Part shown: one piece after another, positions 1-64,000 of the stretch
How the letters are laid out: the number at the start of each line of letters is the position of its first letter
Position numbering within the stretch: the first letter of the stretch is position 1
Assembly (NCBI GenBank): GCA_964497795.1
Contig: CAZCEZ010000007.1
Location: 3,655 to 67,654 of the forward strand
Source of the DNA: an uncultured Acidimicrobiaceae bacterium
Lineage (GTDB): Bacteria > Actinomycetota > Acidimicrobiia > Acidimicrobiales > Salinilacustritrichaceae
Length of the DNA stretch: 64,000 nt
Direction of reading: 5' to 3'
Position numbers and translations under genes: made by a program
Notes under the pieces: generated by a model
Told to the model about the DNA's origin: nothing
The model's input: only the letters and a program-made list of their open reading frames with translations
The model's database searches: none

Positions 1-821
1 TCGAGGTCGGCGGCACCGAGGACGTGCAGGGCCGTGGCCCAGTCGATCGTCTCGGCCACGCCCGGGGGCTTGTAGAGCCCCGCGCCGCGCAGCTCCGCGG
101 TCGCCGTGGCCACCGCCCGCGCCAGCCGCTCCCCCACCCCCGGCACCCGGGAGCGGACGATGGCGACCTCGCGCTCGAGGTCGGGGTGGTCGACCCAGTG
201 GTAGAGGCAGCGCCGCTTGAGGGCGTCGTGCACGTCGCGGGTCCGGTTGGACGTGATCACGACCAGCGGCGGGACCTCGGCGTGGAACGTGCCGAGCTCG
301 GGCACGGTGACCGTGTAGTCCGACAGCATCTCGAGCAGGAACGCCTCGAACTCGTCGTCGGCCCGGTCGACCTCGTCGATGAGCAGCACCGGCGGCGGCC
401 CGTCCCGGTGCCGGACGGCGGCGAGCACCGGGCGGGACACGAGGAACCGCTCGTCGTAGAGCTCGTCCTCGAGGGCGGCGACCTCGGCACCGGCAGCCAC
501 GCCGGCCGCCTCGGCGGCACGCAGGTGGAGCAGCTGGCGGGCGTGGTCCCACTCGTAGACGGCCTGGCGCACGTCGAGGCCCTCGTAGCACTGGAGCCGG
601 AGCAGCTCTCCCCCGGTCCACCGGGACAGGACCTTGGCCACCTCGGTCTTGCCGACGCCGGCGTCGCCCTCGAGCAGCAGCGGGCGGCGCAGGCGCAGGG
701 CGAGCAGCACCACGGTCGCCAGGCCCTCGTCGGGGAGGTAGCCGTGGGCCTCGAGCGCGGCGCGCACCGCGGGCACGTCGAGCGCGTCGGGGTCCGTTCC
801 GGTGGCGTCGGGCTCGGGCAC
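1..821 (-). CDS. MoxR/CbbQ-type AAA+ ATPase (AAA_5-like), C-terminus cut by window edge
   Basis: Own minus-strand translation from GTG at 821. It is absent from the ORF track because there is no stop inside the window. Motifs: Walker A 'LLLEGDAGVGKTEVAK', 'LLRLQCYEGLD', Walker B 'PVLLIDEVDRADDEFEAFLLE', 'VVITSNRTRD'. The N-terminal two thirds of + ORF 24..1256 is its antisense shadow. Confidence 0.8.
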   Translation of the reverse strand, partial: MPEPDATGTDPDALDVPAVRAALEAHGYLPDEGLATVVLLALRLRRPLLLEGDAGVGKTEVAKVLSRWTGGELLRLQCYEGLDVRQAVYEWDHARQLLHLRAAEAAGVAAGAEVAALEDELYDERFLVSRPVLAAVRHRDGPPPVLLIDEVDRADDEFEAFLLEMLSDYTVTVPELGTFHAEVPPLVVITSNRTRDVHDALKRRCLYHWVDHPDLEREVAIVRSRVPGVGERLARAVATATAELRGAGLYKPPGVAETIDWATALHVLGAADL

Positions 822-944
822 GTCCCGCAGGCTACGGGCCGCCGGCGGCGCCCGGCCCGCCGACCGGGCACGACCCCCCGTCTCGGGCCGGTTGCTACGG
901 TCCCCGCACCACCGGGCCGACCGGGCCGGGGACACACGAGGGGG

Positions 945-1256
945 ATGGCCGTGGGCCTGCGCCACGTCGTCACGCTGACGTTCCGAGACGAGACCACCGA
1001 CGCGACCGTGGAGGAGATCCTCGCCGCGCTGCGGGCGCTGCCCGACCGCATCGCGGAGATCCAGGGCTACGTGGTCGGCGCCGACGTCGGCGTCGCCCGG
1101 GGCGTGGCCGAGGGCAACGCCAGCCTCGCCATCGTGGGCGACTTCGCGTCGACCGAGGACTACGTCGCCTACCGGGACCACCCGGCCCACGGCGAGGTCA
1201 TCCAGATGATCCTGCCCCACCTCGCCGCCCGCAGCGCCGTGCAGCACGAGACCTGA
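945..1256 (+). CDS. Dabb (stress-responsive alpha/beta barrel) family protein, 103 aa
   Basis: ATG at 945 inside ORF 24..1256. 'LRHVVTLTFRDETTDATVEEILAALRALP...IQGYVVGADV...GDFASTEDYVAYRDHPAH' is the typical Dabb pattern. Confidence 0.8.
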   Translation: MAVGLRHVVTLTFRDETTDATVEEILAALRALPDRIAEIQGYVVGADVGVARGVAEGNASLAIVGDFASTEDYVAYRDHPAHGEVIQMILPHLAARSAVQHET

Positions 1257-1327
1257 CCCGCCGGGGCCTCTCCTGCCAGCCAGACCCAGCCCAGCCCGAC
1301 CCAGCCCCGCCGACCCTGGAGCCCACC

Positions 1328-2449
1328 GTGTCCGCCGAGACCGCCCTCCCGCCCCTCGTCACCGACCCCGCCGCCGTCACGCCGGCGTGGCTCACCACCG
1401 CCCTCCGCCGCTCCGGCGCCCTCGCCGGCGGCGCGGTGGTGGACGTCTCCGCCGAGCCGGTGGGCACGGGCCAGGTCGGCGACTCGATCCGCTTCCACCT
1501 GACCTACGACGAGGCAGCCACCGGCCCCGGCGACGCGGCACCGCCCGCCACGGTGGTCGGCAAGTTCCCGGCCCAGGACGAGACGTCGCGGGCCGCTGGC
1601 ACCGCGACGCGCACCTACGAGGTCGAGCACCACTTCTACGTCGAGCTCCGCCACCGGGTGGACATCACCACCCCCCGACCGCACCTGGCGCTGTTCGACC
1701 CGGCGACCCACGACTTCGTGCTGCTCATGGACGACCTCGCGCCGGCCGAGCAGGGCGACCAGATCGCCGGCTGCGACGCCGACACCGCCGCGCTGGCGAT
1801 GGAGGAGATCGCCAAGCTGCACGCCCCGGTGTGGGGCGAGCCGGGCCTGGCCTCGCTCCCCTGGCTGAACCGGTCCAGCCCGGAGGGCGTGGCCGGCTAC
1901 AAGGACCTCATGCGGATGCTGGTGCCCGGCTTCCTCGAGCGCTACGCCGGGCGCCTCCACGACGACGTCGCCGGCGTGGTCGGCCAGATCCTGGAGCGCC
2001 TCGACGACGTGTTCGTCCTCCCCGACGAGCCCCGCACCGCGGTCCACGGCGACTACCGGCTCGACAACATCCTCTACGGCACGCCCGAGTCCACCGCGGC
2101 GGGCGACCCGGCCCAGATCACCGTGGACTGGCAGACCGTGTCGCTCGGCCCCGCCATGTCCGACGTCGCCTACTTCCTCGGCACCAGCCTCGACCCCGCC
2201 CTGCGGGCCTCGGTCGAGCGGGACCTGGTCAAGGAGCACCACCGGACCCTGCAGGCCGGCGGCGTGCGCGACGTGAGCCTGGACTGGTGCTGGGAGGGCT
2301 ACCGGCGCAACGCGCTCGCCGGGCTGCTCATGGCGATCCTGGCCTCGATGCTGGTCGGCCAGACCGACCGGGGCGACGAGATGTTCATGGCCATGGCCAA
2401 CCGGTCCGGCCGCCTGGCCCTCGACCTCGAGACCCTCGACGCCCTCTAG
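1328..2449 (+). CDS. Phosphotransferase enzyme family protein (APH/EcKL-like kinase fold)
   Basis: ORF track, GTG start. Catalytic-loop motif 'VHGDYRLDNILYG' and 'DWQTVSLGPAMSDVAYFL' are typical of the aminoglycoside/choline kinase-like fold. Confidence 0.75.
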   Translation: MSAETALPPLVTDPAAVTPAWLTTALRRSGALAGGAVVDVSAEPVGTGQVGDSIRFHLTYDEAATGPGDAAPPATVVGKFPAQDETSRAAGTATRTYEVEHHFYVELRHRVDITTPRPHLALFDPATHDFVLLMDDLAPAEQGDQIAGCDADTAALAMEEIAKLHAPVWGEPGLASLPWLNRSSPEGVAGYKDLMRMLVPGFLERYAGRLHDDVAGVVGQILERLDDVFVLPDEPRTAVHGDYRLDNILYGTPESTAAGDPAQITVDWQTVSLGPAMSDVAYFLGTSLDPALRASVERDLVKEHHRTLQAGGVRDVSLDWCWEGYRRNALAGLLMAILASMLVGQTDRGDEMFMAMANRSGRLALDLETLDAL

Positions 2450-2485
2450 GTCCTCGGGGTCCGGTCCGCCGGGCCCCGGGACGCG

Positions 2486-2520
2486 CCACGCCCGGGGCAC
2501 CGACGGCGCCCCGGGCGTGG
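2486..2520. terminator. Hairpin between convergent kinase-like gene and katG (13-bp GC stem, 9-nt loop)
   Basis: CCACGCCCGGGGC (2486-2498) pairs perfectly with GCCCCGGGCGTGG (2508-2520). No U-tract, as is common in high-GC actinobacteria. Confidence 0.5.
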
Positions 2521-2534
2521 TCTCCCATCCTGAT

Positions 2535-2554
2535 CCGGCTCGGCGGGCGAGCCG
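2535..2554 (-). terminator. Small hairpin 9 nt downstream of katG stop
   Basis: CCGGCTCG-GCGG-CGAGCCGG, perfect 8-bp stem. Confidence 0.35.
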
Positions 2555-2562
2555 GTCGGGCG

Positions 2563-4749
2563 TCACCGCAGGTCGAAGCGGTCGTTCTCCATCACCTTCA
2601 CGAAGGCGTCGACGAAGGTCTCGATCATCCGGTCCTCGCCGCCGGCGGCGGCGTACTCCTCGGCGATCGCCCGGAGCTGGCTGTTCGAGCCGAACACCAG
2701 GTCGACCCGCGACCCGGTCCAGCGCTGCTCGCCGGTGGCCCGGTCCTTGCCGACGAAGCTGTCCTCGCCCTCGCCCACCGGCTCCCACGCCGTGCCCATG
2801 TCGAGCAGGTTGACGAAGAAGTCGTTGGTGAGCTGGCCGGGGCGCTCGGTGAGCACGCCGGTGTCGTCGCCACCCGCGTTGGCGCCGATGGCCCGCATGC
2901 CGCCGACGAGGGCGGTCATCTCCGGGGCGGTCAGCCGGAGCATGAACGCCTTGTCGATGAGCAGGTGCTCGGCCGGGACCGCGCCCGCCTTCTGCTGGTA
3001 GTTGCGGAAGCCGTCGGCCGTGGGCTCCAGGTACTGGAAGGTGTCGACCTCGGTCATCTCCTGGGTGGCGTCGGTGCGACCGGGGCGGAACGGGACGGTG
3101 ATGTCCCTGCCCGCCGCGGCAGCGGCCATCTCGACGCCGGCGGAGCCGGCCAGCACGATCGTGTCGGCGAGCGACACGTTCAGGCCGGAGGCGTCCCTGA
3201 CCTCCCGCAGCTTGGCGACGATCCCCGAGATGCCCGAGCGGATGTTGACGTCCCAGTCGGTCTGGGGCGACAGGGCGATCCGGGCGCCGTTGGCACCGCC
3301 GCGGTGGTCGGTCTGCCGGTAGGTCGAGGCCGATGCCCACGCCACCGAGACGAGCTCGGCGGCGGACAGGCCGGAGTCCTTGATGGCCTGCTTGAGCGTG
3401 GCGATGCCGGACTCGCCGATCAGCTCGCCCTCGTGGGCGGGCACCGGGTCCTGCCAGAGGAGGACCTCGTCCGGGACCTGCGGGCCGAGGTACCGGTCGC
3501 GGGGTCCCATGTCGCGGTGCAGCAGCTTGAACCAGGCCCGGGCGAACTCGTCGGCGAGGACGTCGGGGTTCTCGTGGAACTCCTTGGAGATCTCGAGGTA
3601 CGCCGGGTCCGTGATCAGGGCCATGTCGGCCGTGGACATCGTCGGCGGGGTCTCGGGGGCGCCGGGCTGGACCGGCGGCACCATGAAGCCCTCCTTGACC
3701 TCGACCGGCTGCCACTGCTTGTGGCCCGCCGGGGACTCGACCAGCTCCCACTCGTGGGCGAAGATCGTCTCGAGGTACTTGTTGTCCCACTGCGTCGGCG
3801 TGGGCGTCCAGGCACCCTCGAAGCCCGACGTGGTCGTGTCGGCACCCATGCCGGTGCCGTGGCTGTTGGTCCAGCCGAAGCCCTGCTGGTGCAGCGGGGC
3901 GCCCTCGGGCTCGGCCTCGACCGAGGGCTCGGGGCCGGCACCGTGCATCTTGCCGAAGGTGTGGCCGCCGACGGTCAGGGCGACGGTCTCGCGGTCGTTC
4001 ATCGCCATCCGACCGAAGGTCTGGCGGATGTCGTGGGCCGACTTCATGGCGTCCGGGACGCCGTTGGGGCCCTCGGGGTTCACGTAGATGAGGCCCATCT
4101 GGACCGCGGCGAGCGAGCCGAGCAGCTCGCTGTCACCGTTCTCGAAGGTGCCGGCGTAGCGGTCCTTCTCGTCCAGCCACTCGTCCTCGGGACCCCAGTA
4201 GATGTCGTCCTCGGGGGCGAAGATGTCGGGCCGTCCGAAGCCGAAGCCGAACGTGCGGAAGCCCATCGTCTCCAGGGCGCGGTTGCCGACGAAGACGAAC
4301 AGGTCGGCCCAGGAGACCGCGGCGCCGTACTTCTGCTTGATCGGCCAGAGCAGGCGGCGGGCCTTGTCGAGGTTGCCGTTGTCGGGCCAGGAGTTCAGGG
4401 GGGCGAAGCGCTGGGCACCGGTCCCGCCGCCGCCGCGACCGTCGTGCTGGCGGTAGGTGCCGGCAGCGTGCCACGACATGCGGATGAAGAAGCCGCCGTA
4501 GTGGCCCCAGTCGGCCGGCCACCAGTCCTTCGAGTCGGTCATCAGGGCGTCGACGTCCCGGGCGAGCTCGTCGACGTCGACGGTGGCGAACGCCTCGGCG
4601 TAGTCGAAGTCACCCAGCGGCGTGGAGCCCGGGTGGTTCTGGTGGAGGATCCTGAGGTTCAGTGCGTTCGGCCACCACTGGTCGTTGCCTCGGGCCTCGG
4701 GCGACGTGCGGGCGCCCCACTCGGGGCGGAAGGTCGGGCTGTCGGACAC
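2563..4749 (-). CDS. katG: Catalase-peroxidase KatG (728 aa)
   Basis: '[19 protein letters not shown]', '[26 protein letters not shown]', '[16 protein letters not shown]'. Start trimmed from ORF 2563..4863 to the GTG at 4749, which has AGGAGG 5 nt upstream (rc of 4755-4760). Confidence 0.95.
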
Positions 4750-4952
4750 GGATGTCCTCCTACGGGTCGGGACGTCGGATGGGACCGGCTCGCTCCCCCC
4801 GGAGGTGTCCCCTGACGGGGAGCCGGTGATCACAGCATGTCGAATGGGAAGAGCCGTCACCACAAGTAGCGACTATGACGTCGATCGGTGCCGACGTTCC
4901 CCCGCCGAGCTGCCCGGACAGCATGCCCTGCCGCGGCACCGGTGCGCGTCCG

Positions 4953-6224
4953 TCAGGCGAGCGGGAGGCCCCGGGGCGCGTCCGGGGCACCGGCGGGCAC
5001 CTCGTCGAGGACGAGCACGTCGACCTCGCCGCCGGCCTCGACGCCGTCGCCGTCGGGGAGCACGGCGAGCGCACGGGCCGCGGCCATGGCCGCCAGCTGG
5101 TGGCTCCCCTGCCCGCCCGCCGAGGCGACGTGGACCCGGCCGTCCACGCCGACGGTCGCCGCGACGCGGGCGAAGTGCGTCTTGCCGTCGGGCCGCCGGT
5201 CGAGGGCCTCGTCGGCCACGGCCCGGACCAGGGGGCGGTCGATGGAGGTGTGGCCCATGGCCCGGCGCAGCGCCGGGCGGCCGAGGAGCTCGAAGGACAC
5301 CATCGAGGACACCGGGTTGCCGGGGAACCCGAACACCGGCACCGGCGTGCCGTCGGCGCGGGCCACGGTACCGAACGCGAAGGGCTTGGCGGGCTTGATG
5401 GCGATCTGCATCCAGGTCATGTCGCCGATGCGGTCGAGGACCACCTTCACGAGGTCGATGTCGCCCATCGACACCCCGCCCGAGGTCAGCACGGCGTCGC
5501 ACGTGGCCACGCCCCGCTCGATGGCGGCGGTGATGGCCCCCTCCTCGTCCCGCGCGATGCCGAGGTCGACGACGTCGCAGCCCGCCTCGGCGGCCAGGGC
5601 CAGCAGGGTCGCCCGGTTCGAGTCCCGGATCTGGCCCGGGGCGAGCGGCCCGCCGCCCTCGACGAGCTCGTCGCCGGTGGAGCAGACGCCGACGGTCAGG
5701 CGGCGCCGGACGGCGACCTCGTCGGCGCCCACGCTGAGCAGCACGCCGAGGTGCGCGGGGCGCACGACGGTCCCGGCGGGGAACACGACCGTGCCCGGGA
5801 CGAGGTCGTCGCCCGCCGGTCGGACGTGGTTGCCGACCGGGACCTCGATCTCGACGTCGACGACCTCGCCGCCGCCCGAGGTCCGGGACGAGGTCCGCTC
5901 GACCATCACGACGGCGTCGGCGCCCTCGGGCATCGGGGCGCCCGTGAAGATCCGGCTGGCCTGCCCGGGCCCGACCGCAGCGGTCGGGGCGTGGCCGGCG
6001 GCGATCGTCTCCACCACCTCGAGGGTGACCGGCGCCCCCGCCGTGTCCGCGGCGCGGACCGCGTAGCCGTCCATGGCCGTGTTGGCGAAGGGCGGGACGG
6101 CCTCGTCGGTCGTGACGTCGGCGGCGAGCACCAGGCCGAGGGCCTCGGCGGTCGGGACGGTGACCACGGGCGCGTCCGGCACCCGGTCCAGCACGTGGCG
6201 GCGAGCGTCGCCCAGGTCCCACAC
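4953..6224 (-). CDS. moeA: Molybdopterin molybdenumtransferase MoeA
   Basis: 'PPFANTAMDGYAVRAAD', 'RIFTGAPMPEGADAVVMVE', 'VLTSGGVSMGDIDLVK', 'GFPGNPVSSMVSFELL'. Confidence 0.9.
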   Translation of the reverse strand: MWDLGDARRHVLDRVPDAPVVTVPTAEALGLVLAADVTTDEAVPPFANTAMDGYAVRAADTAGAPVTLEVVETIAAGHAPTAAVGPGQASRIFTGAPMPEGADAVVMVERTSSRTSGGGEVVDVEIEVPVGNHVRPAGDDLVPGTVVFPAGTVVRPAHLGVLLSVGADEVAVRRRLTVGVCSTGDELVEGGGPLAPGQIRDSNRATLLALAAEAGCDVVDLGIARDEEGAITAAIERGVATCDAVLTSGGVSMGDIDLVKVVLDRIGDMTWMQIAIKPAKPFAFGTVARADGTPVPVFGFPGNPVSSMVSFELLGRPALRRAMGHTSIDRPLVRAVADEALDRRPDGKTHFARVAATVGVDGRVHVASAGGQGSHQLAAMAAARALAVLPDGDGVEAGGEVDVLVLDEVPAGAPDAPRGLPLA

Positions 6225-6230
6225 GGCGGC

Positions 6231-7133
6231 TCAGGCCCTCTCGTCGGCGGGGGCGGGGACGCGGGCGACGAGCCAGGACGCGATCGCGTCCACGGCGGCC
6301 GTGGCCTCGGGCACGACGGGGGCGAGCAGCTGGAACACGTGCCACAGCCCGTCGTGGACGACGAGGTCGACGGCGACGCCCGCCGCCTCGGCCCGCTCGG
6401 CGAGGGTGCGGGCGTCGTCGAGGAGCCGCTCCGTCGACGTGGCCTCGACCCGCATCGGGGGGAGTCCGGCGAGGTCGGCGAGCGCGGGCGACAGGAGCGG
6501 GTCGGCCGGGTCGACGGCACCGGCGTAGGCGTCGCGCCAGGCGGCGAGGTTGGCGCCGATGATCGGATCGCTCGCCTCGTTCGCCGCCATCGAGGGACCC
6601 GACAGCGTCAGGTCGGCCCACGGGGACAGGGCCACGACCGCGGCGGGCATCGGCAGCCCCTGCTCCCGTGCGGCCAGGCAGGTGGCCACGACCGCGCCGC
6701 CGCCGGCCGACTCGCCCACGAGGGCGACGCGCTCGGGGCCGGTGACCTCGAGCAGGCCCCGGTACGCGGCGACGCAGTCGTCGAGGGCGGCGGGGAACGG
6801 GTGCTCGGGGGCGAGGCGGTACTCCACGGAGTGGACGCTGGCCCCCACCCGGTCGGCGAGCTCGCCGATCCAGCCCCGGGATCCCTTCGCCGAGCCGATC
6901 ACGTAGCCGCCGCTGTGGACGTGGAGCAGGTGGCGAGTCGGGGTGACGGCCCTGGGCACCGCCCGCCAGCACGGGACGCCACCGAGCTCGACCGGGTCGG
7001 TGTGGACGCGGCGGTTCGGCGGGGCGGCCACCCGGTCCAGGCGTCGCCGGGCGGCGAGGTGGTCGGTCTCGTCGCGGTCGACGAGGCGGGCGGCGATGCG
7101 CAGTGCGGCGCGGGCGCGGAGGCTGGGCGACAC
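6231..7133 (-). CDS. Alpha/beta hydrolase fold-3 esterase/lipase (HSL-like)
   Basis: Oxyanion-type 'HVHSGGYVIGS', nucleophile elbow 'LVGESAGGG', C-terminal 'HDGLWHVF'. Confidence 0.8.
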   Translation of the reverse strand: MSPSLRARAALRIAARLVDRDETDHLAARRRLDRVAAPPNRRVHTDPVELGGVPCWRAVPRAVTPTRHLLHVHSGGYVIGSAKGSRGWIGELADRVGASVHSVEYRLAPEHPFPAALDDCVAAYRGLLEVTGPERVALVGESAGGGAVVATCLAAREQGLPMPAAVVALSPWADLTLSGPSMAANEASDPIIGANLAAWRDAYAGAVDPADPLLSPALADLAGLPPMRVEATSTERLLDDARTLAERAEAAGVAVDLVVHDGLWHVFQLLAPVVPEATAAVDAIASWLVARVPAPADERA

Positions 7134-7154
7134 GGGTGCTCCCGGGAGGTCGGG

Positions 7155-8030
7155 TCAGTCGAGGGTGGCCACGAAGGCCTTGAGGTACTCGCGGAAGGCG
7201 GGGCCGAGGTCGTCGCGCATGCAGGCGATCTCGACGGTGGCCTTGAGGTAGTCGAGGGGCTTGCCGCAGTCGTAGCGGCCCTCGCTGAAGGCGTAGCCGA
7301 CCACCTTCTGGGTCTGGTTGAGCAGGCCGATGGCGTCGGTGATCTGGATCTCGTCGCCCTTGCCCGGAGGCGTCTCGCGGATGGCGTCGAAGATCTCGGG
7401 CGTGAACACGTAGCGCCCGATGACGGCCAGGTTGGAGGGCGCCTCCTCGGGTGCGGGCTTCTCGACGATCTCGGTGAACCCGAACAGGTTGTCGGCGATC
7501 GGCTCGGGCCGGATGCAGCCGTAGGAGGAGATCTCGTGCGGCTCGACCTCGAGCAGGGCGATGACCGAGCCGGCGTAGGTCTCGTGCGTCTCGATCATCC
7601 CCCGCAGCAGGGCGCCGCCGTCGACCTGGATGTCGTCGCCGAGCAGCACGGCGAAGGGCTCGCCCCCCACGTGGCGCTCGGCGACGCCGATGGCATGGCC
7701 GAGGCCCTTGGCCACGCCCTGGCGCACGAAGTGGATGTCGCACAGCTCGGCCAGGCCCCGGACCTGCTCGAGCTCGGCGGTCTTGCCCTTGGCCTCGAGC
7801 TGGGCCTCGAGGCCGGCGAGGCGGTCGAAGTGGTCGCCGATGGCGGACTTGCCGTCGCTGTCGACGATGAGCACGTCCTCGATGCCGGCGGCCACGCACT
7901 CCTCGACGATGTACTGGATCGTCGGCTTGTCCACGACCGGCACCATCTCCTTGGGCACGGCCTTGGAGGCGGGCAGGAAGCGGGTGCCGAGGCCGGCGGC
8001 GGGGATCACGGCGGTGCGCACGGGTGCCAT
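7155..8030 (-). CDS. galU: UTP--glucose-1-phosphate uridylyltransferase GalU
   Basis: ATG at 8030 inside ORF 7155..8861. 'AVIPAAGLGTRFLPASKAVPKEMVPVVDKPTIQYIVEE', 'VLLGDD', 'IVEKP'. Confidence 0.9.
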   Translation of the reverse strand: MAPVRTAVIPAAGLGTRFLPASKAVPKEMVPVVDKPTIQYIVEECVAAGIEDVLIVDSDGKSAIGDHFDRLAGLEAQLEAKGKTAELEQVRGLAELCDIHFVRQGVAKGLGHAIGVAERHVGGEPFAVLLGDDIQVDGGALLRGMIETHETYAGSVIALLEVEPHEISSYGCIRPEPIADNLFGFTEIVEKPAPEEAPSNLAVIGRYVFTPEIFDAIRETPPGKGDEIQITDAIGLLNQTQKVVGYAFSEGRYDCGKPLDYLKATVEIACMRDDLGPAFREYLKAFVATLD

Positions 8031-8086
8031 GCGCTCTTTCCTAGCCGACGCGCCCAGCGACGACGACCGGCCCGGCGACGCCCACC

Positions 8087-8683
8087 TCAGCCGGGCTCGC
8101 GCCCCACGCCGGACTCCTCGCCCCGCAGCAGGCGGGCGATGTTCGTGCGGTGGCGGACCACGATCACGGCGGCCAGGGCGGCCCCGACGCCGACCTCGCA
8201 GGCCGTCTGGCCGAGCGCCAGCTGCACGAGCGGGATGGCGGCGCAGGCCACGATCGAGCCGACGGCGGCCTTGCCCGTCACCTTGACCAGCACGGCGAAC
8301 AGGGCCCCCAGCACCAGCGCACCGAGCGGCGCGCACACCAGGCCGACCCCGCCGACGGTGGCGACGCCCTTGCCGCCCCGCAACCCGCGGGTGACCGGCC
8401 ACAGGTGGCCGGCGACGGCGGCGGCACCGGCGAACCAGGCCAGCGTGCGGCCGTCCACGACGTAGCCGAGCCCGGCGGCGAGCGCGCCCTTGCCGGCGTC
8501 GCCGAGGAGGACCACGGCACCGGCCCGCACCCCGCCCAGACGGGTGCTGTTCGAGGCGCCCGGGTTCCCCGAGCCGGTCGTCGTCGGGTCGAAGCCGAGG
8601 CGACGCCCGACGAGCACGGCGGTCGGGAAGGTGCCGAGCAGGTAGGACGCCACGATCACGGCGACCACTCCGACGGCGTCCAT
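8087..8683 (-). CDS. plsY: Glycerol-3-phosphate acyltransferase PlsY
   Basis: ATG at 8683 inside ORF 8087..8836. 'GSGNPGASNSTRLGG', 'LLGDAGKGALA', 'AGHLWPVTRGLRGGKGVAT'. Confidence 0.9.
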   Translation of the reverse strand: MDAVGVVAVIVASYLLGTFPTAVLVGRRLGFDPTTTGSGNPGASNSTRLGGVRAGAVVLLGDAGKGALAAGLGYVVDGRTLAWFAGAAAVAGHLWPVTRGLRGGKGVATVGGVGLVCAPLGALVLGALFAVLVKVTGKAAVGSIVACAAIPLVQLALGQTACEVGVGAALAAVIVVRHRTNIARLLRGEESGVGREPG

Positions 8684-8853
8684 GGCGGGAGCGTAGGCCC
8701 GGGCCCCGACCCCGCACCCAGCCCGCGGCCGCCGGGTTGGACGGCACCCCGCCCCCGACCGGTATCGTTGGCACTCGCGGGGCGAGAGTGCCAGCCACCC
8801 CGCTCGCCCGTGGGAGGAGCCACGCGGCGACGTCACGACACCCGGAGCACGCG

Positions 8854-9183
8854 ATGCCCACCTATGAGTACCGCTGCAAGGCCTGCGGCCACGAGCTCGA
8901 GGTCCAGCAGTCCTTCAGCGACGACCCGCTCGAGACCTGCCCCGAGTGCGAGGGTCAGCTGAAGAAGGTGTACGGCAACGTCGGCATCTCCTTCAAGGGA
9001 TCGGGCTTCTACAAGAACGACGCCCGCGGCTCGTCGAAGACCACGTCGACCCCGTCCTCGAAGAGCGACTCGTCCTCGACGTCGTCGACGAGCGACTCGT
9101 CGTCCTCGAAGAGCGACTCGCCCTCGAAGAGCGACTCGTCGTCGAGCTCGTCGACCGGCTCGGCCGCGGCCGCCTCGGACTGA
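8854..9183 (+). CDS. FmdB-family zinc-ribbon protein (CxxC...CxxC) with Ser-rich tail
   Basis: 'MPTYEYRCKACGHELEVQQSFSDDPLETCPECEGQLKKV'. ATG at 8854. The tail is 'SSKSDSSSTSSTSDSSSSKSDSPSKSDSSSSSS'. Confidence 0.8.
   Translation: MPTYEYRCKACGHELEVQQSFSDDPLETCPECEGQLKKVYGNVGISFKGSGFYKNDARGSSKTTSTPSSKSDSSSTSSTSDSSSSKSDSPSKSDSSSSSSTGSAAAASD
9055..9140 (+). repeat. Three copies of CTCGAAGAGCGACTCG inside the FmdB tail (two in 18-nt tandem)
   Basis: Copies start near 9057, 9105 and 9123 and encode the repeated 'SKSDS'. Confidence 0.7.
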
Positions 9184-9185
9184 GC

Positions 9186-10004
9186 GTGCTCGACGGCGAG
9201 CCGATCGCCGACGTCGGCGTCTTCGGCGGCTCGGGCTTCTACGAGTTCCTCGACGGCGCCCGCGAGGTGCACGTGGCGTCGCCCTTCGGCGAACCGGCCT
9301 CGCCCCTGGTCGTCGGCGAGCTCGACGGCCGGCGGGTGGCCTTCCTCCCCCGCCACGGCGCCGACCACCGCTTCCCGCCCCACCGGATCCCGTACCGGGC
9401 CAACGTCGACGTGATGCGCCGGGCCGGCGTGGGCGCCGTGTTCGCGCCCTGCGCCTCCGGGTCGCTCCAGCCCCACGTGGCCCCCGGCTCCTTCGTCGTC
9501 GCCGACCAGCTCGTCGACCGGACCAAGGCCCGGGGCGACACCTTCTGGGACCTGGGCGCCCCCGACGACCCCGCGACGCCGGGCCACGTGCCCTTCGCCG
9601 ATCCGTACCACCCGACGCTGCGCCGGGTGGCGATCGACGCGTGCCGGGCCGAGGGCGTCGACGTGCACGAGACCGGGACCGTCGTGGTGATCGAGGGCCC
9701 CCGGTTCTCGACGCGGGCCGAGTCCCGCTGGTTCTCCTCGCAGGGCTGGGAGGTGGTCAACATGACCCAGCACCCCGAGGCCCCCCTCGCCGCCGAGGCG
9801 GGCCTGCCCTACGCGACGATCGCCCTCATCACCGACTTCGACGCCGGGCTCGAGGACGACCCCGCCGTGCCCCCGGTGACCCAGGACGAGGTCTTCGCCT
9901 TCTTCCGGGCCAACCTGGAGGCGGTGCGCCGGGTGCTGTTCCGGGCCGTCGCCGCCGTCCCCCAGGACCTGATCGACGCCACCCGCCGCGCCCGGGTCGC
10001 CTGA
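9186..10004 (+). CDS. mtnP: S-methyl-5'-thioadenosine phosphorylase
   Basis: GTG at 9186, 2 nt after the fmdB stop. 'VGVFGGSGFYEF', 'VAFLPRHGADHRFPPHRIPYRANV', 'VNMTQHPEAPLAAEAGLPYATIALITDFD'. Confidence 0.9.
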   Translation: MLDGEPIADVGVFGGSGFYEFLDGAREVHVASPFGEPASPLVVGELDGRRVAFLPRHGADHRFPPHRIPYRANVDVMRRAGVGAVFAPCASGSLQPHVAPGSFVVADQLVDRTKARGDTFWDLGAPDDPATPGHVPFADPYHPTLRRVAIDACRAEGVDVHETGTVVVIEGPRFSTRAESRWFSSQGWEVVNMTQHPEAPLAAEAGLPYATIALITDFDAGLEDDPAVPPVTQDEVFAFFRANLEAVRRVLFRAVAAVPQDLIDATRRARVA

Positions 10005-10109
10005 CCGGACGGCCGGGTCGCGCCCGGCCGGTAGCCTGGCGCCGCGGCCCCGGGGCCGTGACCGCTTCCCCCTCCGCCGGCCCGCTGCCCGGGTCCGTGC
10101 CCCCTGGAG

Positions 10110-10739
10110 GTGGACGTGCGTCCCGCACCCGCCCGGTTCCCCGTCCTCGCCCGACCGTCGCGCCGAGCGCTCGCCGCCGGCCTCCTCGCCGTGCTCGCCG
10201 GCCTCCTCGCCCACGGGCTCGTGACCCGGGCCCGGCAGGAGGCGGCCGCGTGGGGGCCCGGCGTGCCCGCCTGGGTCGCCACCGTCGACCTCGACGCGGG
10301 CGACGTGCTCGCCCCGGGCGACGCCGTGCTCGTCGACCGGCCCGGCGCCGCCGTGCCGGGCGCCGCCGTCGGCGACGACCCGACCGGCCGCACGGCCACG
10401 GCGGCGCTCGCCGCCGGGGAGGTCGTGCTCGCCACCCGCCTGGCCGGGCCCGGGGCGACCGGTCCCGGCGCCCTCGTGCCCGACGGGTGGCGGGCCGTCG
10501 CCGTGGCCCAGCACGACGGCGTCCTGCCCCTCGAGCCGGGCGACGTGGTCGACGTCGTCGCCGCGCTCGGCCCCGGGGCCGGGTCGGGCGGCGGTGGTGC
10601 CGTCGTCGTGGCCGCCGGCGCCGTCGTGGTGCACGTGGCCGAGGACGCCACCGTGGCCGTGGCGGTGCCGGCCGGGGCGGTCCCCCGCCTGGCCGCCGCC
10701 CTCGTCAGCGGCGTCGTCCGCCTCGCCCTGGTGCGCTGA
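10110..10739 (+). CDS. SAF-domain / CpaB-like membrane-anchored protein
   Basis: N-terminal TM 'ALAAGLLAVLAGLLAHGLV', then a SAF-like 'VATVDLDAGDVLAPGDAVLV...AALAAGEVVLATRLA'. GGAGG lies upstream of the GTG. Confidence 0.55.
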   Translation: MDVRPAPARFPVLARPSRRALAAGLLAVLAGLLAHGLVTRARQEAAAWGPGVPAWVATVDLDAGDVLAPGDAVLVDRPGAAVPGAAVGDDPTGRTATAALAAGEVVLATRLAGPGATGPGALVPDGWRAVAVAQHDGVLPLEPGDVVDVVAALGPGAGSGGGGAVVVAAGAVVVHVAEDATVAVAVPAGAVPRLAAALVSGVVRLALVR

Positions 10740-11364
10740 CCACGCCGACCGACTCCGACCAGCTCGCCTGCTCCTGCTCGACGCCGCTGCGCCGGCGCAG
10801 CTCGAGGATCTCCCGGACCTGGGAGGCGACCCGGCCGAGCGACGTCAGCTGCGCCTCCGTGAAGTGGTGCGGCTCGGTGTCGAGCACGCACACGGTGCCC
10901 ACGGCCGACCCGTCGTCGAGCACGAGGGGGATGCCGGCGTAGGCGCGCAGGTGCGGGCTCCCGGTCACCAGCGGGTTGTCGCGGAAGCGGTGGTCCTCGT
11001 GGGTGTCGGTGACGACGAGGGGCTCGCGCTCCTCGACGGCGAGCTGGCAGAAGGCGATCTCCCGGGCCGTCTCCCGCAGCTCCGTGCCGTGGGCGGCCTT
11101 GAACCACTGCCGTCGCTCGTCCAGCAGGCTGAGCAGCGCGACGGGGGTGCCGCACACCTCCGCGGCGAGGGCCACGGCGTCGTCGAAGACGTCCTCGGCC
11201 GGGGTGTCGAGCACGTGGCACGCCCGCAGGGCGCGGAGGCGACGGCGCTCCACCTCGTCGGGGGCGGTGCCGCCGACGTCGCGGCCTTGGCCGAGGCGAC
11301 CGGATCGGGGGGCGTGCGGGTCCTGCACGGCCCCCATGCTCCTCGCCGGGGGCTCGTCGCGCAA
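10705..11364 (-). CDS. GAF domain-containing protein
   Basis: 'ERRRLRALRACHVLDTPAEDVFDDAVALAAEVCGTPVALLSLLDERRQWFKAAHG...FCQLAV...LRAYAGIPL' is a typical GAF sensor pattern. Confidence 0.75.
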   Translation of the reverse strand: MRDEPPARSMGAVQDPHAPRSGRLGQGRDVGGTAPDEVERRRLRALRACHVLDTPAEDVFDDAVALAAEVCGTPVALLSLLDERRQWFKAAHGTELRETAREIAFCQLAVEEREPLVVTDTHEDHRFRDNPLVTGSPHLRAYAGIPLVLDDGSAVGTVCVLDTEPHHFTEAQLTSLGRVASQVREILELRRRSGVEQEQASWSESVGVVSAPGRGGRRR

Positions 11365-11389
11365 GGGGTGGGCGCGCCCGCTGCCCGGC

Positions 11390-12232
11390 TCAGGCCCGGA
11401 AGCCTGCGGCCACCAGGGCGATGACGCCGAGGCCGACCACGACCCGGTAGGCGACGAAGGGGGCGAAGGTCCGGGTCTGCACGAAGCGGATCGTGCCCCA
11501 CACCGCGGCGTAGCCGGTCAGGGCCGAGGTCAGGATGCCCACGGCGAAGGGCAGGAGGAAGTCCGACGGGATGCCGCCCTCGCCGAGCACGTCGAGGAGC
11601 TTGTACGCGCCGGCCCCGGCGATGATCGGCAGGCTCATCAGGAACGACAGGCGGGCCGCGGCGGCACGGTCGAAGCGCAGCGCCCGGGCCACGGTGATGG
11701 TCACGCCCGAGCGGGACACCCCGGGCTGGAGGGCGAGCGCCTGACCGATCCCCATGAGCAGGGCGTCGCGCAGGCGGAACGACGCCGTCTCCCGCGGGCC
11801 GCCGAGCCGGTCGGCGACGGCCAGGAGGAGACCGCCGGCGATGAGCATGGCCCCGATGAGCCAGTACACGTCGTCGAGCCGCTCGATGGTCGAGTCGAGC
11901 GCCACACCGGTGATGCCGGCCGGGACCGCCGACACGACCAGCAGCCAGGCGACGGCGCCCTCGGGGGGCGCGCCGATCCGGTTGCGGGGCACGAGCAGCT
12001 TCACGCCCTCGCGGGCGTAGACGACCAGGTCGCCGGCGAAGTAGGCGATGGCGCCGGCCAGGGTCCCCAGGTGCAGTGCGACATCGAAGGTCTTGGCCAG
12101 CGAGTCGTCGCCCGCGAAGTCGTCCCACCCGGCGATCCACGGCACCAGGGCGAGGTGCCCCGAGGACGAGATCGGGAGGAACTCCGAGAGCCCCTGGACG
12201 ATGCCGAGGACGATGGCGTGGACGATGGGCAC
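11390..12232 (-). CDS. uppP: Undecaprenyl-diphosphate phosphatase
   Basis: 'GIVQGLSEFLPISSSGHL', 'PGVSRSGVTI'. Confidence 0.92.
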   Translation of the reverse strand: MPIVHAIVLGIVQGLSEFLPISSSGHLALVPWIAGWDDFAGDDSLAKTFDVALHLGTLAGAIAYFAGDLVVYAREGVKLLVPRNRIGAPPEGAVAWLLVVSAVPAGITGVALDSTIERLDDVYWLIGAMLIAGGLLLAVADRLGGPRETASFRLRDALLMGIGQALALQPGVSRSGVTITVARALRFDRAAAARLSFLMSLPIIAGAGAYKLLDVLGEGGIPSDFLLPFAVGILTSALTGYAAVWGTIRFVQTRTFAPFVAYRVVVGLGVIALVAAGFRA

Positions 12233-12287
12233 GGGGATCTGGTCCGGGTCGGGCGGCGGGACGCCGGGGGCGCCGGCCCTGCGGTGT

Positions 12288-13661
12288 CTAGCGCCCGGAG
12301 AGGGTGACGCCCGGGATGAGGAGGGTGACGCCGCCGGTGCCGCCCGGCTGCCACTCGACGTCCGCGCCGACGTGGGACACGTCGAGCAGGAGCCGCTGCA
12401 GCGTCGAGGCCAGCGTGGCCTCCTTGATCGGCTCGGCCCGCTCCCCGCCCCGGACCCGGAGGCCCTCGACGGAGACGGAGAAGTCGCCCGAGATCGGGTT
12501 CACGCCCGAGTGGAGGCCGCCCAGGTTGGAGGCGAGCACGCCGTCCTCGACGGTGGCGAGGAGGGACTCGAGATCGCCCTCGCCCGGGGCCACGGTCAGG
12601 GCCCGGGCCGAGATCGAGGGACGGGACGAGATGCCCCGGGCCGCCGACGCGGTGGACGTCGTGCCGGCCCGCCGGGCCGACGCCGTGTTGTGGAGGAAGC
12701 CCTCGAGGACCCCGTCGGCCAGCAGCGGGACCCGCCGTGAGGCCAGCCCCTCGTCGTCGTGGGTGCTGGCGCCGAGCGACGCCGGGTTGGTCGGGTCGTC
12801 GACGATCGTGAGCAGCGGCGAGCCGACCTGCTCCCCCACGCGGTTGGCGAAGGGCGACCGGCCCTTGGCCACGGCCTCGCCGCCCAGCATCCCGGACACG
12901 ATGCCGAGCAGCGTGGCGGTCAGGCGCGGCTCGAGGATCAGGGTGACGGTCGCCGACTCCGGCTTGGTCGAGCCGATCTTGGCCAGCAGGCGCTCGACGG
13001 CGTCGTCGGCCGCCTCCTGGACCGAGACCTCCGACGGGCCGCGGCCCACCGACATGCCGCCGGCGATGACCGAGGCGTCCCCGTCGTCGGCCAGGGCCGA
13101 CACCGAGCAGTAGGCGATGGTGCGGCGCCCGCCGACGGAGATGCCCGTGGAGGTGGCGACTGCGAACGCCGACTCCGCGTCGGTGTAGCTGGCGGCGCGC
13201 ACGCCCCGGACGCGGGGGTCGGCGCCCCGCACCAGCCGCTCGAGCTCGATGGCCCGGGCCACCTTCTCGTCGGTCGCCGTGCGGAGCACGTCGTCGTCGT
13301 AGGGGTCGAGGTCGACGGCGGCCACGCCGTCGGGCTCGGCCAGCCCGGCCCACTCGTCGGGCTCGGCGAAGGGCAGGTTGTCACGGGCCTCGGCGAGGGT
13401 CTCGGCCACGATGGCGTCGTCGAGGCTGGTCGCCCACGCGAAGCCGGTGCGGCCGTCCTTGACGACGCGGATGCCGATGCCGGCCGAGCCGGCCTGCGTG
13501 AGGGACTCGATCTCGCCCTGGTAGGCGTCGACCTCGGTCCGGGTGCCGGTGGCCACGTAGGCCTCGACCTGCTCGCCCGGCGCGGCCTGCGCGGCGACCC
13601 GGTCGGCGAGGGCCCGGAGGGAGGCGACGTCGGCGCCGGTGATCGGTTCGGTGGTGGTCAT
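12288..13661 (-). CDS. pmbA: PmbA/TldE-family metalloprotease partner (no HExxxH)
   Basis: ATG at 13661 with GAGGAG upstream. 'GIGIRVVKDGRTGFAWAT', 'SGDFSVSVEGLRVRGGE'. Confidence 0.85.
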   Translation of the reverse strand: MTTTEPITGADVASLRALADRVAAQAAPGEQVEAYVATGTRTEVDAYQGEIESLTQAGSAGIGIRVVKDGRTGFAWATSLDDAIVAETLAEARDNLPFAEPDEWAGLAEPDGVAAVDLDPYDDDVLRTATDEKVARAIELERLVRGADPRVRGVRAASYTDAESAFAVATSTGISVGGRRTIAYCSVSALADDGDASVIAGGMSVGRGPSEVSVQEAADDAVERLLAKIGSTKPESATVTLILEPRLTATLLGIVSGMLGGEAVAKGRSPFANRVGEQVGSPLLTIVDDPTNPASLGASTHDDEGLASRRVPLLADGVLEGFLHNTASARRAGTTSTASAARGISSRPSISARALTVAPGEGDLESLLATVEDGVLASNLGGLHSGVNPISGDFSVSVEGLRVRGGERAEPIKEATLASTLQRLLLDVSHVGADVEWQPGGTGGVTLLIPGVTLSGR

Positions 13662-13684
13662 GTCGTGCTCCTCTGCGCCGCGGC

Positions 13685-15076
13685 TCAGGCCGCGGTCCCG
13701 CCGATGGTCAGCTGCGCGACGCGCAGGGTGGGGCAGCCGTCGCCGACGGGCACGCCCTGGCCGTCCTTGCCGCACGTGCCGGGCCCGCCGAAGGCGAAGT
13801 CGTCGGCGATGACCTCGATGTCGGCCAGGCACTGGGGGCCGTTGCCGATGAGGTTGCCCTCGCGGATCGGCTCGGTGATCTCGCCGTCCTCGATCAGGTA
13901 CGCCTCCTGCATGCCGAACACGAAGTCGCCCGACGCCGTGTTGACCTGCCCGCCGCCGAGCTTGGCGACGTAGACGCCCCGCGGCGTGCCGGCGATGACC
14001 TCCTCCGGGGTCGCGGTCCCGTTCTCGAGGAACGTGTTGGTCATCCGGACCATCGGGAGGTGCTGGTAGGACTGGCGGCGGCCGTTGCCGGACAGGTCAC
14101 GCCCCTCCTTGCGGTTGCGCAGGAAGTCCCACATGTAGTCGGTGAGGACGCCGTCCTCGATGAGGACGTTGCGCTGGGCGGGGGTGCCCTCGTCGTCGAC
14201 GGCGAAGGCGCCCCACTCCTCGGCGATCGTGCCGTCGTCCACGAGCGTGACGCCCCGGGCCGCGACCTGCTCGCCGACGCGGTTCGCGTAGACGCTGGCA
14301 CCCTTGTCGACGAGGTCCTTCTCGAGGCCGTGGCCGCACGCCTCGTGGAACAGCACGCCGCCCGACCCGGCGCCGATGACGACGGGCAGCTGGCCGGCGG
14401 GGGCGGGACGGGCCCGCAGCTTGGTGATGGCCTGCTCGGCGGCGACGGCGGCGAAGGCCTCGACGTCGATCCGGTCGAACAGCTCCCACCCGATCGTCAG
14501 CCCGATCGTGTTGCGACCGGTCTGCATGCCGGTGTCGCCGGTGGCCACGGCGCTGACCGAGAAGAAGGTGCGGACCTGGTCGTCGGTGGTGAGCAGGCCG
14601 TCGGAGTTGGCCACGAGGATCCGGCGACGGCTGCCGCCGACGCCCGCGCTGACCTGGGAGATCTCCCGCCCCGCGGCCCGCGCCGCCTCGTCGGCCCGCC
14701 GCAGGACGGCGACCCGGTCGGCCTTGGGCACGTCGTCGAGGAGGATCTGCGGGTCGGAGGGGTTGGCGTGGCTGGTGCGGGTGAGGGCCACCTCGCGCAC
14801 CCCGCCGCCGCCCTGGCGGGCGGCGGCCGACGCGGCCTCGGCGGCGCGCAGCAGCCCGGCCTCGGAGAGGTCGGCGGTGTGGGCGAAGCCGGTGGTGTCG
14901 CCGACGACGACCCGGATGCCGGCGCCTCGGTCGCGACCGGAGGACAGCTGCTCCACCCGGCCGTCGTCGAGCATCGCGTTGCCGTTCTGCTTGTCCTCGG
15001 CGAAGACCTCGGCGAACTCGCCGCCGGTCTGGAGCGCCTTGTGCAGGACTCGCTGGAGCGTGGGCTCCTCGATCAT
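13685..15076 (-). CDS. tldD: TldD metalloprotease
   Basis: ATG at 15076 with GGGAGG upstream. Metal motif 'HEACGHGLE', plus 'GIRVVVGDTTGFAHT' and 'SGDFVFGMQEAYLIEDGE'. Confidence 0.9.
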   Translation of the reverse strand: MIEEPTLQRVLHKALQTGGEFAEVFAEDKQNGNAMLDDGRVEQLSSGRDRGAGIRVVVGDTTGFAHTADLSEAGLLRAAEAASAAARQGGGGVREVALTRTSHANPSDPQILLDDVPKADRVAVLRRADEAARAAGREISQVSAGVGGSRRRILVANSDGLLTTDDQVRTFFSVSAVATGDTGMQTGRNTIGLTIGWELFDRIDVEAFAAVAAEQAITKLRARPAPAGQLPVVIGAGSGGVLFHEACGHGLEKDLVDKGASVYANRVGEQVAARGVTLVDDGTIAEEWGAFAVDDEGTPAQRNVLIEDGVLTDYMWDFLRNRKEGRDLSGNGRRQSYQHLPMVRMTNTFLENGTATPEEVIAGTPRGVYVAKLGGGQVNTASGDFVFGMQEAYLIEDGEITEPIREGNLIGNGPQCLADIEVIADDFAFGGPGTCGKDGQGVPVGDGCPTLRVAQLTIGGTAA

Positions 15077-15190
15077 CGGTGCCTCCCTGGGCAACGTCGG
15101 GGTGGGGTGGGGACAGGGTCGCGCAGCGCCGCCGGGCGTGCCGGGCGGGCCGTGACGGCGCGCGGGCCGTCGACGACGTAGCGTGCGGAC

Positions 15191-15571
15191 GTGGGAGCAC
15201 TGCAGACCGGACTGTCCGCCGCGGTGGAGCTCGTGGTGGGCGAGGGCGACACCGCCATCGCCATCGGCTCGGGCGACGTCCCGGTGCTGGCCACGCCCCG
15301 CCTGGTGGCGCTGTGCGAGCAGGCCGCGGTGGAGGCGCTCGCCGGCCAGCTGCCGGAGGGCTCCACCTCGGTCGGCATGCGGGTGCAGGTCGACCACCTG
15401 ATGCCCACGGCGGTCGGCCTGTCGGTCCGTGCCGAGGCCACGCTCGAGAAGGTCGCCGGGCGCCGGCTCACCTTCACGGTGTCGGCCTCGGACCCCCGGG
15501 GGCTCGTGGCCGCCGGGCGCGTCACCCGCGTCGTGGTCGACGTCGAGCGGTTCCTCGAGAAGGCGCGCTGA
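15191..15571 (+). CDS. Hotdog-fold thioesterase (FlK-like family)
   Basis: 'GSGDVPVLATPRLVALCEQAAVEAL', 126 aa. Confidence 0.7.
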   Translation: MGALQTGLSAAVELVVGEGDTAIAIGSGDVPVLATPRLVALCEQAAVEALAGQLPEGSTSVGMRVQVDHLMPTAVGLSVRAEATLEKVAGRRLTFTVSASDPRGLVAAGRVTRVVVDVERFLEKAR

Positions 15572-15575
15572 ACCG

Positions 15576-16010
15576 TCACGACTGGAGCACCTCGGTCACG
15601 CTGAGCTGGCCGGGCCGGTAGCTGCCCGCGACCGTCACCTCGTCCCGCGACCAGGCCGGGGCGTCGTCGGGGACGGCGAGGTCGAGCCGGCTCGGGTCCA
15701 GACCGACCAGGTCGATCGCCACGCCCTCGCAGTAGGGCGGGTCCTCCCGGTCCCGGGCCGAGCACAGGATCGAGCGCCGCTCACCGACGAAGACGTAGCC
15801 GGTCACGACGACCTGCTCCTCGGGCGCGACCAGCTCGAGCACCTCCTGCACCGACAGCGCGTCCTCCGCGACGTCGGCCACGTCGGGCCCCGCGTCGCCG
15901 TCGAAGAAGACGACGAGGATCAGCGCGACGACGGCGAAGCCGAGCGCGGCGGAGACCACCGACTGGACCAGGACGCGGGTGCGCGTCGTGCGACGGCGGC
16001 CCGGGCTCAC
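15576..16010 (-). CDS. Hypothetical membrane-anchored protein (last gene of the long operon)
   Basis: N-terminal 'RRRTTRTRVLVQSVVSAALGFAVVALILVVFF' TM anchor. The start overlaps the upstream stop (GTGA at 16007-16010). Third-position GC is high. Confidence 0.55.
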   Translation of the reverse strand: MSPGRRRTTRTRVLVQSVVSAALGFAVVALILVVFFDGDAGPDVADVAEDALSVQEVLELVAPEEQVVVTGYVFVGERRSILCSARDREDPPYCEGVAIDLVGLDPSRLDLAVPDDAPAWSRDEVTVAGSYRPGQLSVTEVLQS

Positions 16011-16555
16011 GCCCGGTCGACGGCCACGACGGTGCGGCTCGCGACGTCGATGGTCAGGACGGCCGCCGTCGGCAGGTCGGGCAGGTCGAGGTCGTCGGCC
16101 GCGGCCAGGACGATCCCGCTGTCGAGGACCAGGCGACCGTCCTCGGCCGACCGGAGCGAGCCGGTGACGTAGGCGAGGTCCGGGTCACCCGGGACGCGCA
16201 CCACCGAGGCGATGCTGCCGAGCCAGACGACCTCGCCGTCCTGGATGCCGACCTGGACGTAGTTGCCCTCGTAGCGGCCCACGGGCTGGAGGGAGCCGTC
16301 GCCGGCCGCGAAGGACTGGAGGTCCTCGTGGACGTCGTAGGTCCGGTCGTCGTCCAGGGTCAGGCTCGTGAAGTCGTCGGCGACCTCGACCAGGACGCCC
16401 TCGGCGTCGGGGACGCGGGGGGAGCCGTCGAGGGGCACGAACAGCTCCGGTGCGCCGTCGTCGTCCCCTCCGCCGCAGGCCGCCCCACCGAGGGACAGGA
16501 GCGCGGCCAGGGCGACGAGGCCGACGAGGGCCCGGATCCGGCGGTCGGCGCGCAC
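16007..16555 (-). CDS. Hypothetical lipoprotein
   Basis: GTG at 16555, 1 nt after the upstream stop. Signal/lipobox 'RIRALVGLVALAALLSLGGAAC|GGGDDDG'. Confidence 0.6.
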   Translation of the reverse strand: MRADRRIRALVGLVALAALLSLGGAACGGGDDDGAPELFVPLDGSPRVPDAEGVLVEVADDFTSLTLDDDRTYDVHEDLQSFAAGDGSLQPVGRYEGNYVQVGIQDGEVVWLGSIASVVRVPGDPDLAYVTGSLRSAEDGRLVLDSGIVLAAADDLDLPDLPTAAVLTIDVASRTVVAVDRA

Positions 16556-16556
16556 G

Positions 16557-17747
16557 TCAGCTGTCCGTCCCGGCGGCCGGGGCACCGGTGGTGGTCGCGT
16601 CGGTCGACCCGTCGGCCGGGTCGCCCTCGTCGCCGGCCGCACCGTCGACGACGGGCTTCACGCCGAGGTTGACGAGCACGGCGAGGTCGGCCTCGATCGT
16701 GTCGTCCTCGGGGAGCTCGACGGCGAGGGACGGATCGCCGACGTCGAGCAGCTCGTAGGACGTGGAGCGGAACCGGATGCGGGGATCGCCCCGCAGGTCG
16801 AGGAACGTGTTCAGGCCCTCGAGCAGGAACTGGCCGAGCTCCTCGCCCTCGAGCTGGCCGACGGTGGCCTGGAAGCCGTCGCGGATCTGGTCCGGCGCGT
16901 TCTCCGAGACGAGGCGGACCATGTAGTCCTCGAAGTCGTCGAGCCGGGACGGGGTGAGGCCGATGTCCTCCATGACGCGGATGACCTGGCCGTCCTTGAC
17001 GTAGACGACCATCTTCCGGAAGACGGCCTCGCCGGGCAGGTCGCCGTTCTGGGCCTCGGCCGCGGTCGGGAAGTTCGGCTGGACCAGGTCGTAGCGGGTG
17101 ACGCCCGATCCCTCCTCGGGGAGGGGGAAGGGGTCCTCGTCGGCGCGGTACACCAGGCTGATCGAGTCCGGGTCGTACTCCACGAAGACGACCTCTGTCG
17201 CCAGCGTCGCCCGGCGGGCCCGTCCGAGCTGGCGGAAGGCGTCGAAGATCGGGTCCACGCCGGGGTCGGTGGCGGCGTCGACCGACACGAGCTGGGGCGG
17301 CGCGCCGCCGGGGTCGACGACCCACCGGCGGGCCTGCAGGGCGTCGAACACGGAGATGCCGTCGAGCTCGGTCTCGGTGTCGACGAGGCCCGTCATGTCC
17401 TTGTCCACGAACCGGCCGAGCTCGCCCGGCTGGAGGAAGCGGACGGCGACGACGTCGTCGGACACGACGCGCTCCAGGACCGGCTCGCCGTCCTCGAGGA
17501 GGCGGGCCTGGTAGCGGAAGTCGTCCTCGACGATCCCCTGGACGACGGTGGTCCGACCGGAGGGCGTGACCTCCTGGTACACGAAGCGGTGCGCCTGCAG
17601 GGCCGTCTCGTCGAGGACGTCGCGCACCTCCTCGGAGTCGGTGTCGTCCTGCGCGCAGGCGCCGGCCAGCACGCCGAGCAGACCGACGAGCACGGCGATG
17701 CGGGCCCAGCGTCGACGGGGGTGGGACCGGGGCGTTCGGCCGATCAC
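16557..17747 (-). CDS. Hypothetical lipoprotein (396 aa)
   Basis: GTG at 17747 overlaps the upstream stop (GTGA). 'RRRWARIAVLVGLLGVLAGAC|AQDD'. No family recognised. Confidence 0.65.
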   Translation of the reverse strand: MIGRTPRSHPRRRWARIAVLVGLLGVLAGACAQDDTDSEEVRDVLDETALQAHRFVYQEVTPSGRTTVVQGIVEDDFRYQARLLEDGEPVLERVVSDDVVAVRFLQPGELGRFVDKDMTGLVDTETELDGISVFDALQARRWVVDPGGAPPQLVSVDAATDPGVDPIFDAFRQLGRARRATLATEVVFVEYDPDSISLVYRADEDPFPLPEEGSGVTRYDLVQPNFPTAAEAQNGDLPGEAVFRKMVVYVKDGQVIRVMEDIGLTPSRLDDFEDYMVRLVSENAPDQIRDGFQATVGQLEGEELGQFLLEGLNTFLDLRGDPRIRFRSTSYELLDVGDPSLAVELPEDDTIEADLAVLVNLGVKPVVDGAAGDEGDPADGSTDATTTGAPAAGTDS

Positions 17748-18268
17748 GGCTGGATCTCCAGTGCCTCGCGGAGCAGCGATCGGCCGCCCTCGTAGCCGTC
17801 GCGGGTCGACAGCAGGAACAGGTGGTCGTCGTCGAACCAGATCGTCAGCGTCTGGCGGTCGGCACCGGCCACGTAGAGCTCGGTGCCGCCCATCCGGAAC
17901 TGCGCCGCGCCCGCGCTGACGCGGTTCACCAGGCTGGCGCGGAAGGTCTCGTCGTCGGCGTCGACGTCGTCGGCGAAGCGGCCGATCTGCAGCGTGGCCT
18001 GCAGCAGGTCGTCCTCCCGGAACGAGTAGAGGCCGGCGGCCTCGAGGTACGGCCGCTGGGCGCCCGACAGCGTGTCGGCGATGTCCTCCTCCTCGACGGC
18101 CAGGCCGTTCACCTCGAGGGGGATCGACGCGTCGAGCTCGGCGATCGTCCGGTCGTCGGCGGCCGACACGGCACCGTCGTCGCCTCCGCTGCACGCACCG
18201 ACGAGCGCGGCCGCGGCCACGACCGGCGCGAGGGCCCGCCGCAGGGGGGTCCGGGACGTCACCGTCAC
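17744..18268 (-). CDS. Hypothetical lipoprotein (174 aa)
   Basis: 'LRRALAPVVAAAALVGAC|SGGDDG'. GTGA overlap with the cupredoxin-like gene stop. Confidence 0.65.
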   Translation of the reverse strand: MTVTSRTPLRRALAPVVAAAALVGACSGGDDGAVSAADDRTIAELDASIPLEVNGLAVEEEDIADTLSGAQRPYLEAAGLYSFREDDLLQATLQIGRFADDVDADDETFRASLVNRVSAGAAQFRMGGTELYVAGADRQTLTIWFDDDHLFLLSTRDGYEGGRSLLREALEIQP

Positions 18269-18789
18269 TGGACCACGATGACCTTGCCGCCCGCGTAGGG
18301 CCGCGTGTCATCGGTGTAGTTGAAGTCGCCCACGAACTCGGGCCGGAAGATCTCGACGGCGCCGGGCGCGATGGGGCCGACGCTGACGCCGAGGTTCTCG
18401 AACACGACGGTCCGGGCCTGGGTGCCGATGTTCTTGAAGCGGATGGTGCCGCCGGTGCGGATCTGGACCACGTTCGGGGTGAACTGGCCGAGGCCGTCCT
18501 GGCCGTCGTCGCGGATGACGACCTCCTCGGACACCTCCTGCTCCTCGGGCGCGACCGTCGTGGTGGTCTGGGCGACCGTGGTGGTGGTCTGCGCGGCGTC
18601 GGCGACCGTGGTCGTGGTCTGCTCGGGGATCGTGTCGTCGACCACGGTCGTGGTCGTCGTCGACCCGCCGAGGGCCTCGGACTGCTCGGGGTCGAACTCG
18701 AAGAGGGCGTCGTCGCCGACGGAGTTCTCCTCCCCGCATGCGGCGAGGACCATGCCGGCGGCGAGGAGGAGGGCGAGGAGGCGGGTCAT
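18265..18789 (-). CDS. Cupredoxin-like lipoprotein lacking copper ligands
   Basis: ATG at 18789 (ATGA overlap with the ABC gene stop). 'MTRLLALLLAAGMVLAAC|GEEN', a Thr-rich linker, then 'FTPNVVQIRTGGTIRFKNIGTQARTVVFENLG...IAPGAVEIFRPEFVGDFNYTDDTRPYAGGKVIVVQ', a plastocyanin/EfeO-N-like beta-sandwich pattern. Confidence 0.6.
   Translation of the reverse strand: MTRLLALLLAAGMVLAACGEENSVGDDALFEFDPEQSEALGGSTTTTTVVDDTIPEQTTTTVADAAQTTTTVAQTTTTVAPEEQEVSEEVVIRDDGQDGLGQFTPNVVQIRTGGTIRFKNIGTQARTVVFENLGVSVGPIAPGAVEIFRPEFVGDFNYTDDTRPYAGGKVIVVQ
18551..18621 (-). repeat. Three copies of GCGACCGTNGTGGTGGTCTG (encode 'QTTTTVA' x3)
   Basis: Copies at 18551-18570, 18572-18591 and 18602-18621. Confidence 0.75.
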
Positions 18790-21700
18790 GCGAGGCTCCC
18801 GGATCGGTTGATGGCGGCCTCGGAGGTGCCGAGGTAGGACTCGATGACGCGCTCGTCGTTCAGCACGTCGTCGGGCAGGCCGCGGGTGACGAACGTGCCC
18901 TGCTCGAGGGCGATGAGCTCGTCGGAGACAGCGGAGATGAGCGGCATGTCGTGCTCGATGATGAGGATCGAGCAACCGGTCTCGAACTTGACCCGGCGCA
19001 GCAGCGGGGCGAGGCCCTCGGCCTCGGCCTGGGCGATGCCCGAGGACGGCTCGTCGAGGAGCAGCACCTTGGGCTCGGCGGCGAGCACGCAGGCCAGGTC
19101 GACGATCCGGCGCAGGCCGGTGGACAGCTCGCGGACGAACTTGTCGCGGAAGGCACCGATCTCGAGGAGCTCGATGAGGCGCTCGGCGCGGACCCGGGCC
19201 CGGCGCTCGGCCTTGCGGACCTGCGGCGCGGAGATGGCGCCGAGGATCGAGGAGCGGACCTCGAGCTTCTGCTCGAGGGCGATCAGGATCGTCTCCTCGA
19301 CGGTCAGCGAGGGGAAGAGGCGGGCGTCCTGGAAGCGGCGGATGAGGCCCATGCGAGCCCGCTCCTGGGGCGAGAGGTCGTTGAGCTCGACGCCCTGGAA
19401 GCGCACGACGCCGCCGTCGAGGGGCTGGGCCCCCGAGATCAGGTCGAAGATGGTCGTCTTGCCGGCGCCGTTGGGACCGATGAGGCCGAGGACCTCGCCC
19501 TCGCGCAGGGCGAAGGAGACGTCGTTGACGGCCCGGACGCCGCCGTAGTCCTTGACGAGCCCCTCGACCTCGAGCGCCGGGGCGGCGTCGGCGAGCTCGA
19601 TCGGCCCACCGGCGGCGGCCGTGGTGCCGGAGGTGAGGGCGCCGGTGCCCTTGACGTACACGGCGCGGAGGATGTCGGGGCGGTCGAGCAGGTCCTGGGT
19701 GGGCCCGTAGAACCGGACCTCGCCCTTCTCCATGAAGATCGCCTTGTCGGCGATGGTCAGGGCGACGTTCACCGACTGCTCGACGACGATGACGGTGACG
19801 CCTCGCCGGTTGATCTCCTTGACGATCTCGACCAGCTGGCCGACCACGGCGGGCGACAGGCCGAGGGAGAGCTCGTCGATCAGGAGCATCTTCGGCTTGC
19901 ACAGGAAGGCCTGGGCCAGCGACAGCTGCTGCTGCTCGCCGCCCGAGAGCGTGCCGGCCGGGACGTCGAGGCGCTCGGTCAGGCGGGGGAAGATCTCGAA
20001 GACCTCGCGCATCCGGGCCTTGGCGTCCTCGACGTCGTCGGACATCCAGTTGCCGAGCAGCAGGTTCTCCCGCACCGACATGGACGGGAAGATGCCCCGG
20101 CCACCGGGCATCTCGATGACGCCGCGGGCAGCGATCTCGTTGGACGGCATCTGGGTGATGTCGCGCCCGTCGAAGATGACCGCACCGGAGCGGGCCGGCT
20201 GCACGCCGCACATGGCCCGCAGCACCGTGGACTTGCCGGCGCCGTTGGTGCCGAGGAGGGCGAGGATCTCGCCCTCCTCCACGTCGAAGTCGACGTCGAA
20301 GAGGACCTGGACGTTGTCGTAGTAGACGTCGAGGTTGCGGGCCACGAGCAGCTTGGTCTCGCCGGACAGCTTCGCCCGCTGGTACTCCTGGCTGGCGACC
20401 GACTTGGCGAAGGCGGCCCGCATGTCGAGCTCGAAGAACGGGGCGGCGGACAGGTCGATGGCGGCACCGACGAGGCTGAGCAGGAACGCCATGATCCAGA
20501 TGGCGTCGTAGCCGTAGTCGCCGTTGAGCTGGCGGGCGATCGGCAGCCACAGGACCGGACCGACGAGCCGGGACAGGTCGGTCAGCTGCAGACCGAAGGT
20601 CCGGATGTTGGCCGGGATGACCTGGACGTTCACGACCGCGGCCGACGGCCCGATCATGGAGGCGCCGAAGGAGATCACGGCGAGGGCGCCGACGATGACC
20701 CACAGCGGCGGGGTCAGGATGTACAGCAGCGGCCAGGGTGCGGCGACGAGGCCGAAGACCGCCACGATGTAGATCACCCGGGACGGGTTGACCCGCGTGA
20801 GCCGGTCCACGAGCGTCCCGCCGTAGAGGCCGCCCGCGATCCCGGTGAGGGCGGCCGGGATGGTGAGCAGGCCGAGCTCGAAGGCGTTGAGCCCGTACTC
20901 CTCGGCGGCGAAGAAGATGAAGAAGAGGCCCGACACCGAGCTCGCGCCGCTGGCGAAGATGTCGGCGATGGTGCGGCGCCGGATGGTGCGGACGGCGAAC
21001 GTGGTCCGGAACGACTCGGCGAAGGACAGGGGCTCGTCCTCGACGGCGGCCTGCTCGTCGGTGGCGCCGAGGGCCTTGCGCTCGAAGAAGCCGCGGATCG
21101 GCTCGCGGAGCGTGAAGATCGAGATCACGCCCATGACGAGCAGCGGCACGCCGATGATCTTGAACGCCGTCTGCCAGCCGAGCTCGACGATGAGGTAGCC
21201 GGTGAAGAGCGGCGCCGCGATCTGCCCGATGCGCCCGAGGGCGCCGTTGAAGGCGAAGGCCTTCCCCCGCACGTCGTAGGGGTAGTAGTCGGCGAACAGG
21301 CTCAGGCGGGGCACGCCGGATCCGTCGTCGGCGGCGGCGTTCGCGACCCGGCTCGTGCTCAGGGGCGAGAAGGAGTTGGACAGGCCGGCGAAGAACGTGG
21401 CCACGCCCGAGAGCATCGTCCCCACCCAGATGAAGGGGGTGCGGCGGACCCGGTCGGCGTAGTAGCCGGCCAGGATCGAGGCGAAGACCGACACGGTGCC
21501 CACGAGGGCGACGATGCCGATGATGTCGCCGACGTCGATGTTGAGGTCGCGGGCGATGTCCGGGCCGGCGAGGGTGAACGCCGCCGAGTCGAGCTGCTGG
21601 AAGAAGGAGATGCCCGACAGCGTCAGCAGCGGGGCGAGGCCGTAGGGCGACTTCCGCAGGCGGGAGAAGTCGAAGGAGTCCTTCGCCGCCTGCCTCCAGC

Positions 21701-22067
21701 TGCGCCGGCGGGTCTCGCCGGCCTCGTTCTCGGCCTCGCCCGGGGCGAACAGCCCGCCGGTGTCGAAGTCGGGCTCGTCGAGGAGGTGGATGCGGCCGGC
21801 GGCCTCGTCGGAGGCGGGCGACTCGAGGAAGTCGTCGGCCTGGGGCTCGCGCCGCCGGTCGTGCGGGAGCGTGGTCGGCGCCGTGTGAGCGGCCCGGGAC
21901 TCGACGCCGGCGTTGCCGACCTCGTGGGTCGTGGCCGGCCGACCGGGGCGGGCCTGCTCGTGCGGGGTCGAGCGCTCGGCGCCGGCCGGGGCGGGCGCGG
22001 TGCCGGCACTGCGCAGGGGCGCTCGGCGGGCTCGACGGCGGGGGCCGGTGGGGTCGTCGATGCTCAT
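18786..22067 (-). CDS. Tri-domain protein: 12-TM MFS domain + LivF-like ATPase + LivG-like ATPase (1093 aa)
   Basis: MFS motif A 'LAGYYADRVRRTPFIWVG' and about 12 hydrophobic helices (aa ~140-560). ATPase 1: 'LLGTNGAGKST', 'LSGGEQQQL', 'LLIDELSLGL' (LivF-like). ATPase 2: 'LIGPNGAGKTT', 'LSTGLRRIVDLA', 'LLLDEPSSGI' (LivG-like). AGGAG sits 7 nt before the ATG at 22067. Confidence 0.85.
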   Translation of the reverse strand: MSIDDPTGPRRRARRAPLRSAGTAPAPAGAERSTPHEQARPGRPATTHEVGNAGVESRAAHTAPTTLPHDRRREPQADDFLESPASDEAAGRIHLLDEPDFDTGGLFAPGEAENEAGETRRRSWRQAAKDSFDFSRLRKSPYGLAPLLTLSGISFFQQLDSAAFTLAGPDIARDLNIDVGDIIGIVALVGTVSVFASILAGYYADRVRRTPFIWVGTMLSGVATFFAGLSNSFSPLSTSRVANAAADDGSGVPRLSLFADYYPYDVRGKAFAFNGALGRIGQIAAPLFTGYLIVELGWQTAFKIIGVPLLVMGVISIFTLREPIRGFFERKALGATDEQAAVEDEPLSFAESFRTTFAVRTIRRRTIADIFASGASSVSGLFFIFFAAEEYGLNAFELGLLTIPAALTGIAGGLYGGTLVDRLTRVNPSRVIYIVAVFGLVAAPWPLLYILTPPLWVIVGALAVISFGASMIGPSAAVVNVQVIPANIRTFGLQLTDLSRLVGPVLWLPIARQLNGDYGYDAIWIMAFLLSLVGAAIDLSAAPFFELDMRAAFAKSVASQEYQRAKLSGETKLLVARNLDVYYDNVQVLFDVDFDVEEGEILALLGTNGAGKSTVLRAMCGVQPARSGAVIFDGRDITQMPSNEIAARGVIEMPGGRGIFPSMSVRENLLLGNWMSDDVEDAKARMREVFEIFPRLTERLDVPAGTLSGGEQQQLSLAQAFLCKPKMLLIDELSLGLSPAVVGQLVEIVKEINRRGVTVIVVEQSVNVALTIADKAIFMEKGEVRFYGPTQDLLDRPDILRAVYVKGTGALTSGTTAAAGGPIELADAAPALEVEGLVKDYGGVRAVNDVSFALREGEVLGLIGPNGAGKTTIFDLISGAQPLDGGVVRFQGVELNDLSPQERARMGLIRRFQDARLFPSLTVEETILIALEQKLEVRSSILGAISAPQVRKAERRARVRAERLIELLEIGAFRDKFVRELSTGLRRIVDLACVLAAEPKVLLLDEPSSGIAQAEAEGLAPLLRRVKFETGCSILIIEHDMPLISAVSDELIALEQGTFVTRGLPDDVLNDERVIESYLGTSEAAINRSGSLA

Positions 22068-22076
22068 CTCGGGCTC

Positions 22077-24386
22077 CTAGGCGCCCACCGGGCTGGAGCC
22101 CAGCAGGGGGTTCTTCTCGGGTTCGGGCGCGGGGCGCTCCACCTCGGAGCGGGCCGCCTGGGCGAACCGCTCGGCGGCCGACTGCCCCCGACCCCGGTAC
22201 AGCTCGGAGCGCAGCGACCAGCGCTGGTCGCTCGGCAGGGCGGCGAGGCCGGAGTCGCCCGACAGCTCGTCGAGGGGCACCTCGCGACGCTCGATGGCGT
22301 CTGCGTCGTAGTCCGCGAACAGGCTCGGCACCACGATCTGCTCCCGCTGGGCGACGACCCGCAGCGCGGAGTTCCGCACGCCCTGGACCAGCGAGATGAA
22401 GCCGCCGGGGAAGGCCAGGATGATGAAGATCGTGCCGCCGTTGTTCAGGAACGTGCGGAAGATGCCGGCGGTGAGGAAGTACTGGAGCGACTCGAAGTAG
22501 GCGGCGCCGAGCAGGGCGCCGGCCACGGCCCCGACGCCGCCGATGATGGCGGTGTTGAACGCCTCGAAGCTGGGGAGCACGCCGTACTGGGCCGCCGTGA
22601 TGCCCTGCTGCTGGTGGACGAACACGGCACCGGCGAAGCCGGCGATCGCCCCGGAGATCCCGAAGGCCAGCAGCTTGGTCCGGAACACGTCCACGCCGAA
22701 GGCCTGCACGTTCGTCTCGTTCTCCCGCAGGGCGATCAGGATGCGACCGGCCCGGGTGCGCCGCAGGTTCCCGACGACGACGATGGTCGCGACCAGGGCG
22801 GCCACGCACAGGAAGTACATCGAGGTGTCGTCGGCGAAGTCGAGGAAGAACAGCGTCGGCCGCTCGATGGCCGCATCGGGCTGGAGCCACCCGAAGTACC
22901 GGTCGTCGAAGAAGACGTTCTCGATGGTGAAGGCGAAGGCGAGGGTGACCGGGAGCAGGAACAGCCCCTTGATCCGCAGCGCCGGGATGCCCACCGCGAT
23001 GGCGACGGCGCCGGCGATCGCGGTCGCCACGGGGACGGCGAGCCAGAACGTGAGGCCGGCGGTGGTGGTGAGCGCGGCGGCGACGACGGCGCCGACGGCG
23101 GCGAAGCCCCACTGCCCGACCGACACCTGGCCGCCCCAGCCGGTCAGGACGACCAGCGAGATGACCACGATCGTCGACAGGGCGATGGTCGAGGCGAGCG
23201 ACACGAACCCGGACGAGGCGACGAAGGGGATGATGCCCAGCGCCAGGAGCCCGACGGCGTACAGGCCGAGGCGCACGTTGCGCACCACGGGCAGCGAGGC
23301 CAGCGCCTCGGGGACCGGCCGGGGCTCGTCGGCGGCGGCCCAGGACACCTGCGCCTGCTCGACCCGGTCGAGGCCCTTGGACTGCGAGATCAGGCCGACG
23401 GCGAGGACGACGAGGTAGAACACCGCGATCAGCGGGGTGTCCTCGGGGTAGGCGAAGCGGAACGAGCGGACGAGGATCGACAGGAGGAGCGTGGCGACCA
23501 CGGCCGTGGGCAGCTTCTCCATGCGGGCGAGGACCGCGGCGGCGAGCGAGATCAGCAGCACGGCCGGCGACAGGTTGTTGGCTGCGGCCGGCGTCTGCGT
23601 CATGGCCGTGCCGACGGTGGTGAGGCCGCCCAGCACCGCCGAGACCACGAACACGCCGATGACCAGGCCGGGCACGCCGATCCCGAGCAGACCGGCCCGC
23701 TCGGGGTTCTCGGCCAGGGCCCGGACGGCCGTGCCGACCTTCGTGTAGCGCAGGGTCGCGCCGATGGCGACCAGGACGAGGAGGGTGACCTCGAGCACGA
23801 ACAGCTCGGCGAAGCCGAAGGGCACCGGGTAGTCCCCGATGAAGAACTCGAAGCCGGCGAGGGGCAGGTAGCCCCCCTCGGTCAGGGCGACGCCGCCGAG
23901 CTGCTCCTGCTGGGGCAGCTGGGCGATGTCGGAGAAGAAGGGCAGCTGGGCGATGTTCGGGGCGAACTGCACCAGGAACAGCGCGGTGACCGCGGTGACC
24001 ACGGTCAGCACGAGGCGGGAGGCCTTGAGGAACCGGATCGACACGACGCCGGCGGCGAGGCCGACGGCGGCCGAGACGGCGACGCTGATCAGGACGGCGA
24101 GCAGGAACGGGACGTCGGTCAGGCGCACGAACAGGAAGAAGGCCGTGGAGCCGAACACGCCGAAGGCCGTCTGCGCGAAGTTGATGACCCGGATCGACCG
24201 GTACACCAGCACGATGCCCACCGTCGTGAGGCTGGCGAGCGCACCGCTGACGAGGCCGTCGAAGACGATGCCGGCGGGCACGCCGCCGTCCATGACCAGC
24301 AGGCTCAGCACCAGCGTCAGGACGGTGGCGCCGCCGAGGAGGACGGCCGACCTCAGCCGGGGATCGGAGGGCAGGAACCTGGTCAC
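22077..24386 (-). CDS. Fused LivH-LivM type branched-chain/HAAT ABC permease (769 aa)
   Basis: GTG at 24386 (GTGA overlap). The N-terminal half is LivH-like ('GIVLVYRSIRVINFAQTAFGVFG', 'RYTKVGTAVRALAENPERAGLLGI'). The C-terminal half is LivM-like ('LTGWGGQVSVGQWGFAAVGA', 'RAGRILIALRENETNVQAFGV'). Confidence 0.85.
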   Translation of the reverse strand: MTRFLPSDPRLRSAVLLGGATVLTLVLSLLVMDGGVPAGIVFDGLVSGALASLTTVGIVLVYRSIRVINFAQTAFGVFGSTAFFLFVRLTDVPFLLAVLISVAVSAAVGLAAGVVSIRFLKASRLVLTVVTAVTALFLVQFAPNIAQLPFFSDIAQLPQQEQLGGVALTEGGYLPLAGFEFFIGDYPVPFGFAELFVLEVTLLVLVAIGATLRYTKVGTAVRALAENPERAGLLGIGVPGLVIGVFVVSAVLGGLTTVGTAMTQTPAAANNLSPAVLLISLAAAVLARMEKLPTAVVATLLLSILVRSFRFAYPEDTPLIAVFYLVVLAVGLISQSKGLDRVEQAQVSWAAADEPRPVPEALASLPVVRNVRLGLYAVGLLALGIIPFVASSGFVSLASTIALSTIVVISLVVLTGWGGQVSVGQWGFAAVGAVVAAALTTTAGLTFWLAVPVATAIAGAVAIAVGIPALRIKGLFLLPVTLAFAFTIENVFFDDRYFGWLQPDAAIERPTLFFLDFADDTSMYFLCVAALVATIVVVGNLRRTRAGRILIALRENETNVQAFGVDVFRTKLLAFGISGAIAGFAGAVFVHQQQGITAAQYGVLPSFEAFNTAIIGGVGAVAGALLGAAYFESLQYFLTAGIFRTFLNNGGTIFIILAFPGGFISLVQGVRNSALRVVAQREQIVVPSLFADYDADAIERREVPLDELSGDSGLAALPSDQRWSLRSELYRGRGQSAAERFAQAARSEVERPAPEPEKNPLLGSSPVGA
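23913..23956 (-). repeat. 17-nt direct repeat with 27-nt period inside the LivH half
   Basis: GGGCAGCTGGGCGATGT at 23913-23929 and 23940-23956, encoding 'IAQLPFFSD/IAQLPQQEQ'. Confidence 0.7.
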
Positions 24387-25609
24387 CGGAGGTCCTCGGG
24401 CAGCGGGTCGGCCTCGACCTGACCCCGTTCGTAGGTGGCGTCCACCGAGTTGCCCAGCGCATCGGTCACCAGCGACGTCTCGCCGATGACGAGGGCGCCG
24501 AGCTCGGTGCTCACGACGTACTCGGCCTCGATGGTGACCGTGCCGGCCGCCGTGGCCCGGGTCTCGGAGACCTCGACGAGCCACCCGTCGAGCAGTGTCC
24601 CGCACGCGTCGACGGATCGACGCTCGTTGACCTGGCCCTCGATGCGGCGGGTCTCGCCGGAGGTCGGGTCGACGGCCGTGGAGGTCCAGAACTCGCCGGC
24701 CTGGACGGGCAGCGGCAGGTACAGCAGCGGCGACGACGGGTTGAACGAGCCCTGGTTGGCTCCGTTGGCGTCGATGTTCTCGACCTGGTTCAGGACCAGG
24801 CCGCGGTTCGGCTCGCCGGTCTGGATCCGCTGGCCGCCGGGGAGCTGCTCCTGGGCCTCGTCGGGGACGTCGACGTCCTCGCCGGTGATCTCCGACGCCG
24901 CGCCCTCGGCCGTCATGGTGACGCCCTCGGGGTCCTGGGTGACGTTGGCGCCGGCGGCGACGGGCGCCGTGTTGACCGTCCAGGTGGTCAGCTCGGTCAG
25001 GCCGGACGGCAGCGGCGCGAGGGTCTCGTAGCGGTAGCGCATGCCCTGCTGCGCACTCGGGTCGTCGGTGTCGACGGCGGTCCCGGCACCGAGCTCCTCG
25101 ACGGCGCGCACGGCGCGGGTCTCGAAGCCCTCGACCTGCACCGTGATCTCGCCGGCGGCGCCGACGGAGGTGGTGGTGATGTCCCGCTTCCACCGGTAGA
25201 CGCCGACCTCGGGGACCGTGGTCACCTCCTCGGGGGCCTGGGTGGCCGGGCTCGAGCCGATGGGCGCCGTCGGGCACTCGACCTCGGGCGCCGGCGGCTG
25301 GAGGTTGGTGAACCGGTTGAACCGGTCCGGGAGCGTGTTGCGGAACGGCACCGTGAGCGCACCGGTGCCGGTGTCCACGGGCCGCCCCTGCTGGGCGGCC
25401 TGGGCCGGCACGGCCGTGGGCAGCTCGATCGGGGCGTCCTCGGCCGGGGCCTCGAAGCCGAACGCCACGTCGGCCTGCAGGGCCTGGATGTCCACGCCGG
25501 GCTCGTCGGGCTCGACGCAGGCGGTGGTCACGAGGGCCAGGCCCAGGGCGCCGACGGCGAGCCGGCGGGTGCTGGGGCGGTGCTCAGGTCGGGGTCGGGA
25601 CACGTTCAC
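24383..25609 (-). CDS. Hypothetical lipoprotein (408 aa)
   Basis: 'RRLAVGALGLALVTTAC|VEPDEPG'. No family recognised. The start overlaps the 3' end of the transglutaminase-like gene. Confidence 0.65.
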   Translation of the reverse strand: MNVSRPRPEHRPSTRRLAVGALGLALVTTACVEPDEPGVDIQALQADVAFGFEAPAEDAPIELPTAVPAQAAQQGRPVDTGTGALTVPFRNTLPDRFNRFTNLQPPAPEVECPTAPIGSSPATQAPEEVTTVPEVGVYRWKRDITTTSVGAAGEITVQVEGFETRAVRAVEELGAGTAVDTDDPSAQQGMRYRYETLAPLPSGLTELTTWTVNTAPVAAGANVTQDPEGVTMTAEGAASEITGEDVDVPDEAQEQLPGGQRIQTGEPNRGLVLNQVENIDANGANQGSFNPSSPLLYLPLPVQAGEFWTSTAVDPTSGETRRIEGQVNERRSVDACGTLLDGWLVEVSETRATAAGTVTIEAEYVVSTELGALVIGETSLVTDALGNSVDATYERGQVEADPLPEDLR

Positions 25610-28025
25610 GCTCCTCCTCGACGAGGACGGTGGGGGGGATCTCCTCGGGGCGGCCTCGATCGCCCGCCTCGGCGGTCGTCGCCGGGCGGCGGCGCAGGCG
25701 GCGACGACCGCCCGCGGGCCCGTCGCCGTCGCCGTCGTCGGGCGGCGAGGCCGGGCCGGCGCCGGGGTCGCGCCGGGTCAGGTCGGTCGCGGGGGCGAAG
25801 GGCTCCCGCAGCGAGATGCGCGACACGGCGGCGACGAAGCGCATCGACCCGGGCTGGGCCGAGGAGAGCCGACGGCGCAGGGCACGGGACAGCTCCTCGG
25901 CTGCGGCGGCCTGCCGGTCGTCGGCGTCGTCTCGCAGGTCGCCCCACAGGGTGCGGGTGACGAGCCAGGCGAGCTCGGTGTGCTCGGGGTCCTCGATGAA
26001 CCGGGACAGGAACATCAGCGGCGTGTCGTTCGGGAACCGGAAGCCGAAGTCGGCGGCGTGGTCGCGCCACTCGGCGTAGGCCAGGGCGATCCGGGCCCTG
26101 GGGCCGTCCGCCCGGGCGGCGGCCCGGCGGGCCGAGCGGAGGCGGGCCTTGCGGATGGCCGGGATCGCCAGGTAGGCGGCGAAGGCGAGGAGGGCCAGCA
26201 CGACGGCGACCAGGACGCCGATCTGGATCTGCTGGGTCAGCGTCGACGGCGGCGCGAGGAGGGTCGGCAGGTAGATCTGCACGGCCGTGTCGTCGGACGG
26301 GACGATGTTGGGATCGACCTGCTGCTGGCCGGGGTCGGTGCCCACGGTCGGCTTGGCCTGCGCCGGCGTGCCGATCACGGGCAACCAGCCGAAGCCGGGG
26401 AAGTTGACCTCGACGAAGGAGGCGCCGTGCTTGGGGCGGACCTCGAGGACCTCGCCGTTCAGGTCGCCGCCGTCGAAGCCGAAGCCGATCCGGGACGGGA
26501 TGCCCAGCCAGCGGCCGACCATGGCCTGCATGGCGACGATCTCGTACGGGGACGCCTCGAAGGTGCCGCCGAGGATCTCCTGGACCCGGGCCGGCGGGAT
26601 GGCCACCGGCTCGCCCGCGCCGGCGGCCACGACCTCGTCCAGGATGTAGGTCCGGATGAAGTCGAACCGGTCCCACTGGTTGTCGAAGCTGGTGATCGCC
26701 TCGGTGAGCAGGGCCTGCACGGCGGGCGGCGGATCGGGGATCTCGGTCAGCTCGAGCAGCTCGGGCTCGTAGTCGATGCTGGCCCCGAGCCCGCGCAGGT
26801 CGTCGACCGAGGGCAGGGCGGCGGCGGCGATGCGGTACACCTGGCCGGAGCGGATCGTGCCCGAGGCGACGCGGACGTTGTTCGTGTTGGCGTCGTAGGC
26901 GAGGTCCACGCCCGAGGACTGGATGACGGCGGACAGCGGCAGGCCGGGCAGGACGGTGCCGCCGAGGCCGAAGATCCGGAAGCGGGCCCGCACGCCGAGG
27001 CGGCCGACGAGCTCGTCGTCGATGATGCCGTTGTTGGGGATGTCCTCGAACTCGTTGGTGACGAGGGCCGGGAGCAGCCAGGCCTCGCCGTCGTAGACCG
27101 ACAGCGAGCCCATGCGCCACGGACCGGAGACCGTGAGCTCGGCGTCGCCGGACTCGACGTCGGGGCCGACCTCGAACAGGACGCGGTCCTCGACCTCCGA
27201 CAGCGGGACGGTGTCGGGCTGCTGGGGCTCCTCGGCCGGGTCGATCTGGGGATCCGGGAAGAGGAAGTCGGTCTGGGCCAGGCCGATCAGCATGCCGGTG
27301 ATCACGGCGATCACGGGGAGGCTCTTGGCCAGTTTGCGCAGCTCGTAGGAGAGGGGCGGGCGCTCGGAGCCCTCGAAGGAGTTGATCGAGGAGAGCACGC
27401 CGAGCCCGAGGGCGAAGAGGACCAGCACGACGACGCCGGACGCGACCTGCTGGTCGTCGGGGACCGAGATGCCGGCGATGGCGGCGAAGGGCAGGGGCAC
27501 GAGCAGCGCCAGCGAGCGCTTCTTCACCACGACGCCGAGCCACACGGTGGTGAAGCCCACGATGCCCATGAGCCACGAGGTGATGGCCCGCCAGCCGGCG
27601 GAGAAGGGCAGGGGCGGCCGGGTCAGGTCGCCCTCGGCCGCAGCCTCGGATGCGAGGTCGCCGGCGTTGGCGATGTTGCCGGGCCCGATCAGCAGGAGGC
27701 CGATGGCGAACAGCCCGACGACGGTGAGGACGTTGGAGAGCAGGGGGTTCCGGGTGCGGGACACCACCAGGCCGAGGCCCATCCCCAGCACGCCGGCGAT
27801 CGCGGCGTAGATGCGGGGGTCGACGCCGGTGAACACGCCGCCGGCCATGACGGCGGTGCCGAGGACGGGGAAGACGAGGGCGAATGCCGTGCGGTAGGGC
27901 GAGAGCTCCTCGGGCTCGCCCTCCTCGTCGTCGTCGACGCCGGCGTCGACGTCGGACTCGGTCGCGGCGAGGTCGGCGTCCTCGAGGGCGTCCTCGGCCG
28001 TCGTCTGCTCGTCGGTGACGGTCAT
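25584..28025 (-). CDS. Transglutaminase-like / DUF4129 polytopic membrane protein, cysteine-free (813 aa)
   Basis: ATG at 28025 (ATGA overlap with the DUF58 stop). N-terminal multi-TM region. TGase-core-like 'EIVAMQAMVGRWLGIPSRIGFGFDGG ... ASFVEVNFPGFGWLPVIGTP'. A late TM, then DUF4129-like 'RIALAYAEWRDHAADFGFRFPNDTPLMFLSRF'. Confidence 0.75.
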   Translation of the reverse strand: MTVTDEQTTAEDALEDADLAATESDVDAGVDDDEEGEPEELSPYRTAFALVFPVLGTAVMAGGVFTGVDPRIYAAIAGVLGMGLGLVVSRTRNPLLSNVLTVVGLFAIGLLLIGPGNIANAGDLASEAAAEGDLTRPPLPFSAGWRAITSWLMGIVGFTTVWLGVVVKKRSLALLVPLPFAAIAGISVPDDQQVASGVVVLVLFALGLGVLSSINSFEGSERPPLSYELRKLAKSLPVIAVITGMLIGLAQTDFLFPDPQIDPAEEPQQPDTVPLSEVEDRVLFEVGPDVESGDAELTVSGPWRMGSLSVYDGEAWLLPALVTNEFEDIPNNGIIDDELVGRLGVRARFRIFGLGGTVLPGLPLSAVIQSSGVDLAYDANTNNVRVASGTIRSGQVYRIAAAALPSVDDLRGLGASIDYEPELLELTEIPDPPPAVQALLTEAITSFDNQWDRFDFIRTYILDEVVAAGAGEPVAIPPARVQEILGGTFEASPYEIVAMQAMVGRWLGIPSRIGFGFDGGDLNGEVLEVRPKHGASFVEVNFPGFGWLPVIGTPAQAKPTVGTDPGQQQVDPNIVPSDDTAVQIYLPTLLAPPSTLTQQIQIGVLVAVVLALLAFAAYLAIPAIRKARLRSARRAAARADGPRARIALAYAEWRDHAADFGFRFPNDTPLMFLSRFIEDPEHTELAWLVTRTLWGDLRDDADDRQAAAAEELSRALRRRLSSAQPGSMRFVAAVSRISLREPFAPATDLTRRDPGAGPASPPDDGDGDGPAGGRRRLRRRPATTAEAGDRGRPEEIPPTVLVEEERERVPTPT

Positions 28026-29356
28026 CGTGCGGCTCCCGTGACCTCGTTGAACAGCGCGGTGGCCAGGTCCTGACCCGGGCGCACGCCCGTGACCTGGCAG
28101 CCGAGGGACGCGGCGACGCCCATCGTCGAGGAGTCCTCCTCGTCCCAGAGCAGGGCGATGACCTGGACCGAGACGCCCGTCTGGAGCAGCAGCTTGAGCT
28201 GGGTCGCGGACTGCGGGCCCAGGTGCGGGGTGACGAGGATGTTGTGGGCGTCCCGCTGCGCACCGGCCAGCATCCGCTGGAGGCAGGCGGTGAGGGGCTG
28301 GCGGTCGAGCTCGACGGTGGCGAAGGCGTCGAGCATCGACGTCTGGGCCGTCGCGCCCCGCAGGTGCCGCGTCAGGGGACCGGCGTTGGTCTCGACCTTG
28401 ATCTCGTAGCCCTCGCGGAGGTGGCGCACCGCGAGGCTGGCCGCGGCGCGCACGCCGGTCTCGAAGGACTCCGACAGGCCCTCGCCGTCGTTGGAGTGGT
28501 GGCCCCGGTCGGTGTCCAGGATGATCGTGATGTGGTCCGTGATGCCCTGCTCGGCCTCGCGGATCATGACCTTGCCGGTCTTGGCGGTGGCCTTCCACAC
28601 GATCTTGCGGGTGTCGTCGCCCCGCACGTACTCGCGCATGCCGTAGAACTCCATGCCCGACGGCCAGGGTCGGGACACGGGCGGACGGATGGGCGGGTCC
28701 TCGTTCGAGCGGGACAGCGGGCGGTCGGACACGAGCTCGATGCGGGGGTGCACGAGCAGCTCGAAGGGCTCGGACACGACCGTCTCGCGCTCGGAGAGCC
28801 CGAGGGGGTCCGACGCGACCGCGACGAGCGGCCCGATCTCGTAGACGCCGCGGCGGGCGGCGCGCAGGGTGTAGCGGTGCGAGACCGTCTTGCCCTTGCC
28901 GAGCCGGGTCACGGGCACCTTCACCGAGGTGCCGAGGCGCTCGGGCACGCGCTCCTCGAGGAGGAAGGTCGACACGGTCCGCCCGGCGGTGAGCGCGACC
29001 TCGACGTCGAGGCGGTCGCCCTCGACGGCGCGGGGGAACAGGCCGGTCCGGTCGCCGGTCAGCTTGAGGCGGCGGGGGGCGATGGCGATCGAGATGCCGA
29101 GGAGCAGCACGATGCCGTACGCGAACAGGTACATGGCCGTGCCCGCGACGATGTAGGCCAGCAGCCACATGAGCACCGCGGCCACCACGGCGGCCACGCC
29201 GACGCGGGTGACGCCGATCTTGCGCTCGAGCGCCGCGTAGGAGCGGCGCAGGTTCGCGGGCTCGAGCGCGGCACGGACCCGGTCGAGCCGGGCGAGCACG
29301 CGACGGCCCGCGGAGGGCTTGGGCTGGGCCGCATCGGCGCGGCCGACCGCGACCAT
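28022..29356 (-). CDS. DUF58 domain protein (vWA-like, MoxR partner)
   Basis: Two N-terminal TMs. 'GMREYVRGDDTRKIVWKATAKTGKVMIREAEQG...ITIILDTD'. Confidence 0.85.
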   Translation of the reverse strand: MVAVGRADAAQPKPSAGRRVLARLDRVRAALEPANLRRSYAALERKIGVTRVGVAAVVAAVLMWLLAYIVAGTAMYLFAYGIVLLLGISIAIAPRRLKLTGDRTGLFPRAVEGDRLDVEVALTAGRTVSTFLLEERVPERLGTSVKVPVTRLGKGKTVSHRYTLRAARRGVYEIGPLVAVASDPLGLSERETVVSEPFELLVHPRIELVSDRPLSRSNEDPPIRPPVSRPWPSGMEFYGMREYVRGDDTRKIVWKATAKTGKVMIREAEQGITDHITIILDTDRGHHSNDGEGLSESFETGVRAAASLAVRHLREGYEIKVETNAGPLTRHLRGATAQTSMLDAFATVELDRQPLTACLQRMLAGAQRDAHNILVTPHLGPQSATQLKLLLQTGVSVQVIALLWDEEDSSTMGVAASLGCQVTGVRPGQDLATALFNEVTGAAR

Positions 29357-30384
29357 CAGGAGACGGCGGAGAGGTCGGATCGACCGCTGACGGGCGGCTT
29401 GACGCTCGACGTGATCCGCTCGAGGGCGGCGTCGACGTTCTCCCCGCGCAGGATGGCGTCGGGGTTGAGGATGATCCGGTGCCCGAGCACGGGGCGCAGC
29501 ACGGCGCGGACGTCGTCGGGGTAGACGTGGCTGCGGCCGTCGGAGGCGGCCAGCGTGCGGGACGCCTTGAGGAGGGCGATCGTGGCGCGGGGCGAGCCGC
29601 CGGCCGCGATGGCGGCGTCGTTGCGGGTGGCCTGGACCAGGTCGACGATGTAGTAGCCGACCTCGGGGGACACCTCGACGGTGGATGCGTACTCGATCAT
29701 CTCGCGCACGTTGTCCAGGTCGGTGACGGGGCGCAGGTCCTCGATCGACAGCGACTTGGCGTTGTCGAACATGACCTCGAACTCGGAGTCGCGGTTCATG
29801 TAGCCCATCGACAGCTTGAACAGGAAGCGGTCCAGCTGGGCCTCGGGGAGGGGGAAGGTGCCGGCCTGCTCGACCGGGTTCTGCGTGGCGAGCACGAGGA
29901 AGGGGCGGGGCAGGTCGTACGTCGTGCCGTCCGCGGTCACGCGGCGCTCGGCCATGGCCTCGAGCAGGGCGGACTGCGTCTTGGGGGTGGCGCGGTTCAC
30001 CTCGTCGGCCAGGAGCACGTTGGTGAAGACCGGGCCGGGCTGGAACTCGAAGGTGCCCTCGTTCTGGCGGTAGATCGAGGAGCCGGTGATGTCACCGGGG
30101 AGCATGTCCGGCGTGCACTGGATGCGGGCGTTGCCGGCGCTGATCGTCTCGGAGATCGCCCGGGAGAGCATCGACTTGCCCGTGCCGGGGAGGTCCTCGA
30201 ACAGGATGTGGCCCTCGGCGATGATGGCGCAGATCGCGAGGCGGACGACGTCGGACTTGCCCTTGATGACCGACTCGATGTTGCCGGTGATCGCGTCGAA
30301 GTCCTCCTTGAACCGCTCGGCGGTCATCCCGTCGGAGGAGGATCGGCTCGCCTTGAGCGGCGTGCGGGCAGGGCGAGTGGCCAT
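29356..30384 (-). CDS. MoxR-family AAA+ ATPase (AAA_3 type)
   Basis: 'HILFEDLPGTGKSMLSRAIS', 'RIQCTPDMLPGDITGSSIY', 'VLLADEVNRATPKTQSALLEAMAERRVT', 'LVLATQNPVEQAGTFPLPEAQLDRF'. Start taken as the ATG at 30384; the ORF track extends to 30456. Confidence 0.9.
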   Translation of the reverse strand: MATRPARTPLKASRSSSDGMTAERFKEDFDAITGNIESVIKGKSDVVRLAICAIIAEGHILFEDLPGTGKSMLSRAISETISAGNARIQCTPDMLPGDITGSSIYRQNEGTFEFQPGPVFTNVLLADEVNRATPKTQSALLEAMAERRVTADGTTYDLPRPFLVLATQNPVEQAGTFPLPEAQLDRFLFKLSMGYMNRDSEFEVMFDNAKSLSIEDLRPVTDLDNVREMIEYASTVEVSPEVGYYIVDLVQATRNDAAIAAGGSPRATIALLKASRTLAASDGRSHVYPDDVRAVLRPVLGHRIILNPDAILRGENVDAALERITSSVKPPVSGRSDLSAVS

Positions 30385-30839
30385 GGTTCGGGACCCCTTG
30401 GAAGTCGTGTCGATGCTCGGACGCCGCCGTCGGTCGGCGCCCGCCCCGGCGGACACGGTAGGAGCGTCCAGCCGTCGGGGCGATGTCGAAGGGGTTCTGC
30501 ACGGCCCGCGGGATCTCCTCCCCAGGTGCCCGAGGAAACGCGCCGTTCACGAGGCAGGTCGCGAACGCTCGGGAGGAACGGTGCGCGATGTGACAGGGGC
30601 GACACCCCGGAACCACGCGGTTCGTCAGGAACGCCGGCCCCGTAATGCTCCGTTCACAGGCCTGACGTGGGCCCGGTGCCAGGCGTTGCCTACCGTCTGT
30701 CCCGTTCGCGCAGATCGGCTGGTCTCGGCGTGCGCTCCGGTGCAGGAGACGGGCCGCCTGCGGGCGAATATGGACAGCAGGGACGGTCGAGGGAACCAGA
30801 TCGCCCCCACCAGGAACGACACGGGAGGCTCGCGCCGAC

Positions 30840-32738
30840 ATGGCCGACACGCCGGAGACGAACGGGAGCGAGGACGCGATCGACGAGGTCGTCGTCGACG
30901 ACCTCCTCGACGACGAGGAGGAGGGCTCCGGCTGGGCGCTCCGCTACCCGCCGCTCCTGTCGATGCTCGGCGGGCTGCTGATCGCGATCCTCGTGATGCC
31001 CTCGGCGCTCAACCTGCCGCAGAACAACCCGAGCCAGACCCTCGAGTTCGCCCCGGTGCCCCCGGAGGACTCCGACGACGACCCGCCCCCGCCGGAGGGC
31101 AACTTCGACCAGCTCGGCCTCGGCTCCTCCGAGAGCCTGAGCGGCGACGGCGCCCTGGGCGGCGACGGCGCCGGCACGACCTCCACCACGCTCCCCCCGC
31201 CCCCGGTCCAGGACGGCACCGGCGAGAACGTCTCCCAGTTCCGCTGCGTCGAGGGCCGCCAGACCGAGGACCCCCTCTCCCCGCCCTGCGTCGCCTTCTT
31301 CGACGGCGACAACTTCGGCCAGACCTACCAGGGCGTCACCGAGGACGAGATCAGCCTGCTCGTCTACCTCGACGGCGGCGTGGGCGACACCGGCTCCTCC
31401 CGAGGCCGCGAGCAGCGCCCGCTCAACGAGTTCTTCGACCTCGCCGGCGCCGACGCCGAGCCGAAGGCCGACGAGCACGTGATGCTCCGCATGCTGCGCG
31501 GCTGGCAGACCTACTTCAACACCCGGTACCAGACCTACGGCCGCTTCGTCCGCTTCTACGTCTACTTCTCCGGCAACGACGGCACGGCCGAGGCCCGCCG
31601 TGCCGACGCCGCCGAGGTCTTCAAGCGGGCCCAGCCCTTCGCCACCGTCGTCGGGGCCGAGTTCCACGGCGCCCTCGACGCCTACACCGACTCGATGCTC
31701 AAGCGCGGGGTGCTGAACTTCGGCAACTACGTCGGCCAGGACGCCGCCTTCTACGAGCGGTTCCCGAAGCTGCTGTGGGGCTTCGCGCCGAGCCTGGAGA
31801 TCCAGGCCCAGCAGTACTCCGACGTGCTGTGCAAGAAGTACGCGCCCAACCCGGTCGACCACTCCGGCGACTACCAGGGCGAGCCCCGCAAGTACGGCAT
31901 CGTCTACACGACCGATCCCGGCTTCCCCGGCCTGCGCAAGTTCAAGGACACCGTCGTCGAGCGCTTCTCCCAGTGCGGTGGCCAGATCGCGGAGGAGGCG
32001 ACCTTCCCCGTGTCCGGCATCGCCCTCGACAACTCCCAGACCCCCCAGTACGCCATCGACGCGATGACGCGCTTCCAGCAGGCCGACGTCACCACGATCA
32101 TCTGGCCCGGGGGCTACGAGTCGAAGTTCTCCAAGGCCGCCGCCCAGATCAACTACTTCCCCGAGTGGATCCTGGCCGGCGACGGCGACCTCGACGGCGA
32201 GTACGGCAACCAGGTGAACCAGGACCAGACGGTCTGGCAGTACGCCGTCACCACGTCGAACCAGCCCTTCGTCCCCGACGACATCACCCGCCGCATCTGC
32301 TTCCAGGCCTACCGGTCGATCGACCCGCAGGCCCCGCGCCAGGACGTCAACGGCTACGCCTGCGACTTCTACGAGAACCTGCGCCAGCTCTTCATCGGCA
32401 TCCAGGTCGCCGGGCCCCGCCTCGGCCCGACCTCGATCGACAAGGGCTTCCACGCCATCCCGGCGATCAGCTCGCAGGACGCCCAGGTGCCGGCCTGCTT
32501 CTACCTCCCCAACGACTACACCTGCATCAAGGACCTGGTGCTGGGTCGTTGGGACCCCGCCGCCCGCCCCGGTGCCAGCGACCCGGGCTGCTGGCGCTTC
32601 GCCGAGGGCCGTCGCTACCTCCGCGAGGAGATCCCCGACGGCAACGCCACCGCCCAGATGAGCCCGTCCGATCCGTGCCTCGGATACGACGACGGCTTCC
32701 GACTGAACGCCGCTCCCCCCGACACCGGAGTCCTGTGA
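30840..32738 (+). CDS. Membrane-anchored, Cys-rich periplasmic-binding-protein type 1 (LivK-like) candidate, 632 aa
   Basis: GGGAGG upstream of the ATG. TM 'LLSMLGGLLIAILVMPSAL', then a Pro/Asp/Gly linker. 'GVTEDEISLLVYLDGG', 'LRGWQTYFNTRYQTYGRFVRFYVYFSGNDG..EARRADAAEVFKRAQPFATVVGAEF' resembles actinobacterial LivK-family SBPs. The functional call is tentative. Confidence 0.55.
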   Translation: MADTPETNGSEDAIDEVVVDDLLDDEEEGSGWALRYPPLLSMLGGLLIAILVMPSALNLPQNNPSQTLEFAPVPPEDSDDDPPPPEGNFDQLGLGSSESLSGDGALGGDGAGTTSTTLPPPPVQDGTGENVSQFRCVEGRQTEDPLSPPCVAFFDGDNFGQTYQGVTEDEISLLVYLDGGVGDTGSSRGREQRPLNEFFDLAGADAEPKADEHVMLRMLRGWQTYFNTRYQTYGRFVRFYVYFSGNDGTAEARRADAAEVFKRAQPFATVVGAEFHGALDAYTDSMLKRGVLNFGNYVGQDAAFYERFPKLLWGFAPSLEIQAQQYSDVLCKKYAPNPVDHSGDYQGEPRKYGIVYTTDPGFPGLRKFKDTVVERFSQCGGQIAEEATFPVSGIALDNSQTPQYAIDAMTRFQQADVTTIIWPGGYESKFSKAAAQINYFPEWILAGDGDLDGEYGNQVNQDQTVWQYAVTTSNQPFVPDDITRRICFQAYRSIDPQAPRQDVNGYACDFYENLRQLFIGIQVAGPRLGPTSIDKGFHAIPAISSQDAQVPACFYLPNDYTCIKDLVLGRWDPAARPGASDPGCWRFAEGRRYLREEIPDGNATAQMSPSDPCLGYDDGFRLNAAPPDTGVL

Positions 32739-33694
32739 TGCGAACCGACCGACTGCGCAAGACCTTCCGCGCCTCCGCCCTCGGCGCCACCGCCTGCGTG
32801 CTCGCCGCCACGGCGATCACCGTCCTGGCGCCCGCGGCCTCCGCCTTCGAGCAGGACCGCCTGGTCCTCGAGCCCGACGGCGCGATCGAGGTCTCGTACT
32901 CGCCCATCCCGGCGTCGAACCCGACGGGCGAGGCCGCCGAGCCCGACACGTGCCCGACCAGCGCCTACTGCGACCTGATCCCGCTCACGGTGATCGAGGA
33001 TCCGACGGTGACCGAGGAGGACGAGTACTTCATCTCGGTGACCCTGTCCTGGGAGTCCCAGGAGGCCGAGGACCCGGTCGTGACCGGCGAGCCGATCGCG
33101 GCCAACGACATGGACCTCTACGGCTTCGTCGACCCGGTCGACGACACGAGCCGCCACGAGGTCACCGAGGACAACGGCGAGGTCGGTTGCGGCTGCGGTC
33201 TCAGCCAGCCCGAGACCTTCTTCCTGTTCAAGCCGGTCGGTGACTACAACCTGGTCATCAACAACTACCTGGGCGCGAACACGGGCTACACGATCTCCAT
33301 CGTGTGGGTGTCCGAGGCCTTCCCGACGCCGTTCGAGTCCCTGGCCCCCGGGTTCACCCCGCCGACGACGGTCCCGCCGTCCACCACGACCACCACGACG
33401 ACGACCACGCCGCCCCCGTCCACGGCGCCCACCACGACCGTCGCCCCGCCGCCCACCCTGGCCCCGGCCGAGATCGACCTCGACGCCGACGACGGCTTCG
33501 CCCAGTTCGACGACGGCTCGGAGTTCGAGGACCAGCTCGCCGCACCGGCGCCCGTCGACCTCCAGCCGGTGAGCCGGACGAAGCCCGCGCCCCCGTCGAC
33601 GGTGGCGCTGCTGTTCTGGTTCCTCGCCGTCCCGCTCGCCGCCACGGCCGCGGTGAGCGGCGTCCTGCTCCGGCGACGCACCACGCTGGTCTGA
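32738..33694 (+). CDS. Secreted PPC (pre-peptidase C-terminal)-like domain protein with Thr/Pro linker and C-terminal TM anchor
   Basis: TGATG overlap with the upstream gene. Signal 'ALGATACVLAATAITVLAPAASA'. 'ANDMDLYGFVDP...GDYNLVINNYLGANTGYTISIVWV'. 'TTTTTTTTTPPPSTAPTTTVAPPPT'. C-terminal 'LLFWFLAVPLAATAAVSGVLLRRR'. Confidence 0.6.
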   Translation: MRTDRLRKTFRASALGATACVLAATAITVLAPAASAFEQDRLVLEPDGAIEVSYSPIPASNPTGEAAEPDTCPTSAYCDLIPLTVIEDPTVTEEDEYFISVTLSWESQEAEDPVVTGEPIAANDMDLYGFVDPVDDTSRHEVTEDNGEVGCGCGLSQPETFFLFKPVGDYNLVINNYLGANTGYTISIVWVSEAFPTPFESLAPGFTPPTTVPPSTTTTTTTTTPPPSTAPTTTVAPPPTLAPAEIDLDADDGFAQFDDGSEFEDQLAAPAPVDLQPVSRTKPAPPSTVALLFWFLAVPLAATAAVSGVLLRRRTTLV

Positions 33695-33727
33695 CGCTGC
33701 GGGCCCGTCCCGCACCGACGCGACCGT

Positions 33728-33760
33728 GCCACGGCCCCGGCTCCTCGCCGGGGCCGTGGC
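33728..33760. terminator. Perfect 14-bp GC hairpin between convergent genes
   Basis: GCCACGGCCCCGGC (33728-33741), loop TCCTC, GCCGGGGCCGTGGC (33747-33760). Confidence 0.6.
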
Positions 33761-33788
33761 GCGCCCGGGCCCCGTCGCAACCGTCGGC

Positions 33789-34664
33789 TCAGGCGAGCTC
33801 GTCGAGGAAGGCGATCACGGCCTCCAGCCACGCCGGCGGGTTCTCGAACTGGGGCGAGTGGCCGGCGTCGGGGACCACGGCGTGGCGCGCCCCGGCGATG
33901 GCGCCGGCCAGCCGCTCGGACGGGCCGAGGAACGGCTCGTCCTGGTCGCCGACCAGCACCATCGTGGGCACGTCGAGCCCGGCGAGGGCCTCGAGGCGGT
34001 CCTCCTGGCGGAGGAGCTCGGTGAGCATCGCCGCGTACATGGCCGGGCTCGCCGCGAGCAGGTTGGCGTCGCCGTAGTCCTTGTGGCCGGGGTCGGCCTC
34101 GATCAGGGCCTCGTACGCGGGCGAGCCGAGCGGGGCGTCGTCGCCGAGGCCGTCGAGGGCCTCCTTCACCGCCGCCATCCCGCCGTCGCGGGCCAGCGCG
34201 GCGCCGAGCTCGGCCAGGCCCGGGTCGACCCCCGTGACCGGCCCGTGCCCGGTGTCCATGAGGACCAGCCCGTGGAGGCGACCGGGGTCGGCGAGGGCGA
34301 CGAGCTGGGCGACCATGCCCCCCATCGAGTGGCCGAGCAGGACGTGGCGGTCCCAGCCGAGCACGTCGACCAGGGTGGCCACGTCCCGGGCGAACCGGGC
34401 CAGGGAGAACGCGTCCTCGCCGTCGTCGACGGGCGAGGCACCGTGGCCGGGCAGGTCGGGGGCGACCACCCACCAGCCCCGGGCGGCGAGGGCGGGGACG
34501 TGGGGGGCGAAGTCCTCCTTGGCCCCGGTGAAGCCGTGGACGAGCAGGAGGCGGGGACGCGCCCCCGGTGCCACGGCCGGGTCGACGGCCGGGTCCTCGG
34601 GTCCGCCGGCGGAGAGCACCGCCAGCGTCGGGCCGTCGGGGAGGGTCACCTGGTGTTCGCGCAC
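33789..34664 (-). CDS. Alpha/beta hydrolase (291 aa)
   Basis: GTG at 34664 inside ORF 33789..35753. 'LLLVHGFTGAKEDF', nucleophile elbow 'LLGHSMGGMVA', C-terminal 'DAGHSPQFENP'. Confidence 0.8.
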   Translation of the reverse strand: MREHQVTLPDGPTLAVLSAGGPEDPAVDPAVAPGARPRLLLVHGFTGAKEDFAPHVPALAARGWWVVAPDLPGHGASPVDDGEDAFSLARFARDVATLVDVLGWDRHVLLGHSMGGMVAQLVALADPGRLHGLVLMDTGHGPVTGVDPGLAELGAALARDGGMAAVKEALDGLGDDAPLGSPAYEALIEADPGHKDYGDANLLAASPAMYAAMLTELLRQEDRLEALAGLDVPTMVLVGDQDEPFLGPSERLAGAIAGARHAVVPDAGHSPQFENPPAWLEAVIAFLDELA

Positions 34665-34805
34665 GGCGCCAGTGTGGCCGGCGCGGGCCGCGGGCACCGT
34701 CGGCGCGGCCAGGGCCGGCGCGGGGAGACGTGTCCGGCGCGGGCGGCGCCCCGTAGTCTCGGCGTCCCGCCCGGCAGGGACGGGTTCCACCAGCGAGGGG
34801 ACGCA

Positions 34806-35744
34806 GTGCAGCACGCGACCGACGGACGGCCCGACGCCGTCCCCGGCAGCCCCGGCGGGGCGGACGACGAGGGCACCGGCGCGCCCCCGGGCACCCCGGC
34901 GGACCGGCTCCGCTGGTGGCGCGAGCTGCTCTACATCGCCGTGTTCTACGCGGTGTACTCCTTCGTGCGGAACCTGTTCGGCTCCCAGGGCACGGGCGAC
35001 GACGTCGACGCCACCGTGGCCTTCGAGCACGCCCGGCAGATCATCGACATCCAGCGGTCCATGGGCCTCTACTTCGAGGCCGACCTGCAGCAGTGGTACC
35101 TGGACCTGCCCGCCATGGGGTTCATCCGGTTCTGGAACGTGTTCTACGGCACCGCCCACTTCCTCGTCACGGCCGGGGCCATGGTGTGGCTGTTCCGCAC
35201 CGACAAGGCCCGCTACCCGCGCTGGCGCAACACGCTGGGCCTCACCACGGCGCTGGCCATCATCGGCTTCGCGTCGTACTCGCTGATGCCGCCCCGCCTG
35301 CTGGACGATCCGGGCACGTTCGGCGCCTGCCGCCTCCACTCCCCCGATGCCGCGGCCACCGCCGAGCCCGGCGAGAAGCTCGTCCCCGGCTGCGACCGGT
35401 ACGGCTACGTCGACACCCTGGCCGTCCACGGCGGCTGGATCTCCTTCGACGACGAGAAGGCAGCCGAGGTGACCAACCAGTACGCGGCCATGCCCTCGAT
35501 GCACATCGGCTGGTCGGTGTGGTCGGCCCTGGTCCTCGCCCCGATGATGCGACGCCGGTCGCTGCGGCTCCTGGCCTGGAGCTACCCGCTGCTCACGCTG
35601 TTCACGATCATCGTGACCGCCAACCACTACTGGCTCGACGCCGTCGGCGGCCTCGTCGCCCTCGGCGCAGGGGCCGCCCTGGCCCGCCCCCTGACCCGCT
35701 GGCTCGAGACCCGCCACCGGGCCCGGGCGGCGGCGGCGCGCTGA
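34806..35744 (+). CDS. PAP2-superfamily (Aur1/IPC-synthase-like PAP2_C) membrane protein
   Basis: GTG at 34806 with GAGGGGA upstream. 'AAMPSMHIGWSVW' and 'TANHYWLDAVGG' motifs. Multiple TMs. Confidence 0.75.
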   Translation: MQHATDGRPDAVPGSPGGADDEGTGAPPGTPADRLRWWRELLYIAVFYAVYSFVRNLFGSQGTGDDVDATVAFEHARQIIDIQRSMGLYFEADLQQWYLDLPAMGFIRFWNVFYGTAHFLVTAGAMVWLFRTDKARYPRWRNTLGLTTALAIIGFASYSLMPPRLLDDPGTFGACRLHSPDAAATAEPGEKLVPGCDRYGYVDTLAVHGGWISFDDEKAAEVTNQYAAMPSMHIGWSVWSALVLAPMMRRRSLRLLAWSYPLLTLFTIIVTANHYWLDAVGGLVALGAGAALARPLTRWLETRHRARAAAAR

Positions 35745-35784
35745 GACCGGCACGGGCGCAGCGCCGGGGGACCCGGCGCAGGGC

Positions 35785-36876
35785 TCAGCCCGTGGGCCCG
35801 GTCCAGGTCACGGGCGGGCCGTGGTAGGTCGTCGTGCCGAGGAGCTCCTCGCTCGGCTCCCCGCCGGCCCAGGTCCGGAGGCGCAGGTCGGCCACCGGAC
35901 CGGCCGGCTCCATGCGGAGCCAGTGCACGGGCGCCTCGGGCGTGGCCCGCCGTCCGGCCTCGGCCAGGACCTCCCGCACCCCCTCCAGCACGGGGCGGGG
36001 CAGGTACTGCAGCACGATCGAGTGGTGGACCACCGTGGCCGTGCCGGGGACGGGCTCGGCGAGGACCTCGGCGAGCCAGACGTCGGCGCTCGCCCGCTCG
36101 ACGGCGACCGGCCGGGTCCGGGCCACGGCGATGGCTGCGTCGAGGCGGGCCCGCCGCTCGACCTGGTCCGGCCACAGGAACGACCGGAGCCGGGCTGCGC
36201 CGACCTCGGTGGTCGGGTCGATCGGGCTCGGGTCGCACCCGCGGCGCTCGGCGACGACGACGGTCGGGGCGAGCGGCGGGACGGCGGCGTCCCACGGGTC
36301 GACGAAGCGCACCGGGCTGTCCACCGGACCCCAGGCGAGCCGCCCGCCGTCGGCCTCGTACCGGTAGCGGTCCAGGTGGAGGAGCAGGCCGCCGCTGGCG
36401 CCGACCTCCAGCTGGCGCAGGGGGAGGGCGGAGCGGGTCGCGACGAGGTGGAGCGGCCCGACCAGCGACACGGCCCGGCCCGGCTCGTTCGTCTGGACGC
36501 CGAGGGGCATGGCGGCCACGAGGGTCGCCTCGTGGGCCTCGAGCGCGTCGAGCACGTCGGTGGCCAGCCGGGCGGGGTCGACGTCGGGGTCGTGCCCCTC
36601 GGAGGAGGGGTAGTGGCGGGCCAGGGCGGGGGCCCGCCCGGACAGCACCAGGTCGTGGAGCGCGGCCAGGAGCCGGAGGGGGACGGCGTCGGCCATCGCG
36701 TTCGCCGCCCACGGCCCCAGGATCCGCCGCGTCGCGCCGGCCGCGGCCTCGTCCAGGGCGAGCACGGCGAGGATCCGGTCGTAGAGGGCGGAGCCGGCCC
36801 GGGCGCACGCCTGCCGCTGGAGCTCGAGGACGTCGGCCAGCGGAAGGTCGCGCCGGCGCTCGATGTCCGGCGCCAC
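35785..36876 (-). CDS. DUF2332 family protein
   Basis: GTG at 36876, 2 nt after the cyclase stop. 'LRLLAALHDLVL', 'EVGASGGLLLHLDRYRY'. Recognised from memory of the family pattern, not by a search. Confidence 0.65.
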   Translation of the reverse strand: MAPDIERRRDLPLADVLELQRQACARAGSALYDRILAVLALDEAAAGATRRILGPWAANAMADAVPLRLLAALHDLVLSGRAPALARHYPSSEGHDPDVDPARLATDVLDALEAHEATLVAAMPLGVQTNEPGRAVSLVGPLHLVATRSALPLRQLEVGASGGLLLHLDRYRYEADGGRLAWGPVDSPVRFVDPWDAAVPPLAPTVVVAERRGCDPSPIDPTTEVGAARLRSFLWPDQVERRARLDAAIAVARTRPVAVERASADVWLAEVLAEPVPGTATVVHHSIVLQYLPRPVLEGVREVLAEAGRRATPEAPVHWLRMEPAGPVADLRLRTWAGGEPSEELLGTTTYHGPPVTWTGPTG

Positions 36877-36878
36877 CG

Positions 36879-37679
36879 TCAGGGCTCCCGGCGCACGGGG
36901 CAGACCAGCACGGAGCCGTCCACGCCCTTGAAGCTGCGCCGCCGAGCCCGCCCGAAGCGGACACCGGGCAGGTCGCCGACCGCGCTCCGCACGGCGGTGG
37001 TGGCCAGCACCTCGCCCCCCTTGGCCGAGTCGGTGACGCGGGCGGCGAGGTTGACGTCGTGGCCGATCAGGTCGTCCCGCACCGACACGGCCTCGCCGTG
37101 GTGGATCCCGGCCCGCAGGCGCAGGTCGGTGCCGTTGGCCTCCCGGAGCTCGACGGCGGCGAGGACGGCGGCCTCGGGGGCGGCGAAGACGAGGAGGAGC
37201 CCGTCGCCGAGCGTCTTGACGATCCGCCCGCCGCGGCTGCGCACGACGGGGCCCACGGCGCGGTGGTGGGCGTCGAGCAGCGCGCGCGCCGCCGCGTCGC
37301 CCTCGGCCGAGGTGAACGAGGTGAACCCCTCCAGGTCGGTGAAGACCACCGTCGCCGGCTGGGCCGCGGCGCCGTCGCCGCCGCCCCCGTCGACGGTGAG
37401 GAGCTGGATCACGTCGAGCCCGAGCTTCGCGATGAGCGAGGGCTCCTGCTCGACGGAGCGCTCGAGGAAGCGCTGGACCACGTCGAGGCTCGTGGCGGTG
37501 CGGATCGGGCGGTTGACCGGGTCCTCCAGCCACGCCCGGTCCACGAGGCCCACCTCGGCGGCACCGGCCGCGAAGTCCGGGTGCTCGTTGAGCAGCGACG
37601 CGGCCTTCTCGGTGAGCTGGCGTCGCAGGGCCTCGAGCGCCCCCTCGCCCCGGGCCCGGGCCCCTTCCATGGACGGCAT
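36879..37679 (-). CDS. Class III adenylate/guanylate cyclase
   Basis: 'ATVVFTDLEGFTSFT', 'GGRIVKTLGDGLLLVF', 'LRAGIHHGEAV...DLIGHDVNLAARV'. Confidence 0.85.
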   Translation of the reverse strand: MPSMEGARARGEGALEALRRQLTEKAASLLNEHPDFAAGAAEVGLVDRAWLEDPVNRPIRTATSLDVVQRFLERSVEQEPSLIAKLGLDVIQLLTVDGGGGDGAAAQPATVVFTDLEGFTSFTSAEGDAAARALLDAHHRAVGPVVRSRGGRIVKTLGDGLLLVFAAPEAAVLAAVELREANGTDLRLRAGIHHGEAVSVRDDLIGHDVNLAARVTDSAKGGEVLATTAVRSAVGDLPGVRFGRARRRSFKGVDGSVLVCPVRREP

Positions 37680-37864
37680 GGGCGCCGAGCCTACGGGCCG
37701 GGGCGGGCACCGGTCCGACGACGCCGGACGTCACACCACGTGGTCGGATCCCGGCGGACCCGGGTACCCTCGGGGGTCCCCGGAGCGCTCCCGTCCCTCC
37801 CGACGGCGCTGCCCGCTCCGCCTCCCCGACGCCCACCACGGGCCCGCCCGCCGAAGGGAACGCC

Positions 37865-39745
37865 ATGCTGCTGGAACGGATCACCGGCCCGGAGGACCTC
37901 CGTGGCCTGTCGACGGAGCAGCTGGAGACGCTCGCCGCCGAGATCCGTGCCTTCATCGTGGACGCCGTGGCCAAGACCGGCGGCCACCTGGGGTCGAACC
38001 TGGGCGCCGTCGAGCTCACGCTCGCCCTCCACCGGGTGTTCGAGTCCCCCAAGGACCTGATCCTGTGGGACACGGGCCACCAGGCCTACGTCCACAAGAT
38101 CGTGACCGGGCGTCGCGAGGGGTTCGCCGGCCTCCGCCAGGCCGACGGCATCTCGGGCTACCCCAGCCGCGAGGAGTCGCCCCACGACTGGGTCGAGAAC
38201 AGCCACGCCTCCACGATCGTGTCCTACGCCCACGGGCTGGCCACGGCCATGGACCGCAACGGCGTCACCGACCGGCGCATCGTCGCCGTCATCGGCGACG
38301 GCTCGCTGACCGGCGGCATGGCCTACGAGGGCCTCAACAACCTCGGCCACTCCGGCAAGCGGGCCGTCATCGTCCTCAACGACAACGGCCGCTCCTACGC
38401 GCCGACCGTGTCCCGCCTCGGCGAGAGCCTCGCCCGCCTCCGCCTCGACCCCCGCTACGTGCGGAACCGGGCCCGGGTGGAGCGGCTCCTGCGCGAGGTG
38501 CCGCTCTTCGGCGACCGCCTCGAGCGCGGCTTCGAGGCCACGCTGGCCGGCGTCCGCGACTATTTCGAGCCCCCCGCCTTCTTCGAGGACCTGGGCATCC
38601 GGTACACGGGCCCCTTCGACGGCCACGACCTCGAGGGCGTCGAGCGGGCGCTGCACGACGCCGCCGAGTACGACGGGCCCATCGTCGTGCACGTCCTGAC
38701 GCAGAAGGGTCGGGGCTACCTGCCCGCCGAGCAGGACGAGATCAAGAACATGCACGACACCAAGCCGGGGCTCAAGGTGTCGGCCGGGGACGAGCCCATC
38801 GACACCCGCACCTTCACCGGCGCCTTCGCCGAGGCCCTGCTGGCCGAGGCCGAGGCCCGGCCCGAGGTGGTGGCCATCACGGCGGCCATGCCGGACTCGA
38901 CCGGCCTGCTGCCCTTCGCCCAGCGCTTCCCCGACCGGCTGATCGACGTCGGCATCGCCGAGCAGCACGCCGTCACCGCGGCGGCCGGCATGGCCATGGG
39001 TGGCCTGCGCCCCGTGTTCGCCGTCTACTCGACCTTCCTGTCCCGGGCCTTCGACCAGGTGAACCTCGACGTGGGCCTCCACGACCAGCCCGTCGTGTTC
39101 TGCCTCGACCGGGCCGGCATCACCGGCGACGACGGCCCCAGCCACCACGGCGTCCTCGACCTGGTCCTGTTCACCAAGATCCCGAACATGACCGTGCTCT
39201 GCCCGTCCTCCTACGAGGAGGTCGGCCGGATGCTGCACGACGCCCTCGACGTCACCGACGGCCCGGTGCTGATCCGCTGGCCCAAGACGCCCGCGGTCCA
39301 CGTCGGTCCCGACGAGGTGGGCGAGGGCCTGCGGGGCCGCCGGGTCCGCGCCGGGCGCGACGTGTGCATCCTGGCCGTCGGCAAGATGCTCCACCCCGCG
39401 CTCGAGGCCGCCGACGAGCTGGCCCTCGCCGGCATCGAGGCGACCGTCTGGGACGTCCGGTGCGTGAAGCCGGCCGACGTCGCCATGATCGCCGACGCCA
39501 TCGACCACCCCGCCGTGGTCACCGTCGAGGACGGCTACCGCGAGGGCGGCGCCGGCGCGCTGCTCGCCTCCGCCGTGACCGAGGCGTGCGCCGAGCGCGA
39601 CGTGCCCCGGATCGAGGTGCTCGGGGTGCCGACCGCGTACCTCCCCCACGGCAAGGTCGACGCCATCCTCGCCGATCTCGGCCTCGACGCCGCCGGCATC
39701 GCCGGCTCGGTGCGCCGGGTCGTGGGCGCCGTCACCGCCTCCTGA
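37865..39745 (+). CDS. dxs: 1-deoxy-D-xylulose-5-phosphate synthase
   Basis: 'GGHLGSNLGAVELTLALH', 'ILWDTGHQAYVHKI', 'IGDGSLTGGMAYEGLN', 'GIAEQHAVT'. Confidence 0.95.
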   Translation: MLLERITGPEDLRGLSTEQLETLAAEIRAFIVDAVAKTGGHLGSNLGAVELTLALHRVFESPKDLILWDTGHQAYVHKIVTGRREGFAGLRQADGISGYPSREESPHDWVENSHASTIVSYAHGLATAMDRNGVTDRRIVAVIGDGSLTGGMAYEGLNNLGHSGKRAVIVLNDNGRSYAPTVSRLGESLARLRLDPRYVRNRARVERLLREVPLFGDRLERGFEATLAGVRDYFEPPAFFEDLGIRYTGPFDGHDLEGVERALHDAAEYDGPIVVHVLTQKGRGYLPAEQDEIKNMHDTKPGLKVSAGDEPIDTRTFTGAFAEALLAEAEARPEVVAITAAMPDSTGLLPFAQRFPDRLIDVGIAEQHAVTAAAGMAMGGLRPVFAVYSTFLSRAFDQVNLDVGLHDQPVVFCLDRAGITGDDGPSHHGVLDLVLFTKIPNMTVLCPSSYEEVGRMLHDALDVTDGPVLIRWPKTPAVHVGPDEVGEGLRGRRVRAGRDVCILAVGKMLHPALEAADELALAGIEATVWDVRCVKPADVAMIADAIDHPAVVTVEDGYREGGAGALLASAVTEACAERDVPRIEVLGVPTAYLPHGKVDAILADLGLDAAGIAGSVRRVVGAVTAS

Positions 39746-39958
39746 CCGGGGGCGGCCGGGCCGCTCGAGCGTCCGGGACGGGTCCCGGAGGAGGAATCCG
39801 AGAAATCTTCCGCGAGGACCGCAAGGGATCGCGGGGAGCACCGTTCCCTCGTCAGCAGCGTCTTGGTTCCCTCCCGACGTTGTGTTCCCTGACCGGGGCG
39901 TCTTCGCTCTCCGACCCCAGCGGAGGCGCCTCGGCCACGGGGAAGCGGTGTGGCGGGC

Positions 39959-40024
39959 CTGCGGCTCCGCGGCAGCCGTACCCAGGGTCTGCGGCTCCGC
40001 CGCAGCCGGGTCCAGGGTCTGCGG
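39959..40024. repeat. 2.2 copies of a 30-nt tandem repeat in a gene-free region
   Basis: CTGCGGCTCCGCGGCAGCCGTACCCAGGGT (39959-39988), CTGCGGCTCCGCCGCAGCCGGGTCCAGGGT (39989-40018, 26/30 identical), CTGCGG (40019-40024). Each unit starts with an internal hairpin CTGCGGC-TCC-GCCGCAG. Confidence 0.85.
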
Positions 40025-40092
40025 AGGGGCGACGTGGCCTCCCCGGGCGTGCTGCGTCCTCGACCGCTCAGGCGCGTTCGCCCGAACGCGAC

Positions 40093-40118
40093 GAGGCCCG
40101 GACCGTGGTCCGGGCCTC
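40093..40118. terminator. Perfect 11-bp hairpin downstream of the nfu-like gene (and of dxs)
   Basis: GAGGCCCGGAC-CGTG-GTCCGGGCCTC. Confidence 0.55.
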
Positions 40119-40247
40119 TCCCCCTGGTCGCCCCCACGTGGAAGGTGACAACGACCACAGCATCGCGTCCCACCACGCGAAGTGCAAGGGGTGGCGTCGA
40201 CTTCGCGCGCCGTGGTGGACGATCCGCGAAGCTACCGACCGGTAGGT

Positions 40248-40916
40248 CTACGTGTAGTAGGGGTTCTCGCCCGCTGTGTGGTCGGTGACGTCGACCACCT
40301 CGGTGATCTCGGGGATCGCGCTGGTGATGGAGGCGGCGATGCCCTCGCGGAGGGTCATGGCCGACACGGCGCAGCCCTGGCAGCCGCCGCCCATGGTCAC
40401 GTACACCTTGTCGCCGTCCACGCCCTTGAGCTCGGCGTAGCCGCCGTGGGCGGCGAGGCCCGGGTTGATCTGCTGCTCGAGCAGCTGCTGGACCTTCTCG
40501 GCCGTGGTGCCCTGGAGGTCGAGGTCGACCCCGGCCAGGGGGTCGGGGCGGTTCGGGTTGCGCAGCACGAGGCCGGACTGGCCGTCGGGCAGGTCGAGGG
40601 TGGCGCCGGCGAGGGCGTCCATCGAGTCGGCCGGCACGAGCACGGGCAGCTCGCCCTGCCGCGACACCAGGTCGGTCTCGGTGGCCTCGGTCAGGGCCTC
40701 GAAGGTCAGGTCGTAGGTGTACTCGGGGCCCCGGACCCCGGTGACCGCCACCCGGAGGGCGAGGCCCTCGGGCTCCTCCTCGGACTGGCGCAGCTCGAGG
40801 ATCTTGGCGATGGCGGACTCGGTGACGGTGAGGACCACGGAAGCGTCGTCGCTCCCGTCCCCGGCCGCACCTGCGTCGGCGGGGGTCGTGGGGGCGTCGG
40901 ACTCGGTCGCGGACAT
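40248..40916 (-). CDS. NfuA-like Fe-S biogenesis protein (Cys-less HesB/IscA-like N-domain + Nfu CxxC domain)
   Basis: 'LTVTESAIAKILELR...LALRVAVTG' and the C-terminal 'INPGLAAHGGYAELKGVDGDKVYVTMGGGCQGCAVSAMTL'. Confidence 0.8.
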   Translation of the reverse strand: MSATESDAPTTPADAGAAGDGSDDASVVLTVTESAIAKILELRQSEEEPEGLALRVAVTGVRGPEYTYDLTFEALTEATETDLVSRQGELPVLVPADSMDALAGATLDLPDGQSGLVLRNPNRPDPLAGVDLDLQGTTAEKVQQLLEQQINPGLAAHGGYAELKGVDGDKVYVTMGGGCQGCAVSAMTLREGIAASITSAIPEITEVVDVTDHTAGENPYYT

Positions 40917-40982
40917 GGGCTCTACGCTACCGACGACCTCGCCCGGTCCCGAAGGGCGTCGTCACGACACGAGGGGGAAGCG

Positions 40983-41804
40983 ATGACCGAGACCACCGAG
41001 GCAGCCACCGAGGAGGAGCCCGTGCTCGTGGAGGTGGACGACCACGTCGCCACCATCACGCTCAACCGGCCCCACCGGCGCAACGCCATCTCGGTCCGGA
41101 TGCTCGACCAGCTCGGCCGGGCGCTGACCGACGTCGACCGCGACCCCCGGGTCCGGGCCGTCGTGCTCACCGGCGCGGGCAAGGGGTTCTGCGCCGGCCT
41201 CGACATCAAGGACGCCATGGCCGGCACCGGCATCGGCGGCGGCGGGGGCGGCGCGCCCGTCGGGATGCAGAACACCCGCGACCTGCCCACCTCGATCCTC
41301 TTCGAGATCGACACCCCGATCATCGCCGCGGTCAACGGCGCCGCCGCCGGCTACGGCCTCGACCTCGCCCTCGGCTGCGACATGCGGATCCTGGGCACCT
41401 CGTCGCGCCTGCTGCCCGGCTTCGCCAAGCGCGGGGTGGTCCCCGAGTCCGGGGGCACCTGGTACCTGCCCCGCCTGCTCGGGTGGGCCAAGGCCGCCGA
41501 GATCGGCTTCCTCGGTCGGGACATCGACGCCGCCGAGGCCGAGCGCCTCGGCCTGGCCAACGCCGTCGTGGCCGACGAGGACCTGGTCGAGGAGGCCCGG
41601 GCCTGGGGACGGGAGATCGCAGCCAACGCGCCGCTCGCGATCCGGGCCATGAAGCGCCTGTACCGCCACGGCCTCACCCAGGACTTCCCGTCCCACACGC
41701 ACCACGTGCTGCTCCAGACGATGCAGCTGTTCGGCACCAAGGACTTCCACGAGGGCATCTCGTCCTTCGCCGAGGGCCGGGACCCCGAGTTCCGGGGCCG
41801 CTGA
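40983..41804 (+). CDS. Enoyl-CoA hydratase/isomerase (crotonase) family protein
   Basis: ATG at 40983. 'ITLNRPHRRNAI', 'VVLTGAGKGFCAGLDIK', 'IIAAVNGAAAGYGLDLALGCDMRI'. Confidence 0.85.
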   Translation: MTETTEAATEEEPVLVEVDDHVATITLNRPHRRNAISVRMLDQLGRALTDVDRDPRVRAVVLTGAGKGFCAGLDIKDAMAGTGIGGGGGGAPVGMQNTRDLPTSILFEIDTPIIAAVNGAAAGYGLDLALGCDMRILGTSSRLLPGFAKRGVVPESGGTWYLPRLLGWAKAAEIGFLGRDIDAAEAERLGLANAVVADEDLVEEARAWGREIAANAPLAIRAMKRLYRHGLTQDFPSHTHHVLLQTMQLFGTKDFHEGISSFAEGRDPEFRGR

Positions 41805-41832
41805 GGGCGCGGTCCGTCCGGCCCGGCCCGCG

Positions 41833-42636
41833 TCAGCGGGGCGGCCGGACGATCTGCTGGCCCCCGCCGTCGACGCGGATCCGCACGCCGCTCACGTAGC
41901 CGCCCACGTCGCCGACCAGGCCCCGCACCACGACCGCCACGTCCTCGGGCTGGCACACCCGGCCGAAGGGGTAGTGGTCGTGCAGCGTGGCGATGTCGTC
42001 CACGCCGCCGGCCTGCACGAGGCGGCGGCCCATCTCGGTCTCCACCAGCCCGGGGGCGACGACGTTCACGCGGATCCCGTGGCGCTGCTCCTCCTTGGCC
42101 AGGGTGGAGGCCAGGGCCTCCATCGCCGCCTTGCCCATGTTGTAGGGGGCGCCGTTGGCCGCGTGGTGGTCGGTCGCGACCGACGAGATGAACACCACGT
42201 CGCCGCGGGGGCAGGTCCGCATCGAGGGGAGCACCAGCCGGCACAGGTGGTGGGGGCCCACGGCGTGGACCGCGAGCAGGGCCGCCGCCTCACCCGGGTC
42301 GGTGTCGGCCACGGCCCGGCCCCGGCTGGCCCGCCCGGCGTTGTTGACCAGGATCGAGATCGGGCCCAGCTCGTCCACCACGCGCTCGACCATGGCCGCG
42401 TCGGCATCGGCATCGTCGACGGAGGCCTGCACCGCGATGGCGGTCGCCCCCATGGCCCGGAGGTCGGCCACGGTCGCGTCGGCGGCCTCGACGTCGCGCC
42501 GGTAGTTGACCGCCACCGCCGCCCCGTCGGCGCCGAGGGCGAGCGCGATCGCCCGTCCCACGCCCCGGCCGCCCCCGGTCACGAGGGCGACGCGGCCCTC
42601 CAGCGCTGCTCGTCGATCGTCGCCTGCACCGGTCAT
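41833..42636 (-). CDS. Short-chain dehydrogenase/reductase (SDR)
   Basis: ATG at 42636. 'VALVTGGGRGVGRAIA', 'LVNNAG', 'YNMGKAAMEA', 'VNVVAPGLVETEM'. Confidence 0.85.
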   Translation of the reverse strand: MTGAGDDRRAALEGRVALVTGGGRGVGRAIALALGADGAAVAVNYRRDVEAADATVADLRAMGATAIAVQASVDDADADAAMVERVVDELGPISILVNNAGRASRGRAVADTDPGEAAALLAVHAVGPHHLCRLVLPSMRTCPRGDVVFISSVATDHHAANGAPYNMGKAAMEALASTLAKEEQRHGIRVNVVAPGLVETEMGRRLVQAGGVDDIATLHDHYPFGRVCQPEDVAVVVRGLVGDVGGYVSGVRIRVDGGGQQIVRPPR

Positions 42637-42843
42637 GGCCCGCTGCCTAGCAAAGCGGTCGGCACCCCGCCCGGGGCACCCCGATCCCGGTTCGCGGCGA
42701 TCGTCCGCTTCGTCGACCCGTCGCACGCGACGGTCTCGTTACGATCCCGCCCCTGGCGTGACGGCGGGCCCGTCGTCGCCGATCGTGGCGTGCAGGGAAC
42801 GGCACCGGTCCCGCTCGGGACCGGCCACGGGAGAGGGGGAGCC

Positions 42844-43698
42844 GTGACCGTCACCTCGCTGCACGACCGTCGACACCGGACCGCCTGGGTCCTCGGTGGC
42901 GGCGGCAACCTCGGGAGCATCCAGGTCGGCATGCTGCGGGCCCTCATCGACCGCGGCGAGCGGCCCGACCTCGTGCTCGGCTGCTCGGTGGGGTCGCTCA
43001 ACGGGCTGGCCATGGCCGCCGACCCGAGCCCCGACGGGGTCGAGGCGCTGCGCGAGATCTGGCTCGACATCGACGGGGAGGAGATCTTCCCGTCCGGGCG
43101 CATCAGCGGTCCGTGGCAGCTGCTGAAGCGGGCACCGAGCCTGTACGGGAACGAGGGCCTCCAGGCCCTGATCGAGCGGTGCTCGCCCCACGACCGGATC
43201 GAGGACTTCCCGATCCCGTTCCAGTGCGTGGCGACCGACCTGCACACCGGACGGGCCCGGTGGTTCGACAGCGGACCCGTCGTCGACGCCGTGCTCGCCT
43301 CCACCGCGCTGCCCGCCGCCTTCCCACCGGTGGAGATCGGCTCGGACCTGTACATCGACGGGGCCGTGGTCGACAACGTCCCCTTCACCCGGGCCCTCCA
43401 CCTCGGCTTCGACCGCGTCGTCGTGCTGCACGTCGGGAACTTCGAGCGCCCCCGCCCCACCCCGCGCCGACCGCTCGACGTGCTCCTCCAGTCGTTCTCG
43501 ATCTCCCGCAACGCCCGCTTCGAGGCCGACATGTCCCGGGTCCCCGACGACGTCGAGCTCGTCGTCCTCCCCGGGATCGACCCGGGAGCCGTGCGGCGCA
43601 ACGACTTCACCCGGTCCTCCGAGCTGATCGAGCGCGCCCACGCCTCGACGGCGGCGTACCTGGACCTGCGAGCCAAGGTGGCCGGTGGCGCGAGCTGA
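42844..43698 (+). CDS. Patatin-like phospholipase
   Basis: GTG at 42844 with GGGAGAGGGGGA upstream. 'VLGGGGNLGSIQVG', GxSxG 'GCSVGSLNG', 'DGAVVDNVP'. Confidence 0.85.
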   Translation: MTVTSLHDRRHRTAWVLGGGGNLGSIQVGMLRALIDRGERPDLVLGCSVGSLNGLAMAADPSPDGVEALREIWLDIDGEEIFPSGRISGPWQLLKRAPSLYGNEGLQALIERCSPHDRIEDFPIPFQCVATDLHTGRARWFDSGPVVDAVLASTALPAAFPPVEIGSDLYIDGAVVDNVPFTRALHLGFDRVVVLHVGNFERPRPTPRRPLDVLLQSFSISRNARFEADMSRVPDDVELVVLPGIDPGAVRRNDFTRSSELIERAHASTAAYLDLRAKVAGGAS

Positions 43699-43750
43699 CC
43701 CCGGCGGTCCGGGGGCACCGGGCGCCGCAGCCGGACCTAGGCTCGCACCC

Positions 43751-45256
43751 GTGCAGGACCGACCACCCGGCGCATCCACGCCACCGGGCGGACCGGCGCT
43801 CGGCGCAGCGGACCAGATCCGCTTCTTCCAGGAGTCGGCCGTCCCCAGCCTGGTGCTCGACGTCCGAGCCCGCCTGGTGCTCGACGCGAACGCCGCGGCC
43901 GTCGCCCTCCTCGGTCGTCCGGTCGAGGAGCTGCGGACCATGTCGGGCCGGGACCTGCTCCACGAGCCCACCCCCGAGGACGCGCTGCGCGCCCGCCTGC
44001 TGCGGGGCGACCGCACCCGGACCATCCGCGTCGTCGACACGCCCCGCGGCCTGCGCACCGTCGAGATCCACATGGTGCCCACCGATCGGGACGGCATCGT
44101 GTTCGTCCAGGCCGTCGACCTGACCGACGTCCTCGACGCCAACGCGGCCCTCGAGTCCCAGACGCGGCGGCTCCGGGAGGCCACCGACGCCCTCGCCGCC
44201 GTCGGGTCCCGCATCGCCCACGACCTCCGGGACCCGCTCGCGTCGATCACCAACCTCGCCGCCCTCACCCGCTCCCGTGACGACCTCGCACCGGAGATGC
44301 GACGGGAGGTCCTCGAGCGCCTCGAGCGCTCGGCGCGGGCCGCCTCCCAGGTCGTGGCCGACATCGTCCTCGAGGCCGGCACGGCGGCCGACGACGCCGA
44401 TGCCTCCACCGCGACCGCGGACCTGCTCGACCTGGTCGGGTCCCTGTTCTCCGCCCAGATCGCCGACGCGGGAGGCGAGCTGGCCCTGCACGCCGAGGTG
44501 GCGCACCTCCCGGTGCCCATCACCGCCGTGCGCCAGCCGCTCGTGAACCTCGTCGCCAACGCCCTCCGCTACCGGGACCCGGCGCGCGCCCTGCGCGTCG
44601 TCGTCTCGGTGCGCGCCGTCGGGGACCGGGTCGTCGTCGACGTGGACGACAACGGGCGGGGCTTCGGCGAGGACCCCGAGGAGCTGTTCGCTCCCGGCGT
44701 CCGCGGCGCGGGCAGCGAGGGCCTCCCGGGATCGGGCACCGGGCTGCCCTACGCCCGCACCGTGATCGAACGGCTCGGCGGCACCCTCACCGCCGCCTCC
44801 CCGCCCCCCGGCGCGCCGGTCGGGGCGAGGCTCACCATCGAGCTGCCGACCGGGTCGCCGGCCGAGGCGCCCGGCGGCCTGCGCTTCGGCGGGCGGCCGG
44901 CGAGCGGCCTCACCACGGACCAGCTCGACCAGCTGCTCGAGCTCGCCCCCGTGCCGGCGGTCGTGATCGACCTGCTGGCCAGGGCCGTGCTGCGGCTGAA
45001 CCCGGCGGCCGTCGCCCTCTTCGGACGCCGGGAGGACGAGGTGCTGGGCCGGCCCGCGGCCGAGCTGCTCGTCCGCCCGGCCGAGGGCGACGAGCTCCGC
45101 GCCGCGCTGCTCGAGGGCCGTGACGGGCACCCGGTGCACGTCGACACCGAGGTCGACACCCCCGACGGTGCCCGGCCGTGCCGCGTCCACCTCGTGCTCC
45201 TCCCGGGCACCACGCTCGCCCTGGCCCAGGTGGTCGAGCGGATCACCGGCACCTGA
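43751..45256 (+). CDS. Soluble sensor histidine kinase, PAS-HisKA-HATPase-PAS
   Basis: H-box 'SRIAHDLRDPLASI', N-box 'LVANALRY', 'DDNGRGF', 'GTGLPYARTVIE'. No TM. The start may instead be 43685, which overlaps the patatin gene by 14 nt. Confidence 0.8.
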   Translation: MQDRPPGASTPPGGPALGAADQIRFFQESAVPSLVLDVRARLVLDANAAAVALLGRPVEELRTMSGRDLLHEPTPEDALRARLLRGDRTRTIRVVDTPRGLRTVEIHMVPTDRDGIVFVQAVDLTDVLDANAALESQTRRLREATDALAAVGSRIAHDLRDPLASITNLAALTRSRDDLAPEMRREVLERLERSARAASQVVADIVLEAGTAADDADASTATADLLDLVGSLFSAQIADAGGELALHAEVAHLPVPITAVRQPLVNLVANALRYRDPARALRVVVSVRAVGDRVVVDVDDNGRGFGEDPEELFAPGVRGAGSEGLPGSGTGLPYARTVIERLGGTLTAASPPPGAPVGARLTIELPTGSPAEAPGGLRFGGRPASGLTTDQLDQLLELAPVPAVVIDLLARAVLRLNPAAVALFGRREDEVLGRPAAELLVRPAEGDELRAALLEGRDGHPVHVDTEVDTPDGARPCRVHLVLLPGTTLALAQVVERITGT

Positions 45257-45293
45257 GGCCCGCCGGCCCAGGCTCGCCGCCCGCCGCCTGCGG

Positions 45294-47129
45294 TCAGCGG
45301 CCGAGCAGGCCCGGGTTGACGACCTCGGCCTCCTCGGCCAGCTCCAGCCACCGCTCCTCGGCGGCGTCGACCGCGGCCTGGGCGTCGGCGTGCGCCGCAC
45401 CGAGCTCGGCCAGGCGCCGGTGGTCGCCGATCGCGCCCTCCAGCTCCGCGGCGAGGCGGTCCCGGGCCTCGGTGGCCCGCGCCAGCGCCCGATCGGCCTC
45501 GTTCAGCGCTCGCCGGATGGCCGACGGCGACGTGGTCGACGTGCCCGTCGACGACGGCCCCGACGCGTCCGGGGCGGGCGTCGCCGGCCGCGGCGCCGGA
45601 CCGGTCTGGCCGGCCCCTGCCTTGCCCCGGGCCCGGCCGCCCGTGGCCTCGGCCAGGTGGGCGGCCAGTCCGCCGGGCACCCGGCGGGCCCCACCCCGCC
45701 CGTCGACGACGAGCACGTCGACCACGGTCCGCTCCAGCAGGGCGCGGTCGTGCGACACGACCACGAGGGCGCCGGGCCACTGGTCGAGGAAGTCCTCCAG
45801 GATCCGCAGCGTGTCGAGGTCCAGGTCGTTGGTGGGCTCGTCGAGGAGGAGCACGTTGGGCTGGGCGAGGAGGGTCAGCAGCAGCTGGAGGCGCCGCCGC
45901 TCGCCGCCCGAGAGCGTGCCGACGGGGGCCCACTGGGCGTCGCCGTCGAACCAGAAGCGCTCCATCAGCGCCGTGTCCTGCCACGACACGTCCTTCTTCC
46001 CACCCGTCACCAGGTCCCGGACCCGGGCGTCGGGGTCGAGCTCGGCCGCGTCCTGGGAGAACACGCCGATCCGCACGGTGGGGCCGACGTCGATGGTGCC
46101 CCGCTCGGGGGCGCGCTCGCCGGCCAGGATCCGCAGCAGGGTGGTCTTGCCCGCGCCGTTCGGGCCGACGATGCCGAGCCGCTCGCGCGGGTCGAGGAGC
46201 AGCTCGACCCCGTCGAACAGGGTCCGTGCCGTGCCGTCGGGATCGACGACGTCGGCGCCGACCCCGTGGACCTCGACCACCTTGTCCCCGAGGCGGGGGG
46301 TGCCGAGGTGCAGGTCGAGGACCTCGTCGCGCACCGACGCGTCCTTCGGGGCCCCCGAGACCAGCGCCTCGGCCGCCTCGATGCGGGCGCGGGGCTTGGA
46401 GGTCCGGGCCGGCGCGCCGCGGCGCAGCCAGGCCAGCTCGGCGCGGGCCAGGTTCCGGCGCTTGGCCTCGGCCTGCTCGGCCCGGGCGGCGCGCTCGGCC
46501 CGCGCCTCCAGGTAGGAGGCGTAGCCGCCGTCGTGGACGAAGTGCCCGCCCCGGTCGAGCTCGAGCATCCGGTTGCAGACCCGATCGAGCACGTGGCGGT
46601 CGTGGCTGACGAGGACCAGGCCGCCCCGGAAGCCGGCGAGCCACTCCTCGAGCCAGGCGATGGCCGCCACGTCGAGGTGGTTCGTCGGCTCGTCCAGGAT
46701 CAGCAGGTCGTCGGCGTCGGGCGGTCCGCCGGCCGGCGGACCGCAGGCCAGCATGGCCCTGGCCAGCGACACCCGCTTGACCTGGCCGCCCGAGAGGGCG
46801 TCGGTCGGCCGGTCGTCGAGGCCGGCCAGGCCCAGGCGGTCCCGCACGGCGGCGGCCTCCCAGCCGTCGCCGGTCACCGACGCCACCGTCCCGGGCGGCA
46901 GCGGCGCGTCCTGGTCGAGCAGGGACACGCGGGCGCCGCGGCCCCGGCGGATGGTGCCGCCCTCGGGCGTGCGGGTGCCGGCCAGGGCGCCGAGCAGGGT
47001 CGACTTGCCGGTGCCGTTGACGCCGACCACGGCGATCCGGTCGCCCGAGGCGACGGTCAGGGACAGGTCCTCGAAGAGCACCCTGTCGGGGCGGGCGGCG
47101 CGCAGGTCGGTGGCGTCGACGAGGATCAC
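45294..47129 (-). CDS. ABC-F family ATPase (Uup/EttA-like, 611 aa)
   Basis: GTG at 47129. 'GVNGTGKST', 'LSGGQVKR', 'GPNGAGKTT', 'LSGGERRR'. C-terminal coiled-coil tail. Confidence 0.9.
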   Translation of the reverse strand: MILVDATDLRAARPDRVLFEDLSLTVASGDRIAVVGVNGTGKSTLLGALAGTRTPEGGTIRRGRGARVSLLDQDAPLPPGTVASVTGDGWEAAAVRDRLGLAGLDDRPTDALSGGQVKRVSLARAMLACGPPAGGPPDADDLLILDEPTNHLDVAAIAWLEEWLAGFRGGLVLVSHDRHVLDRVCNRMLELDRGGHFVHDGGYASYLEARAERAARAEQAEAKRRNLARAELAWLRRGAPARTSKPRARIEAAEALVSGAPKDASVRDEVLDLHLGTPRLGDKVVEVHGVGADVVDPDGTARTLFDGVELLLDPRERLGIVGPNGAGKTTLLRILAGERAPERGTIDVGPTVRIGVFSQDAAELDPDARVRDLVTGGKKDVSWQDTALMERFWFDGDAQWAPVGTLSGGERRRLQLLLTLLAQPNVLLLDEPTNDLDLDTLRILEDFLDQWPGALVVVSHDRALLERTVVDVLVVDGRGGARRVPGGLAAHLAEATGGRARGKAGAGQTGPAPRPATPAPDASGPSSTGTSTTSPSAIRRALNEADRALARATEARDRLAAELEGAIGDHRRLAELGAAHADAQAAVDAAEERWLELAEEAEVVNPGLLGR

Positions 47130-47222
47130 GGCCCGATGCTGCCACCCGGCCCGCCCCGCGCCCGCCCCGGCCGCCGGCGGTGGTTGGGCACCGGTGGGGA
47201 GGCGGGCGAGACTGGAGGGGCC

Positions 47223-48398
47223 ATGGACGACCAGACCACGACCCCGCCGGGGCCGGACGCCCCGTCCGGCCCGCCGTTCCCGCCCCTGCGGATCGGGCCG
47301 CACCGTGCCGACCCGCCGGTGGTGCTCGCCCCCATGGCCGGGGTGACCAACGCCCCGTTCCGGTCCCTGTGCCGCCGCTTCGGGGCCGCCCTCTACGTCT
47401 CGGAGATGGTCGGGGCCCGCGCCGTGGTCGAGGGCAACGAGCGCACCTTCGGCATCGCCCGCTTCGCCGACGACGAGCCCATCCGATCGCTCCAGCTGTA
47501 CGGCACCGACCCCGCCGTGATGGGCGAGGCGGTGCGCCGGGTCGTCGGCGAGGTCGGCGTCGACCACGTCGACCTGAACTTCGGCTGCCCCGCCCGCAAG
47601 ATCACCCGCCACGGGGGCGGCTCGGCGCTGCCGCTGCGGCCCCGGCTCTTCGCCGCCGTCGTCGAGGCCGCCGTCGCGGGGGCCGGGGACGTGCCGGTCA
47701 CGGTGAAGATGCGCCTGGGCCTCGACGACGAGCACCGGACCTGGCTCGTGGCCGGGCGCCTGGCCGAGGAGGCCGGTGCGGCCGCCGTGGCCGTCCACGC
47801 CCGCACGGCGGAGCAGCTCTACTCGGGCACCGCCGACTGGTCGACCATCGCCGAGCTGAAGGCGACGGTCACGACCGTGCCCGTGCTCGGCAACGGCGAC
47901 ATCTGGGAGGCCGCCGACGCGGTCGAGATGATGCGGACCACGGGATGCGACGGCGTCGTGATCGGTCGGGGCTGCCTCGGTCGGCCGTGGCTGTTCCGGG
48001 ACCTCGTCGCCGCGTTCGAGGGTCGGGACGTGCCGGCGCCGCCGACGCTGGGCGAGATCGCCGACATGCTCCGCACCCACGGCGAGCTGCTCGCCGAGTG
48101 GTTCGGGGAGCTGTCGGGCATGAAGGAGCTGCGCAAGCACACCGGCTGGTACCTCCAGGGCTTCCCCGTGGGCCGCGACCTGCGCAACGACCTCCGCCGG
48201 CTCGAGACGCTGGACCAGCTCGACGCCTGCCTGGACCAGCTCGACCGGCACCTGCCCTTCCCCCGGGAGGCCCGCCGGATGCAGCGGGGACACACGACCG
48301 GCCCCCGCCCCGTGGCCCTGCCCGAGGGCTGGCTGGACGACCCCGACGCGCTCGAGCCGCCCGACCGCCTCGCCGACCTGGTCGTCTCCGGTGGCTGA
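47223..48398 (+). CDS. dus: tRNA-dihydrouridine synthase
   Basis: 'VVLAPMAGVTNAPFRSLCRRFGA', 'VDLNFGCPARKI', 'VTVKMRLG', 'VAVHARTAEQLYSGTADW', 'DGVVIGRGCLGRPWLF'. Confidence 0.9.
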   Translation: MDDQTTTPPGPDAPSGPPFPPLRIGPHRADPPVVLAPMAGVTNAPFRSLCRRFGAALYVSEMVGARAVVEGNERTFGIARFADDEPIRSLQLYGTDPAVMGEAVRRVVGEVGVDHVDLNFGCPARKITRHGGGSALPLRPRLFAAVVEAAVAGAGDVPVTVKMRLGLDDEHRTWLVAGRLAEEAGAAAVAVHARTAEQLYSGTADWSTIAELKATVTTVPVLGNGDIWEAADAVEMMRTTGCDGVVIGRGCLGRPWLFRDLVAAFEGRDVPAPPTLGEIADMLRTHGELLAEWFGELSGMKELRKHTGWYLQGFPVGRDLRNDLRRLETLDQLDACLDQLDRHLPFPREARRMQRGHTTGPRPVALPEGWLDDPDALEPPDRLADLVVSGG

Positions 48399-49011
48399 GG
48401 CCGGCACGGCCGTGCCGGTCGTCCTCGCCTCCGCGTCGCCCCGGCGGCGCGAGCTGCTCGGGCGCCTCGGGATCGCGCCCGACGTGCGGCCGGCCGACGT
48501 CGACGAGACCCCGGCGCCCGGTGAGGCGGCCACGGACCTCGTGCTGCGCCTCGCCGCGGCGAAGGCGGAGGCGGTCGCCCGCGACCTCGCCGATGCAGCC
48601 CGCACGCTGGTCGTCGCCGCCGACACCGAGGTCGAGCTCGACGGCGACGTGCTCGGCAAGCCAGCCGACGACGAGGCCGCCGCCGAGATGCTCCGCCGGC
48701 TGTCCGGCCGGAGCCACCGGGTCGTCACCGGGCTCGCGGTCCGCCTCGGCGATCGGGTCGCGACCCGGGCCGTGGGCACCGAGGTCCGGCTCCGCACGGT
48801 CAGCCCGGCCGAGATCGACGCCTACGTCGCCACCGGCGAGCCCCGGGACAAGGCCGGCGCCTACGCCGTCCAGGGCGGGGCGGGCGCCTTCGTGGTCGGC
48901 ATCGACGGCAGCGACTCCAACGTGATCGGCCTGCCCCTGGCCGACCTCGTCGCCTGCGCCGCCGAGGTCGGGGTGACGATCCTGCCCGACGGCTCCGTCA
49001 CCGTCGCCTGA
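48391..49011 (+). CDS. maf: Maf-like nucleoside triphosphate pyrophosphatase
   Basis: 'VVLASASPRRRELL', 'DKAGAYAVQG', 'NVIGLPL'. Overlaps the dus stop by 8 nt. Confidence 0.85.
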   Translation: MAEAGTAVPVVLASASPRRRELLGRLGIAPDVRPADVDETPAPGEAATDLVLRLAAAKAEAVARDLADAARTLVVAADTEVELDGDVLGKPADDEAAAEMLRRLSGRSHRVVTGLAVRLGDRVATRAVGTEVRLRTVSPAEIDAYVATGEPRDKAGAYAVQGGAGAFVVGIDGSDSNVIGLPLADLVACAAEVGVTILPDGSVTVA

Positions 49012-49024
49012 GCCGGGTCCGGGC

Positions 49025-49549
49025 TCAGCCGGCCACGACGATGGCGTCGACGTGGTGCTCGATCCCGTCGGCGGTGCGGATCCCCTCGGCGACGACGGCG
49101 GCGACGGGCCAGCCGATCAGCTCGACGTCGTCGCGGCGCAGCGCGCGGTGGTAGCCGTCGACCCGGACGACGCTGCCCCGACGGGGCGGCACCTGCGGGG
49201 TGAGGTGCCGGCGGGTCCAGCCGTCGCGCACGCCACGGGCGAGCCCGCGCTCGGCCACGGCGCGCACGACGTGGTCGCGCACCGGCGCGGGGACCAGCGC
49301 GCCGGCCGCGTCGAGGACCGGGCCGAGCGGGCCCCTCGTGGGCAGCACCCACACGCCGTCGGCCTGCAGCACCTTGCAGCGGGCGACCCGACCGGCCAGC
49401 CGGGGCAGCGTCCGGGTCACGGCGGCGGGCTCCCCCACCAGGGCGACCCGCAGCCCGCCGAGGACCTCGAGGTCGGCCCCGGACGGGTCCCGCACGACGG
49501 GGCCGACGAAGGGCGCGAGGTCGGGCAGGGGCGACCGGTGCGCCGTCAC
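49025..49549 (-). pseudogene. Stand-alone 174-aa fragment resembling the NADPH-domain segment of a class B flavoprotein monooxygenase (FMO/BVMO)
   Basis: GTG at 49549, 14 nt after the diiron gene stop. High GC3. '...VDGYHRALRRDDVELIGWPVAAVVAEGIRTADGIEHHVDAIVVAG*' matches the '...NVELV..I..I...GV.T.DG.E...D.I..ATG' region. The N-terminal FAD GxGxxG domain and the C-terminal part are absent, and the NADPH GxGxxG is degenerate ('LVGEPAAV'). Confidence 0.4.
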
Positions 49550-49563
49550 CGGGCGTCGCCGGC

Positions 49564-50487
49564 TCACGCCACCGGCTCGTGGGTCAGCTGGTCGATCCAG
49601 GACGGCGGGCGGCCGAGCGCGGCGGCCGGGATGCGCTCGGTCAGGGAGACGAGGACCCGGGCCAGGGCGTTGATCCAGTGCCCCTCCTCGAGCAGGTGGG
49701 GCGCGGCGGCCGAGAGGCGTCGGTAGGTCGGGTTCCCGGTGGCACCGGGCTCGCGGGCCGCGAGCTGGGAGAAGCGGGCCAGGGCCGCGTCGAGGCGGGC
49801 CGGGTCGAGGCCCATGGCCAGGAGGTTGTCCCGCATGCGGGCCAGGAGCGGCAGCCCGACGGGCACGCCGGCGACCACGCCCGGGGTCGTCAGGCCCCGG
49901 ACCAGGGCGAGGCGGTCGGGGTGGTCGGCCGCCGCGTCGCCCAGCATCCCGAGGACGTGGAAGTCGACGGCCAGGTGGCGCGACTCGTCGTTGTTGATGC
50001 GGGCGAACACCTCGTGGCAGAGGGGGTCGTGGACCTCGTCGAGGAGGAACCGGAGCAGCGCGCCGTCGAGCGCGACCTCGAGCATCGGGATCACGGTGCC
50101 GAGCACGCCGAGCGGCAGGTCGTCGCCGAACCGGTCGAGCCAGCCGATCACGAGCCGGATGTTGGTGTTCGGCTCGGGCACGCCGCCGTCGGGGAGCATC
50201 CCCCACCGGCGCATGAGGGCGAGCTCGGCGTTCGCGTGGCGCTGCTCCTCGGCGTGGAACCAGCGGTAGATCTCGGCCAGGGTCGGGTCGTCGGTGGCCC
50301 GGGACAGGGCGGCGAAGCCGCGGGCGCCGACCTGCTCGATCCACACGAGGTCCGCCATGAACGCGGCGAGCTGCGGGCGCTGCTCGTCCGTGATGCGGTC
50401 CGCGCCCGGCGCGTCCCAGTCGAAGTCGGCGAGCGCCCACTGCCGGGACCGGATCCGCTCCAGCATCGAGTCGAGGTCGAGGGTCAC
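49564..50487 (-). CDS. Ferritin-like diiron oxygenase (AurF-like family candidate)
   Basis: GTG at 50487 (GTGA overlap with the tetR stop). Two ExxH motifs, 'WFHAEEQRHANAE' and 'NNDESRHLAVD', plus upstream carboxylates. Confidence 0.7.
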   Translation of the reverse strand: MTLDLDSMLERIRSRQWALADFDWDAPGADRITDEQRPQLAAFMADLVWIEQVGARGFAALSRATDDPTLAEIYRWFHAEEQRHANAELALMRRWGMLPDGGVPEPNTNIRLVIGWLDRFGDDLPLGVLGTVIPMLEVALDGALLRFLLDEVHDPLCHEVFARINNDESRHLAVDFHVLGMLGDAAADHPDRLALVRGLTTPGVVAGVPVGLPLLARMRDNLLAMGLDPARLDAALARFSQLAAREPGATGNPTYRRLSAAAPHLLEEGHWINALARVLVSLTERIPAAALGRPPSWIDQLTHEPVA

Positions 50488-51140
50488 GTGGCCTCCGTGT
50501 GGTCGCTGGTGGCGGGCGGGTGGTCCCCGACGGGGTCGAGGAGCGGGTGCAGCACGCCGGCCAGGAACGTGCGCAGGTCCCCCGGCGGCGGGGCCACGAG
50601 GAGCGTGAGGCCGATCCGCACGCACCAGTCCACGACGACGGACGGGTCCCGGGGAGCGAGCAGGCCCAGGGCGACGCCGACCTCCACCGTGGGCGCGAAG
50701 ACGTCTCGCAGCCGGTCGAGGACCTCGGGGACGGCGTCCACGAGCAGGCCGCCGAGCAGGTCGGGCTCGTCCTCGCGCACCTTGGTCAGGAGGTCGTGGG
50801 ACCAGCAGTGCTCCACGGCCCGGGCCACGACCTCGACCACGATGTCGGCGCCGGTGGCGTCTCGGGGGATCCAGGAGGGCACGGACCGGACCAGCGCGGC
50901 GAGCTCGTCCTCCACCAGGAGGCGGTGCACGTCGCCCATCGAGCCGACGTGGCGGTACACGGTCGTGCGCTCCACGCCTGCCTCGCGGGCGATGTCGCGC
51001 ATCGTGGTGCGGGACCAGCCGAACCGGGCCATGGCCCGGCGAGCCGCCTCGAGGAACGGGCGGACGGCCTCGTCGGGCGCGGGCGGCGACGTGCGGGCGG
51101 CGAGGTGCTCGGCGAGGTCGGCCACACCCCGAGGATCCAC
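50484..51140 (-). CDS. TetR-family transcriptional regulator
   Basis: HTH 'FGWSRTTMRDIAREAGVERTTVYRHVGS'. Confidence 0.85.
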   Translation of the reverse strand: MDPRGVADLAEHLAARTSPPAPDEAVRPFLEAARRAMARFGWSRTTMRDIAREAGVERTTVYRHVGSMGDVHRLLVEDELAALVRSVPSWIPRDATGADIVVEVVARAVEHCWSHDLLTKVREDEPDLLGGLLVDAVPEVLDRLRDVFAPTVEVGVALGLLAPRDPSVVVDWCVRIGLTLLVAPPPGDLRTFLAGVLHPLLDPVGDHPPATSDHTEAT

Positions 51141-51142
51141 GT

Positions 51143-51168
51143 TGCAACGTGTGACGTCAAGTGTTGCA
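51143..51168. promoter_or_regulatory. 26-bp imperfect palindrome (candidate TetR operator, or mmpL terminator hairpin)
   Basis: TGCAAC-GTG-TGAC|GTCA-AGT-GTTGCA. 10 of 13 positions are complementary; as RNA, two more are G-U. It lies 3 nt upstream of the annotated tetR start and 50 nt after the mmpL stop. Confidence 0.35.
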
Positions 51169-51217
51169 GCGTGGACCCGCGCCGGCGCGCCCCGTCACGG
51201 GTCCGTCGGCGGCCGGC

Positions 51218-53872
51218 TCAGCCGTCGGTGGGGGTGCGGAGGCGCACGACCCACGTGGCGCCGTCACCGCGGCCCGCCGCGGGGGCGGAGCCGCCAGCGC
51301 CGTCCGGGGACGGCTCGACGGCGGGCTCGACGGGGGCGGCGTCACGGTCGCGGACCGCGGTCGCCACGCCGCCGGACCGGCCACGGGTCGCCCGGTCGCC
51401 GTCGACGACGTCGGCCACGGCCGTGACGGCGCGGGCGAGGTCGTCCCGCGTGACCGGGTCGCCGGCGTCGGGGCCGGTCGTGTCGGGGCCGGTCGCGTCG
51501 GGGCCGGTCGGGACGGGCGCCTCGTCGACCGTCGCGCCCGTGGGCGGCTCGGTGGTGGAGACGTCGGTCTCGGGGGCCAGGTGGCGGGGCGTGCCCTCGA
51601 CGTTGAGCTCGGGCAGGGCGCGGTCGAGCCACCGGGGGATCCACCAGTTGCGCCGACCGAGCAGCTGCATGGTCGAGGGCACCAGCAGCATGCGGACCAG
51701 CGTGGCGTCGAGCAGCACGGCGAGGCCGAGGCCGGTGCCGAAGAGGCGGGTGATCCGGTTGTCCTCGAGGAGGAACGAGCCGAACACCACGACCATGATC
51801 GCCGCGGCCGCCGAGATGACCCGGGCGGTGGCCGCCAGGCCGTCGGCCACCGAGTCGGTGGCGTCGTCGTGGCGGGCGTACTCCTCCTTGATGCGGCTGA
51901 GGAGGAACACCTCGTAGTCCATCGACAGGCCGAAGACGATGGCGAACATCATCATCGGCACGAACGGCTCGATGGGTGCGGCCTCGATGCCGGTGACGTC
52001 GGACGTCCAGCCCCACTGGAACACGGCGACCACGACGCCGTACGCGCCCGAGATCGACAGCATGTTCATGATGACGGCCTTGATCGGCACGAGGATCGAG
52101 CGGAACACGAGCATCAGCAGGACGAAGCTCACGAGCAGCACCACGCCGAAGAACAGCAGGCTCCGCTCGCCGAGGTAGTTCGAGAAGTCCATGGAGCCCG
52201 GCACCTGGCCGGTCAGCACGACCTCGAGCCCGTCGGGCTCGGCGGCGGGGATCACCTCGTCGCGCAGGCGCTGCACCGTCTCGTCGGTGGCCTCGTCCTG
52301 GGGGGCCGTGGCCGGGATCACCTGGAGCAGGGCGGCGTCGGAGGCGGCCGGGTCCTCCAGGTCGCTGGGGATGACCGGGCTGACCCCGACGACGCCGGGG
52401 TCGGCGGCGATGGCGTCGGCCACGACCTGCATCGACGCCAGGTCCGCGGGGTCGTCGAGGCGGGCGACGGCGAAGAACGGGCCGTTGAAGCCGGGGCCGA
52501 AGCCCTCGGCGAGCAGGTCGTAGGCCTGGCGGGTCGTGGTCTCCTCCGGGAAGTTGCCCTCGTCGGAGAAGCCGAGGCGGATGCCGAAGATGGGCAGCGA
52601 GATCACGACGAGCAGCAGCGTGCCGGCCACGGCGATCGGCCAGGGCCGCCGCTGGATCTGGCGGCTCCAGCGGTGCCAGCCGGTCTCGCGCAGCGGCTTG
52701 CGGCGGCGGGGCGGGACCTCGCGGCGCAGCGGCCCCACGACGAAGGACGCCAGCACGGTGAGCACCGCCGCGCCCATCAGCGCGCCGGCGAGCCGGGGCA
52801 GCTGCAGGCCGGTGGCCACGAAGCCGGCGGCGACGAAGGCGGCGGCGATCAGGCCCCGCCACCGCGTCACCTCGACGCGCAGCTTGGCGAAGCCGAGCAG
52901 GGCGGGCAGCAGGGTCACCGAGGCGAGCAGGGTCACGAAGACCGTGGTCGAGGCGGCCAGGCCGAGCCCGGCCACGAACTGGAGGCCGATGAGGAGCAGG
53001 CCGAGCAGGGAGGCGACGACGGTGACGCCGGCGAACACGACGGCGCGGCCAGCCGTGTCCATGGCCCAGCCGGTGGCCGTCTCGGTGTCGTCGCCCAGCT
53101 CGAGGTTCTCCCGGAAGCGGGTGACGATGAACAGGGCGTAGTCGATCCCCACGCCGAGGCCGATCATGGCGCCGATGATCGTCGCGAACTCGGGCACGAC
53201 GGTCAGGTTCGAGAGCAGGCCGGCCAGCGCGACGCCCACGGACACGCCGCAGATGGCGGTGCCGATCGGCAGGCCCATGGCCAGCACCGACCCGAAGGAC
53301 ACGATCAGGATGACGATCGCGAAGCCGAGGCCGATGAGCTCGGACTCGGGCGGCTCGAACTCGGCGAAGGACTCGCCGCCGACCTCGACCCGCAGCCCGG
53401 GGAGGTCGGGGGCCGCCTCCTGGATGAGGACGCCGATGTCGGCGGCGGCCCCCGGCTCGGAGAAGGCGCCGGGCACGAACACCTCGGCGAAGGCCACCTC
53501 GCCGGCGAGCGGGCCGTCCTGGGCGATCTGGCGGCCGCCGAGGGGCGTGTAGGGGCTCGTGACCCGGGCGTCGGTGCGGGACTCGACGGTGGCGAACAGC
53601 GACTCCATGGCCGAGCGGACCTCGGGGTCCTGCACGCCCTGGTCGGCCTGGAACACGATCGTGCCCCGGATGCCGTCGAGGCCCACGCCGCCGAAGGACT
53701 CCTCGAGGATCTCGAGCCCGGTCCCGGACTCCGACGCCGGCGCCTCGGTGTCGTTCGAGAAGGCGGTGCCGATCGTGCTGGACGCCACGTTGACGCCGAT
53801 CACGAGCGCCACCCAGATGGCCAGGACGATCACGCGATGGCGGTAGCACCACCGGCCGAGGCGCAGGTACAT
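51218..53872 (-). CDS. MMPL-family (RND superfamily) transporter with a ~150-aa low-complexity C-terminal tail
   Basis: 'MYLRLGRWCYRHRVIVLAIWVAL'. Two 6-TM bundles, 'GIDYALFIVTRFRE' and 'SMDYEVFLLSRIKE'. Confidence 0.9.
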   Translation of the reverse strand: MYLRLGRWCYRHRVIVLAIWVALVIGVNVASSTIGTAFSNDTEAPASESGTGLEILEESFGGVGLDGIRGTIVFQADQGVQDPEVRSAMESLFATVESRTDARVTSPYTPLGGRQIAQDGPLAGEVAFAEVFVPGAFSEPGAAADIGVLIQEAAPDLPGLRVEVGGESFAEFEPPESELIGLGFAIVILIVSFGSVLAMGLPIGTAICGVSVGVALAGLLSNLTVVPEFATIIGAMIGLGVGIDYALFIVTRFRENLELGDDTETATGWAMDTAGRAVVFAGVTVVASLLGLLLIGLQFVAGLGLAASTTVFVTLLASVTLLPALLGFAKLRVEVTRWRGLIAAAFVAAGFVATGLQLPRLAGALMGAAVLTVLASFVVGPLRREVPPRRRKPLRETGWHRWSRQIQRRPWPIAVAGTLLLVVISLPIFGIRLGFSDEGNFPEETTTRQAYDLLAEGFGPGFNGPFFAVARLDDPADLASMQVVADAIAADPGVVGVSPVIPSDLEDPAASDAALLQVIPATAPQDEATDETVQRLRDEVIPAAEPDGLEVVLTGQVPGSMDFSNYLGERSLLFFGVVLLVSFVLLMLVFRSILVPIKAVIMNMLSISGAYGVVVAVFQWGWTSDVTGIEAAPIEPFVPMMMFAIVFGLSMDYEVFLLSRIKEEYARHDDATDSVADGLAATARVISAAAAIMVVVFGSFLLEDNRITRLFGTGLGLAVLLDATLVRMLLVPSTMQLLGRRNWWIPRWLDRALPELNVEGTPRHLAPETDVSTTEPPTGATVDEAPVPTGPDATGPDTTGPDAGDPVTRDDLARAVTAVADVVDGDRATRGRSGGVATAVRDRDAAPVEPAVEPSPDGAGGSAPAAGRGDGATWVVRLRTPTDG
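51467..51511 (-). repeat. 3 x 15-nt near-perfect in-frame tandem repeat in the mmpL tail
   Basis: GTCGGGGCCGGTCG[T/C/G] at 51467-51481, 51482-51496 and 51497-51511, encoding 'TGPDATGPDTTGPDA'. Confidence 0.9.
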
Positions 53873-53905
53873 GGCGGGTCCTCCCGGTTCGCCGACGCCG
53901 CGAGG

Positions 53906-54556
53906 CTACCGAGGCACCCGGTCGGCACCCCATTCCGGACCGTCCGGAACGTCCGGTTCACCGCCGGGGGTCGGGCGGGCGCCCTCGTGGGACAGGAGCC
54001 AGGCCTTGCGGTCCACGCCGCCGCCGTAGCCGCCGAGGGAGCCGTCGCTGCGCACGACCCGGTGGCAGGGCACGACGAGCCACACCGGGTTCGCCCCGTT
54101 GGCCGAGCCGACGGCCCGCGTCGCCGCCCGGTCGCCGACCGCGGCCGCCAGCTCGGCGTAGGACGCGGTCGTCCCGACGGGGATGGCGCGCAGCGCAGCC
54201 CAGACCCGCCGACGGAACGGGGTCGCCACCTCGTGGACCACGGGGTGGACCTCGACGTCGTCGAGGGCCGCGAGGTCGCCCGCCACGTAGGCGGCCACGG
54301 CCCGGGCCGGGGCCGGCGGGTCGACCGGGTCGGCCTCGACCCAGTCGCCGCCGAGCGCGGCGCGCACCGGGCCTGCGACCCGGTCGAGGTGGTCGGCCCA
54401 GGCGAGGGCGACGACGCGGTCGCCGGCGCAGGCCACGGACAGGTCGCCGACGGGCGTGGGGACCGAGGCGACCTCGACGACGGGGCCGTCGCCGGCGCGG
54501 CGGTCGGGGGCGCGGCGGTCGGGGGTCCGGGTGCTGGAGGAGGCGGGGGTGCTCAC
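53906..54556 (-). CDS. ogt: Methylated-DNA--protein-cysteine methyltransferase
   Basis: GTG at 54556 (GTGA overlap with ada-alkA). Active site 'VVPCHRVV', 'NPVWLVVP'. Confidence 0.85.
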   Translation of the reverse strand: MSTPASSSTRTPDRRAPDRRAGDGPVVEVASVPTPVGDLSVACAGDRVVALAWADHLDRVAGPVRAALGGDWVEADPVDPPAPARAVAAYVAGDLAALDDVEVHPVVHEVATPFRRRVWAALRAIPVGTTASYAELAAAVGDRAATRAVGSANGANPVWLVVPCHRVVRSDGSLGGYGGGVDRKAWLLSHEGARPTPGGEPDVPDGPEWGADRVPR

Positions 54557-56157
54557 GTCGGGGTCTCCGTCGGGATCGGCGGGCGGGGTGCGTGCCACAG
54601 GTGGGTGGCGGCGTAGGACCGCCACGGCCGCCACGCCTCGGCCCGGTCCCGGGTGGCGGCCACGTCGCGCGACGACGTGCCGCCGGACACGACGCGGGCG
54701 AGGTGGAGGTCGCCGGCCGGGAAGGCGTCGGGTTCGCCCAGGCGCAGCGCCACGTACTCGGCGGTCCAGTCGCCGACGCCGGGGAGGGCGACGAGTCCGG
54801 CGACCAGGTCGGCGTGCGGGACCGCGCCGTCGAGGGCGAGGTCGCCGTCGAGCACGGCACGGGCCAGGAGGCGCACGGTGCCGGCGCGACGGCCGAACAG
54901 GCCGAGCGCCTCGAGCTCCTCGTCCACGAGGGCGTCGGGGCCGGGGAAGGCCCGGGCCGGCCGGTCAACGGGCCCGGGTGGACGGGGGTCGGCGGGGCCC
55001 ACCGGCGCCCCGTGGGCGGCCACGATCCGGGACAGGACGGTCCGGGCGGCGGCGACGCTGACCTGCTGGCCGACCACGGCCCGGACCGCGGCCTCGAAGC
55101 CCGACCAGGTGCCGGCCACCCGCAGGCCGGGCCGTGCGGCGACGAGCGGGGCCAGGAGCGGGTCGCCGCCCAGGTGCGCGTCGACGGCCTCGGGGTCGGC
55201 GTCGAGGTCCCACCAGCGGCGGACGCCGGCCACCACGGCAGCGAGGTGCGGCCGGAGCGCCGCGTCCACCTCGACCCGCACGGCGGGGGCCGGCGGCTGG
55301 GTGCCCGTGGTCGCGCCCCCGGCGACCCGGACGACGCCGACGGCGCCGCCCACCGCCACGGCACGGGACACCGCGTGACCGTCGACGACGTCGAGGCCGG
55401 GCACCGCCCGGGCGGCGAACCAGTCCAGGAGCGAGCCCGGGTCGAAGGGGGCCCGCACCGGGAGGCGGAGGGCGAGGGCGTCGCCCTCCGGGCTCACCGG
55501 GGCCGCCCCCGCCGGCCGGCGGGCGGCAGCGTCGCGGCGCAGCTCGGTGGGCGTGCGCCCGAAGGTGGCCCGGACCACGTCGTTGCACTGGCGGACGCTG
55601 CCGAAGCCGGCGGCGAAGGCGACGTCGGCCACGGCCAGGTCGGTCTCGGCCAGGAGGCGTCGGGCGAGGTGGGCCCGCCGGGACCGGGCCACGACGTCGG
55701 GCGAGGTGCCGACCCGCTCGGCGAACAGCCGCCGGAGGTGGCGCTCCCCCACGGCGAGGCGGCGGGCCAGGGCACCGACCGTGCCGTCGTCCAGCGCGCC
55801 CGCCTCCACGAGGCGCAGCGCCCGGTCGACCACGTCGGCGCCGCCGCGCCACGCGGGCGAACCGGGCGCCGCGTCCGGCGCGCACCGGCGGCACGGGCGG
55901 AAGCCGGACGCCTCGGCGGCGGCCGGGTGGCTGTAGAAGGCCACGTTGGCCGCCTTCGGGGTGCGGGACGGGCAGACGGGGCGGCAGTACACGCCCGTGG
56001 TCCGCACCCCGACCCAGAACCGACCGTCGAAGCGCGGGTCCCGGCTGGCCAGGGCGTCGTAGCACCGGGCCGGGTCGAGGGCCGGCTCGACGACCGGGTC
56101 GACCAGGCAGCCCGGGTCCGGCGCGGCGTCCGGGCGGCGCTGGGGCGGGCGGGTCAC
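54553..56157 (-). CDS. Ada N-terminal Zn/AraC regulatory domain fused to AlkA-type DNA-3-methyladenine glycosylase II
   Basis: GTG at 56157. 'FWVGVRTTGVYCRPVCPSR...GFRPCRRC' (Ada Zn), AraC HTH 'ADVAFAAGFGSVRQCNDVVRATFGRTP', HhH-GPD 'LVALPGVGDWTAEYVALR'. Confidence 0.85.
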   Translation of the reverse strand: MTRPPQRRPDAAPDPGCLVDPVVEPALDPARCYDALASRDPRFDGRFWVGVRTTGVYCRPVCPSRTPKAANVAFYSHPAAAEASGFRPCRRCAPDAAPGSPAWRGGADVVDRALRLVEAGALDDGTVGALARRLAVGERHLRRLFAERVGTSPDVVARSRRAHLARRLLAETDLAVADVAFAAGFGSVRQCNDVVRATFGRTPTELRRDAAARRPAGAAPVSPEGDALALRLPVRAPFDPGSLLDWFAARAVPGLDVVDGHAVSRAVAVGGAVGVVRVAGGATTGTQPPAPAVRVEVDAALRPHLAAVVAGVRRWWDLDADPEAVDAHLGGDPLLAPLVAARPGLRVAGTWSGFEAAVRAVVGQQVSVAAARTVLSRIVAAHGAPVGPADPRPPGPVDRPARAFPGPDALVDEELEALGLFGRRAGTVRLLARAVLDGDLALDGAVPHADLVAGLVALPGVGDWTAEYVALRLGEPDAFPAGDLHLARVVSGGTSSRDVAATRDRAEAWRPWRSYAATHLWHAPRPPIPTETPT

Positions 56158-56251
56158 GGATCGATCCTGCCCCACCCGGGACCCGGCGTCTGGCGGGATC
56201 CGGACCTGGGAGCGCCCGTGGCGCACCGACCCCTGGCTACGGTGCGGCGCC

Positions 56252-56992
56252 GTGAGCTCCCCCGATGCGCCTCCCACGACCGATCCCGCCGGCGACGGCC
56301 CCGTCCACGTCACCATCGAGGACGGCGTGGCCGTCCTCCGCCTCGACGACGGCAAGGCCAACGCGGTCTCGCACCTCCTGATCGACCAGGTCCACGCCGC
56401 CCTCGACCGGGCGGCCGAGGAGGCCACGGCCGTCTGCTTCGTCGGGCGCGAGGGGCGGTTCTCGGCCGGCTTCGACCTGTCGGTGATGACGCAGGGCGCG
56501 GACGCGGCCCGCGGGCTGGTCCGGGCCGGCGGCGAGCTGATGGTCCGCGTGTACACCCACCCGCAGCCCACGGTCGCCGCGGTGACGGGCCACGCCCTGG
56601 CCGCCGGCGCAATCCTGTGCCTGGCCTCGGACACCCGGATCGGGGCCGACGCCCCGGCCAAGATCGGCCTGAACGAGACGGCCATCGGCATGGGCCTGCC
56701 TTGGTACGGCATCCGCCTCGCCGAGGCCCGGTTGTCGAAGCGGCACCGGACCCGGGCGATCCTCCAGGCCGAGATCTACGACCCGGCCGGGGCCGTCGAC
56801 GCCGGGTACCTCGACGAGGTCGTGCCCGCCGACGAGGTCGTCGACGTCGCGATCGGCCGGGCCCGGGCGCTGGGCCAGCTGCCGCGCGGCGCCCACGGGT
56901 TCACCAAGGGCCGCCTGCGCGACGCCCTGGCCGCCGAGATCCTCGACGGCCTCGACGCCGACATGGAGGCCATGGTCCCGCCCGGGACCTGA
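56252..56992 (+). CDS. Crotonase/enoyl-CoA hydratase superfamily protein
   Basis: 'VAVLRLDDGKANAV', 'FVGREGRFSAGFDLSVM', 'AAVTGHALAAGAILCLASDTRI'. Confidence 0.8.
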   Translation: MSSPDAPPTTDPAGDGPVHVTIEDGVAVLRLDDGKANAVSHLLIDQVHAALDRAAEEATAVCFVGREGRFSAGFDLSVMTQGADAARGLVRAGGELMVRVYTHPQPTVAAVTGHALAAGAILCLASDTRIGADAPAKIGLNETAIGMGLPWYGIRLAEARLSKRHRTRAILQAEIYDPAGAVDAGYLDEVVPADEVVDVAIGRARALGQLPRGAHGFTKGRLRDALAAEILDGLDADMEAMVPPGT

Positions 56993-57036
56993 CCGGCGGA
57001 CCCGCTCGCCCGGGTCGGTGGCGGCCGGGGGCGGGC

Positions 57037-58167
57037 TCAGCGGCGCAGGACGTGGAGGGGCGTGGTCCCCAGGCCCTTGAGGTCGCGGGGCCGCAGCGAG
57101 CGCGTCCGCAGCACCGGGTCGTCGCTGCCCTCGACGAGCTCGGCGAGGGCCCCGTCGACCAGCACGGTGCCGGGCCGGGCCCAGCCCACCAGGCGGCTGG
57201 CGAGGTTGACCGTCGGCCCGAACACGTCGCCGAGTCGGGACAGCACAGGCCCGGCCGCCATCCCCACGCGCAGCTCGGGGCGGTCGCCGCCGAACGCGTC
57301 GACGAGGTCCAAAGCCAGGTGCCCGGCCTCGGCGGCCTCGTCGGTGCCGAGGGTGAAGAGCACGGCGTCGCCGATCAGCTTCACGACGCGCCCGCCCCGG
57401 TCGGCGATGATCTCCGTGGTCGTGGCCTCGAAGGACTCCACCAGCTCGGCGAGGTCCTCCTCGGGGAGCTGGCCGGACAGGCGGGTGAAGGACACGACGT
57501 CGGCGAATCCGACGACGGCCTGCTCCTGGTCCTGGGTGGCCCTGGCCGTGCGGCGCGTCGCACCGGCGTGCAGGTGCCGGCGCAGCAGGTAGGTGAGCTC
57601 CCGCTCGATCAGGGGCGTGACCAGCTCGGCGGCGAGCACGACGAGGTCGTCGTCGTCGCCGTCGGGGAGGTCGACGAGCTGGTCGAGGCCCTGGTCGACG
57701 ATGGAGAGCAGGGCGTCGGCGACCCGGCCCATGGTCTGGCCGAGCAGTCGGGTGAATCGGACGGCGAGCTCCTCGCCGACGCCGGTGGCGGCCAGGTAGT
57801 CGGCGATGGCGCGCAGCGCCTCGGTGTCGGCCGCGGTCAGCGACTCGGAGTCCTCGGGCAGGTCCGCGAAGCCCATGGCCCGCCACAGCCGGCGGGACAG
57901 GTCCTCGCTGGCCCGGGTCGCTCCCCACACCTCGGGCGGGCGCAGGTGGAGCGGCTCGCCGAGCAGGGTGACGGCGAGGGCGAGGCGGCGGAGGGCGTCG
58001 TGGCCCTCGTCCTCGGCCCGGGCCACCCGCTCCTCGTCGACGCCCCGGGCGAGCAGGAACGCGGCCAGGTCGACGCCGCCGCTGGCCGCTGCGGCCTGCA
58101 CCTCGGTGCCCGCACCCTCCGGATCGGGTGTGACCGGGAGCCCGTCGCCGGGGGTCGGGTCGCTCAT
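57037..58167 (-). CDS. Class III adenylate cyclase with Rv1264-like N-terminal regulatory domain
   Basis: ATG at 58167 (ATGA overlap with the upstream lipoprotein stop). Catalytic 'VVGFADVVSFTRLS', 'GGRVVKLIGDAVLFT', 'LRVGMAAGPVLSRLGDVFGPTVNLASRL'. Assignment of the N-domain is from pattern memory only. Confidence 0.85.
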   Translation of the reverse strand: MSDPTPGDGLPVTPDPEGAGTEVQAAAASGGVDLAAFLLARGVDEERVARAEDEGHDALRRLALAVTLLGEPLHLRPPEVWGATRASEDLSRRLWRAMGFADLPEDSESLTAADTEALRAIADYLAATGVGEELAVRFTRLLGQTMGRVADALLSIVDQGLDQLVDLPDGDDDDLVVLAAELVTPLIERELTYLLRRHLHAGATRRTARATQDQEQAVVGFADVVSFTRLSGQLPEEDLAELVESFEATTTEIIADRGGRVVKLIGDAVLFTLGTDEAAEAGHLALDLVDAFGGDRPELRVGMAAGPVLSRLGDVFGPTVNLASRLVGWARPGTVLVDGALAELVEGSDDPVLRTRSLRPRDLKGLGTTPLHVLRR

Positions 58168-58823
58168 CGGACCACGGTGCACGCGAGCACCACGCCGGTC
58201 TCGACCTGGCACTCGGCCAGGAGCGCCGGCCCGAGGGCCATGGCGAAGGCGCCCTCGCCCACCGAGACGATGGCCGGCGTCCCGGCGTCGTCGTCGGCCT
58301 CGATCGGCTGCCAGGGCTCGAACCGGGCGATGGCGTTCGCCGACGCCACGTTCCGGGCGCCGATGCGGTCGCCGGCCACGACGGCGTCGAAGAAGGCCTG
58401 CGCCGCCGCGCCCGTGTCACCCGCGCCCTGCGCCCCGCCGACCCACTCGGGCAGGCAGCGGTCGCGGGCCAGGTCGTCGAGGTCGGCGGAGGCGGCGAGG
58501 ACCCGGCCGGTCCGGTCGTCCTCGCCGACGACGGCGGCGAGCTCGTCCACCTCGGGGTCGTCGGCGGCGTCGACGACGACGGCGAGGTTCGCCGGGGTCG
58601 GCTCGCCCAGGTAGTCGAGGTAGGCGTCGCAGAAGCGGACCGCCGGCGCGGCCTCCTCGGTGCCGCCGCTCCCGTCCGCGTCGTCGTCTCCCCCGTCGCC
58701 GCCCGAGCAGGCGGCGCCGGCCACGGCCAGGAGCAGCACGGTCGCGGCGACGGCGCGGCGGCTCGGGCGCGGCCAGGCCCGCGGACGCGTGGAGCTCTCG
58801 ACCCGACGGCGCATCGACGTCAC
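58164..58823 (-). CDS. Hypothetical lipoprotein
   Basis: 'RRAVAATVLLLAVAGAAC|SGGDGGDDD'. The start could instead be the ATG at 58814. Confidence 0.6.
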   Translation of the reverse strand: MTSMRRRVESSTRPRAWPRPSRRAVAATVLLLAVAGAACSGGDGGDDDADGSGGTEEAAPAVRFCDAYLDYLGEPTPANLAVVVDAADDPEVDELAAVVGEDDRTGRVLAASADLDDLARDRCLPEWVGGAQGAGDTGAAAQAFFDAVVAGDRIGARNVASANAIARFEPWQPIEADDDAGTPAIVSVGEGAFAMALGPALLAECQVETGVVLACTVVR

Positions 58824-58839
58824 CCTAGGGACGGCGCGG

Positions 58840-64000
<5,161 letters not shown>

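Follow-up and report, generated by a model that had tools for sequence, protein, structure and literature searches.

The eleven consecutive minus-strand genes at 15576-30384 of the window (the whole 64,000-nucleotide stretch of uncultured Acidimicrobiaceae DNA that was analysed) may, with roughly even confidence, be read with the divergent genes beside them as a single conserved envelope system comprising 12-13 genes in two divergent transcription units. The cluster itself is real and tightly packed and joins the core of a HAAT importer to a MoxR/DUF58/TgpA-like/g4 module and a set of lipoproteins; the chances that these form one system are about level. The TgpA-like protein and g4 were constant companions of the transporter in the clade carrying the full gene set (100%), and a functional link between the MoxR module and the transporter, as proposed in the initial annotation, is supported by conserved linkage and co-divergence in comparative genomics. 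No description of the system was found in the literature, in keeping with that annotation. The features of the locus were:

29356..30384, minus strand: g1, MoxR-proper AAA+ ATPase, 342 aa (AAA_3, E=7e-60)
28022..29356, minus strand: g2, DUF58 protein (DUF58, E=4e-9)
25584..28025, minus strand: g3, TgpA-like polytopic membrane protein (Transglut_core, weak, E=1e-3)
24383..25609, minus strand: g4, 408-aa lipoprotein of an orphan family, partner of the TgpA-like protein
22077..24386, minus strand: g5, fused LivH-LivM permease, 769 aa (PF02653, E=8.5e-54)
18786..22067, minus strand: g6, MFS-LivF-LivG, 1093 aa (MFS_1 and two ABC_tran)
18265..18789, minus strand: g7, lipoprotein with Thr-rich linker and cupredoxin-like domain (Cupredoxin_1, E=5e-7)
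17744..18268, minus strand: g8, 174-aa lipoprotein of an orphan family (58/60 loci)
16557..17747, minus strand: g9, 396-aa lipoprotein with predicted LolA/LolB/RseB-like fold (AF2, Foldseek)
16007..16555, minus strand: g10, 182-aa lipoprotein of an orphan family (40/52 loci)
15576..16010, minus strand: g11, 144-aa TM-anchored protein (GC3 0.97)
30385..30839, no strand: 455-bp divergent intergenic region, presumed promoter/operator for both units
30840..32738, plus strand: divergent gene for a 632-aa LivK-type binding protein (AF2 fold, Foldseek)
32738..33694, plus strand: 318-aa secreted protein, TGATG overlap with the binding-protein stop

The eleven coding sequences and their junctions were re-read exactly as initially annotated. 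The GC3 of all eleven was 0.93-0.99 in the annotated frame in a genome of 72-78% GC, which identifies them as real genes. Adjacent genes were joined by TGATG at 29354-29358 (g1/g2), by ATGA at 28022-28025 (g2/g3) and 18786-18789 (g6/g7), by GTGA at 24383-24386 (g4/g5), 18265-18268 (g7/g8), 17744-17747 (g8/g9) and 16007-16010 (g10/g11), by TGAcGTG at 16553-16559 (g9/g10) and by a 26-nt overlap at 25584-25609 (g3/g4), with a 9-nt gap containing TAGGAG between g5 and g6. Stop/start overlap is in itself ordinary in high-GC operons. The same tight junctions were present in six orthologous loci called by independent pipelines, so the arrangement is conserved and is not a chance feature of one strain. 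A simple scan of the cluster gave no promoter-like site and a single terminator-like site, which is the chance level. AAGGGG stands just before the ATG of g1 at 30384, a start that is kept in relative L090. The proposed eleven-gene unit stood for g1-g10; g11 occurred in only five loci and by this distribution belongs to a lineage-specific tail rather than to the core, and the binding-protein gene lies outside the annotated interval.

The domain assignments of MoxR, DUF58, transglutaminase-like, fused LivH-LivM, MFS-LivF-LivG and cupredoxin-like proteins agreed with both Pfam and NCBIfam. In g5 the PF02653 (BPD_transp_2) profile matched two stretches, giving two domains in one protein, with a UrtB/LivH-like segment at 40-330 and a LivM/UrtC-like segment at 372-665. 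The g6 protein consists of a disordered N-terminus, a full 12-TM MFS domain (MFS_1, E=2.5e-37, covering 340/347 profile positions), a UrtE/LivF-like ABC domain at 576-793 and a LivG/UrtD-like ABC domain at 830-1081, plus BCA_ABC_TP_C. Both ABC domains retain Walker A, Walker B and the catalytic Glu in sequence. Motif A is kept in both halves of the MFS domain, the MFS-ABC fusion is kept in 112 genome relatives and the MFS permease is apparently functional.

The initial annotation had left the transporter with only unusual lipoproteins for partners. On the AF2 model, the missing binding protein is the previously unrecognised product of the divergent gene at 30840-32738. This protein has an N-terminal TM anchor (39-57) with a cytoplasmic tail of only ~35 residues, a Pro-rich linker and a ~480-aa Cys-rich ectodomain, and had no Pfam or NCBIfam match. 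The ectodomain was modelled with a LivK/LIVBP (type I periplasmic-binding) fold at pLDDT mostly >90 (78.5 for the protein overall), and the best Foldseek matches were HAAT binding proteins (4kv7 at 1.6e-14, then 4evs, 7jfn, 3td9 and 1z15). Of the 47 full-type loci that extend far enough to show it, 40 contain the gene, and in 33 of these it is directly divergent. Its stop overlaps the start of the gene for the 318-aa protein, which has a signal peptide, a Thr/Pro-rich linker and a C-terminal TM anchor (GC3 0.97). Homologues of this second gene adjoin binding-protein genes in ten loci by tblastn, and it is the next gene called after the binding protein in L090 and L091. These two divergent genes bring the unit to 12-13 genes. 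The 455-bp region between the units, a candidate promoter/operator for both, gave no Rfam match and contains two CCGTTCAC boxes, at 30543 and 30650, and an inverted repeat (30539-30548 / 30576-30585). The (C/G)GTTCAC boxes recur in relatives, once in L090 and twice in L091.

The g1 MoxR also matched AAA_lid_2 (E=1e-21), and Walker A and B were intact in 41/41 orthologues. The g2 protein carries an N-terminal two-helix membrane hairpin (TM 52-70 and 74-92), and an LDTDRGxHS motif is conserved in its DUF58 family. The g3 protein was predicted to have 7+1 TM helices, with its pseudo-transglutaminase domain outside the cytoplasm and a conserved C-terminal domain inside it. Its family profile matched Pseudomonas aeruginosa TgpA (PDB 6g49, E=4e-5), and TgpA_N was found in orthologues. 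An active enzyme is not indicated; the catalytic Cys/His/Asp positions are occupied by Pro (58/58), Ala (52/58) and Ile/Val, by which the domain is a catalytically dead pseudo-transglutaminase. The DUF4129 label found no backing in Pfam at E<=0.01. Among the accessory proteins the TgpA-like one is best conserved; the window and L001 share, for example, 62% identity in it compared to 40% in g4. The g4 family, with conserved Cys112/Cys336, had no Pfam or PDB sequence match.

The products of g4 and g7-g10 bear lipoprotein signal peptides with a lipobox Cys, and these five families resemble each other solely in the N-terminal signal/lipobox region. The cupredoxin-like domain of g7 contains no Cys, His or Met and so lacks Cu ligands in its sequence. 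No Pfam or PDB match was obtained for g8, and none of significance for g10. The g9 model (pLDDT 88.7) has a half-barrel fold plus a large helical insert; its best Foldseek match was LolA (2w7q, 3.6e-5), followed by other LolA, RseB and LolB entries. This match is moderate (TM about 0.46-0.49 on target length) and silent on ligand. The g9 proteins form a closed family of 353 representatives at E<=1e-3, with no sequence relation found to any known family or characterised lipid carrier.

The cluster was conserved in about a hundred uncultured Acidimicrobiia species and a few Dormibacterota, all represented by uncultured MAGs. Linkage was surveyed in 80 genome loci and 9 others, counting for each gene the loci with enough flanking sequence. 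MFS-ABC was accompanied by LivHM in 62/62, g4 in 58/58 (alongside the TgpA-like gene), the TgpA-like gene in 54/54, DUF58 in 48/52 and MoxR in 41/50, and by g7, g8 and g9 in 59/63, 58/60 and 56/58 (each at least 94%) and g10 in 40/52. Dozens of genomes at species level had MFS-ABC homologues adjoining TgpA-like, DUF58 and MoxR genes, to ~33% MFS identity, so the adjacency is not unique to one strain. Linkage was also kept in rearranged Dormibacterota loci (LivHM, MFS-ABC, MoxR, DUF58, TgpA and g4 in L087; g8, g9, binding protein, MoxR and g7 in L059). Pairwise identities of the accessory proteins correlated with those of the MFS domain at Pearson 0.66-0.80, about equal to the transporter's own ABC and LivHM (0.79 and 0.84), a co-divergence to which common species phylogeny contributes in part. 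One of the two copies in genome DATLBX, L022, was nearest to L017 for MFS, LivHM, TgpA and g9, indicating that it diverged as a unit. The lipid-related neighbours PAP2_3 and LPG_synthase_TM were syntenic in relatives, where the region is generally syntenic.

The part of the proposed link that concerns MoxR itself was only partly borne out, with TgpA-like and g4 constant and MoxR absent in cis in 9/50 loci. DUF58 was absent in 4/52, and in a paralogous minimal clade, which lacks the whole MoxR module, the locus consists only of the binding protein, LivHM and MFS-ABC. MoxR is therefore not obligatory in cis, and the core is a self-sufficient transporter to which the remainder is an add-on. These losses, the presence of both full and minimal loci on chromosome OY970363 and the trio found without a transporter in other phyla (PMC3507681, PMC8430577) would also fit two independent systems in one operon, in which MoxR-DUF58-TgpA-like(-g4) serves general envelope or protein maintenance as elsewhere, the transporter and lipoproteins import a nutrient, and adjacency reflects co-regulation or hitch-hiking. 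This is a possible but less probable account, as the invariable linkage of TgpA-like and g4 to the full-clade transporter spans two phyla and outlasts gene-order shuffling, and g4/LivHM stop/start overlaps bridge the two halves in the window and its orthologues. Each copy in the two-copy genomes examined (L022/L029, L018/L069, L030/L051) also keeps its own TgpA-like and g4, though L018 and L029 lack MoxR and DUF58.

The MFS domain might instead, like the mycobacterial MFS Rv1410c with its lipoprotein LprG, pass a hydrophobic envelope component outward to g9 by flipping or export, with the Liv-type ABC and MoxR module energising or regulating outward lipid or lipoprotein trafficking. The LolA-superfamily fold of g9, the five lipoproteins of the operon, the full MFS domain with both copies of motif A and the lipid-related neighbours point this way. 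It is nevertheless unlikely, given that BPD_transp_2 permeases and a type I binding-protein fold are importer hallmarks, that the neighbours lie in generally syntenic chromosome and that g9 gave no sequence link to characterised lipid carriers. The minimal clade, moreover, keeps the MFS fusion and binding protein without the LolA-like lipoprotein, showing that the MFS domain does not need g9. A sensing role, with the binding-protein fold and pseudo-transglutaminase ectodomain detecting a cue, MoxR transducing it and the transporter acting as a trigger transporter, seems very improbable. Type I binding folds do also serve as receptors (AmiC, CaSR and mGluR were among the fold matches), and signalling proteins are linked with MoxR, DUF58 and TGM in the PFNA cluster (PMC8430577). 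Against this stand the short cytoplasmic tail of the binding protein, the intact ATPase motifs of both ABC domains and the finding of no conserved kinase, phosphatase or transcription-factor gene in the loci.

Among known systems, HAAT importers (LivKHMGF, UrtABCDE; TC 3.A.1.4) share the two BPD_transp_2 domains, LivF-/LivG-type ATPases with a BCA_ABC_TP_C tail and a LivK/LIVBP-fold binding protein. Here, however, LivH-LivM are fused, LivF-LivG are fused in reversed order behind a full N-terminal MFS permease, and the binding protein is Cys-rich, has a TM anchor, exceeds the usual size by ~130 residues, is divergently encoded and is undetectable by Pfam/NCBIfam. LprG/LppX are actinobacterial lipoproteins that partner with the MFS Rv1410c. 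The g9 lipoprotein recalls this group and LolA/LolB/RseB through its LolA-like half-barrel, and its operon also encodes an MFS domain; g9 differs in its helical insert and lack of sequence-level relation, and the MFS is here fused to ABC ATPases. The MoxR-vWA maturation pairs NorQ/NorD, CbbQ/CbbO, CoxD/E and RavA/ViaA likewise encode a MoxR AAA+ and a vWA-type adaptor beside the membrane or enzyme complex they mature. The adaptor here is a DUF58 with D-T-D-R-G-x-H-S, whereas a vWA MIDAS is expected as D-x-S-x-S, and the putative client is a transporter-lipoprotein assembly with no cofactor insertion implied. P. aeruginosa PA2875-PA2874-TgpA, of which we take PA2875 to be the MoxR gene, has the same three-gene order and a polytopic third protein with an extracytoplasmic transglutaminase-like domain. 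This MoxR-DUF58-transglutaminase operon is co-transcribed in PAO1, where PA2875 is dispensable (PMC3507681), paralleling MoxR as the gene most often missing here. TgpA has a Cys-His-Asp triad and in vitro activity, unlike g3, and the module here is always followed by the g4 lipoprotein and the transporter. The bifidobacterial PFNA cluster (pkb2-fn3-aaa-atp-duf58-tgm), for which a signalling role of MoxR was proposed (PMC8430577), is also actinobacterial and likewise couples MoxR and DUF58, together with a membrane transglutaminase-like protein, to a particular partner outside the cytoplasm. In that cluster a Ser/Thr kinase and an FN3 protein are the partners, and it has neither a transporter nor a binding protein nor a lipoprotein set.

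In the single envelope system favoured here, the core would be a complete binding-protein-dependent importer of the HAAT (Liv/Urt) type, also found in the minimal clade, in which the membrane-anchored LivK-fold protein delivers ligand to the fused LivH-LivM channel and the fused LivF-LivG ATPases, on the polypeptide bearing the MFS permease, power it. In the full clade this core would be built into a larger complex with two added protein sets: cytoplasmic MoxR, membrane-tethered DUF58 (a vWA-like adaptor), the dead TgpA-like protein and g4; and lipoproteins g7-g10, one LolA-like and one cupredoxin-like. From the cytoplasmic side, MoxR and DUF58 may work on the TgpA-like scaffold and so bring about assembly, remodelling or gating of the extracytoplasmic lipoprotein/binding-protein/transporter complex, much as other MoxR-vWA pairs mature membrane complexes. 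The DUF58 hairpin, the 7+1 TM helices of the TgpA-like protein and its ectodomain, homologous to the TgpA periplasmic domain (PMC3507681), are consistent with such a relay from cytoplasm to outside. The LolA-like g9 suggests a hydrophobic or amphipathic cargo, which the binding protein would receive across the wall zone. We infer the physical complex, the import direction, the nature of the cargo and the MoxR-client relation, the last proposed initially together with one envelope machine. The transporter-lipoprotein assembly would thereby provide the first concrete candidate partner for the widespread, unexplained MoxR module.

Re-reading of the minus strand, in a window with a GC content of 72–78%, confirmed the eleven coding sequences that the initial annotation had placed at 15576-30384. 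The third-position GC was 0.93–0.99 in all eleven, each in its proposed frame, showing that these are real genes. The interval as first drawn misses the divergent gene for a predicted binding protein, which lies outside it. The genes considered here are as follows.

15576-30384, minus strand: g1 (MoxR), g2 (DUF58), g3 (TgpA-like), g4 (lipoprotein), g5 (LivHM), g6 (MFS-LivF-LivG, or MFS-ABC), g7 to g10 (lipoproteins) and g11 (TM-anchored protein)
30840-32738, plus strand: 632-aa predicted binding protein
32738-33694, plus strand: 318-aa secreted protein, its ATG overlapping the binding-protein stop (TGATG)

Every junction originally listed was reproduced.

Junctions of the cluster, minus strand, in gene order
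MoxR/DUF58: TGATG
DUF58/TgpA-like: ATGA
TgpA-like/g4: 26-nt overlap
g4/LivHM: GTGA
LivHM/1093-aa MFS-ABC gene: 9-nt gap with TAGGAG
Three junctions after the MFS-ABC gene: ATGA, GTGA, GTGA
Final two junctions: TGAcGTG, GTGA

The ATG of the MoxR gene at 30384 is preceded by AAGGGG, and the same start is kept in one close relative. The tight junctions were seen again in six orthologous loci with gene calls from independent pipelines. A scan of 15000-31200 for sigma-70 promoters and terminators gave no promoter-like site and one terminator-like site, which is the chance level, and such a scan is uninformative for a high-GC actinobacterium.

The intergenic region separating the MoxR and binding-protein genes (30385-30839) contains two CCGTTCAC boxes, at 30543 and 30650, and an inverted repeat (30539-30548 / 30576-30585). 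Boxes of the form (C/G)GTTCAC occur at aligned positions in close relatives, one in L090 (9598-10000) and two in L091 (5838-6262). The number of CCGTTCAC sites across the window was not above chance (3 found, 2.07 expected); it is their position and their conservation in these two relatives that suggest a putative operator. The region between the two genes gave no riboswitch or leader match when scanned against Rfam, and thus no hint of the substrate from such an element. At the other end of the operon a gene for an FlK-type (fluoroacetyl-CoA-like) hot-dog thioesterase (15182-15571, plus strand) converges on the cluster, with the two stops 4 nt apart. A gene of this type also adjoins the cluster in locus L005 (16313-16690), and its presence may be simple synteny.

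The transporter core is formed by g5, g6 and the predicted binding protein. Pfam and NCBIfam confirmed the proposed fused LivH-LivM, with two BPD_transp_2 domains in one chain (PF02653, E=8.5e-54, two stretches), a UrtB/LivH-like half being followed by a LivM/UrtC-like half. Both libraries also bore out the order proposed for g6, in which a complete MFS_1 domain (residues 152-503) precedes a UrtE/LivF-like ABC domain (576-793; 313 bits, over the curated cutoff) and a LivG/UrtD-like ABC domain (830-1081), with a further match to BCA_ABC_TP_C. The MFS_1 match spans positions 3-342 of 347 and so covers the full 12-TM profile. MFS motif A (G-x-x-x-D-R/K-x-G-R-R/K) is present with D81-R82-x-x-R85 invariant, and a second conserved loop is found at D297. 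The NCBIfam matches of this domain were weak and mixed, so that no MFS subfamily can be assigned. Each of the 18 close homologues has the MFS-LivF-LivG fusion, as do the genome loci that span the gene. An assembly artefact was ruled out, as the fusion and its linker are kept in more than 100 genomes.

In the binding protein a short, acidic tail in the cytoplasm and a single TM helix lead through a Pro-rich linker to an ectodomain of about 480 aa (residues ~140-632) with ten invariant cysteines. It gave no match in Pfam, NCBIfam or PDB sequences, including a profile search against the latter, and every one of its more than 900 homologues is annotated as hypothetical. An AlphaFold2 model built with 37 homologues had an ectodomain pLDDT mostly above 90. 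When this model was compared with known structures using Foldseek, it matched HAAT binding proteins of the LivK/LIVBP type (E=1e-14 to 1e-12, TM 0.6-0.72 by target length), including 4kv7, 4evs, 7jfn, 3td9 and 1z15. The likeness to LivK is by fold and gene context and not by sequence family. From the fold match of the model, the product of this adjacent gene is predicted to be the transporter's own type I binding protein, anchored in the membrane. The gene is present in 40 of the 47 loci with room to see it, and is directly divergent in 33. Some relatives carry four or more paralogues beside the cluster, as is typical for ABC receptors. In L009 (6925-17602) four of these (622, 623, 1082 and 611 aa) stand in a row beside one transporter cluster, with an S8 peptidase gene interspersed and the 1082-aa paralogue resembling a tandem fusion. 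This row suggests that several ligand specificities feed one transporter.

The neighbouring 318-aa protein carries a C-terminal TM anchor as well as a signal peptide, with a linker rich in Thr and Pro. In no fewer than 10 further loci a homologue adjoins a binding-protein gene, and in the two closest relatives, L090 and L091, its gene directly follows that for the binding protein; the L003 orthologue has a weak PPC-domain match. It is probably the 13th member of the system.

Relatives share the gene order of the stretch that leads from the binding protein, by way of PAP2 and the guanylate cyclase, to DXS. The maximal ORF at 33726-35744 (plus strand, 672 aa) carries PAP2_3 in the last third of its product, and L008 and L091 have two genes, LPG_synthase_TM and PAP2_3, at this position; the window ORF is either a fusion of the two or over-called. 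Farther along, an ABC-F-type protein (45294-48797, minus strand) has two ABC domains with ABC_tran_Xtn and CTD, and an N-terminal extension of about 570 aa in the maximal ORF that is possibly an over-called start; an MMPL-family transporter is encoded nearby (51218-53872, minus strand). Running towards the window end (58840-63945, minus strand) is a single-chain acetyl-/acyl-CoA carboxylase of more than 1700 aa with biotin carboxylase, BCCP, ACC_central and carboxyltransferase domains, an order that is eukaryote-like and unusual for bacteria. A mobile island was ruled out for the cluster, as its flanks are housekeeping genes that are syntenic in relatives.

MoxR-DUF58-transglutaminase-like trios are widespread, and we know of no client or mechanism that has been established for them. 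In P. aeruginosa tgpA is essential. The identities proposed for the first two genes of the cluster were upheld by Pfam and NCBIfam. The product of g1 is a MoxR-proper AAA+ ATPase (AAA_3, E=7e-60), and its Walker A and B motifs (GTGKS/T and DE) are intact in all 41 orthologues. The adjoining g2 is a DUF58 protein (PF01882, E=4e-9) with a predicted N-terminal membrane hairpin. The description of g3 as a TGase-like membrane protein held in that it is a polytopic protein of the Transglut_core type, and failed in that the catalytic Cys-His-Asp triad is absent. The Transglut_core match of g3 was weak (E=1e-3), with TgpA_N also matched in orthologues, and a profile of nine orthologues matched the periplasmic domain of P. 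aeruginosa TgpA (PDB 6g49) with E=4e-5. With 7+1 predicted TM helices, the pseudo-TGase domain would lie outside and the strongly conserved C-terminal domain inside. In TgpA itself the Cys-His-Asp triad is conserved and activity is seen in vitro (PMC3507681). The positions of this triad align in g3 with Pro493, Ala535 and the Ile of 'PVIG'. Among 58 orthologues the first is always Pro, the second is Ala in 52 and never His, and the third is Ile or Val and never Asp. Judged by its sequence, the TgpA-like protein is a pseudoenzyme, a dead transglutaminase. Despite the loss of the triad it is the best-conserved accessory component. In L003 (2320-4487), which has neither MoxR nor DUF58, the TgpA-like gene is preceded by two genes, one YdjC-like and one neutral/alkaline ceramidase-like; this single case may point to a link with lipids or glycans.

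Lipoprotein signal peptides were found on g4, g7, g8, g9 and g10. These are not paralogues, since comparison of the five families by hhalign revealed that the signal-peptide/lipobox region is the sole common part. No significant match was obtained for g4 or g8 to g11 in Pfam or NCBIfam, including for g4 a scan of 58 orthologues one by one, or for profiles of g4, g8, g9 and g10 against PDB sequences. The cupredoxin-like domain proposed for g7 was recovered by Pfam (Cupredoxin_1, PF13473, E=5e-7, over the curated cutoff). Type-1 copper ligands (His, Cys, His, Met) were sought in this domain; in the window protein Cys, His and Met are all absent from it, and none is conserved in the orthologue alignment, so that a type-1 copper site cannot form. 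The AlphaFold2 model of g9 had a pLDDT of 88.7 and matched LolA (2w7q) in Foldseek (E=3.6e-5, probability 1.0, TMt 0.46), with LolA, RseB or LolB entries making up most of the top 30 matches. In this model the fold of g9 is a LolA-like half-barrel, an unclosed beta-barrel, with a helical insert, which places g9 in the LolA/LolB/RseB superfamily by predicted fold and not by sequence. The sequence family gave no Pfam match in 53 orthologues and no PDB-sequence match, and is closed, with 353 matches at E<=1e-3 and 327 at E<=1e-10 among 1.84 billion representative proteins.

An initial protein search found no more than 18 MFS-ABC proteins of full length, a figure kept artificially low by saturation with ABC domains. 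A wider scan with an alignment of the MFS domain against one genome per GTDB species gave 112 relatives, of which 80 loci, all from MAGs of uncultured hosts, were taken for comparison. The source samples of these MAGs were soils, sediments and sludges. The relatives were mostly Acidimicrobiia or Acidimicrobiales, with four Dormibacterota; contigs labelled Burkholderiales or Mycobacteriales may reflect mis-binning. Per-family HMMs were built on the first loci and all loci were then tabulated, counting those with enough flank. Loci with the transporter and the additional genes form a large clade, here the full clade, in which MFS identity to the window falls from 73% to about 33%.

Presence in full-clade loci with enough flank, and co-divergence with the MFS domain (Pearson r of pairwise identities, confounded by species phylogeny)
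LivHM (transporter's own part): 62/62; r 0.84
ABC2 (transporter's own part): r 0.79
TgpA-like: 54/54; r 0.80
g4: 58/58; r 0.76
DUF58: 48/52; r 0.66
MoxR: 41/50; r 0.77
g7: 59/63; r 0.68
g8: 58/60; r 0.75
g9: 56/58; r 0.80
g10: 40/52
g11: 5 loci only

The adjacency of transporter and module, which the initial annotation had proposed to tabulate, thus recurs in other genomes. Its lipoproteins also stand as cluster members, g4 being constant, g7 to g9 nearly so and g10 less frequent, while the tail gene g11 does not. The identities of the accessory proteins follow those of the MFS domain, a relation confounded by species phylogeny. In the Dormibacterota loci L087 and L059 gene order is shuffled and linkage is kept, L087 reading LivHM, MFS-ABC, MoxR, DUF58, TgpA, g4. 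A subclade (L051, L058, L063 and L067) has no MoxR in cis, and in each protein compared its members are one another's nearest neighbours. Both MoxR and DUF58 are missing from L003, L018, L029 and L044; L018 and L029 are each the second copy of a genome that also has a complete one. A paralogous minimal clade with 28–31% MFS identity comprises at least 9 loci (L072, L073, L074, L075, L078, L079, L080, L084 and L089), three with 10 kb on both sides. These contain the binding protein, fused LivHM and MFS-LivFG only, and no MoxR, DUF58, TgpA-like or lipoprotein genes. Both types occur on one 4.1-Mb chromosome, OY970363, as L052 (full) and L078 (minimal). The comparison shows a modular system, in which a self-sufficient core of binding protein, LivHM and MFS-LivFG is joined in one large clade by an add-on. 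This fixed add-on of the full clade comprises the TgpA-like protein and g4, lipoproteins g7 to g10 and, in most cases, MoxR and DUF58.

The order of MoxR, DUF58 and transglutaminase-like membrane protein is the same in PA2875-PA2874-tgpA (PMC3507681) and in the bifidobacterial PFNA cluster (PMC8430577). The window differs from both in that its transglutaminase domain is dead and its module is tied to a transporter. Canonical HAAT importers, which take up amino acids, urea, amides or aromatic acids, have separate subunits and no extra transport domains, whereas the window transporter combines a fused LivH-LivM with a fused MFS-LivF-LivG; permease, ATPase and, in the predicted model, the binding-protein fold are shared. 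The fusions and the MFS domain set the window transporter apart, as does a binding-protein family that sequence models do not detect. No such unit was known to the initial annotation, and a literature search likewise found no description of a MoxR module associated with a transporter, of an MFS-LivFG or MFS-ABC fusion, or of MoxR systems in Acidimicrobiia. The system is a new architecture assembled from known kinds of module.

The reading we favour, at roughly even chances, is that MoxR and DUF58, working from the cytoplasmic side on the TgpA-like scaffold, would bring about the assembly, remodelling or gating of an extracytoplasmic complex of lipoproteins, binding protein and transporter. MoxR-vWA pairs mature other membrane complexes (NorQD, CbbQO, RavA-ViaA), and the role proposed here resembles theirs. 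The cargo would be hydrophobic or amphipathic, because g9 is LolA-like. We infer the existence of a physical complex, and likewise the transport direction and the kind of cargo.

That the core and the add-on are independent modules under common regulation is rather unlikely in our judgement; the core does stand alone in the minimal clade, and linkage is kept through shuffled gene order in the Dormibacterota. An outward lipid or lipoprotein trafficking machine, by analogy with LprG-Rv1410c, is less probable again, and a sensing device like that proposed for the PFNA cluster would be a very improbable outcome. Returning to assembly or gating of the complex, a bolder and tentative form, for which we see a minor chance, is that MoxR, DUF58, the pseudo-TgpA and g4 form a transmembrane device, driven by ATP and dedicated to assembling or gating a hybrid ABC/MFS transporter and its lipoprotein scaffold. 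This would be an unrecognised class of envelope machine in monoderm Actinomycetota and Dormibacterota, one that shuttles a hydrophobic cargo between membrane and wall zone, and would provide the first identified client of the widespread MoxR-DUF58-TgpA trio.

The MoxR trio gains a specific and evolutionarily fixed candidate partner, and the dead transglutaminase domain argues that the conserved job of the module is structural or mechanical and not enzymatic. The minimal clade is a useful natural control for functional studies. For HAAT transporters the result is a new architecture, in which LivH and LivM are fused, the LivFG motor bears a full MFS permease, and the predicted binding protein belongs to a cryptic membrane-anchored family with more than 900 'hypothetical' members. 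Folds or roles are thereby assigned to several orphan families common in Acidimicrobiia, an abundant and poorly cultured lineage of soil and aquatic environments.

Follow-up and report, generated by a model that had tools for sequence, protein, structure and literature searches.

What does a secondary transporter of the MFS type do in the same polypeptide chain as both ATPase domains (NBDs) of a Liv-type ABC importer? The question is raised by a gene in the 64,000-nucleotide stretch of DNA analysed here (the window), which the initial annotation had described as an uninterrupted MFS-LivF-LivG ORF with a good Shine-Dalgarno sequence, connected with a LivHM permease but with no strand given. The gene was found on the minus strand, from 22067 to 18786, as a single ORF of 1093 codons plus stop. 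GGAG precedes its ATG at 22067 by 6 nt, and the ATG lies 9 nt past the TAG stop of the LivH-LivM permease gene upstream. The TGA stop (18786–18788) overlaps the ATG of the following gene (ATGA).

The window is metagenome-derived, high-GC sequence, and some gene calls among the homologs are plainly wrong (e.g., P0007, which reads through into the next gene, and fragmented permeases in long-read MAGs). We considered the possibility that an error in sequencing or assembly, or a stop codon that went unnoticed, had run an MFS gene and livF/livG together. However, GC3 stayed near 0.98 (0.96–1.00) in a single frame from end to end of the ORF, with no frame switch. Of 83 homologous loci, which come from independent assemblies and include a complete chromosome, 79 have the MFS and both NBDs in one frame that runs for at least 930 codons without a stop. 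The sequence at the junction between the MFS and the first NBD is conserved as well, with D548 present in 100% of 119 members. An artefact was therefore rejected as vanishingly improbable, given the single GC3 frame, the uninterrupted loci and the occurrence of the family in at least 62 assemblies. Of the faults that the initial annotation had foreseen (no MFS_1 match, fewer than ten TM helices, a frameshift or assembly artefact), none was found by Pfam, AlphaFold2, GC3 or the comparison of loci. The gene is almost certainly real and encodes an ATPase subunit of the HAAT (hydrophobic-amino-acid/urea, LivFGHM-like) type of importer.

The initial annotation had proposed a Pfam search, a structure prediction and an architecture search, each of which bore out the fusion. 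Pfam matched MFS_1 at aa 152–503 (E 2.5e-37, 129 bits, cutoff 33.4), two ABC_tran domains (E 8.6e-60) and BCA_ABC_TP_C at aa 1063–1083 (25.7 bits, cutoff 25.5). The protein starts with a variable, cytoplasmic extension (aa 1–130; 21678..22067, all domains being on the minus strand) that is predicted to be disordered (pLDDT <50 for aa 1–122). Its sequence and length differ among 18 close homologs, and short conserved patches are found in the nearest four only. The MFS domain (aa 131–545; 20433..21677) was modeled by AlphaFold2 with 12 TM helices at pLDDT 80–92, and a model of the MFS alone reached a pLDDT of 85.1 and a pTM of 0.81. It is followed by a cytoplasmic helical extension of TM12 (FFELDMRAA..., aa 546–571; 20355..20432), which contains D548 and links the MFS to the first NBD without a flexible linker. 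TM12 and its extension form one unbroken helix in both AlphaFold2 models (520–567 in the full-length model and 396–443 in the MFS-only model).

The two NBDs are arranged in the order F then G, as had been claimed: aa 573–805 were best matched by LivF/UrtE models and aa 830–1081 by LivG/UrtD models, and a local phmmer run confirmed the order. All of the motifs listed previously were found, beginning with GYYADRVRRTP between TM2 and TM3. The LivF/UrtE-type NBD1 (aa 572–801; 19665..20354) contains Walker A GTNGAGKST, signature LSGGEQQQ, Walker B LLIDELS, VEQS at the H-loop position and a Q-loop MPGGRG with Gly655. After a poorly conserved, disordered linker (aa 802–829; 19581..19664; pLDDT <50 for aa 802–825), the LivG/UrtD-type NBD2 with its BCA_ABC_TP_C tail (aa 830–1093; 18789..19580) contains Walker A GPNGAGKTT, Q913, signature LSTGLRR, Walker B LLLDEPS and H1039. 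The catalytic motifs are retained in both NBDs. In every MFS-fused form the attached LivF NBD is altered at the Q-loop and around Walker B. The acidic Q-loop residue is gone from all MFS-fused LivF domains, with Gly in 116 of 120. The structure 1JI0, which aligns to NBD1 at E 1.4e-56, has PEGR at the aligned Q-loop.

The MFS module is very probably Spinster-like. A profile of HnSpns (6E8J) matched the domain at E 2.1e-34 (next family, 2.4e-25), and Foldseek gave 6e9c (HnSpns) as the top match and human Spns1-LPC (9boi) as the best by TM-score (0.73/0.82). The target shares motif A, the TM4 Asp, REPxRG after TM6 (321–326, aligned to REPPRG of HnSpns) and a B-like RxxxG with the Spns proteins. 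Conservation was assessed in 119 members diverging to ≈27% identity. D205, R209 and D260, which correspond to the Asp87-Arg91-Asp142 charge relay of HnSpns, are ≈100% conserved; D205 and R209 belong to motif A, as does R206. The buried pair D160/R240, equivalent to Asp41/Arg122, is acidic in 83% and basic in 82% of members, respectively. (The functional roles of the HnSpns relay, of Asp41/Arg122 and of Glu129 as the proton “master switch” are taken from PMC9440201.) In the family alignment, neither Glu129 (position 247) nor the substrate-binding Arg42 (position 161) is conserved, so that proton-coupled Spns-type transport is not assured. Other than D160 and R240, no cavity residues are conserved across paralogs; the invariant residues all lie on the cytoplasmic face, as would also suit a module that only regulates or docks. 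We find it reasonably likely that the MFS is conformationally active.

The partner permease, a fused LivH-LivM of 769 aa (22077..24386, minus strand) with two BPD_transp_2 stretches (PF02653, E 8.5e-54), starts at a GTG that overlaps the stop of the gene upstream (GTGA). In 71 of 72 related loci, a permease gene of this kind directly precedes the MFS-F-G gene, with both on the same strand. The upstream genes at 24383..30456 share the operon by start/stop overlaps and were examined with Pfam: they encode a MoxR AAA+ protein (30456–29356), a DUF58 protein (29356–28022), a TgpA-like transglutaminase membrane protein (28025–25606) and a 408-aa lipoprotein (25609–24383), all on the minus strand. 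This four-gene module accompanies LivHM/MFS-F-G at 39 of 83 loci, where two gene orders occur. Downstream, also on the minus strand, are the overlapping gene for a cupredoxin-like lipoprotein (18789–18265; Cupredoxin_1, E 5.3e-7) and a co-operonic gene for a 174-aa lipoprotein (18268–17744) that is conserved downstream in orthologous loci.

A putative cognate substrate-binding protein of 632 aa, with an N-terminal TM anchor and a very divergent Peripla_BP_6 character, is encoded on the plus strand (30840..32738), divergently from the operon. This protein had no direct match in Pfam, NCBIfam or PDB. It matched the binding protein-like genes located ahead of LivHM in the paralogous loci (tblastn E 1e-20), two of which exceed the Pfam Peripla_BP_6 cutoff. 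Hhalign against a Pfam-annotated Peripla_BP_6 protein gave 98% probability (E 2e-13), and the assignment as the cognate binding protein is made by remote homology only. The LivHM gene upstream and the gene for a divergent, membrane-anchored binding protein nearby indicate that the target supplies the ATPase of a classical HAAT-type importer and carries an MFS module in addition. The architecture originally proposed, MFS-LivF-LivG in a single chain and in concert with a LivHM permease, is fully backed by Pfam, the model matches and the comparison of loci. Beyond the initial annotation go the strand, the Spinster affinity of the MFS, the size of the family, the fusion within the permease, the binding protein, the frequency of Liv fusions in Actinobacteria and the altered Q-loop of the LivF domain.

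The family is large and multi-paralogous, not a one-off, and the gene is widely conserved in actinobacteria. Close homologs formed 18 clusters, and the MFS domain alone retrieved 583 representatives at E<1e-10; a LivF-type NBD directly followed the MFS in 68 of the best 150 MFS matches. GTDB species genomes held at least 575 matching stretches, of which the best 80 were all full length and came from 62 assemblies. The carriers among these at least 62 assemblies were mainly Acidimicrobiia MAGs. Of cultured species, Jiangella asiatica carries the gene and Actinospongicola halichondriae has two copies in its chromosome. Several paralogs per genome are often seen, each accompanied by its own permease and binding protein, so that the MFS is integral to each system. 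A second architecture combines MFS-LivF (≈735 aa) with LivHM-LivG (941 aa), e.g., at locus L084, and shares the MFS subfamily and LivF clade of the target (PGG Q-loop, IDELS, FMEKG). Unlike in the target, LivG is fused to the permease rather than to LivF, making MFS-LivF the constant unit. No stand-alone members of the MFS subfamily were found adjoining liv genes, a point against a module that functions independently.

The system resembles the LivFGHM(J/K)/UrtBCDE HAAT importers (TC 3.A.1.4) in its LivF/LivG-type NBDs, BCA_ABC_TP_C tail, BPD_transp_2 permease, Peripla_BP_6-type binding protein and operon layout. It differs in that the NBDs are fused F-G instead of being separate G and F proteins, the permease halves are fused, a 12-TM MFS is attached, the binding proteins of the target type (≈560–630 aa) are TM-anchored and very divergent, and NBD1 lacks the acidic Q-loop residue and has IDELS. 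The target scores under the NCBIfam equivalog cutoffs for LivF, LivG and UrtD, too low for a substrate to be read from these matches. In Actinobacteria, components of Liv systems are often fused to one another. Fusions without an MFS (LivHM-LivG of ≈920–940 aa plus free LivF, e.g., in Streptomyces and Pseudofrankia, and permease-F-G in P0019/P0020) belong to the same family, likewise with fused subunits and an adjoining Peripla_BP_6 gene, but their LivF keeps PE[GS]R or PDLE at the Q-loop and, following Walker B, DEPS or DEAS. HnSpns (6E8J/6E9C), MsSpns and human Spns1/Spns2 (TC 2.A.1.49) are the best matches of the MFS in sequence profile and 12-TM fold, yet they share only ≈20% identity with it, the Spinster residues Glu129 and Arg42 are not conserved in it, and the Spns proteins are described as stand-alone proton-coupled lipid or drug transporters, whereas the target is covalently joined to ABC ATPases.

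Extra modules on importer NBDs are known from MalK, MetN (C2) and ModC, where they gate ATPase activity; those are soluble and C-terminal, whereas the module of the target is a membrane MFS at the N-terminus. In ArsA-ArsB, a secondary carrier is able to couple to an ATPase, but ArsA does not belong to the ABC NBDs, nor ArsB to the MFS. LplT, for its part, is often fused to Aas. As in LplT-Aas and the SK-MFS proteins, the MFS is covalently tied to a cytoplasmic partner (in those cases an enzyme or signalling domain acting on or with the transported compound); unlike in them, the partner is a motor that belongs to another class of transporters. (SK-MFS, TC 2.A.1.34, is listed in PMC3924187, which also cites LplT as an MFS lysophospholipid flippase.)

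The explanation that we consider best overall, although we hold it to be about evenly balanced, is that of a HAAT ATPase subunit with an active Spinster-like MFS as a second pathway. The protein is the energising subunit of a binding protein-dependent importer, both ATPase domains serving the fused LivH-LivM and the putative membrane-anchored Peripla_BP_6-like protein, and the complete 12-helix Spns-type MFS is joined to the N-terminus of the LivF-type domain via the unbroken TM12 helix. The tandem NBDs would form an intramolecular head-to-tail dimer beneath LivHM, in which ATP site 2 (Walker A/B, Q913 and H1039 of NBD2 and the LSGGEQQ signature of NBD1) would be canonical and ATP site 1 is probably weakened, since NBD1 lacks the acidic Q-loop residue. 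The MFS would sit beside LivHM as a rocker-switch module that is still conformationally active, and no dead anchor. The role that we favour, tentatively, is that of a second, Spinster-like route taken by some amphipathic or lipophilic solute; this is the weakest step. The solute would have a functional link with the imported substrate, such as being a related compound that is exported or flipped, or be taken up with low affinity, and the short rigid tether would hold both activities stoichiometric and possibly mutually gated.

Other roles can be envisaged for the MFS; the initial annotation had suggested a membrane tether, a regulatory or sensor module, or a hybrid primary/secondary pathway with LivHM. 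A non-transporting Spinster-like domain could report the state of the membrane or a solute (pmf, lipid, external or internal substrate) and gate the ATPase via the rigid TM12 helix, as a membrane-embedded analogue of the C-terminal regulatory domains of MalK and MetN, or of MFS “transceptors” such as UhpC and the sensor-kinase-MFS fusions. This would be consistent with the invariance, family-wide, of cytoplasmic gating elements and of no cavity residue, with the loss of the Glu129 and Arg42 equivalents, with the continuous helix and invariant D548 at the junction, and with changes in the attached NBD as expected from remodelled coupling, and the signalling fusions of TC 2.A.1.34 provide a precedent (PMC3924187). 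However, the buried D160/R240 pair and the full, confident, cavity-forming fold are kept over deep divergence, the cavity residues vary by paralog as in substrate-specific carriers, and there were no direct signs of signalling; we regard a sensor as possible but unlikely.

It is improbable that motion of the NBD dimer is passed to the Spinster-like domain, with ATP rather than protons driving or gating the rocker switch. Such a primary-active MFS, working in parallel to LivHM or replacing it, would fit the loss of Glu129 next to an invariant charge relay, the rigid TM12-to-NBD1 helix, and locus L043, which has no LivHM within 5 kb upstream. But L043 is a short MAG contig, a LivHM permease, with coupling sites of its own for both NBDs, is present in the other 71 loci, and a putative binding protein is encoded nearby. 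TM12 of MFS proteins is a peripheral support helix, so it is not evident how a pull on this helix would drive the switch, and MFS proteins are not known to be driven by ATP. A relic MFS that merely keeps the ATPases membrane-bound, or aids assembly or localisation of the complex, might be suggested by the TM helices being least conserved (top-residue frequency ≈0.4 vs. 0.66–0.71 for the NBDs) and by the free fusion of Liv components in actinobacteria. Yet an anchor would need neither 12 helices, nor two buried charges, nor the motif-A/TM4 Asp/REPxRG network preserved in >100 sequences and two architectures, and Liv NBDs elsewhere manage without one. With the fold confidently predicted and the relay invariant, a pure tether is the less likely reading, and we hold it to be improbable. 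No description of an MFS-ABC fusion of this type was found in the literature searched, and a hybrid of a secondary transporter and ABC importer ATPases in one chain appears to be undescribed: one gene here unites a complete Spinster-like secondary-transporter domain with both ATPase domains of an ABC importer.

The gene for the MFS-LivF-LivG protein (MFS-F-G) was found at 18786–22067, as claimed in the initial annotation, but lies on the minus strand; it encodes 1093 aa in which all of the quoted motifs are present. Translation of the plus strand across this interval yields no meaningful protein. The good Shine–Dalgarno sequence attributed to the gene is a GGAG located 6 nt before the ATG at 22067, and this ATG sits 9 nt past the TAG that ends the upstream gene. 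GC3 was 0.96–1.00 in one frame throughout, from 22067 to 18786, in a window with a GC content of 74.5%; the composition thus shows no sign of a frameshift. An assembly artefact joining an MFS gene to separate ATPase genes had also been considered, and was countered by the related loci in other genomes, 79 of 83 of which had the match inside a single frame that runs for at least 930 codons without a stop. (Of the other four, two are truncated by contig ends.) Two long ORFs that overlap the real genes, at 18265–24462 (minus strand, 2065 codons) and 18738–24422 (plus strand, 1894 codons), were recognized from GC3 as non-coding shadow ORFs, which are usual in high-GC DNA. A permease ORF listed at 1066 aa (start at 25277) is too long, the true start being the GTG at 24386.

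Pfam searches gave the expected domains, with MFS_1 at aa 152–503 (E = 2.5e-37) and two ABC_tran matches (PF00005, E = 8.6e-60). The C-terminal BCA_ABC_TP_C domain (PF12399), suggested as a possibility, was matched at aa 1063–1083 with 25.7 bits against a cutoff of 25.5, and is also annotated in most homologs. The best NCBIfam matches were LivF/UrtE at aa 573–805 and LivG/UrtD at aa 830–1081, so that the order of the two nucleotide-binding domains, NBD1 and NBD2, is F then G, as first described. An AlphaFold2 model, built with 18 homologs, has the predicted 12 TM helices between aa 130 and 570 (pLDDT 80–92), preceded by a disordered N-terminus (aa 1–122); Kyte-Doolittle hydropathy alone had given only about 8–9 clear helices and was superseded by the structure prediction. 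In the model, TM12 is one helix (residues 520–567) that runs on to the first β-strand of NBD1 at aa 572. Modeled alone, the MFS region reached a pLDDT of 85.1 and a pTM of 0.81. Foldseek searches with the full-length model returned mostly tandem-NBD proteins and P-glycoproteins and were uninformative on the MFS.

The MFS-only model matched many MFS structures in Foldseek, and the region has the hallmarks of the superfamily, including the MFS_1 match, 12 helices in two six-helix halves and motif A between TM2 and TM3. None of the curated NCBIfam MFS subfamilies came near its cutoff (best 62.9 bits vs. 395). The top-ranked Foldseek match was 6e9c, a structure of HnSpns, a bacterial homolog of the Spinster (Spns) family (TC 2.A.1.49). 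A profile built from 16 diverse members of the MFS-F-G family matched a second HnSpns entry, 6E8J (identified through PMC10243590), with E = 2.1e-34, while the next-best family, DgoT, was nine orders of magnitude weaker (E = 2.4e-25). The best superposition was with human Spns1 bound to lysophosphatidylcholine (9boi; TM-scores 0.73/0.82, rmsd 3.4 Å). The most conserved loop motif of the family, REPxRG after TM6, aligned to REPPRG in HnSpns.

The functional residues of HnSpns were mapped onto 119 full-length family members. In HnSpns, Asp87, Arg91 and Asp142 form the motif-A charge relay, Asp41 (TM1) and Arg122 (TM4, in a B-like RxxxG motif) are a buried pair, Glu129 is the protonation “master switch”, and Arg42 is involved in substrate binding (PMC9440201). 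The charge relay corresponds to D205, R209 and D260, which are essentially invariant (≈100%). The equivalent of Asp41, D160, is acidic in 83% of the members, and that of Arg122, R240, is basic in 82%. The Glu129 equivalent, position 247, is not conserved (R, K, G, Q, D or T, with Asp in the window protein), and neither is the Arg42 equivalent, position 161, which is Arg in only 23 of 120 proteins and Ser in the window protein. Compared to the Spinster family, the MFS domain therefore has most of the expected features but lacks two functionally central residues. Within motif A, D205, R206 and R209 are at least 97% conserved, and all of the family-wide MFS invariants lie on the cytoplasmic face: motif A, D260/R267, E322-P323-x-R325-G326, E351, R354, R363/R364, P485/R489 and D548.

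In the ATPase domains, the Walker A motif, the signature motif, the D-E of Walker B and the H-loop position are kept in both NBDs in at least 90% of the 119 members. The H-loop residue is H1039 in NBD2 and, as is general for LivF, Gln in NBD1. The Q-loop of NBD1 (19665–20354, minus strand) reads MPGGRG, with Gly655 in 116 of 120 members, and the acidic or amide residue found at this point in LivF-type NBDs (PEGR) is absent from it. LivF proteins and domains that are not fused to an MFS differ from NBD1 in this respect: the Thermotoga maritima protein (1JI0) has the acidic PEGR, as do the permease-F-G fusions P0019 and P0020, while the Pseudofrankia and Streptomyces LivFs have PESR and PDLE, respectively. 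The MFS-fused LivFs also carry IDELS after Walker B, where the MFS-less ones have DEPS or DEAS, and share an FMEKG motif. Together, the Gly Q-loop and the IDELS sequence suggest either an asymmetric ATPase dimer or a remodeled coupling to the membrane domains.

All genes from 30456 down to ≈16,000 are on the minus strand and are linked by ATGA or GTGA start-stop overlaps. The operon begins with genes for a MoxR AAA+ ATPase, a DUF58 protein, a TgpA-like transglutaminase membrane protein and a 408-aa lipoprotein (24383–30456), followed by the 769-aa fused LivH-LivM permease, LivHM (22077–24386; BPD_transp_2, PF02653, E = 8.5e-54), and the MFS-F-G gene (18786–22067). The stop codon of the latter overlaps, in an ATGA, the start of a gene for a cupredoxin-like lipoprotein with a Thr-rich linker (18265–18789; Cupredoxin_1, E = 5.3e-7), after which come a 174-aa lipoprotein and further genes without Pfam match on the same strand. 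(In the homolog P0007, the gene call runs from MFS-F-G on into the cupredoxin-like lipoprotein, which is probably an error.) Three same-strand genes without family match past the transporter, at 16557–17759, 16007–16642 and 15576–16010, may belong to the same operon, since similar-sized counterparts trail the transporter in the related loci L001 and L002. Downstream of the operon lie a TldD/PmbA metallopeptidase pair (15397–13685 and 13832–12288, minus strand) and an undecaprenyl-diphosphatase gene, BacA (12232–11390, minus strand). The neighboring genes gave no consistent metabolic hint to the substrate.

The same gene order is found in loci with 64% and 55% identical homologs, and in the 83 loci surveyed, a same-strand LivHM gene precedes MFS-F-G in 71 of the 72 that have enough upstream DNA. 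The sole exception, L043 (MAG contig JBHIXO010000100.1), has no LivHM gene upstream of MFS-F-G and has a binding-protein-like gene divergently upstream; because this contig is short, the permease may lie elsewhere. The permease genes appear fragmented in one long-read MAG. The MoxR-DUF58 pair, together with the TgpA-like protein and a homolog of the 408-aa lipoprotein, accompanies the transporter in 39 of the 83 loci (L001–L023, L024–L034, L049 and others), and occurs in two gene orders, upstream in 16 and directly downstream in 23. This recurrent linkage in two arrangements points to a functional link between the MoxR-DUF58-TgpA module and the LivHM/MFS-F-G transporter. A trio of MoxR, DUF58 and transglutaminase also forms the core of the PFNA cluster in bifidobacteria (PMC8430577).

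In most of the distant paralogous loci, a protein of 555–617 aa with an N-terminal TM anchor is encoded directly before the permease, and two of five such proteins tested exceed the Pfam cutoff for Peripla_BP_6. Their homolog in the window is a 632-aa protein (30840–32738, plus strand; tblastn E = 1e-20), which likewise has an N-terminal TM anchor and is encoded divergently from the operon, as it is in L001. The 632-aa protein had no direct match in Pfam, NCBIfam or the PDB profiles, and hhalign of its family against a canonical 407-aa substrate-binding protein failed to identify it as a binding protein. Aligned with a Pfam-annotated 549-aa Peripla_BP_6 protein, however, the family profile gave a probability of 98% and E = 2e-13 over 336 columns. 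By remote homology, the 632-aa protein is thus a very divergent Peripla_BP_6-type binding protein. With LivHM upstream and this protein nearby, the system is, as judged from its gene content, a complete binding-protein-dependent importer of the HAAT type (LivFGHM/UrtBCDE). The features of that family that we found are the two ABC_tran domains, BCA_ABC_TP_C, the adjacent BPD_transp_2 permease and, by remote homology, the Peripla_BP_6 partner. The NCBIfam equivalog cutoffs were missed for LivG (306 vs. 362), LivF (255.5 vs. 441) and UrtD (294.6 vs. 304.1), and consequently no substrate can be assigned. The UrtE score of 313.4 exceeded its cutoff of 285.8, but it is the sum of two NBD stretches; as this inflates it and UrtD was below its cutoff, identification as a urea transporter (UrtDE) was rejected.

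A word-indexed search returned 18 clusters of full-length homologs, 53–100% identical and all from metagenomes or MAGs, which were named only “MFS transporter” or carried an IMG double label. When only the MFS domain was used as the query, an exhaustive phmmer search gave 3689 representatives, 583 of them at E < 1e-10. Among the best 150, there were 44 complete MFS-F-G proteins (≈900–1060 aa) and 24 more with MFS-F, the domain order was invariably MFS-F-G, and many of the rest were fragments. Across one genome per GTDB species, at least 575 stretches matched. The best 80 of these all span aa ≈140–1092 at 39–60% identity and come from 62 assemblies, mainly Acidimicrobiia/Acidimicrobiales MAGs, with others from Mycobacteriales and Frankiales MAGs and one from a ‘Ca. 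Solibacter’ MAG. The cultured carriers among them are Jiangella asiatica 5K138 and Actinospongicola halichondriae Hal317, whose finished chromosome has two MFS-F-G copies. Several MAGs have three or four MFS-F-G paralogs.

In a second architecture, an MFS-LivF protein of ≈735 aa is followed by a LivHM-LivG fusion of 941 aa, with the same Q-loop, IDELS and FMEKG signatures. An example is locus L084 (8001–13030; 735 and 941 aa), where genes for a Peripla_BP_6 protein of 549 aa, an amidase and EamA lie nearby. Since both architectures share these signatures, MFS-LivF is the constant unit, probably with a single origin. Streptomyces and Pseudofrankia, in contrast, have LivHM-LivG with a free LivF and a binding protein, and no MFS-LivF was present beside these LivHM-LivG genes. 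Fusion of subunits is therefore ordinary in Actinobacteria, and the MFS is the unusual part. Two stand-alone relatives of the MFS subfamily were examined, and neither was in a liv context. The nearest precedents for the fusion include LplT-Aas and the regulatory domains appended to NBDs. MFS-sensor kinase fusions (TC 2.A.1.34, listed in PMC3924187) are another, and searches of open-access full text turned up no account of an MFS joined to ATPase domains of the ABC type. The architecture is not unseen, being present in public databases under generic names, yet appears to be uncharacterised. As an architecture, it is both surprising and well supported.

Taking the domain composition, fold, family membership, partner genes and conservation pattern as established, we propose the following arrangement. 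By analogy with known ABC importers, the two NBDs would form an intramolecular head-to-tail dimer under LivHM. ATP site 2, made up of the catalytic residues of NBD2 and the LSGGEQQ signature of NBD1, would be canonical, while the Gly in the Q-loop probably makes site 1 weaker. The N- and C-termini of a 12-TM MFS protein are both cytoplasmic, and this topology, together with the 22-residue helical tether, would put the MFS next to LivHM in the membrane and keep NBD1 at a fixed distance.

The MFS itself is probably still conformationally active, because its fold, its pair of buried charges and the entire network of the inward gate are kept down to ≈27% identity and across repeated rounds of paralog expansion; that it is a passive anchor strikes us as improbable. 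Our tentative preference is for a second, Spinster-like pathway that would carry an amphipathic solute akin to the imported substrate. That the MFS is a regulatory or sensor module embedded in the membrane seems somewhat unlikely. We also consider unlikely a mechanical coupling of the Spinster-like domain to the ABC motor by way of the rigid helix between TM12 and NBD1, such that ATP gates or drives the rocker switch or the MFS gates the ATPase, and an ATP-coupled MFS as such is, like the passive anchor, improbable. An ATP-driven or ATP-gated rocker switch is conceivable because the family combines an invariant charge relay with the loss of the Glu129 master switch, and the Q-loop of the attached NBD has been remodeled, which also speaks for a coupled machine. 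However, LivHM and the binding protein are near-universal, which suggests that the main role of the NBDs is to power the conventional permease. A coupled machine might further hand an amphipathic substrate between the LivHM pathway and the lipid-facing Spns pathway, and might have a functional connection to the envelope module of MoxR, DUF58 and TgpA.

No transporter classes are larger than MFS carriers and ABC pumps, which textbooks keep apart as distinct in mechanism. In this protein, an entire MFS of the Spinster type is covalently joined to the ATPase engine of an ABC importer that depends on a binding protein, in a fusion that has long been kept in evolution, in several paralogs per genome, with a specific change in the membrane-facing ATPase loop. 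If the MFS and ABC parts are indeed coupled, this would be the first case of an MFS fold and an ABC engine operating as a single machine within a transporter, and a natural experiment on a rocker-switch carrier gated by, or gating, an ATPase. If the halves are independent, it would clearly exemplify how two pathways for related solutes can be obligately paired. The cultured carriers, A. halichondriae and J. asiatica, make the question of coupling directly testable. For the bacterial Spinster homologs, the binding protein, permease and envelope module provide a genomic context in which physiological substrates may be found.
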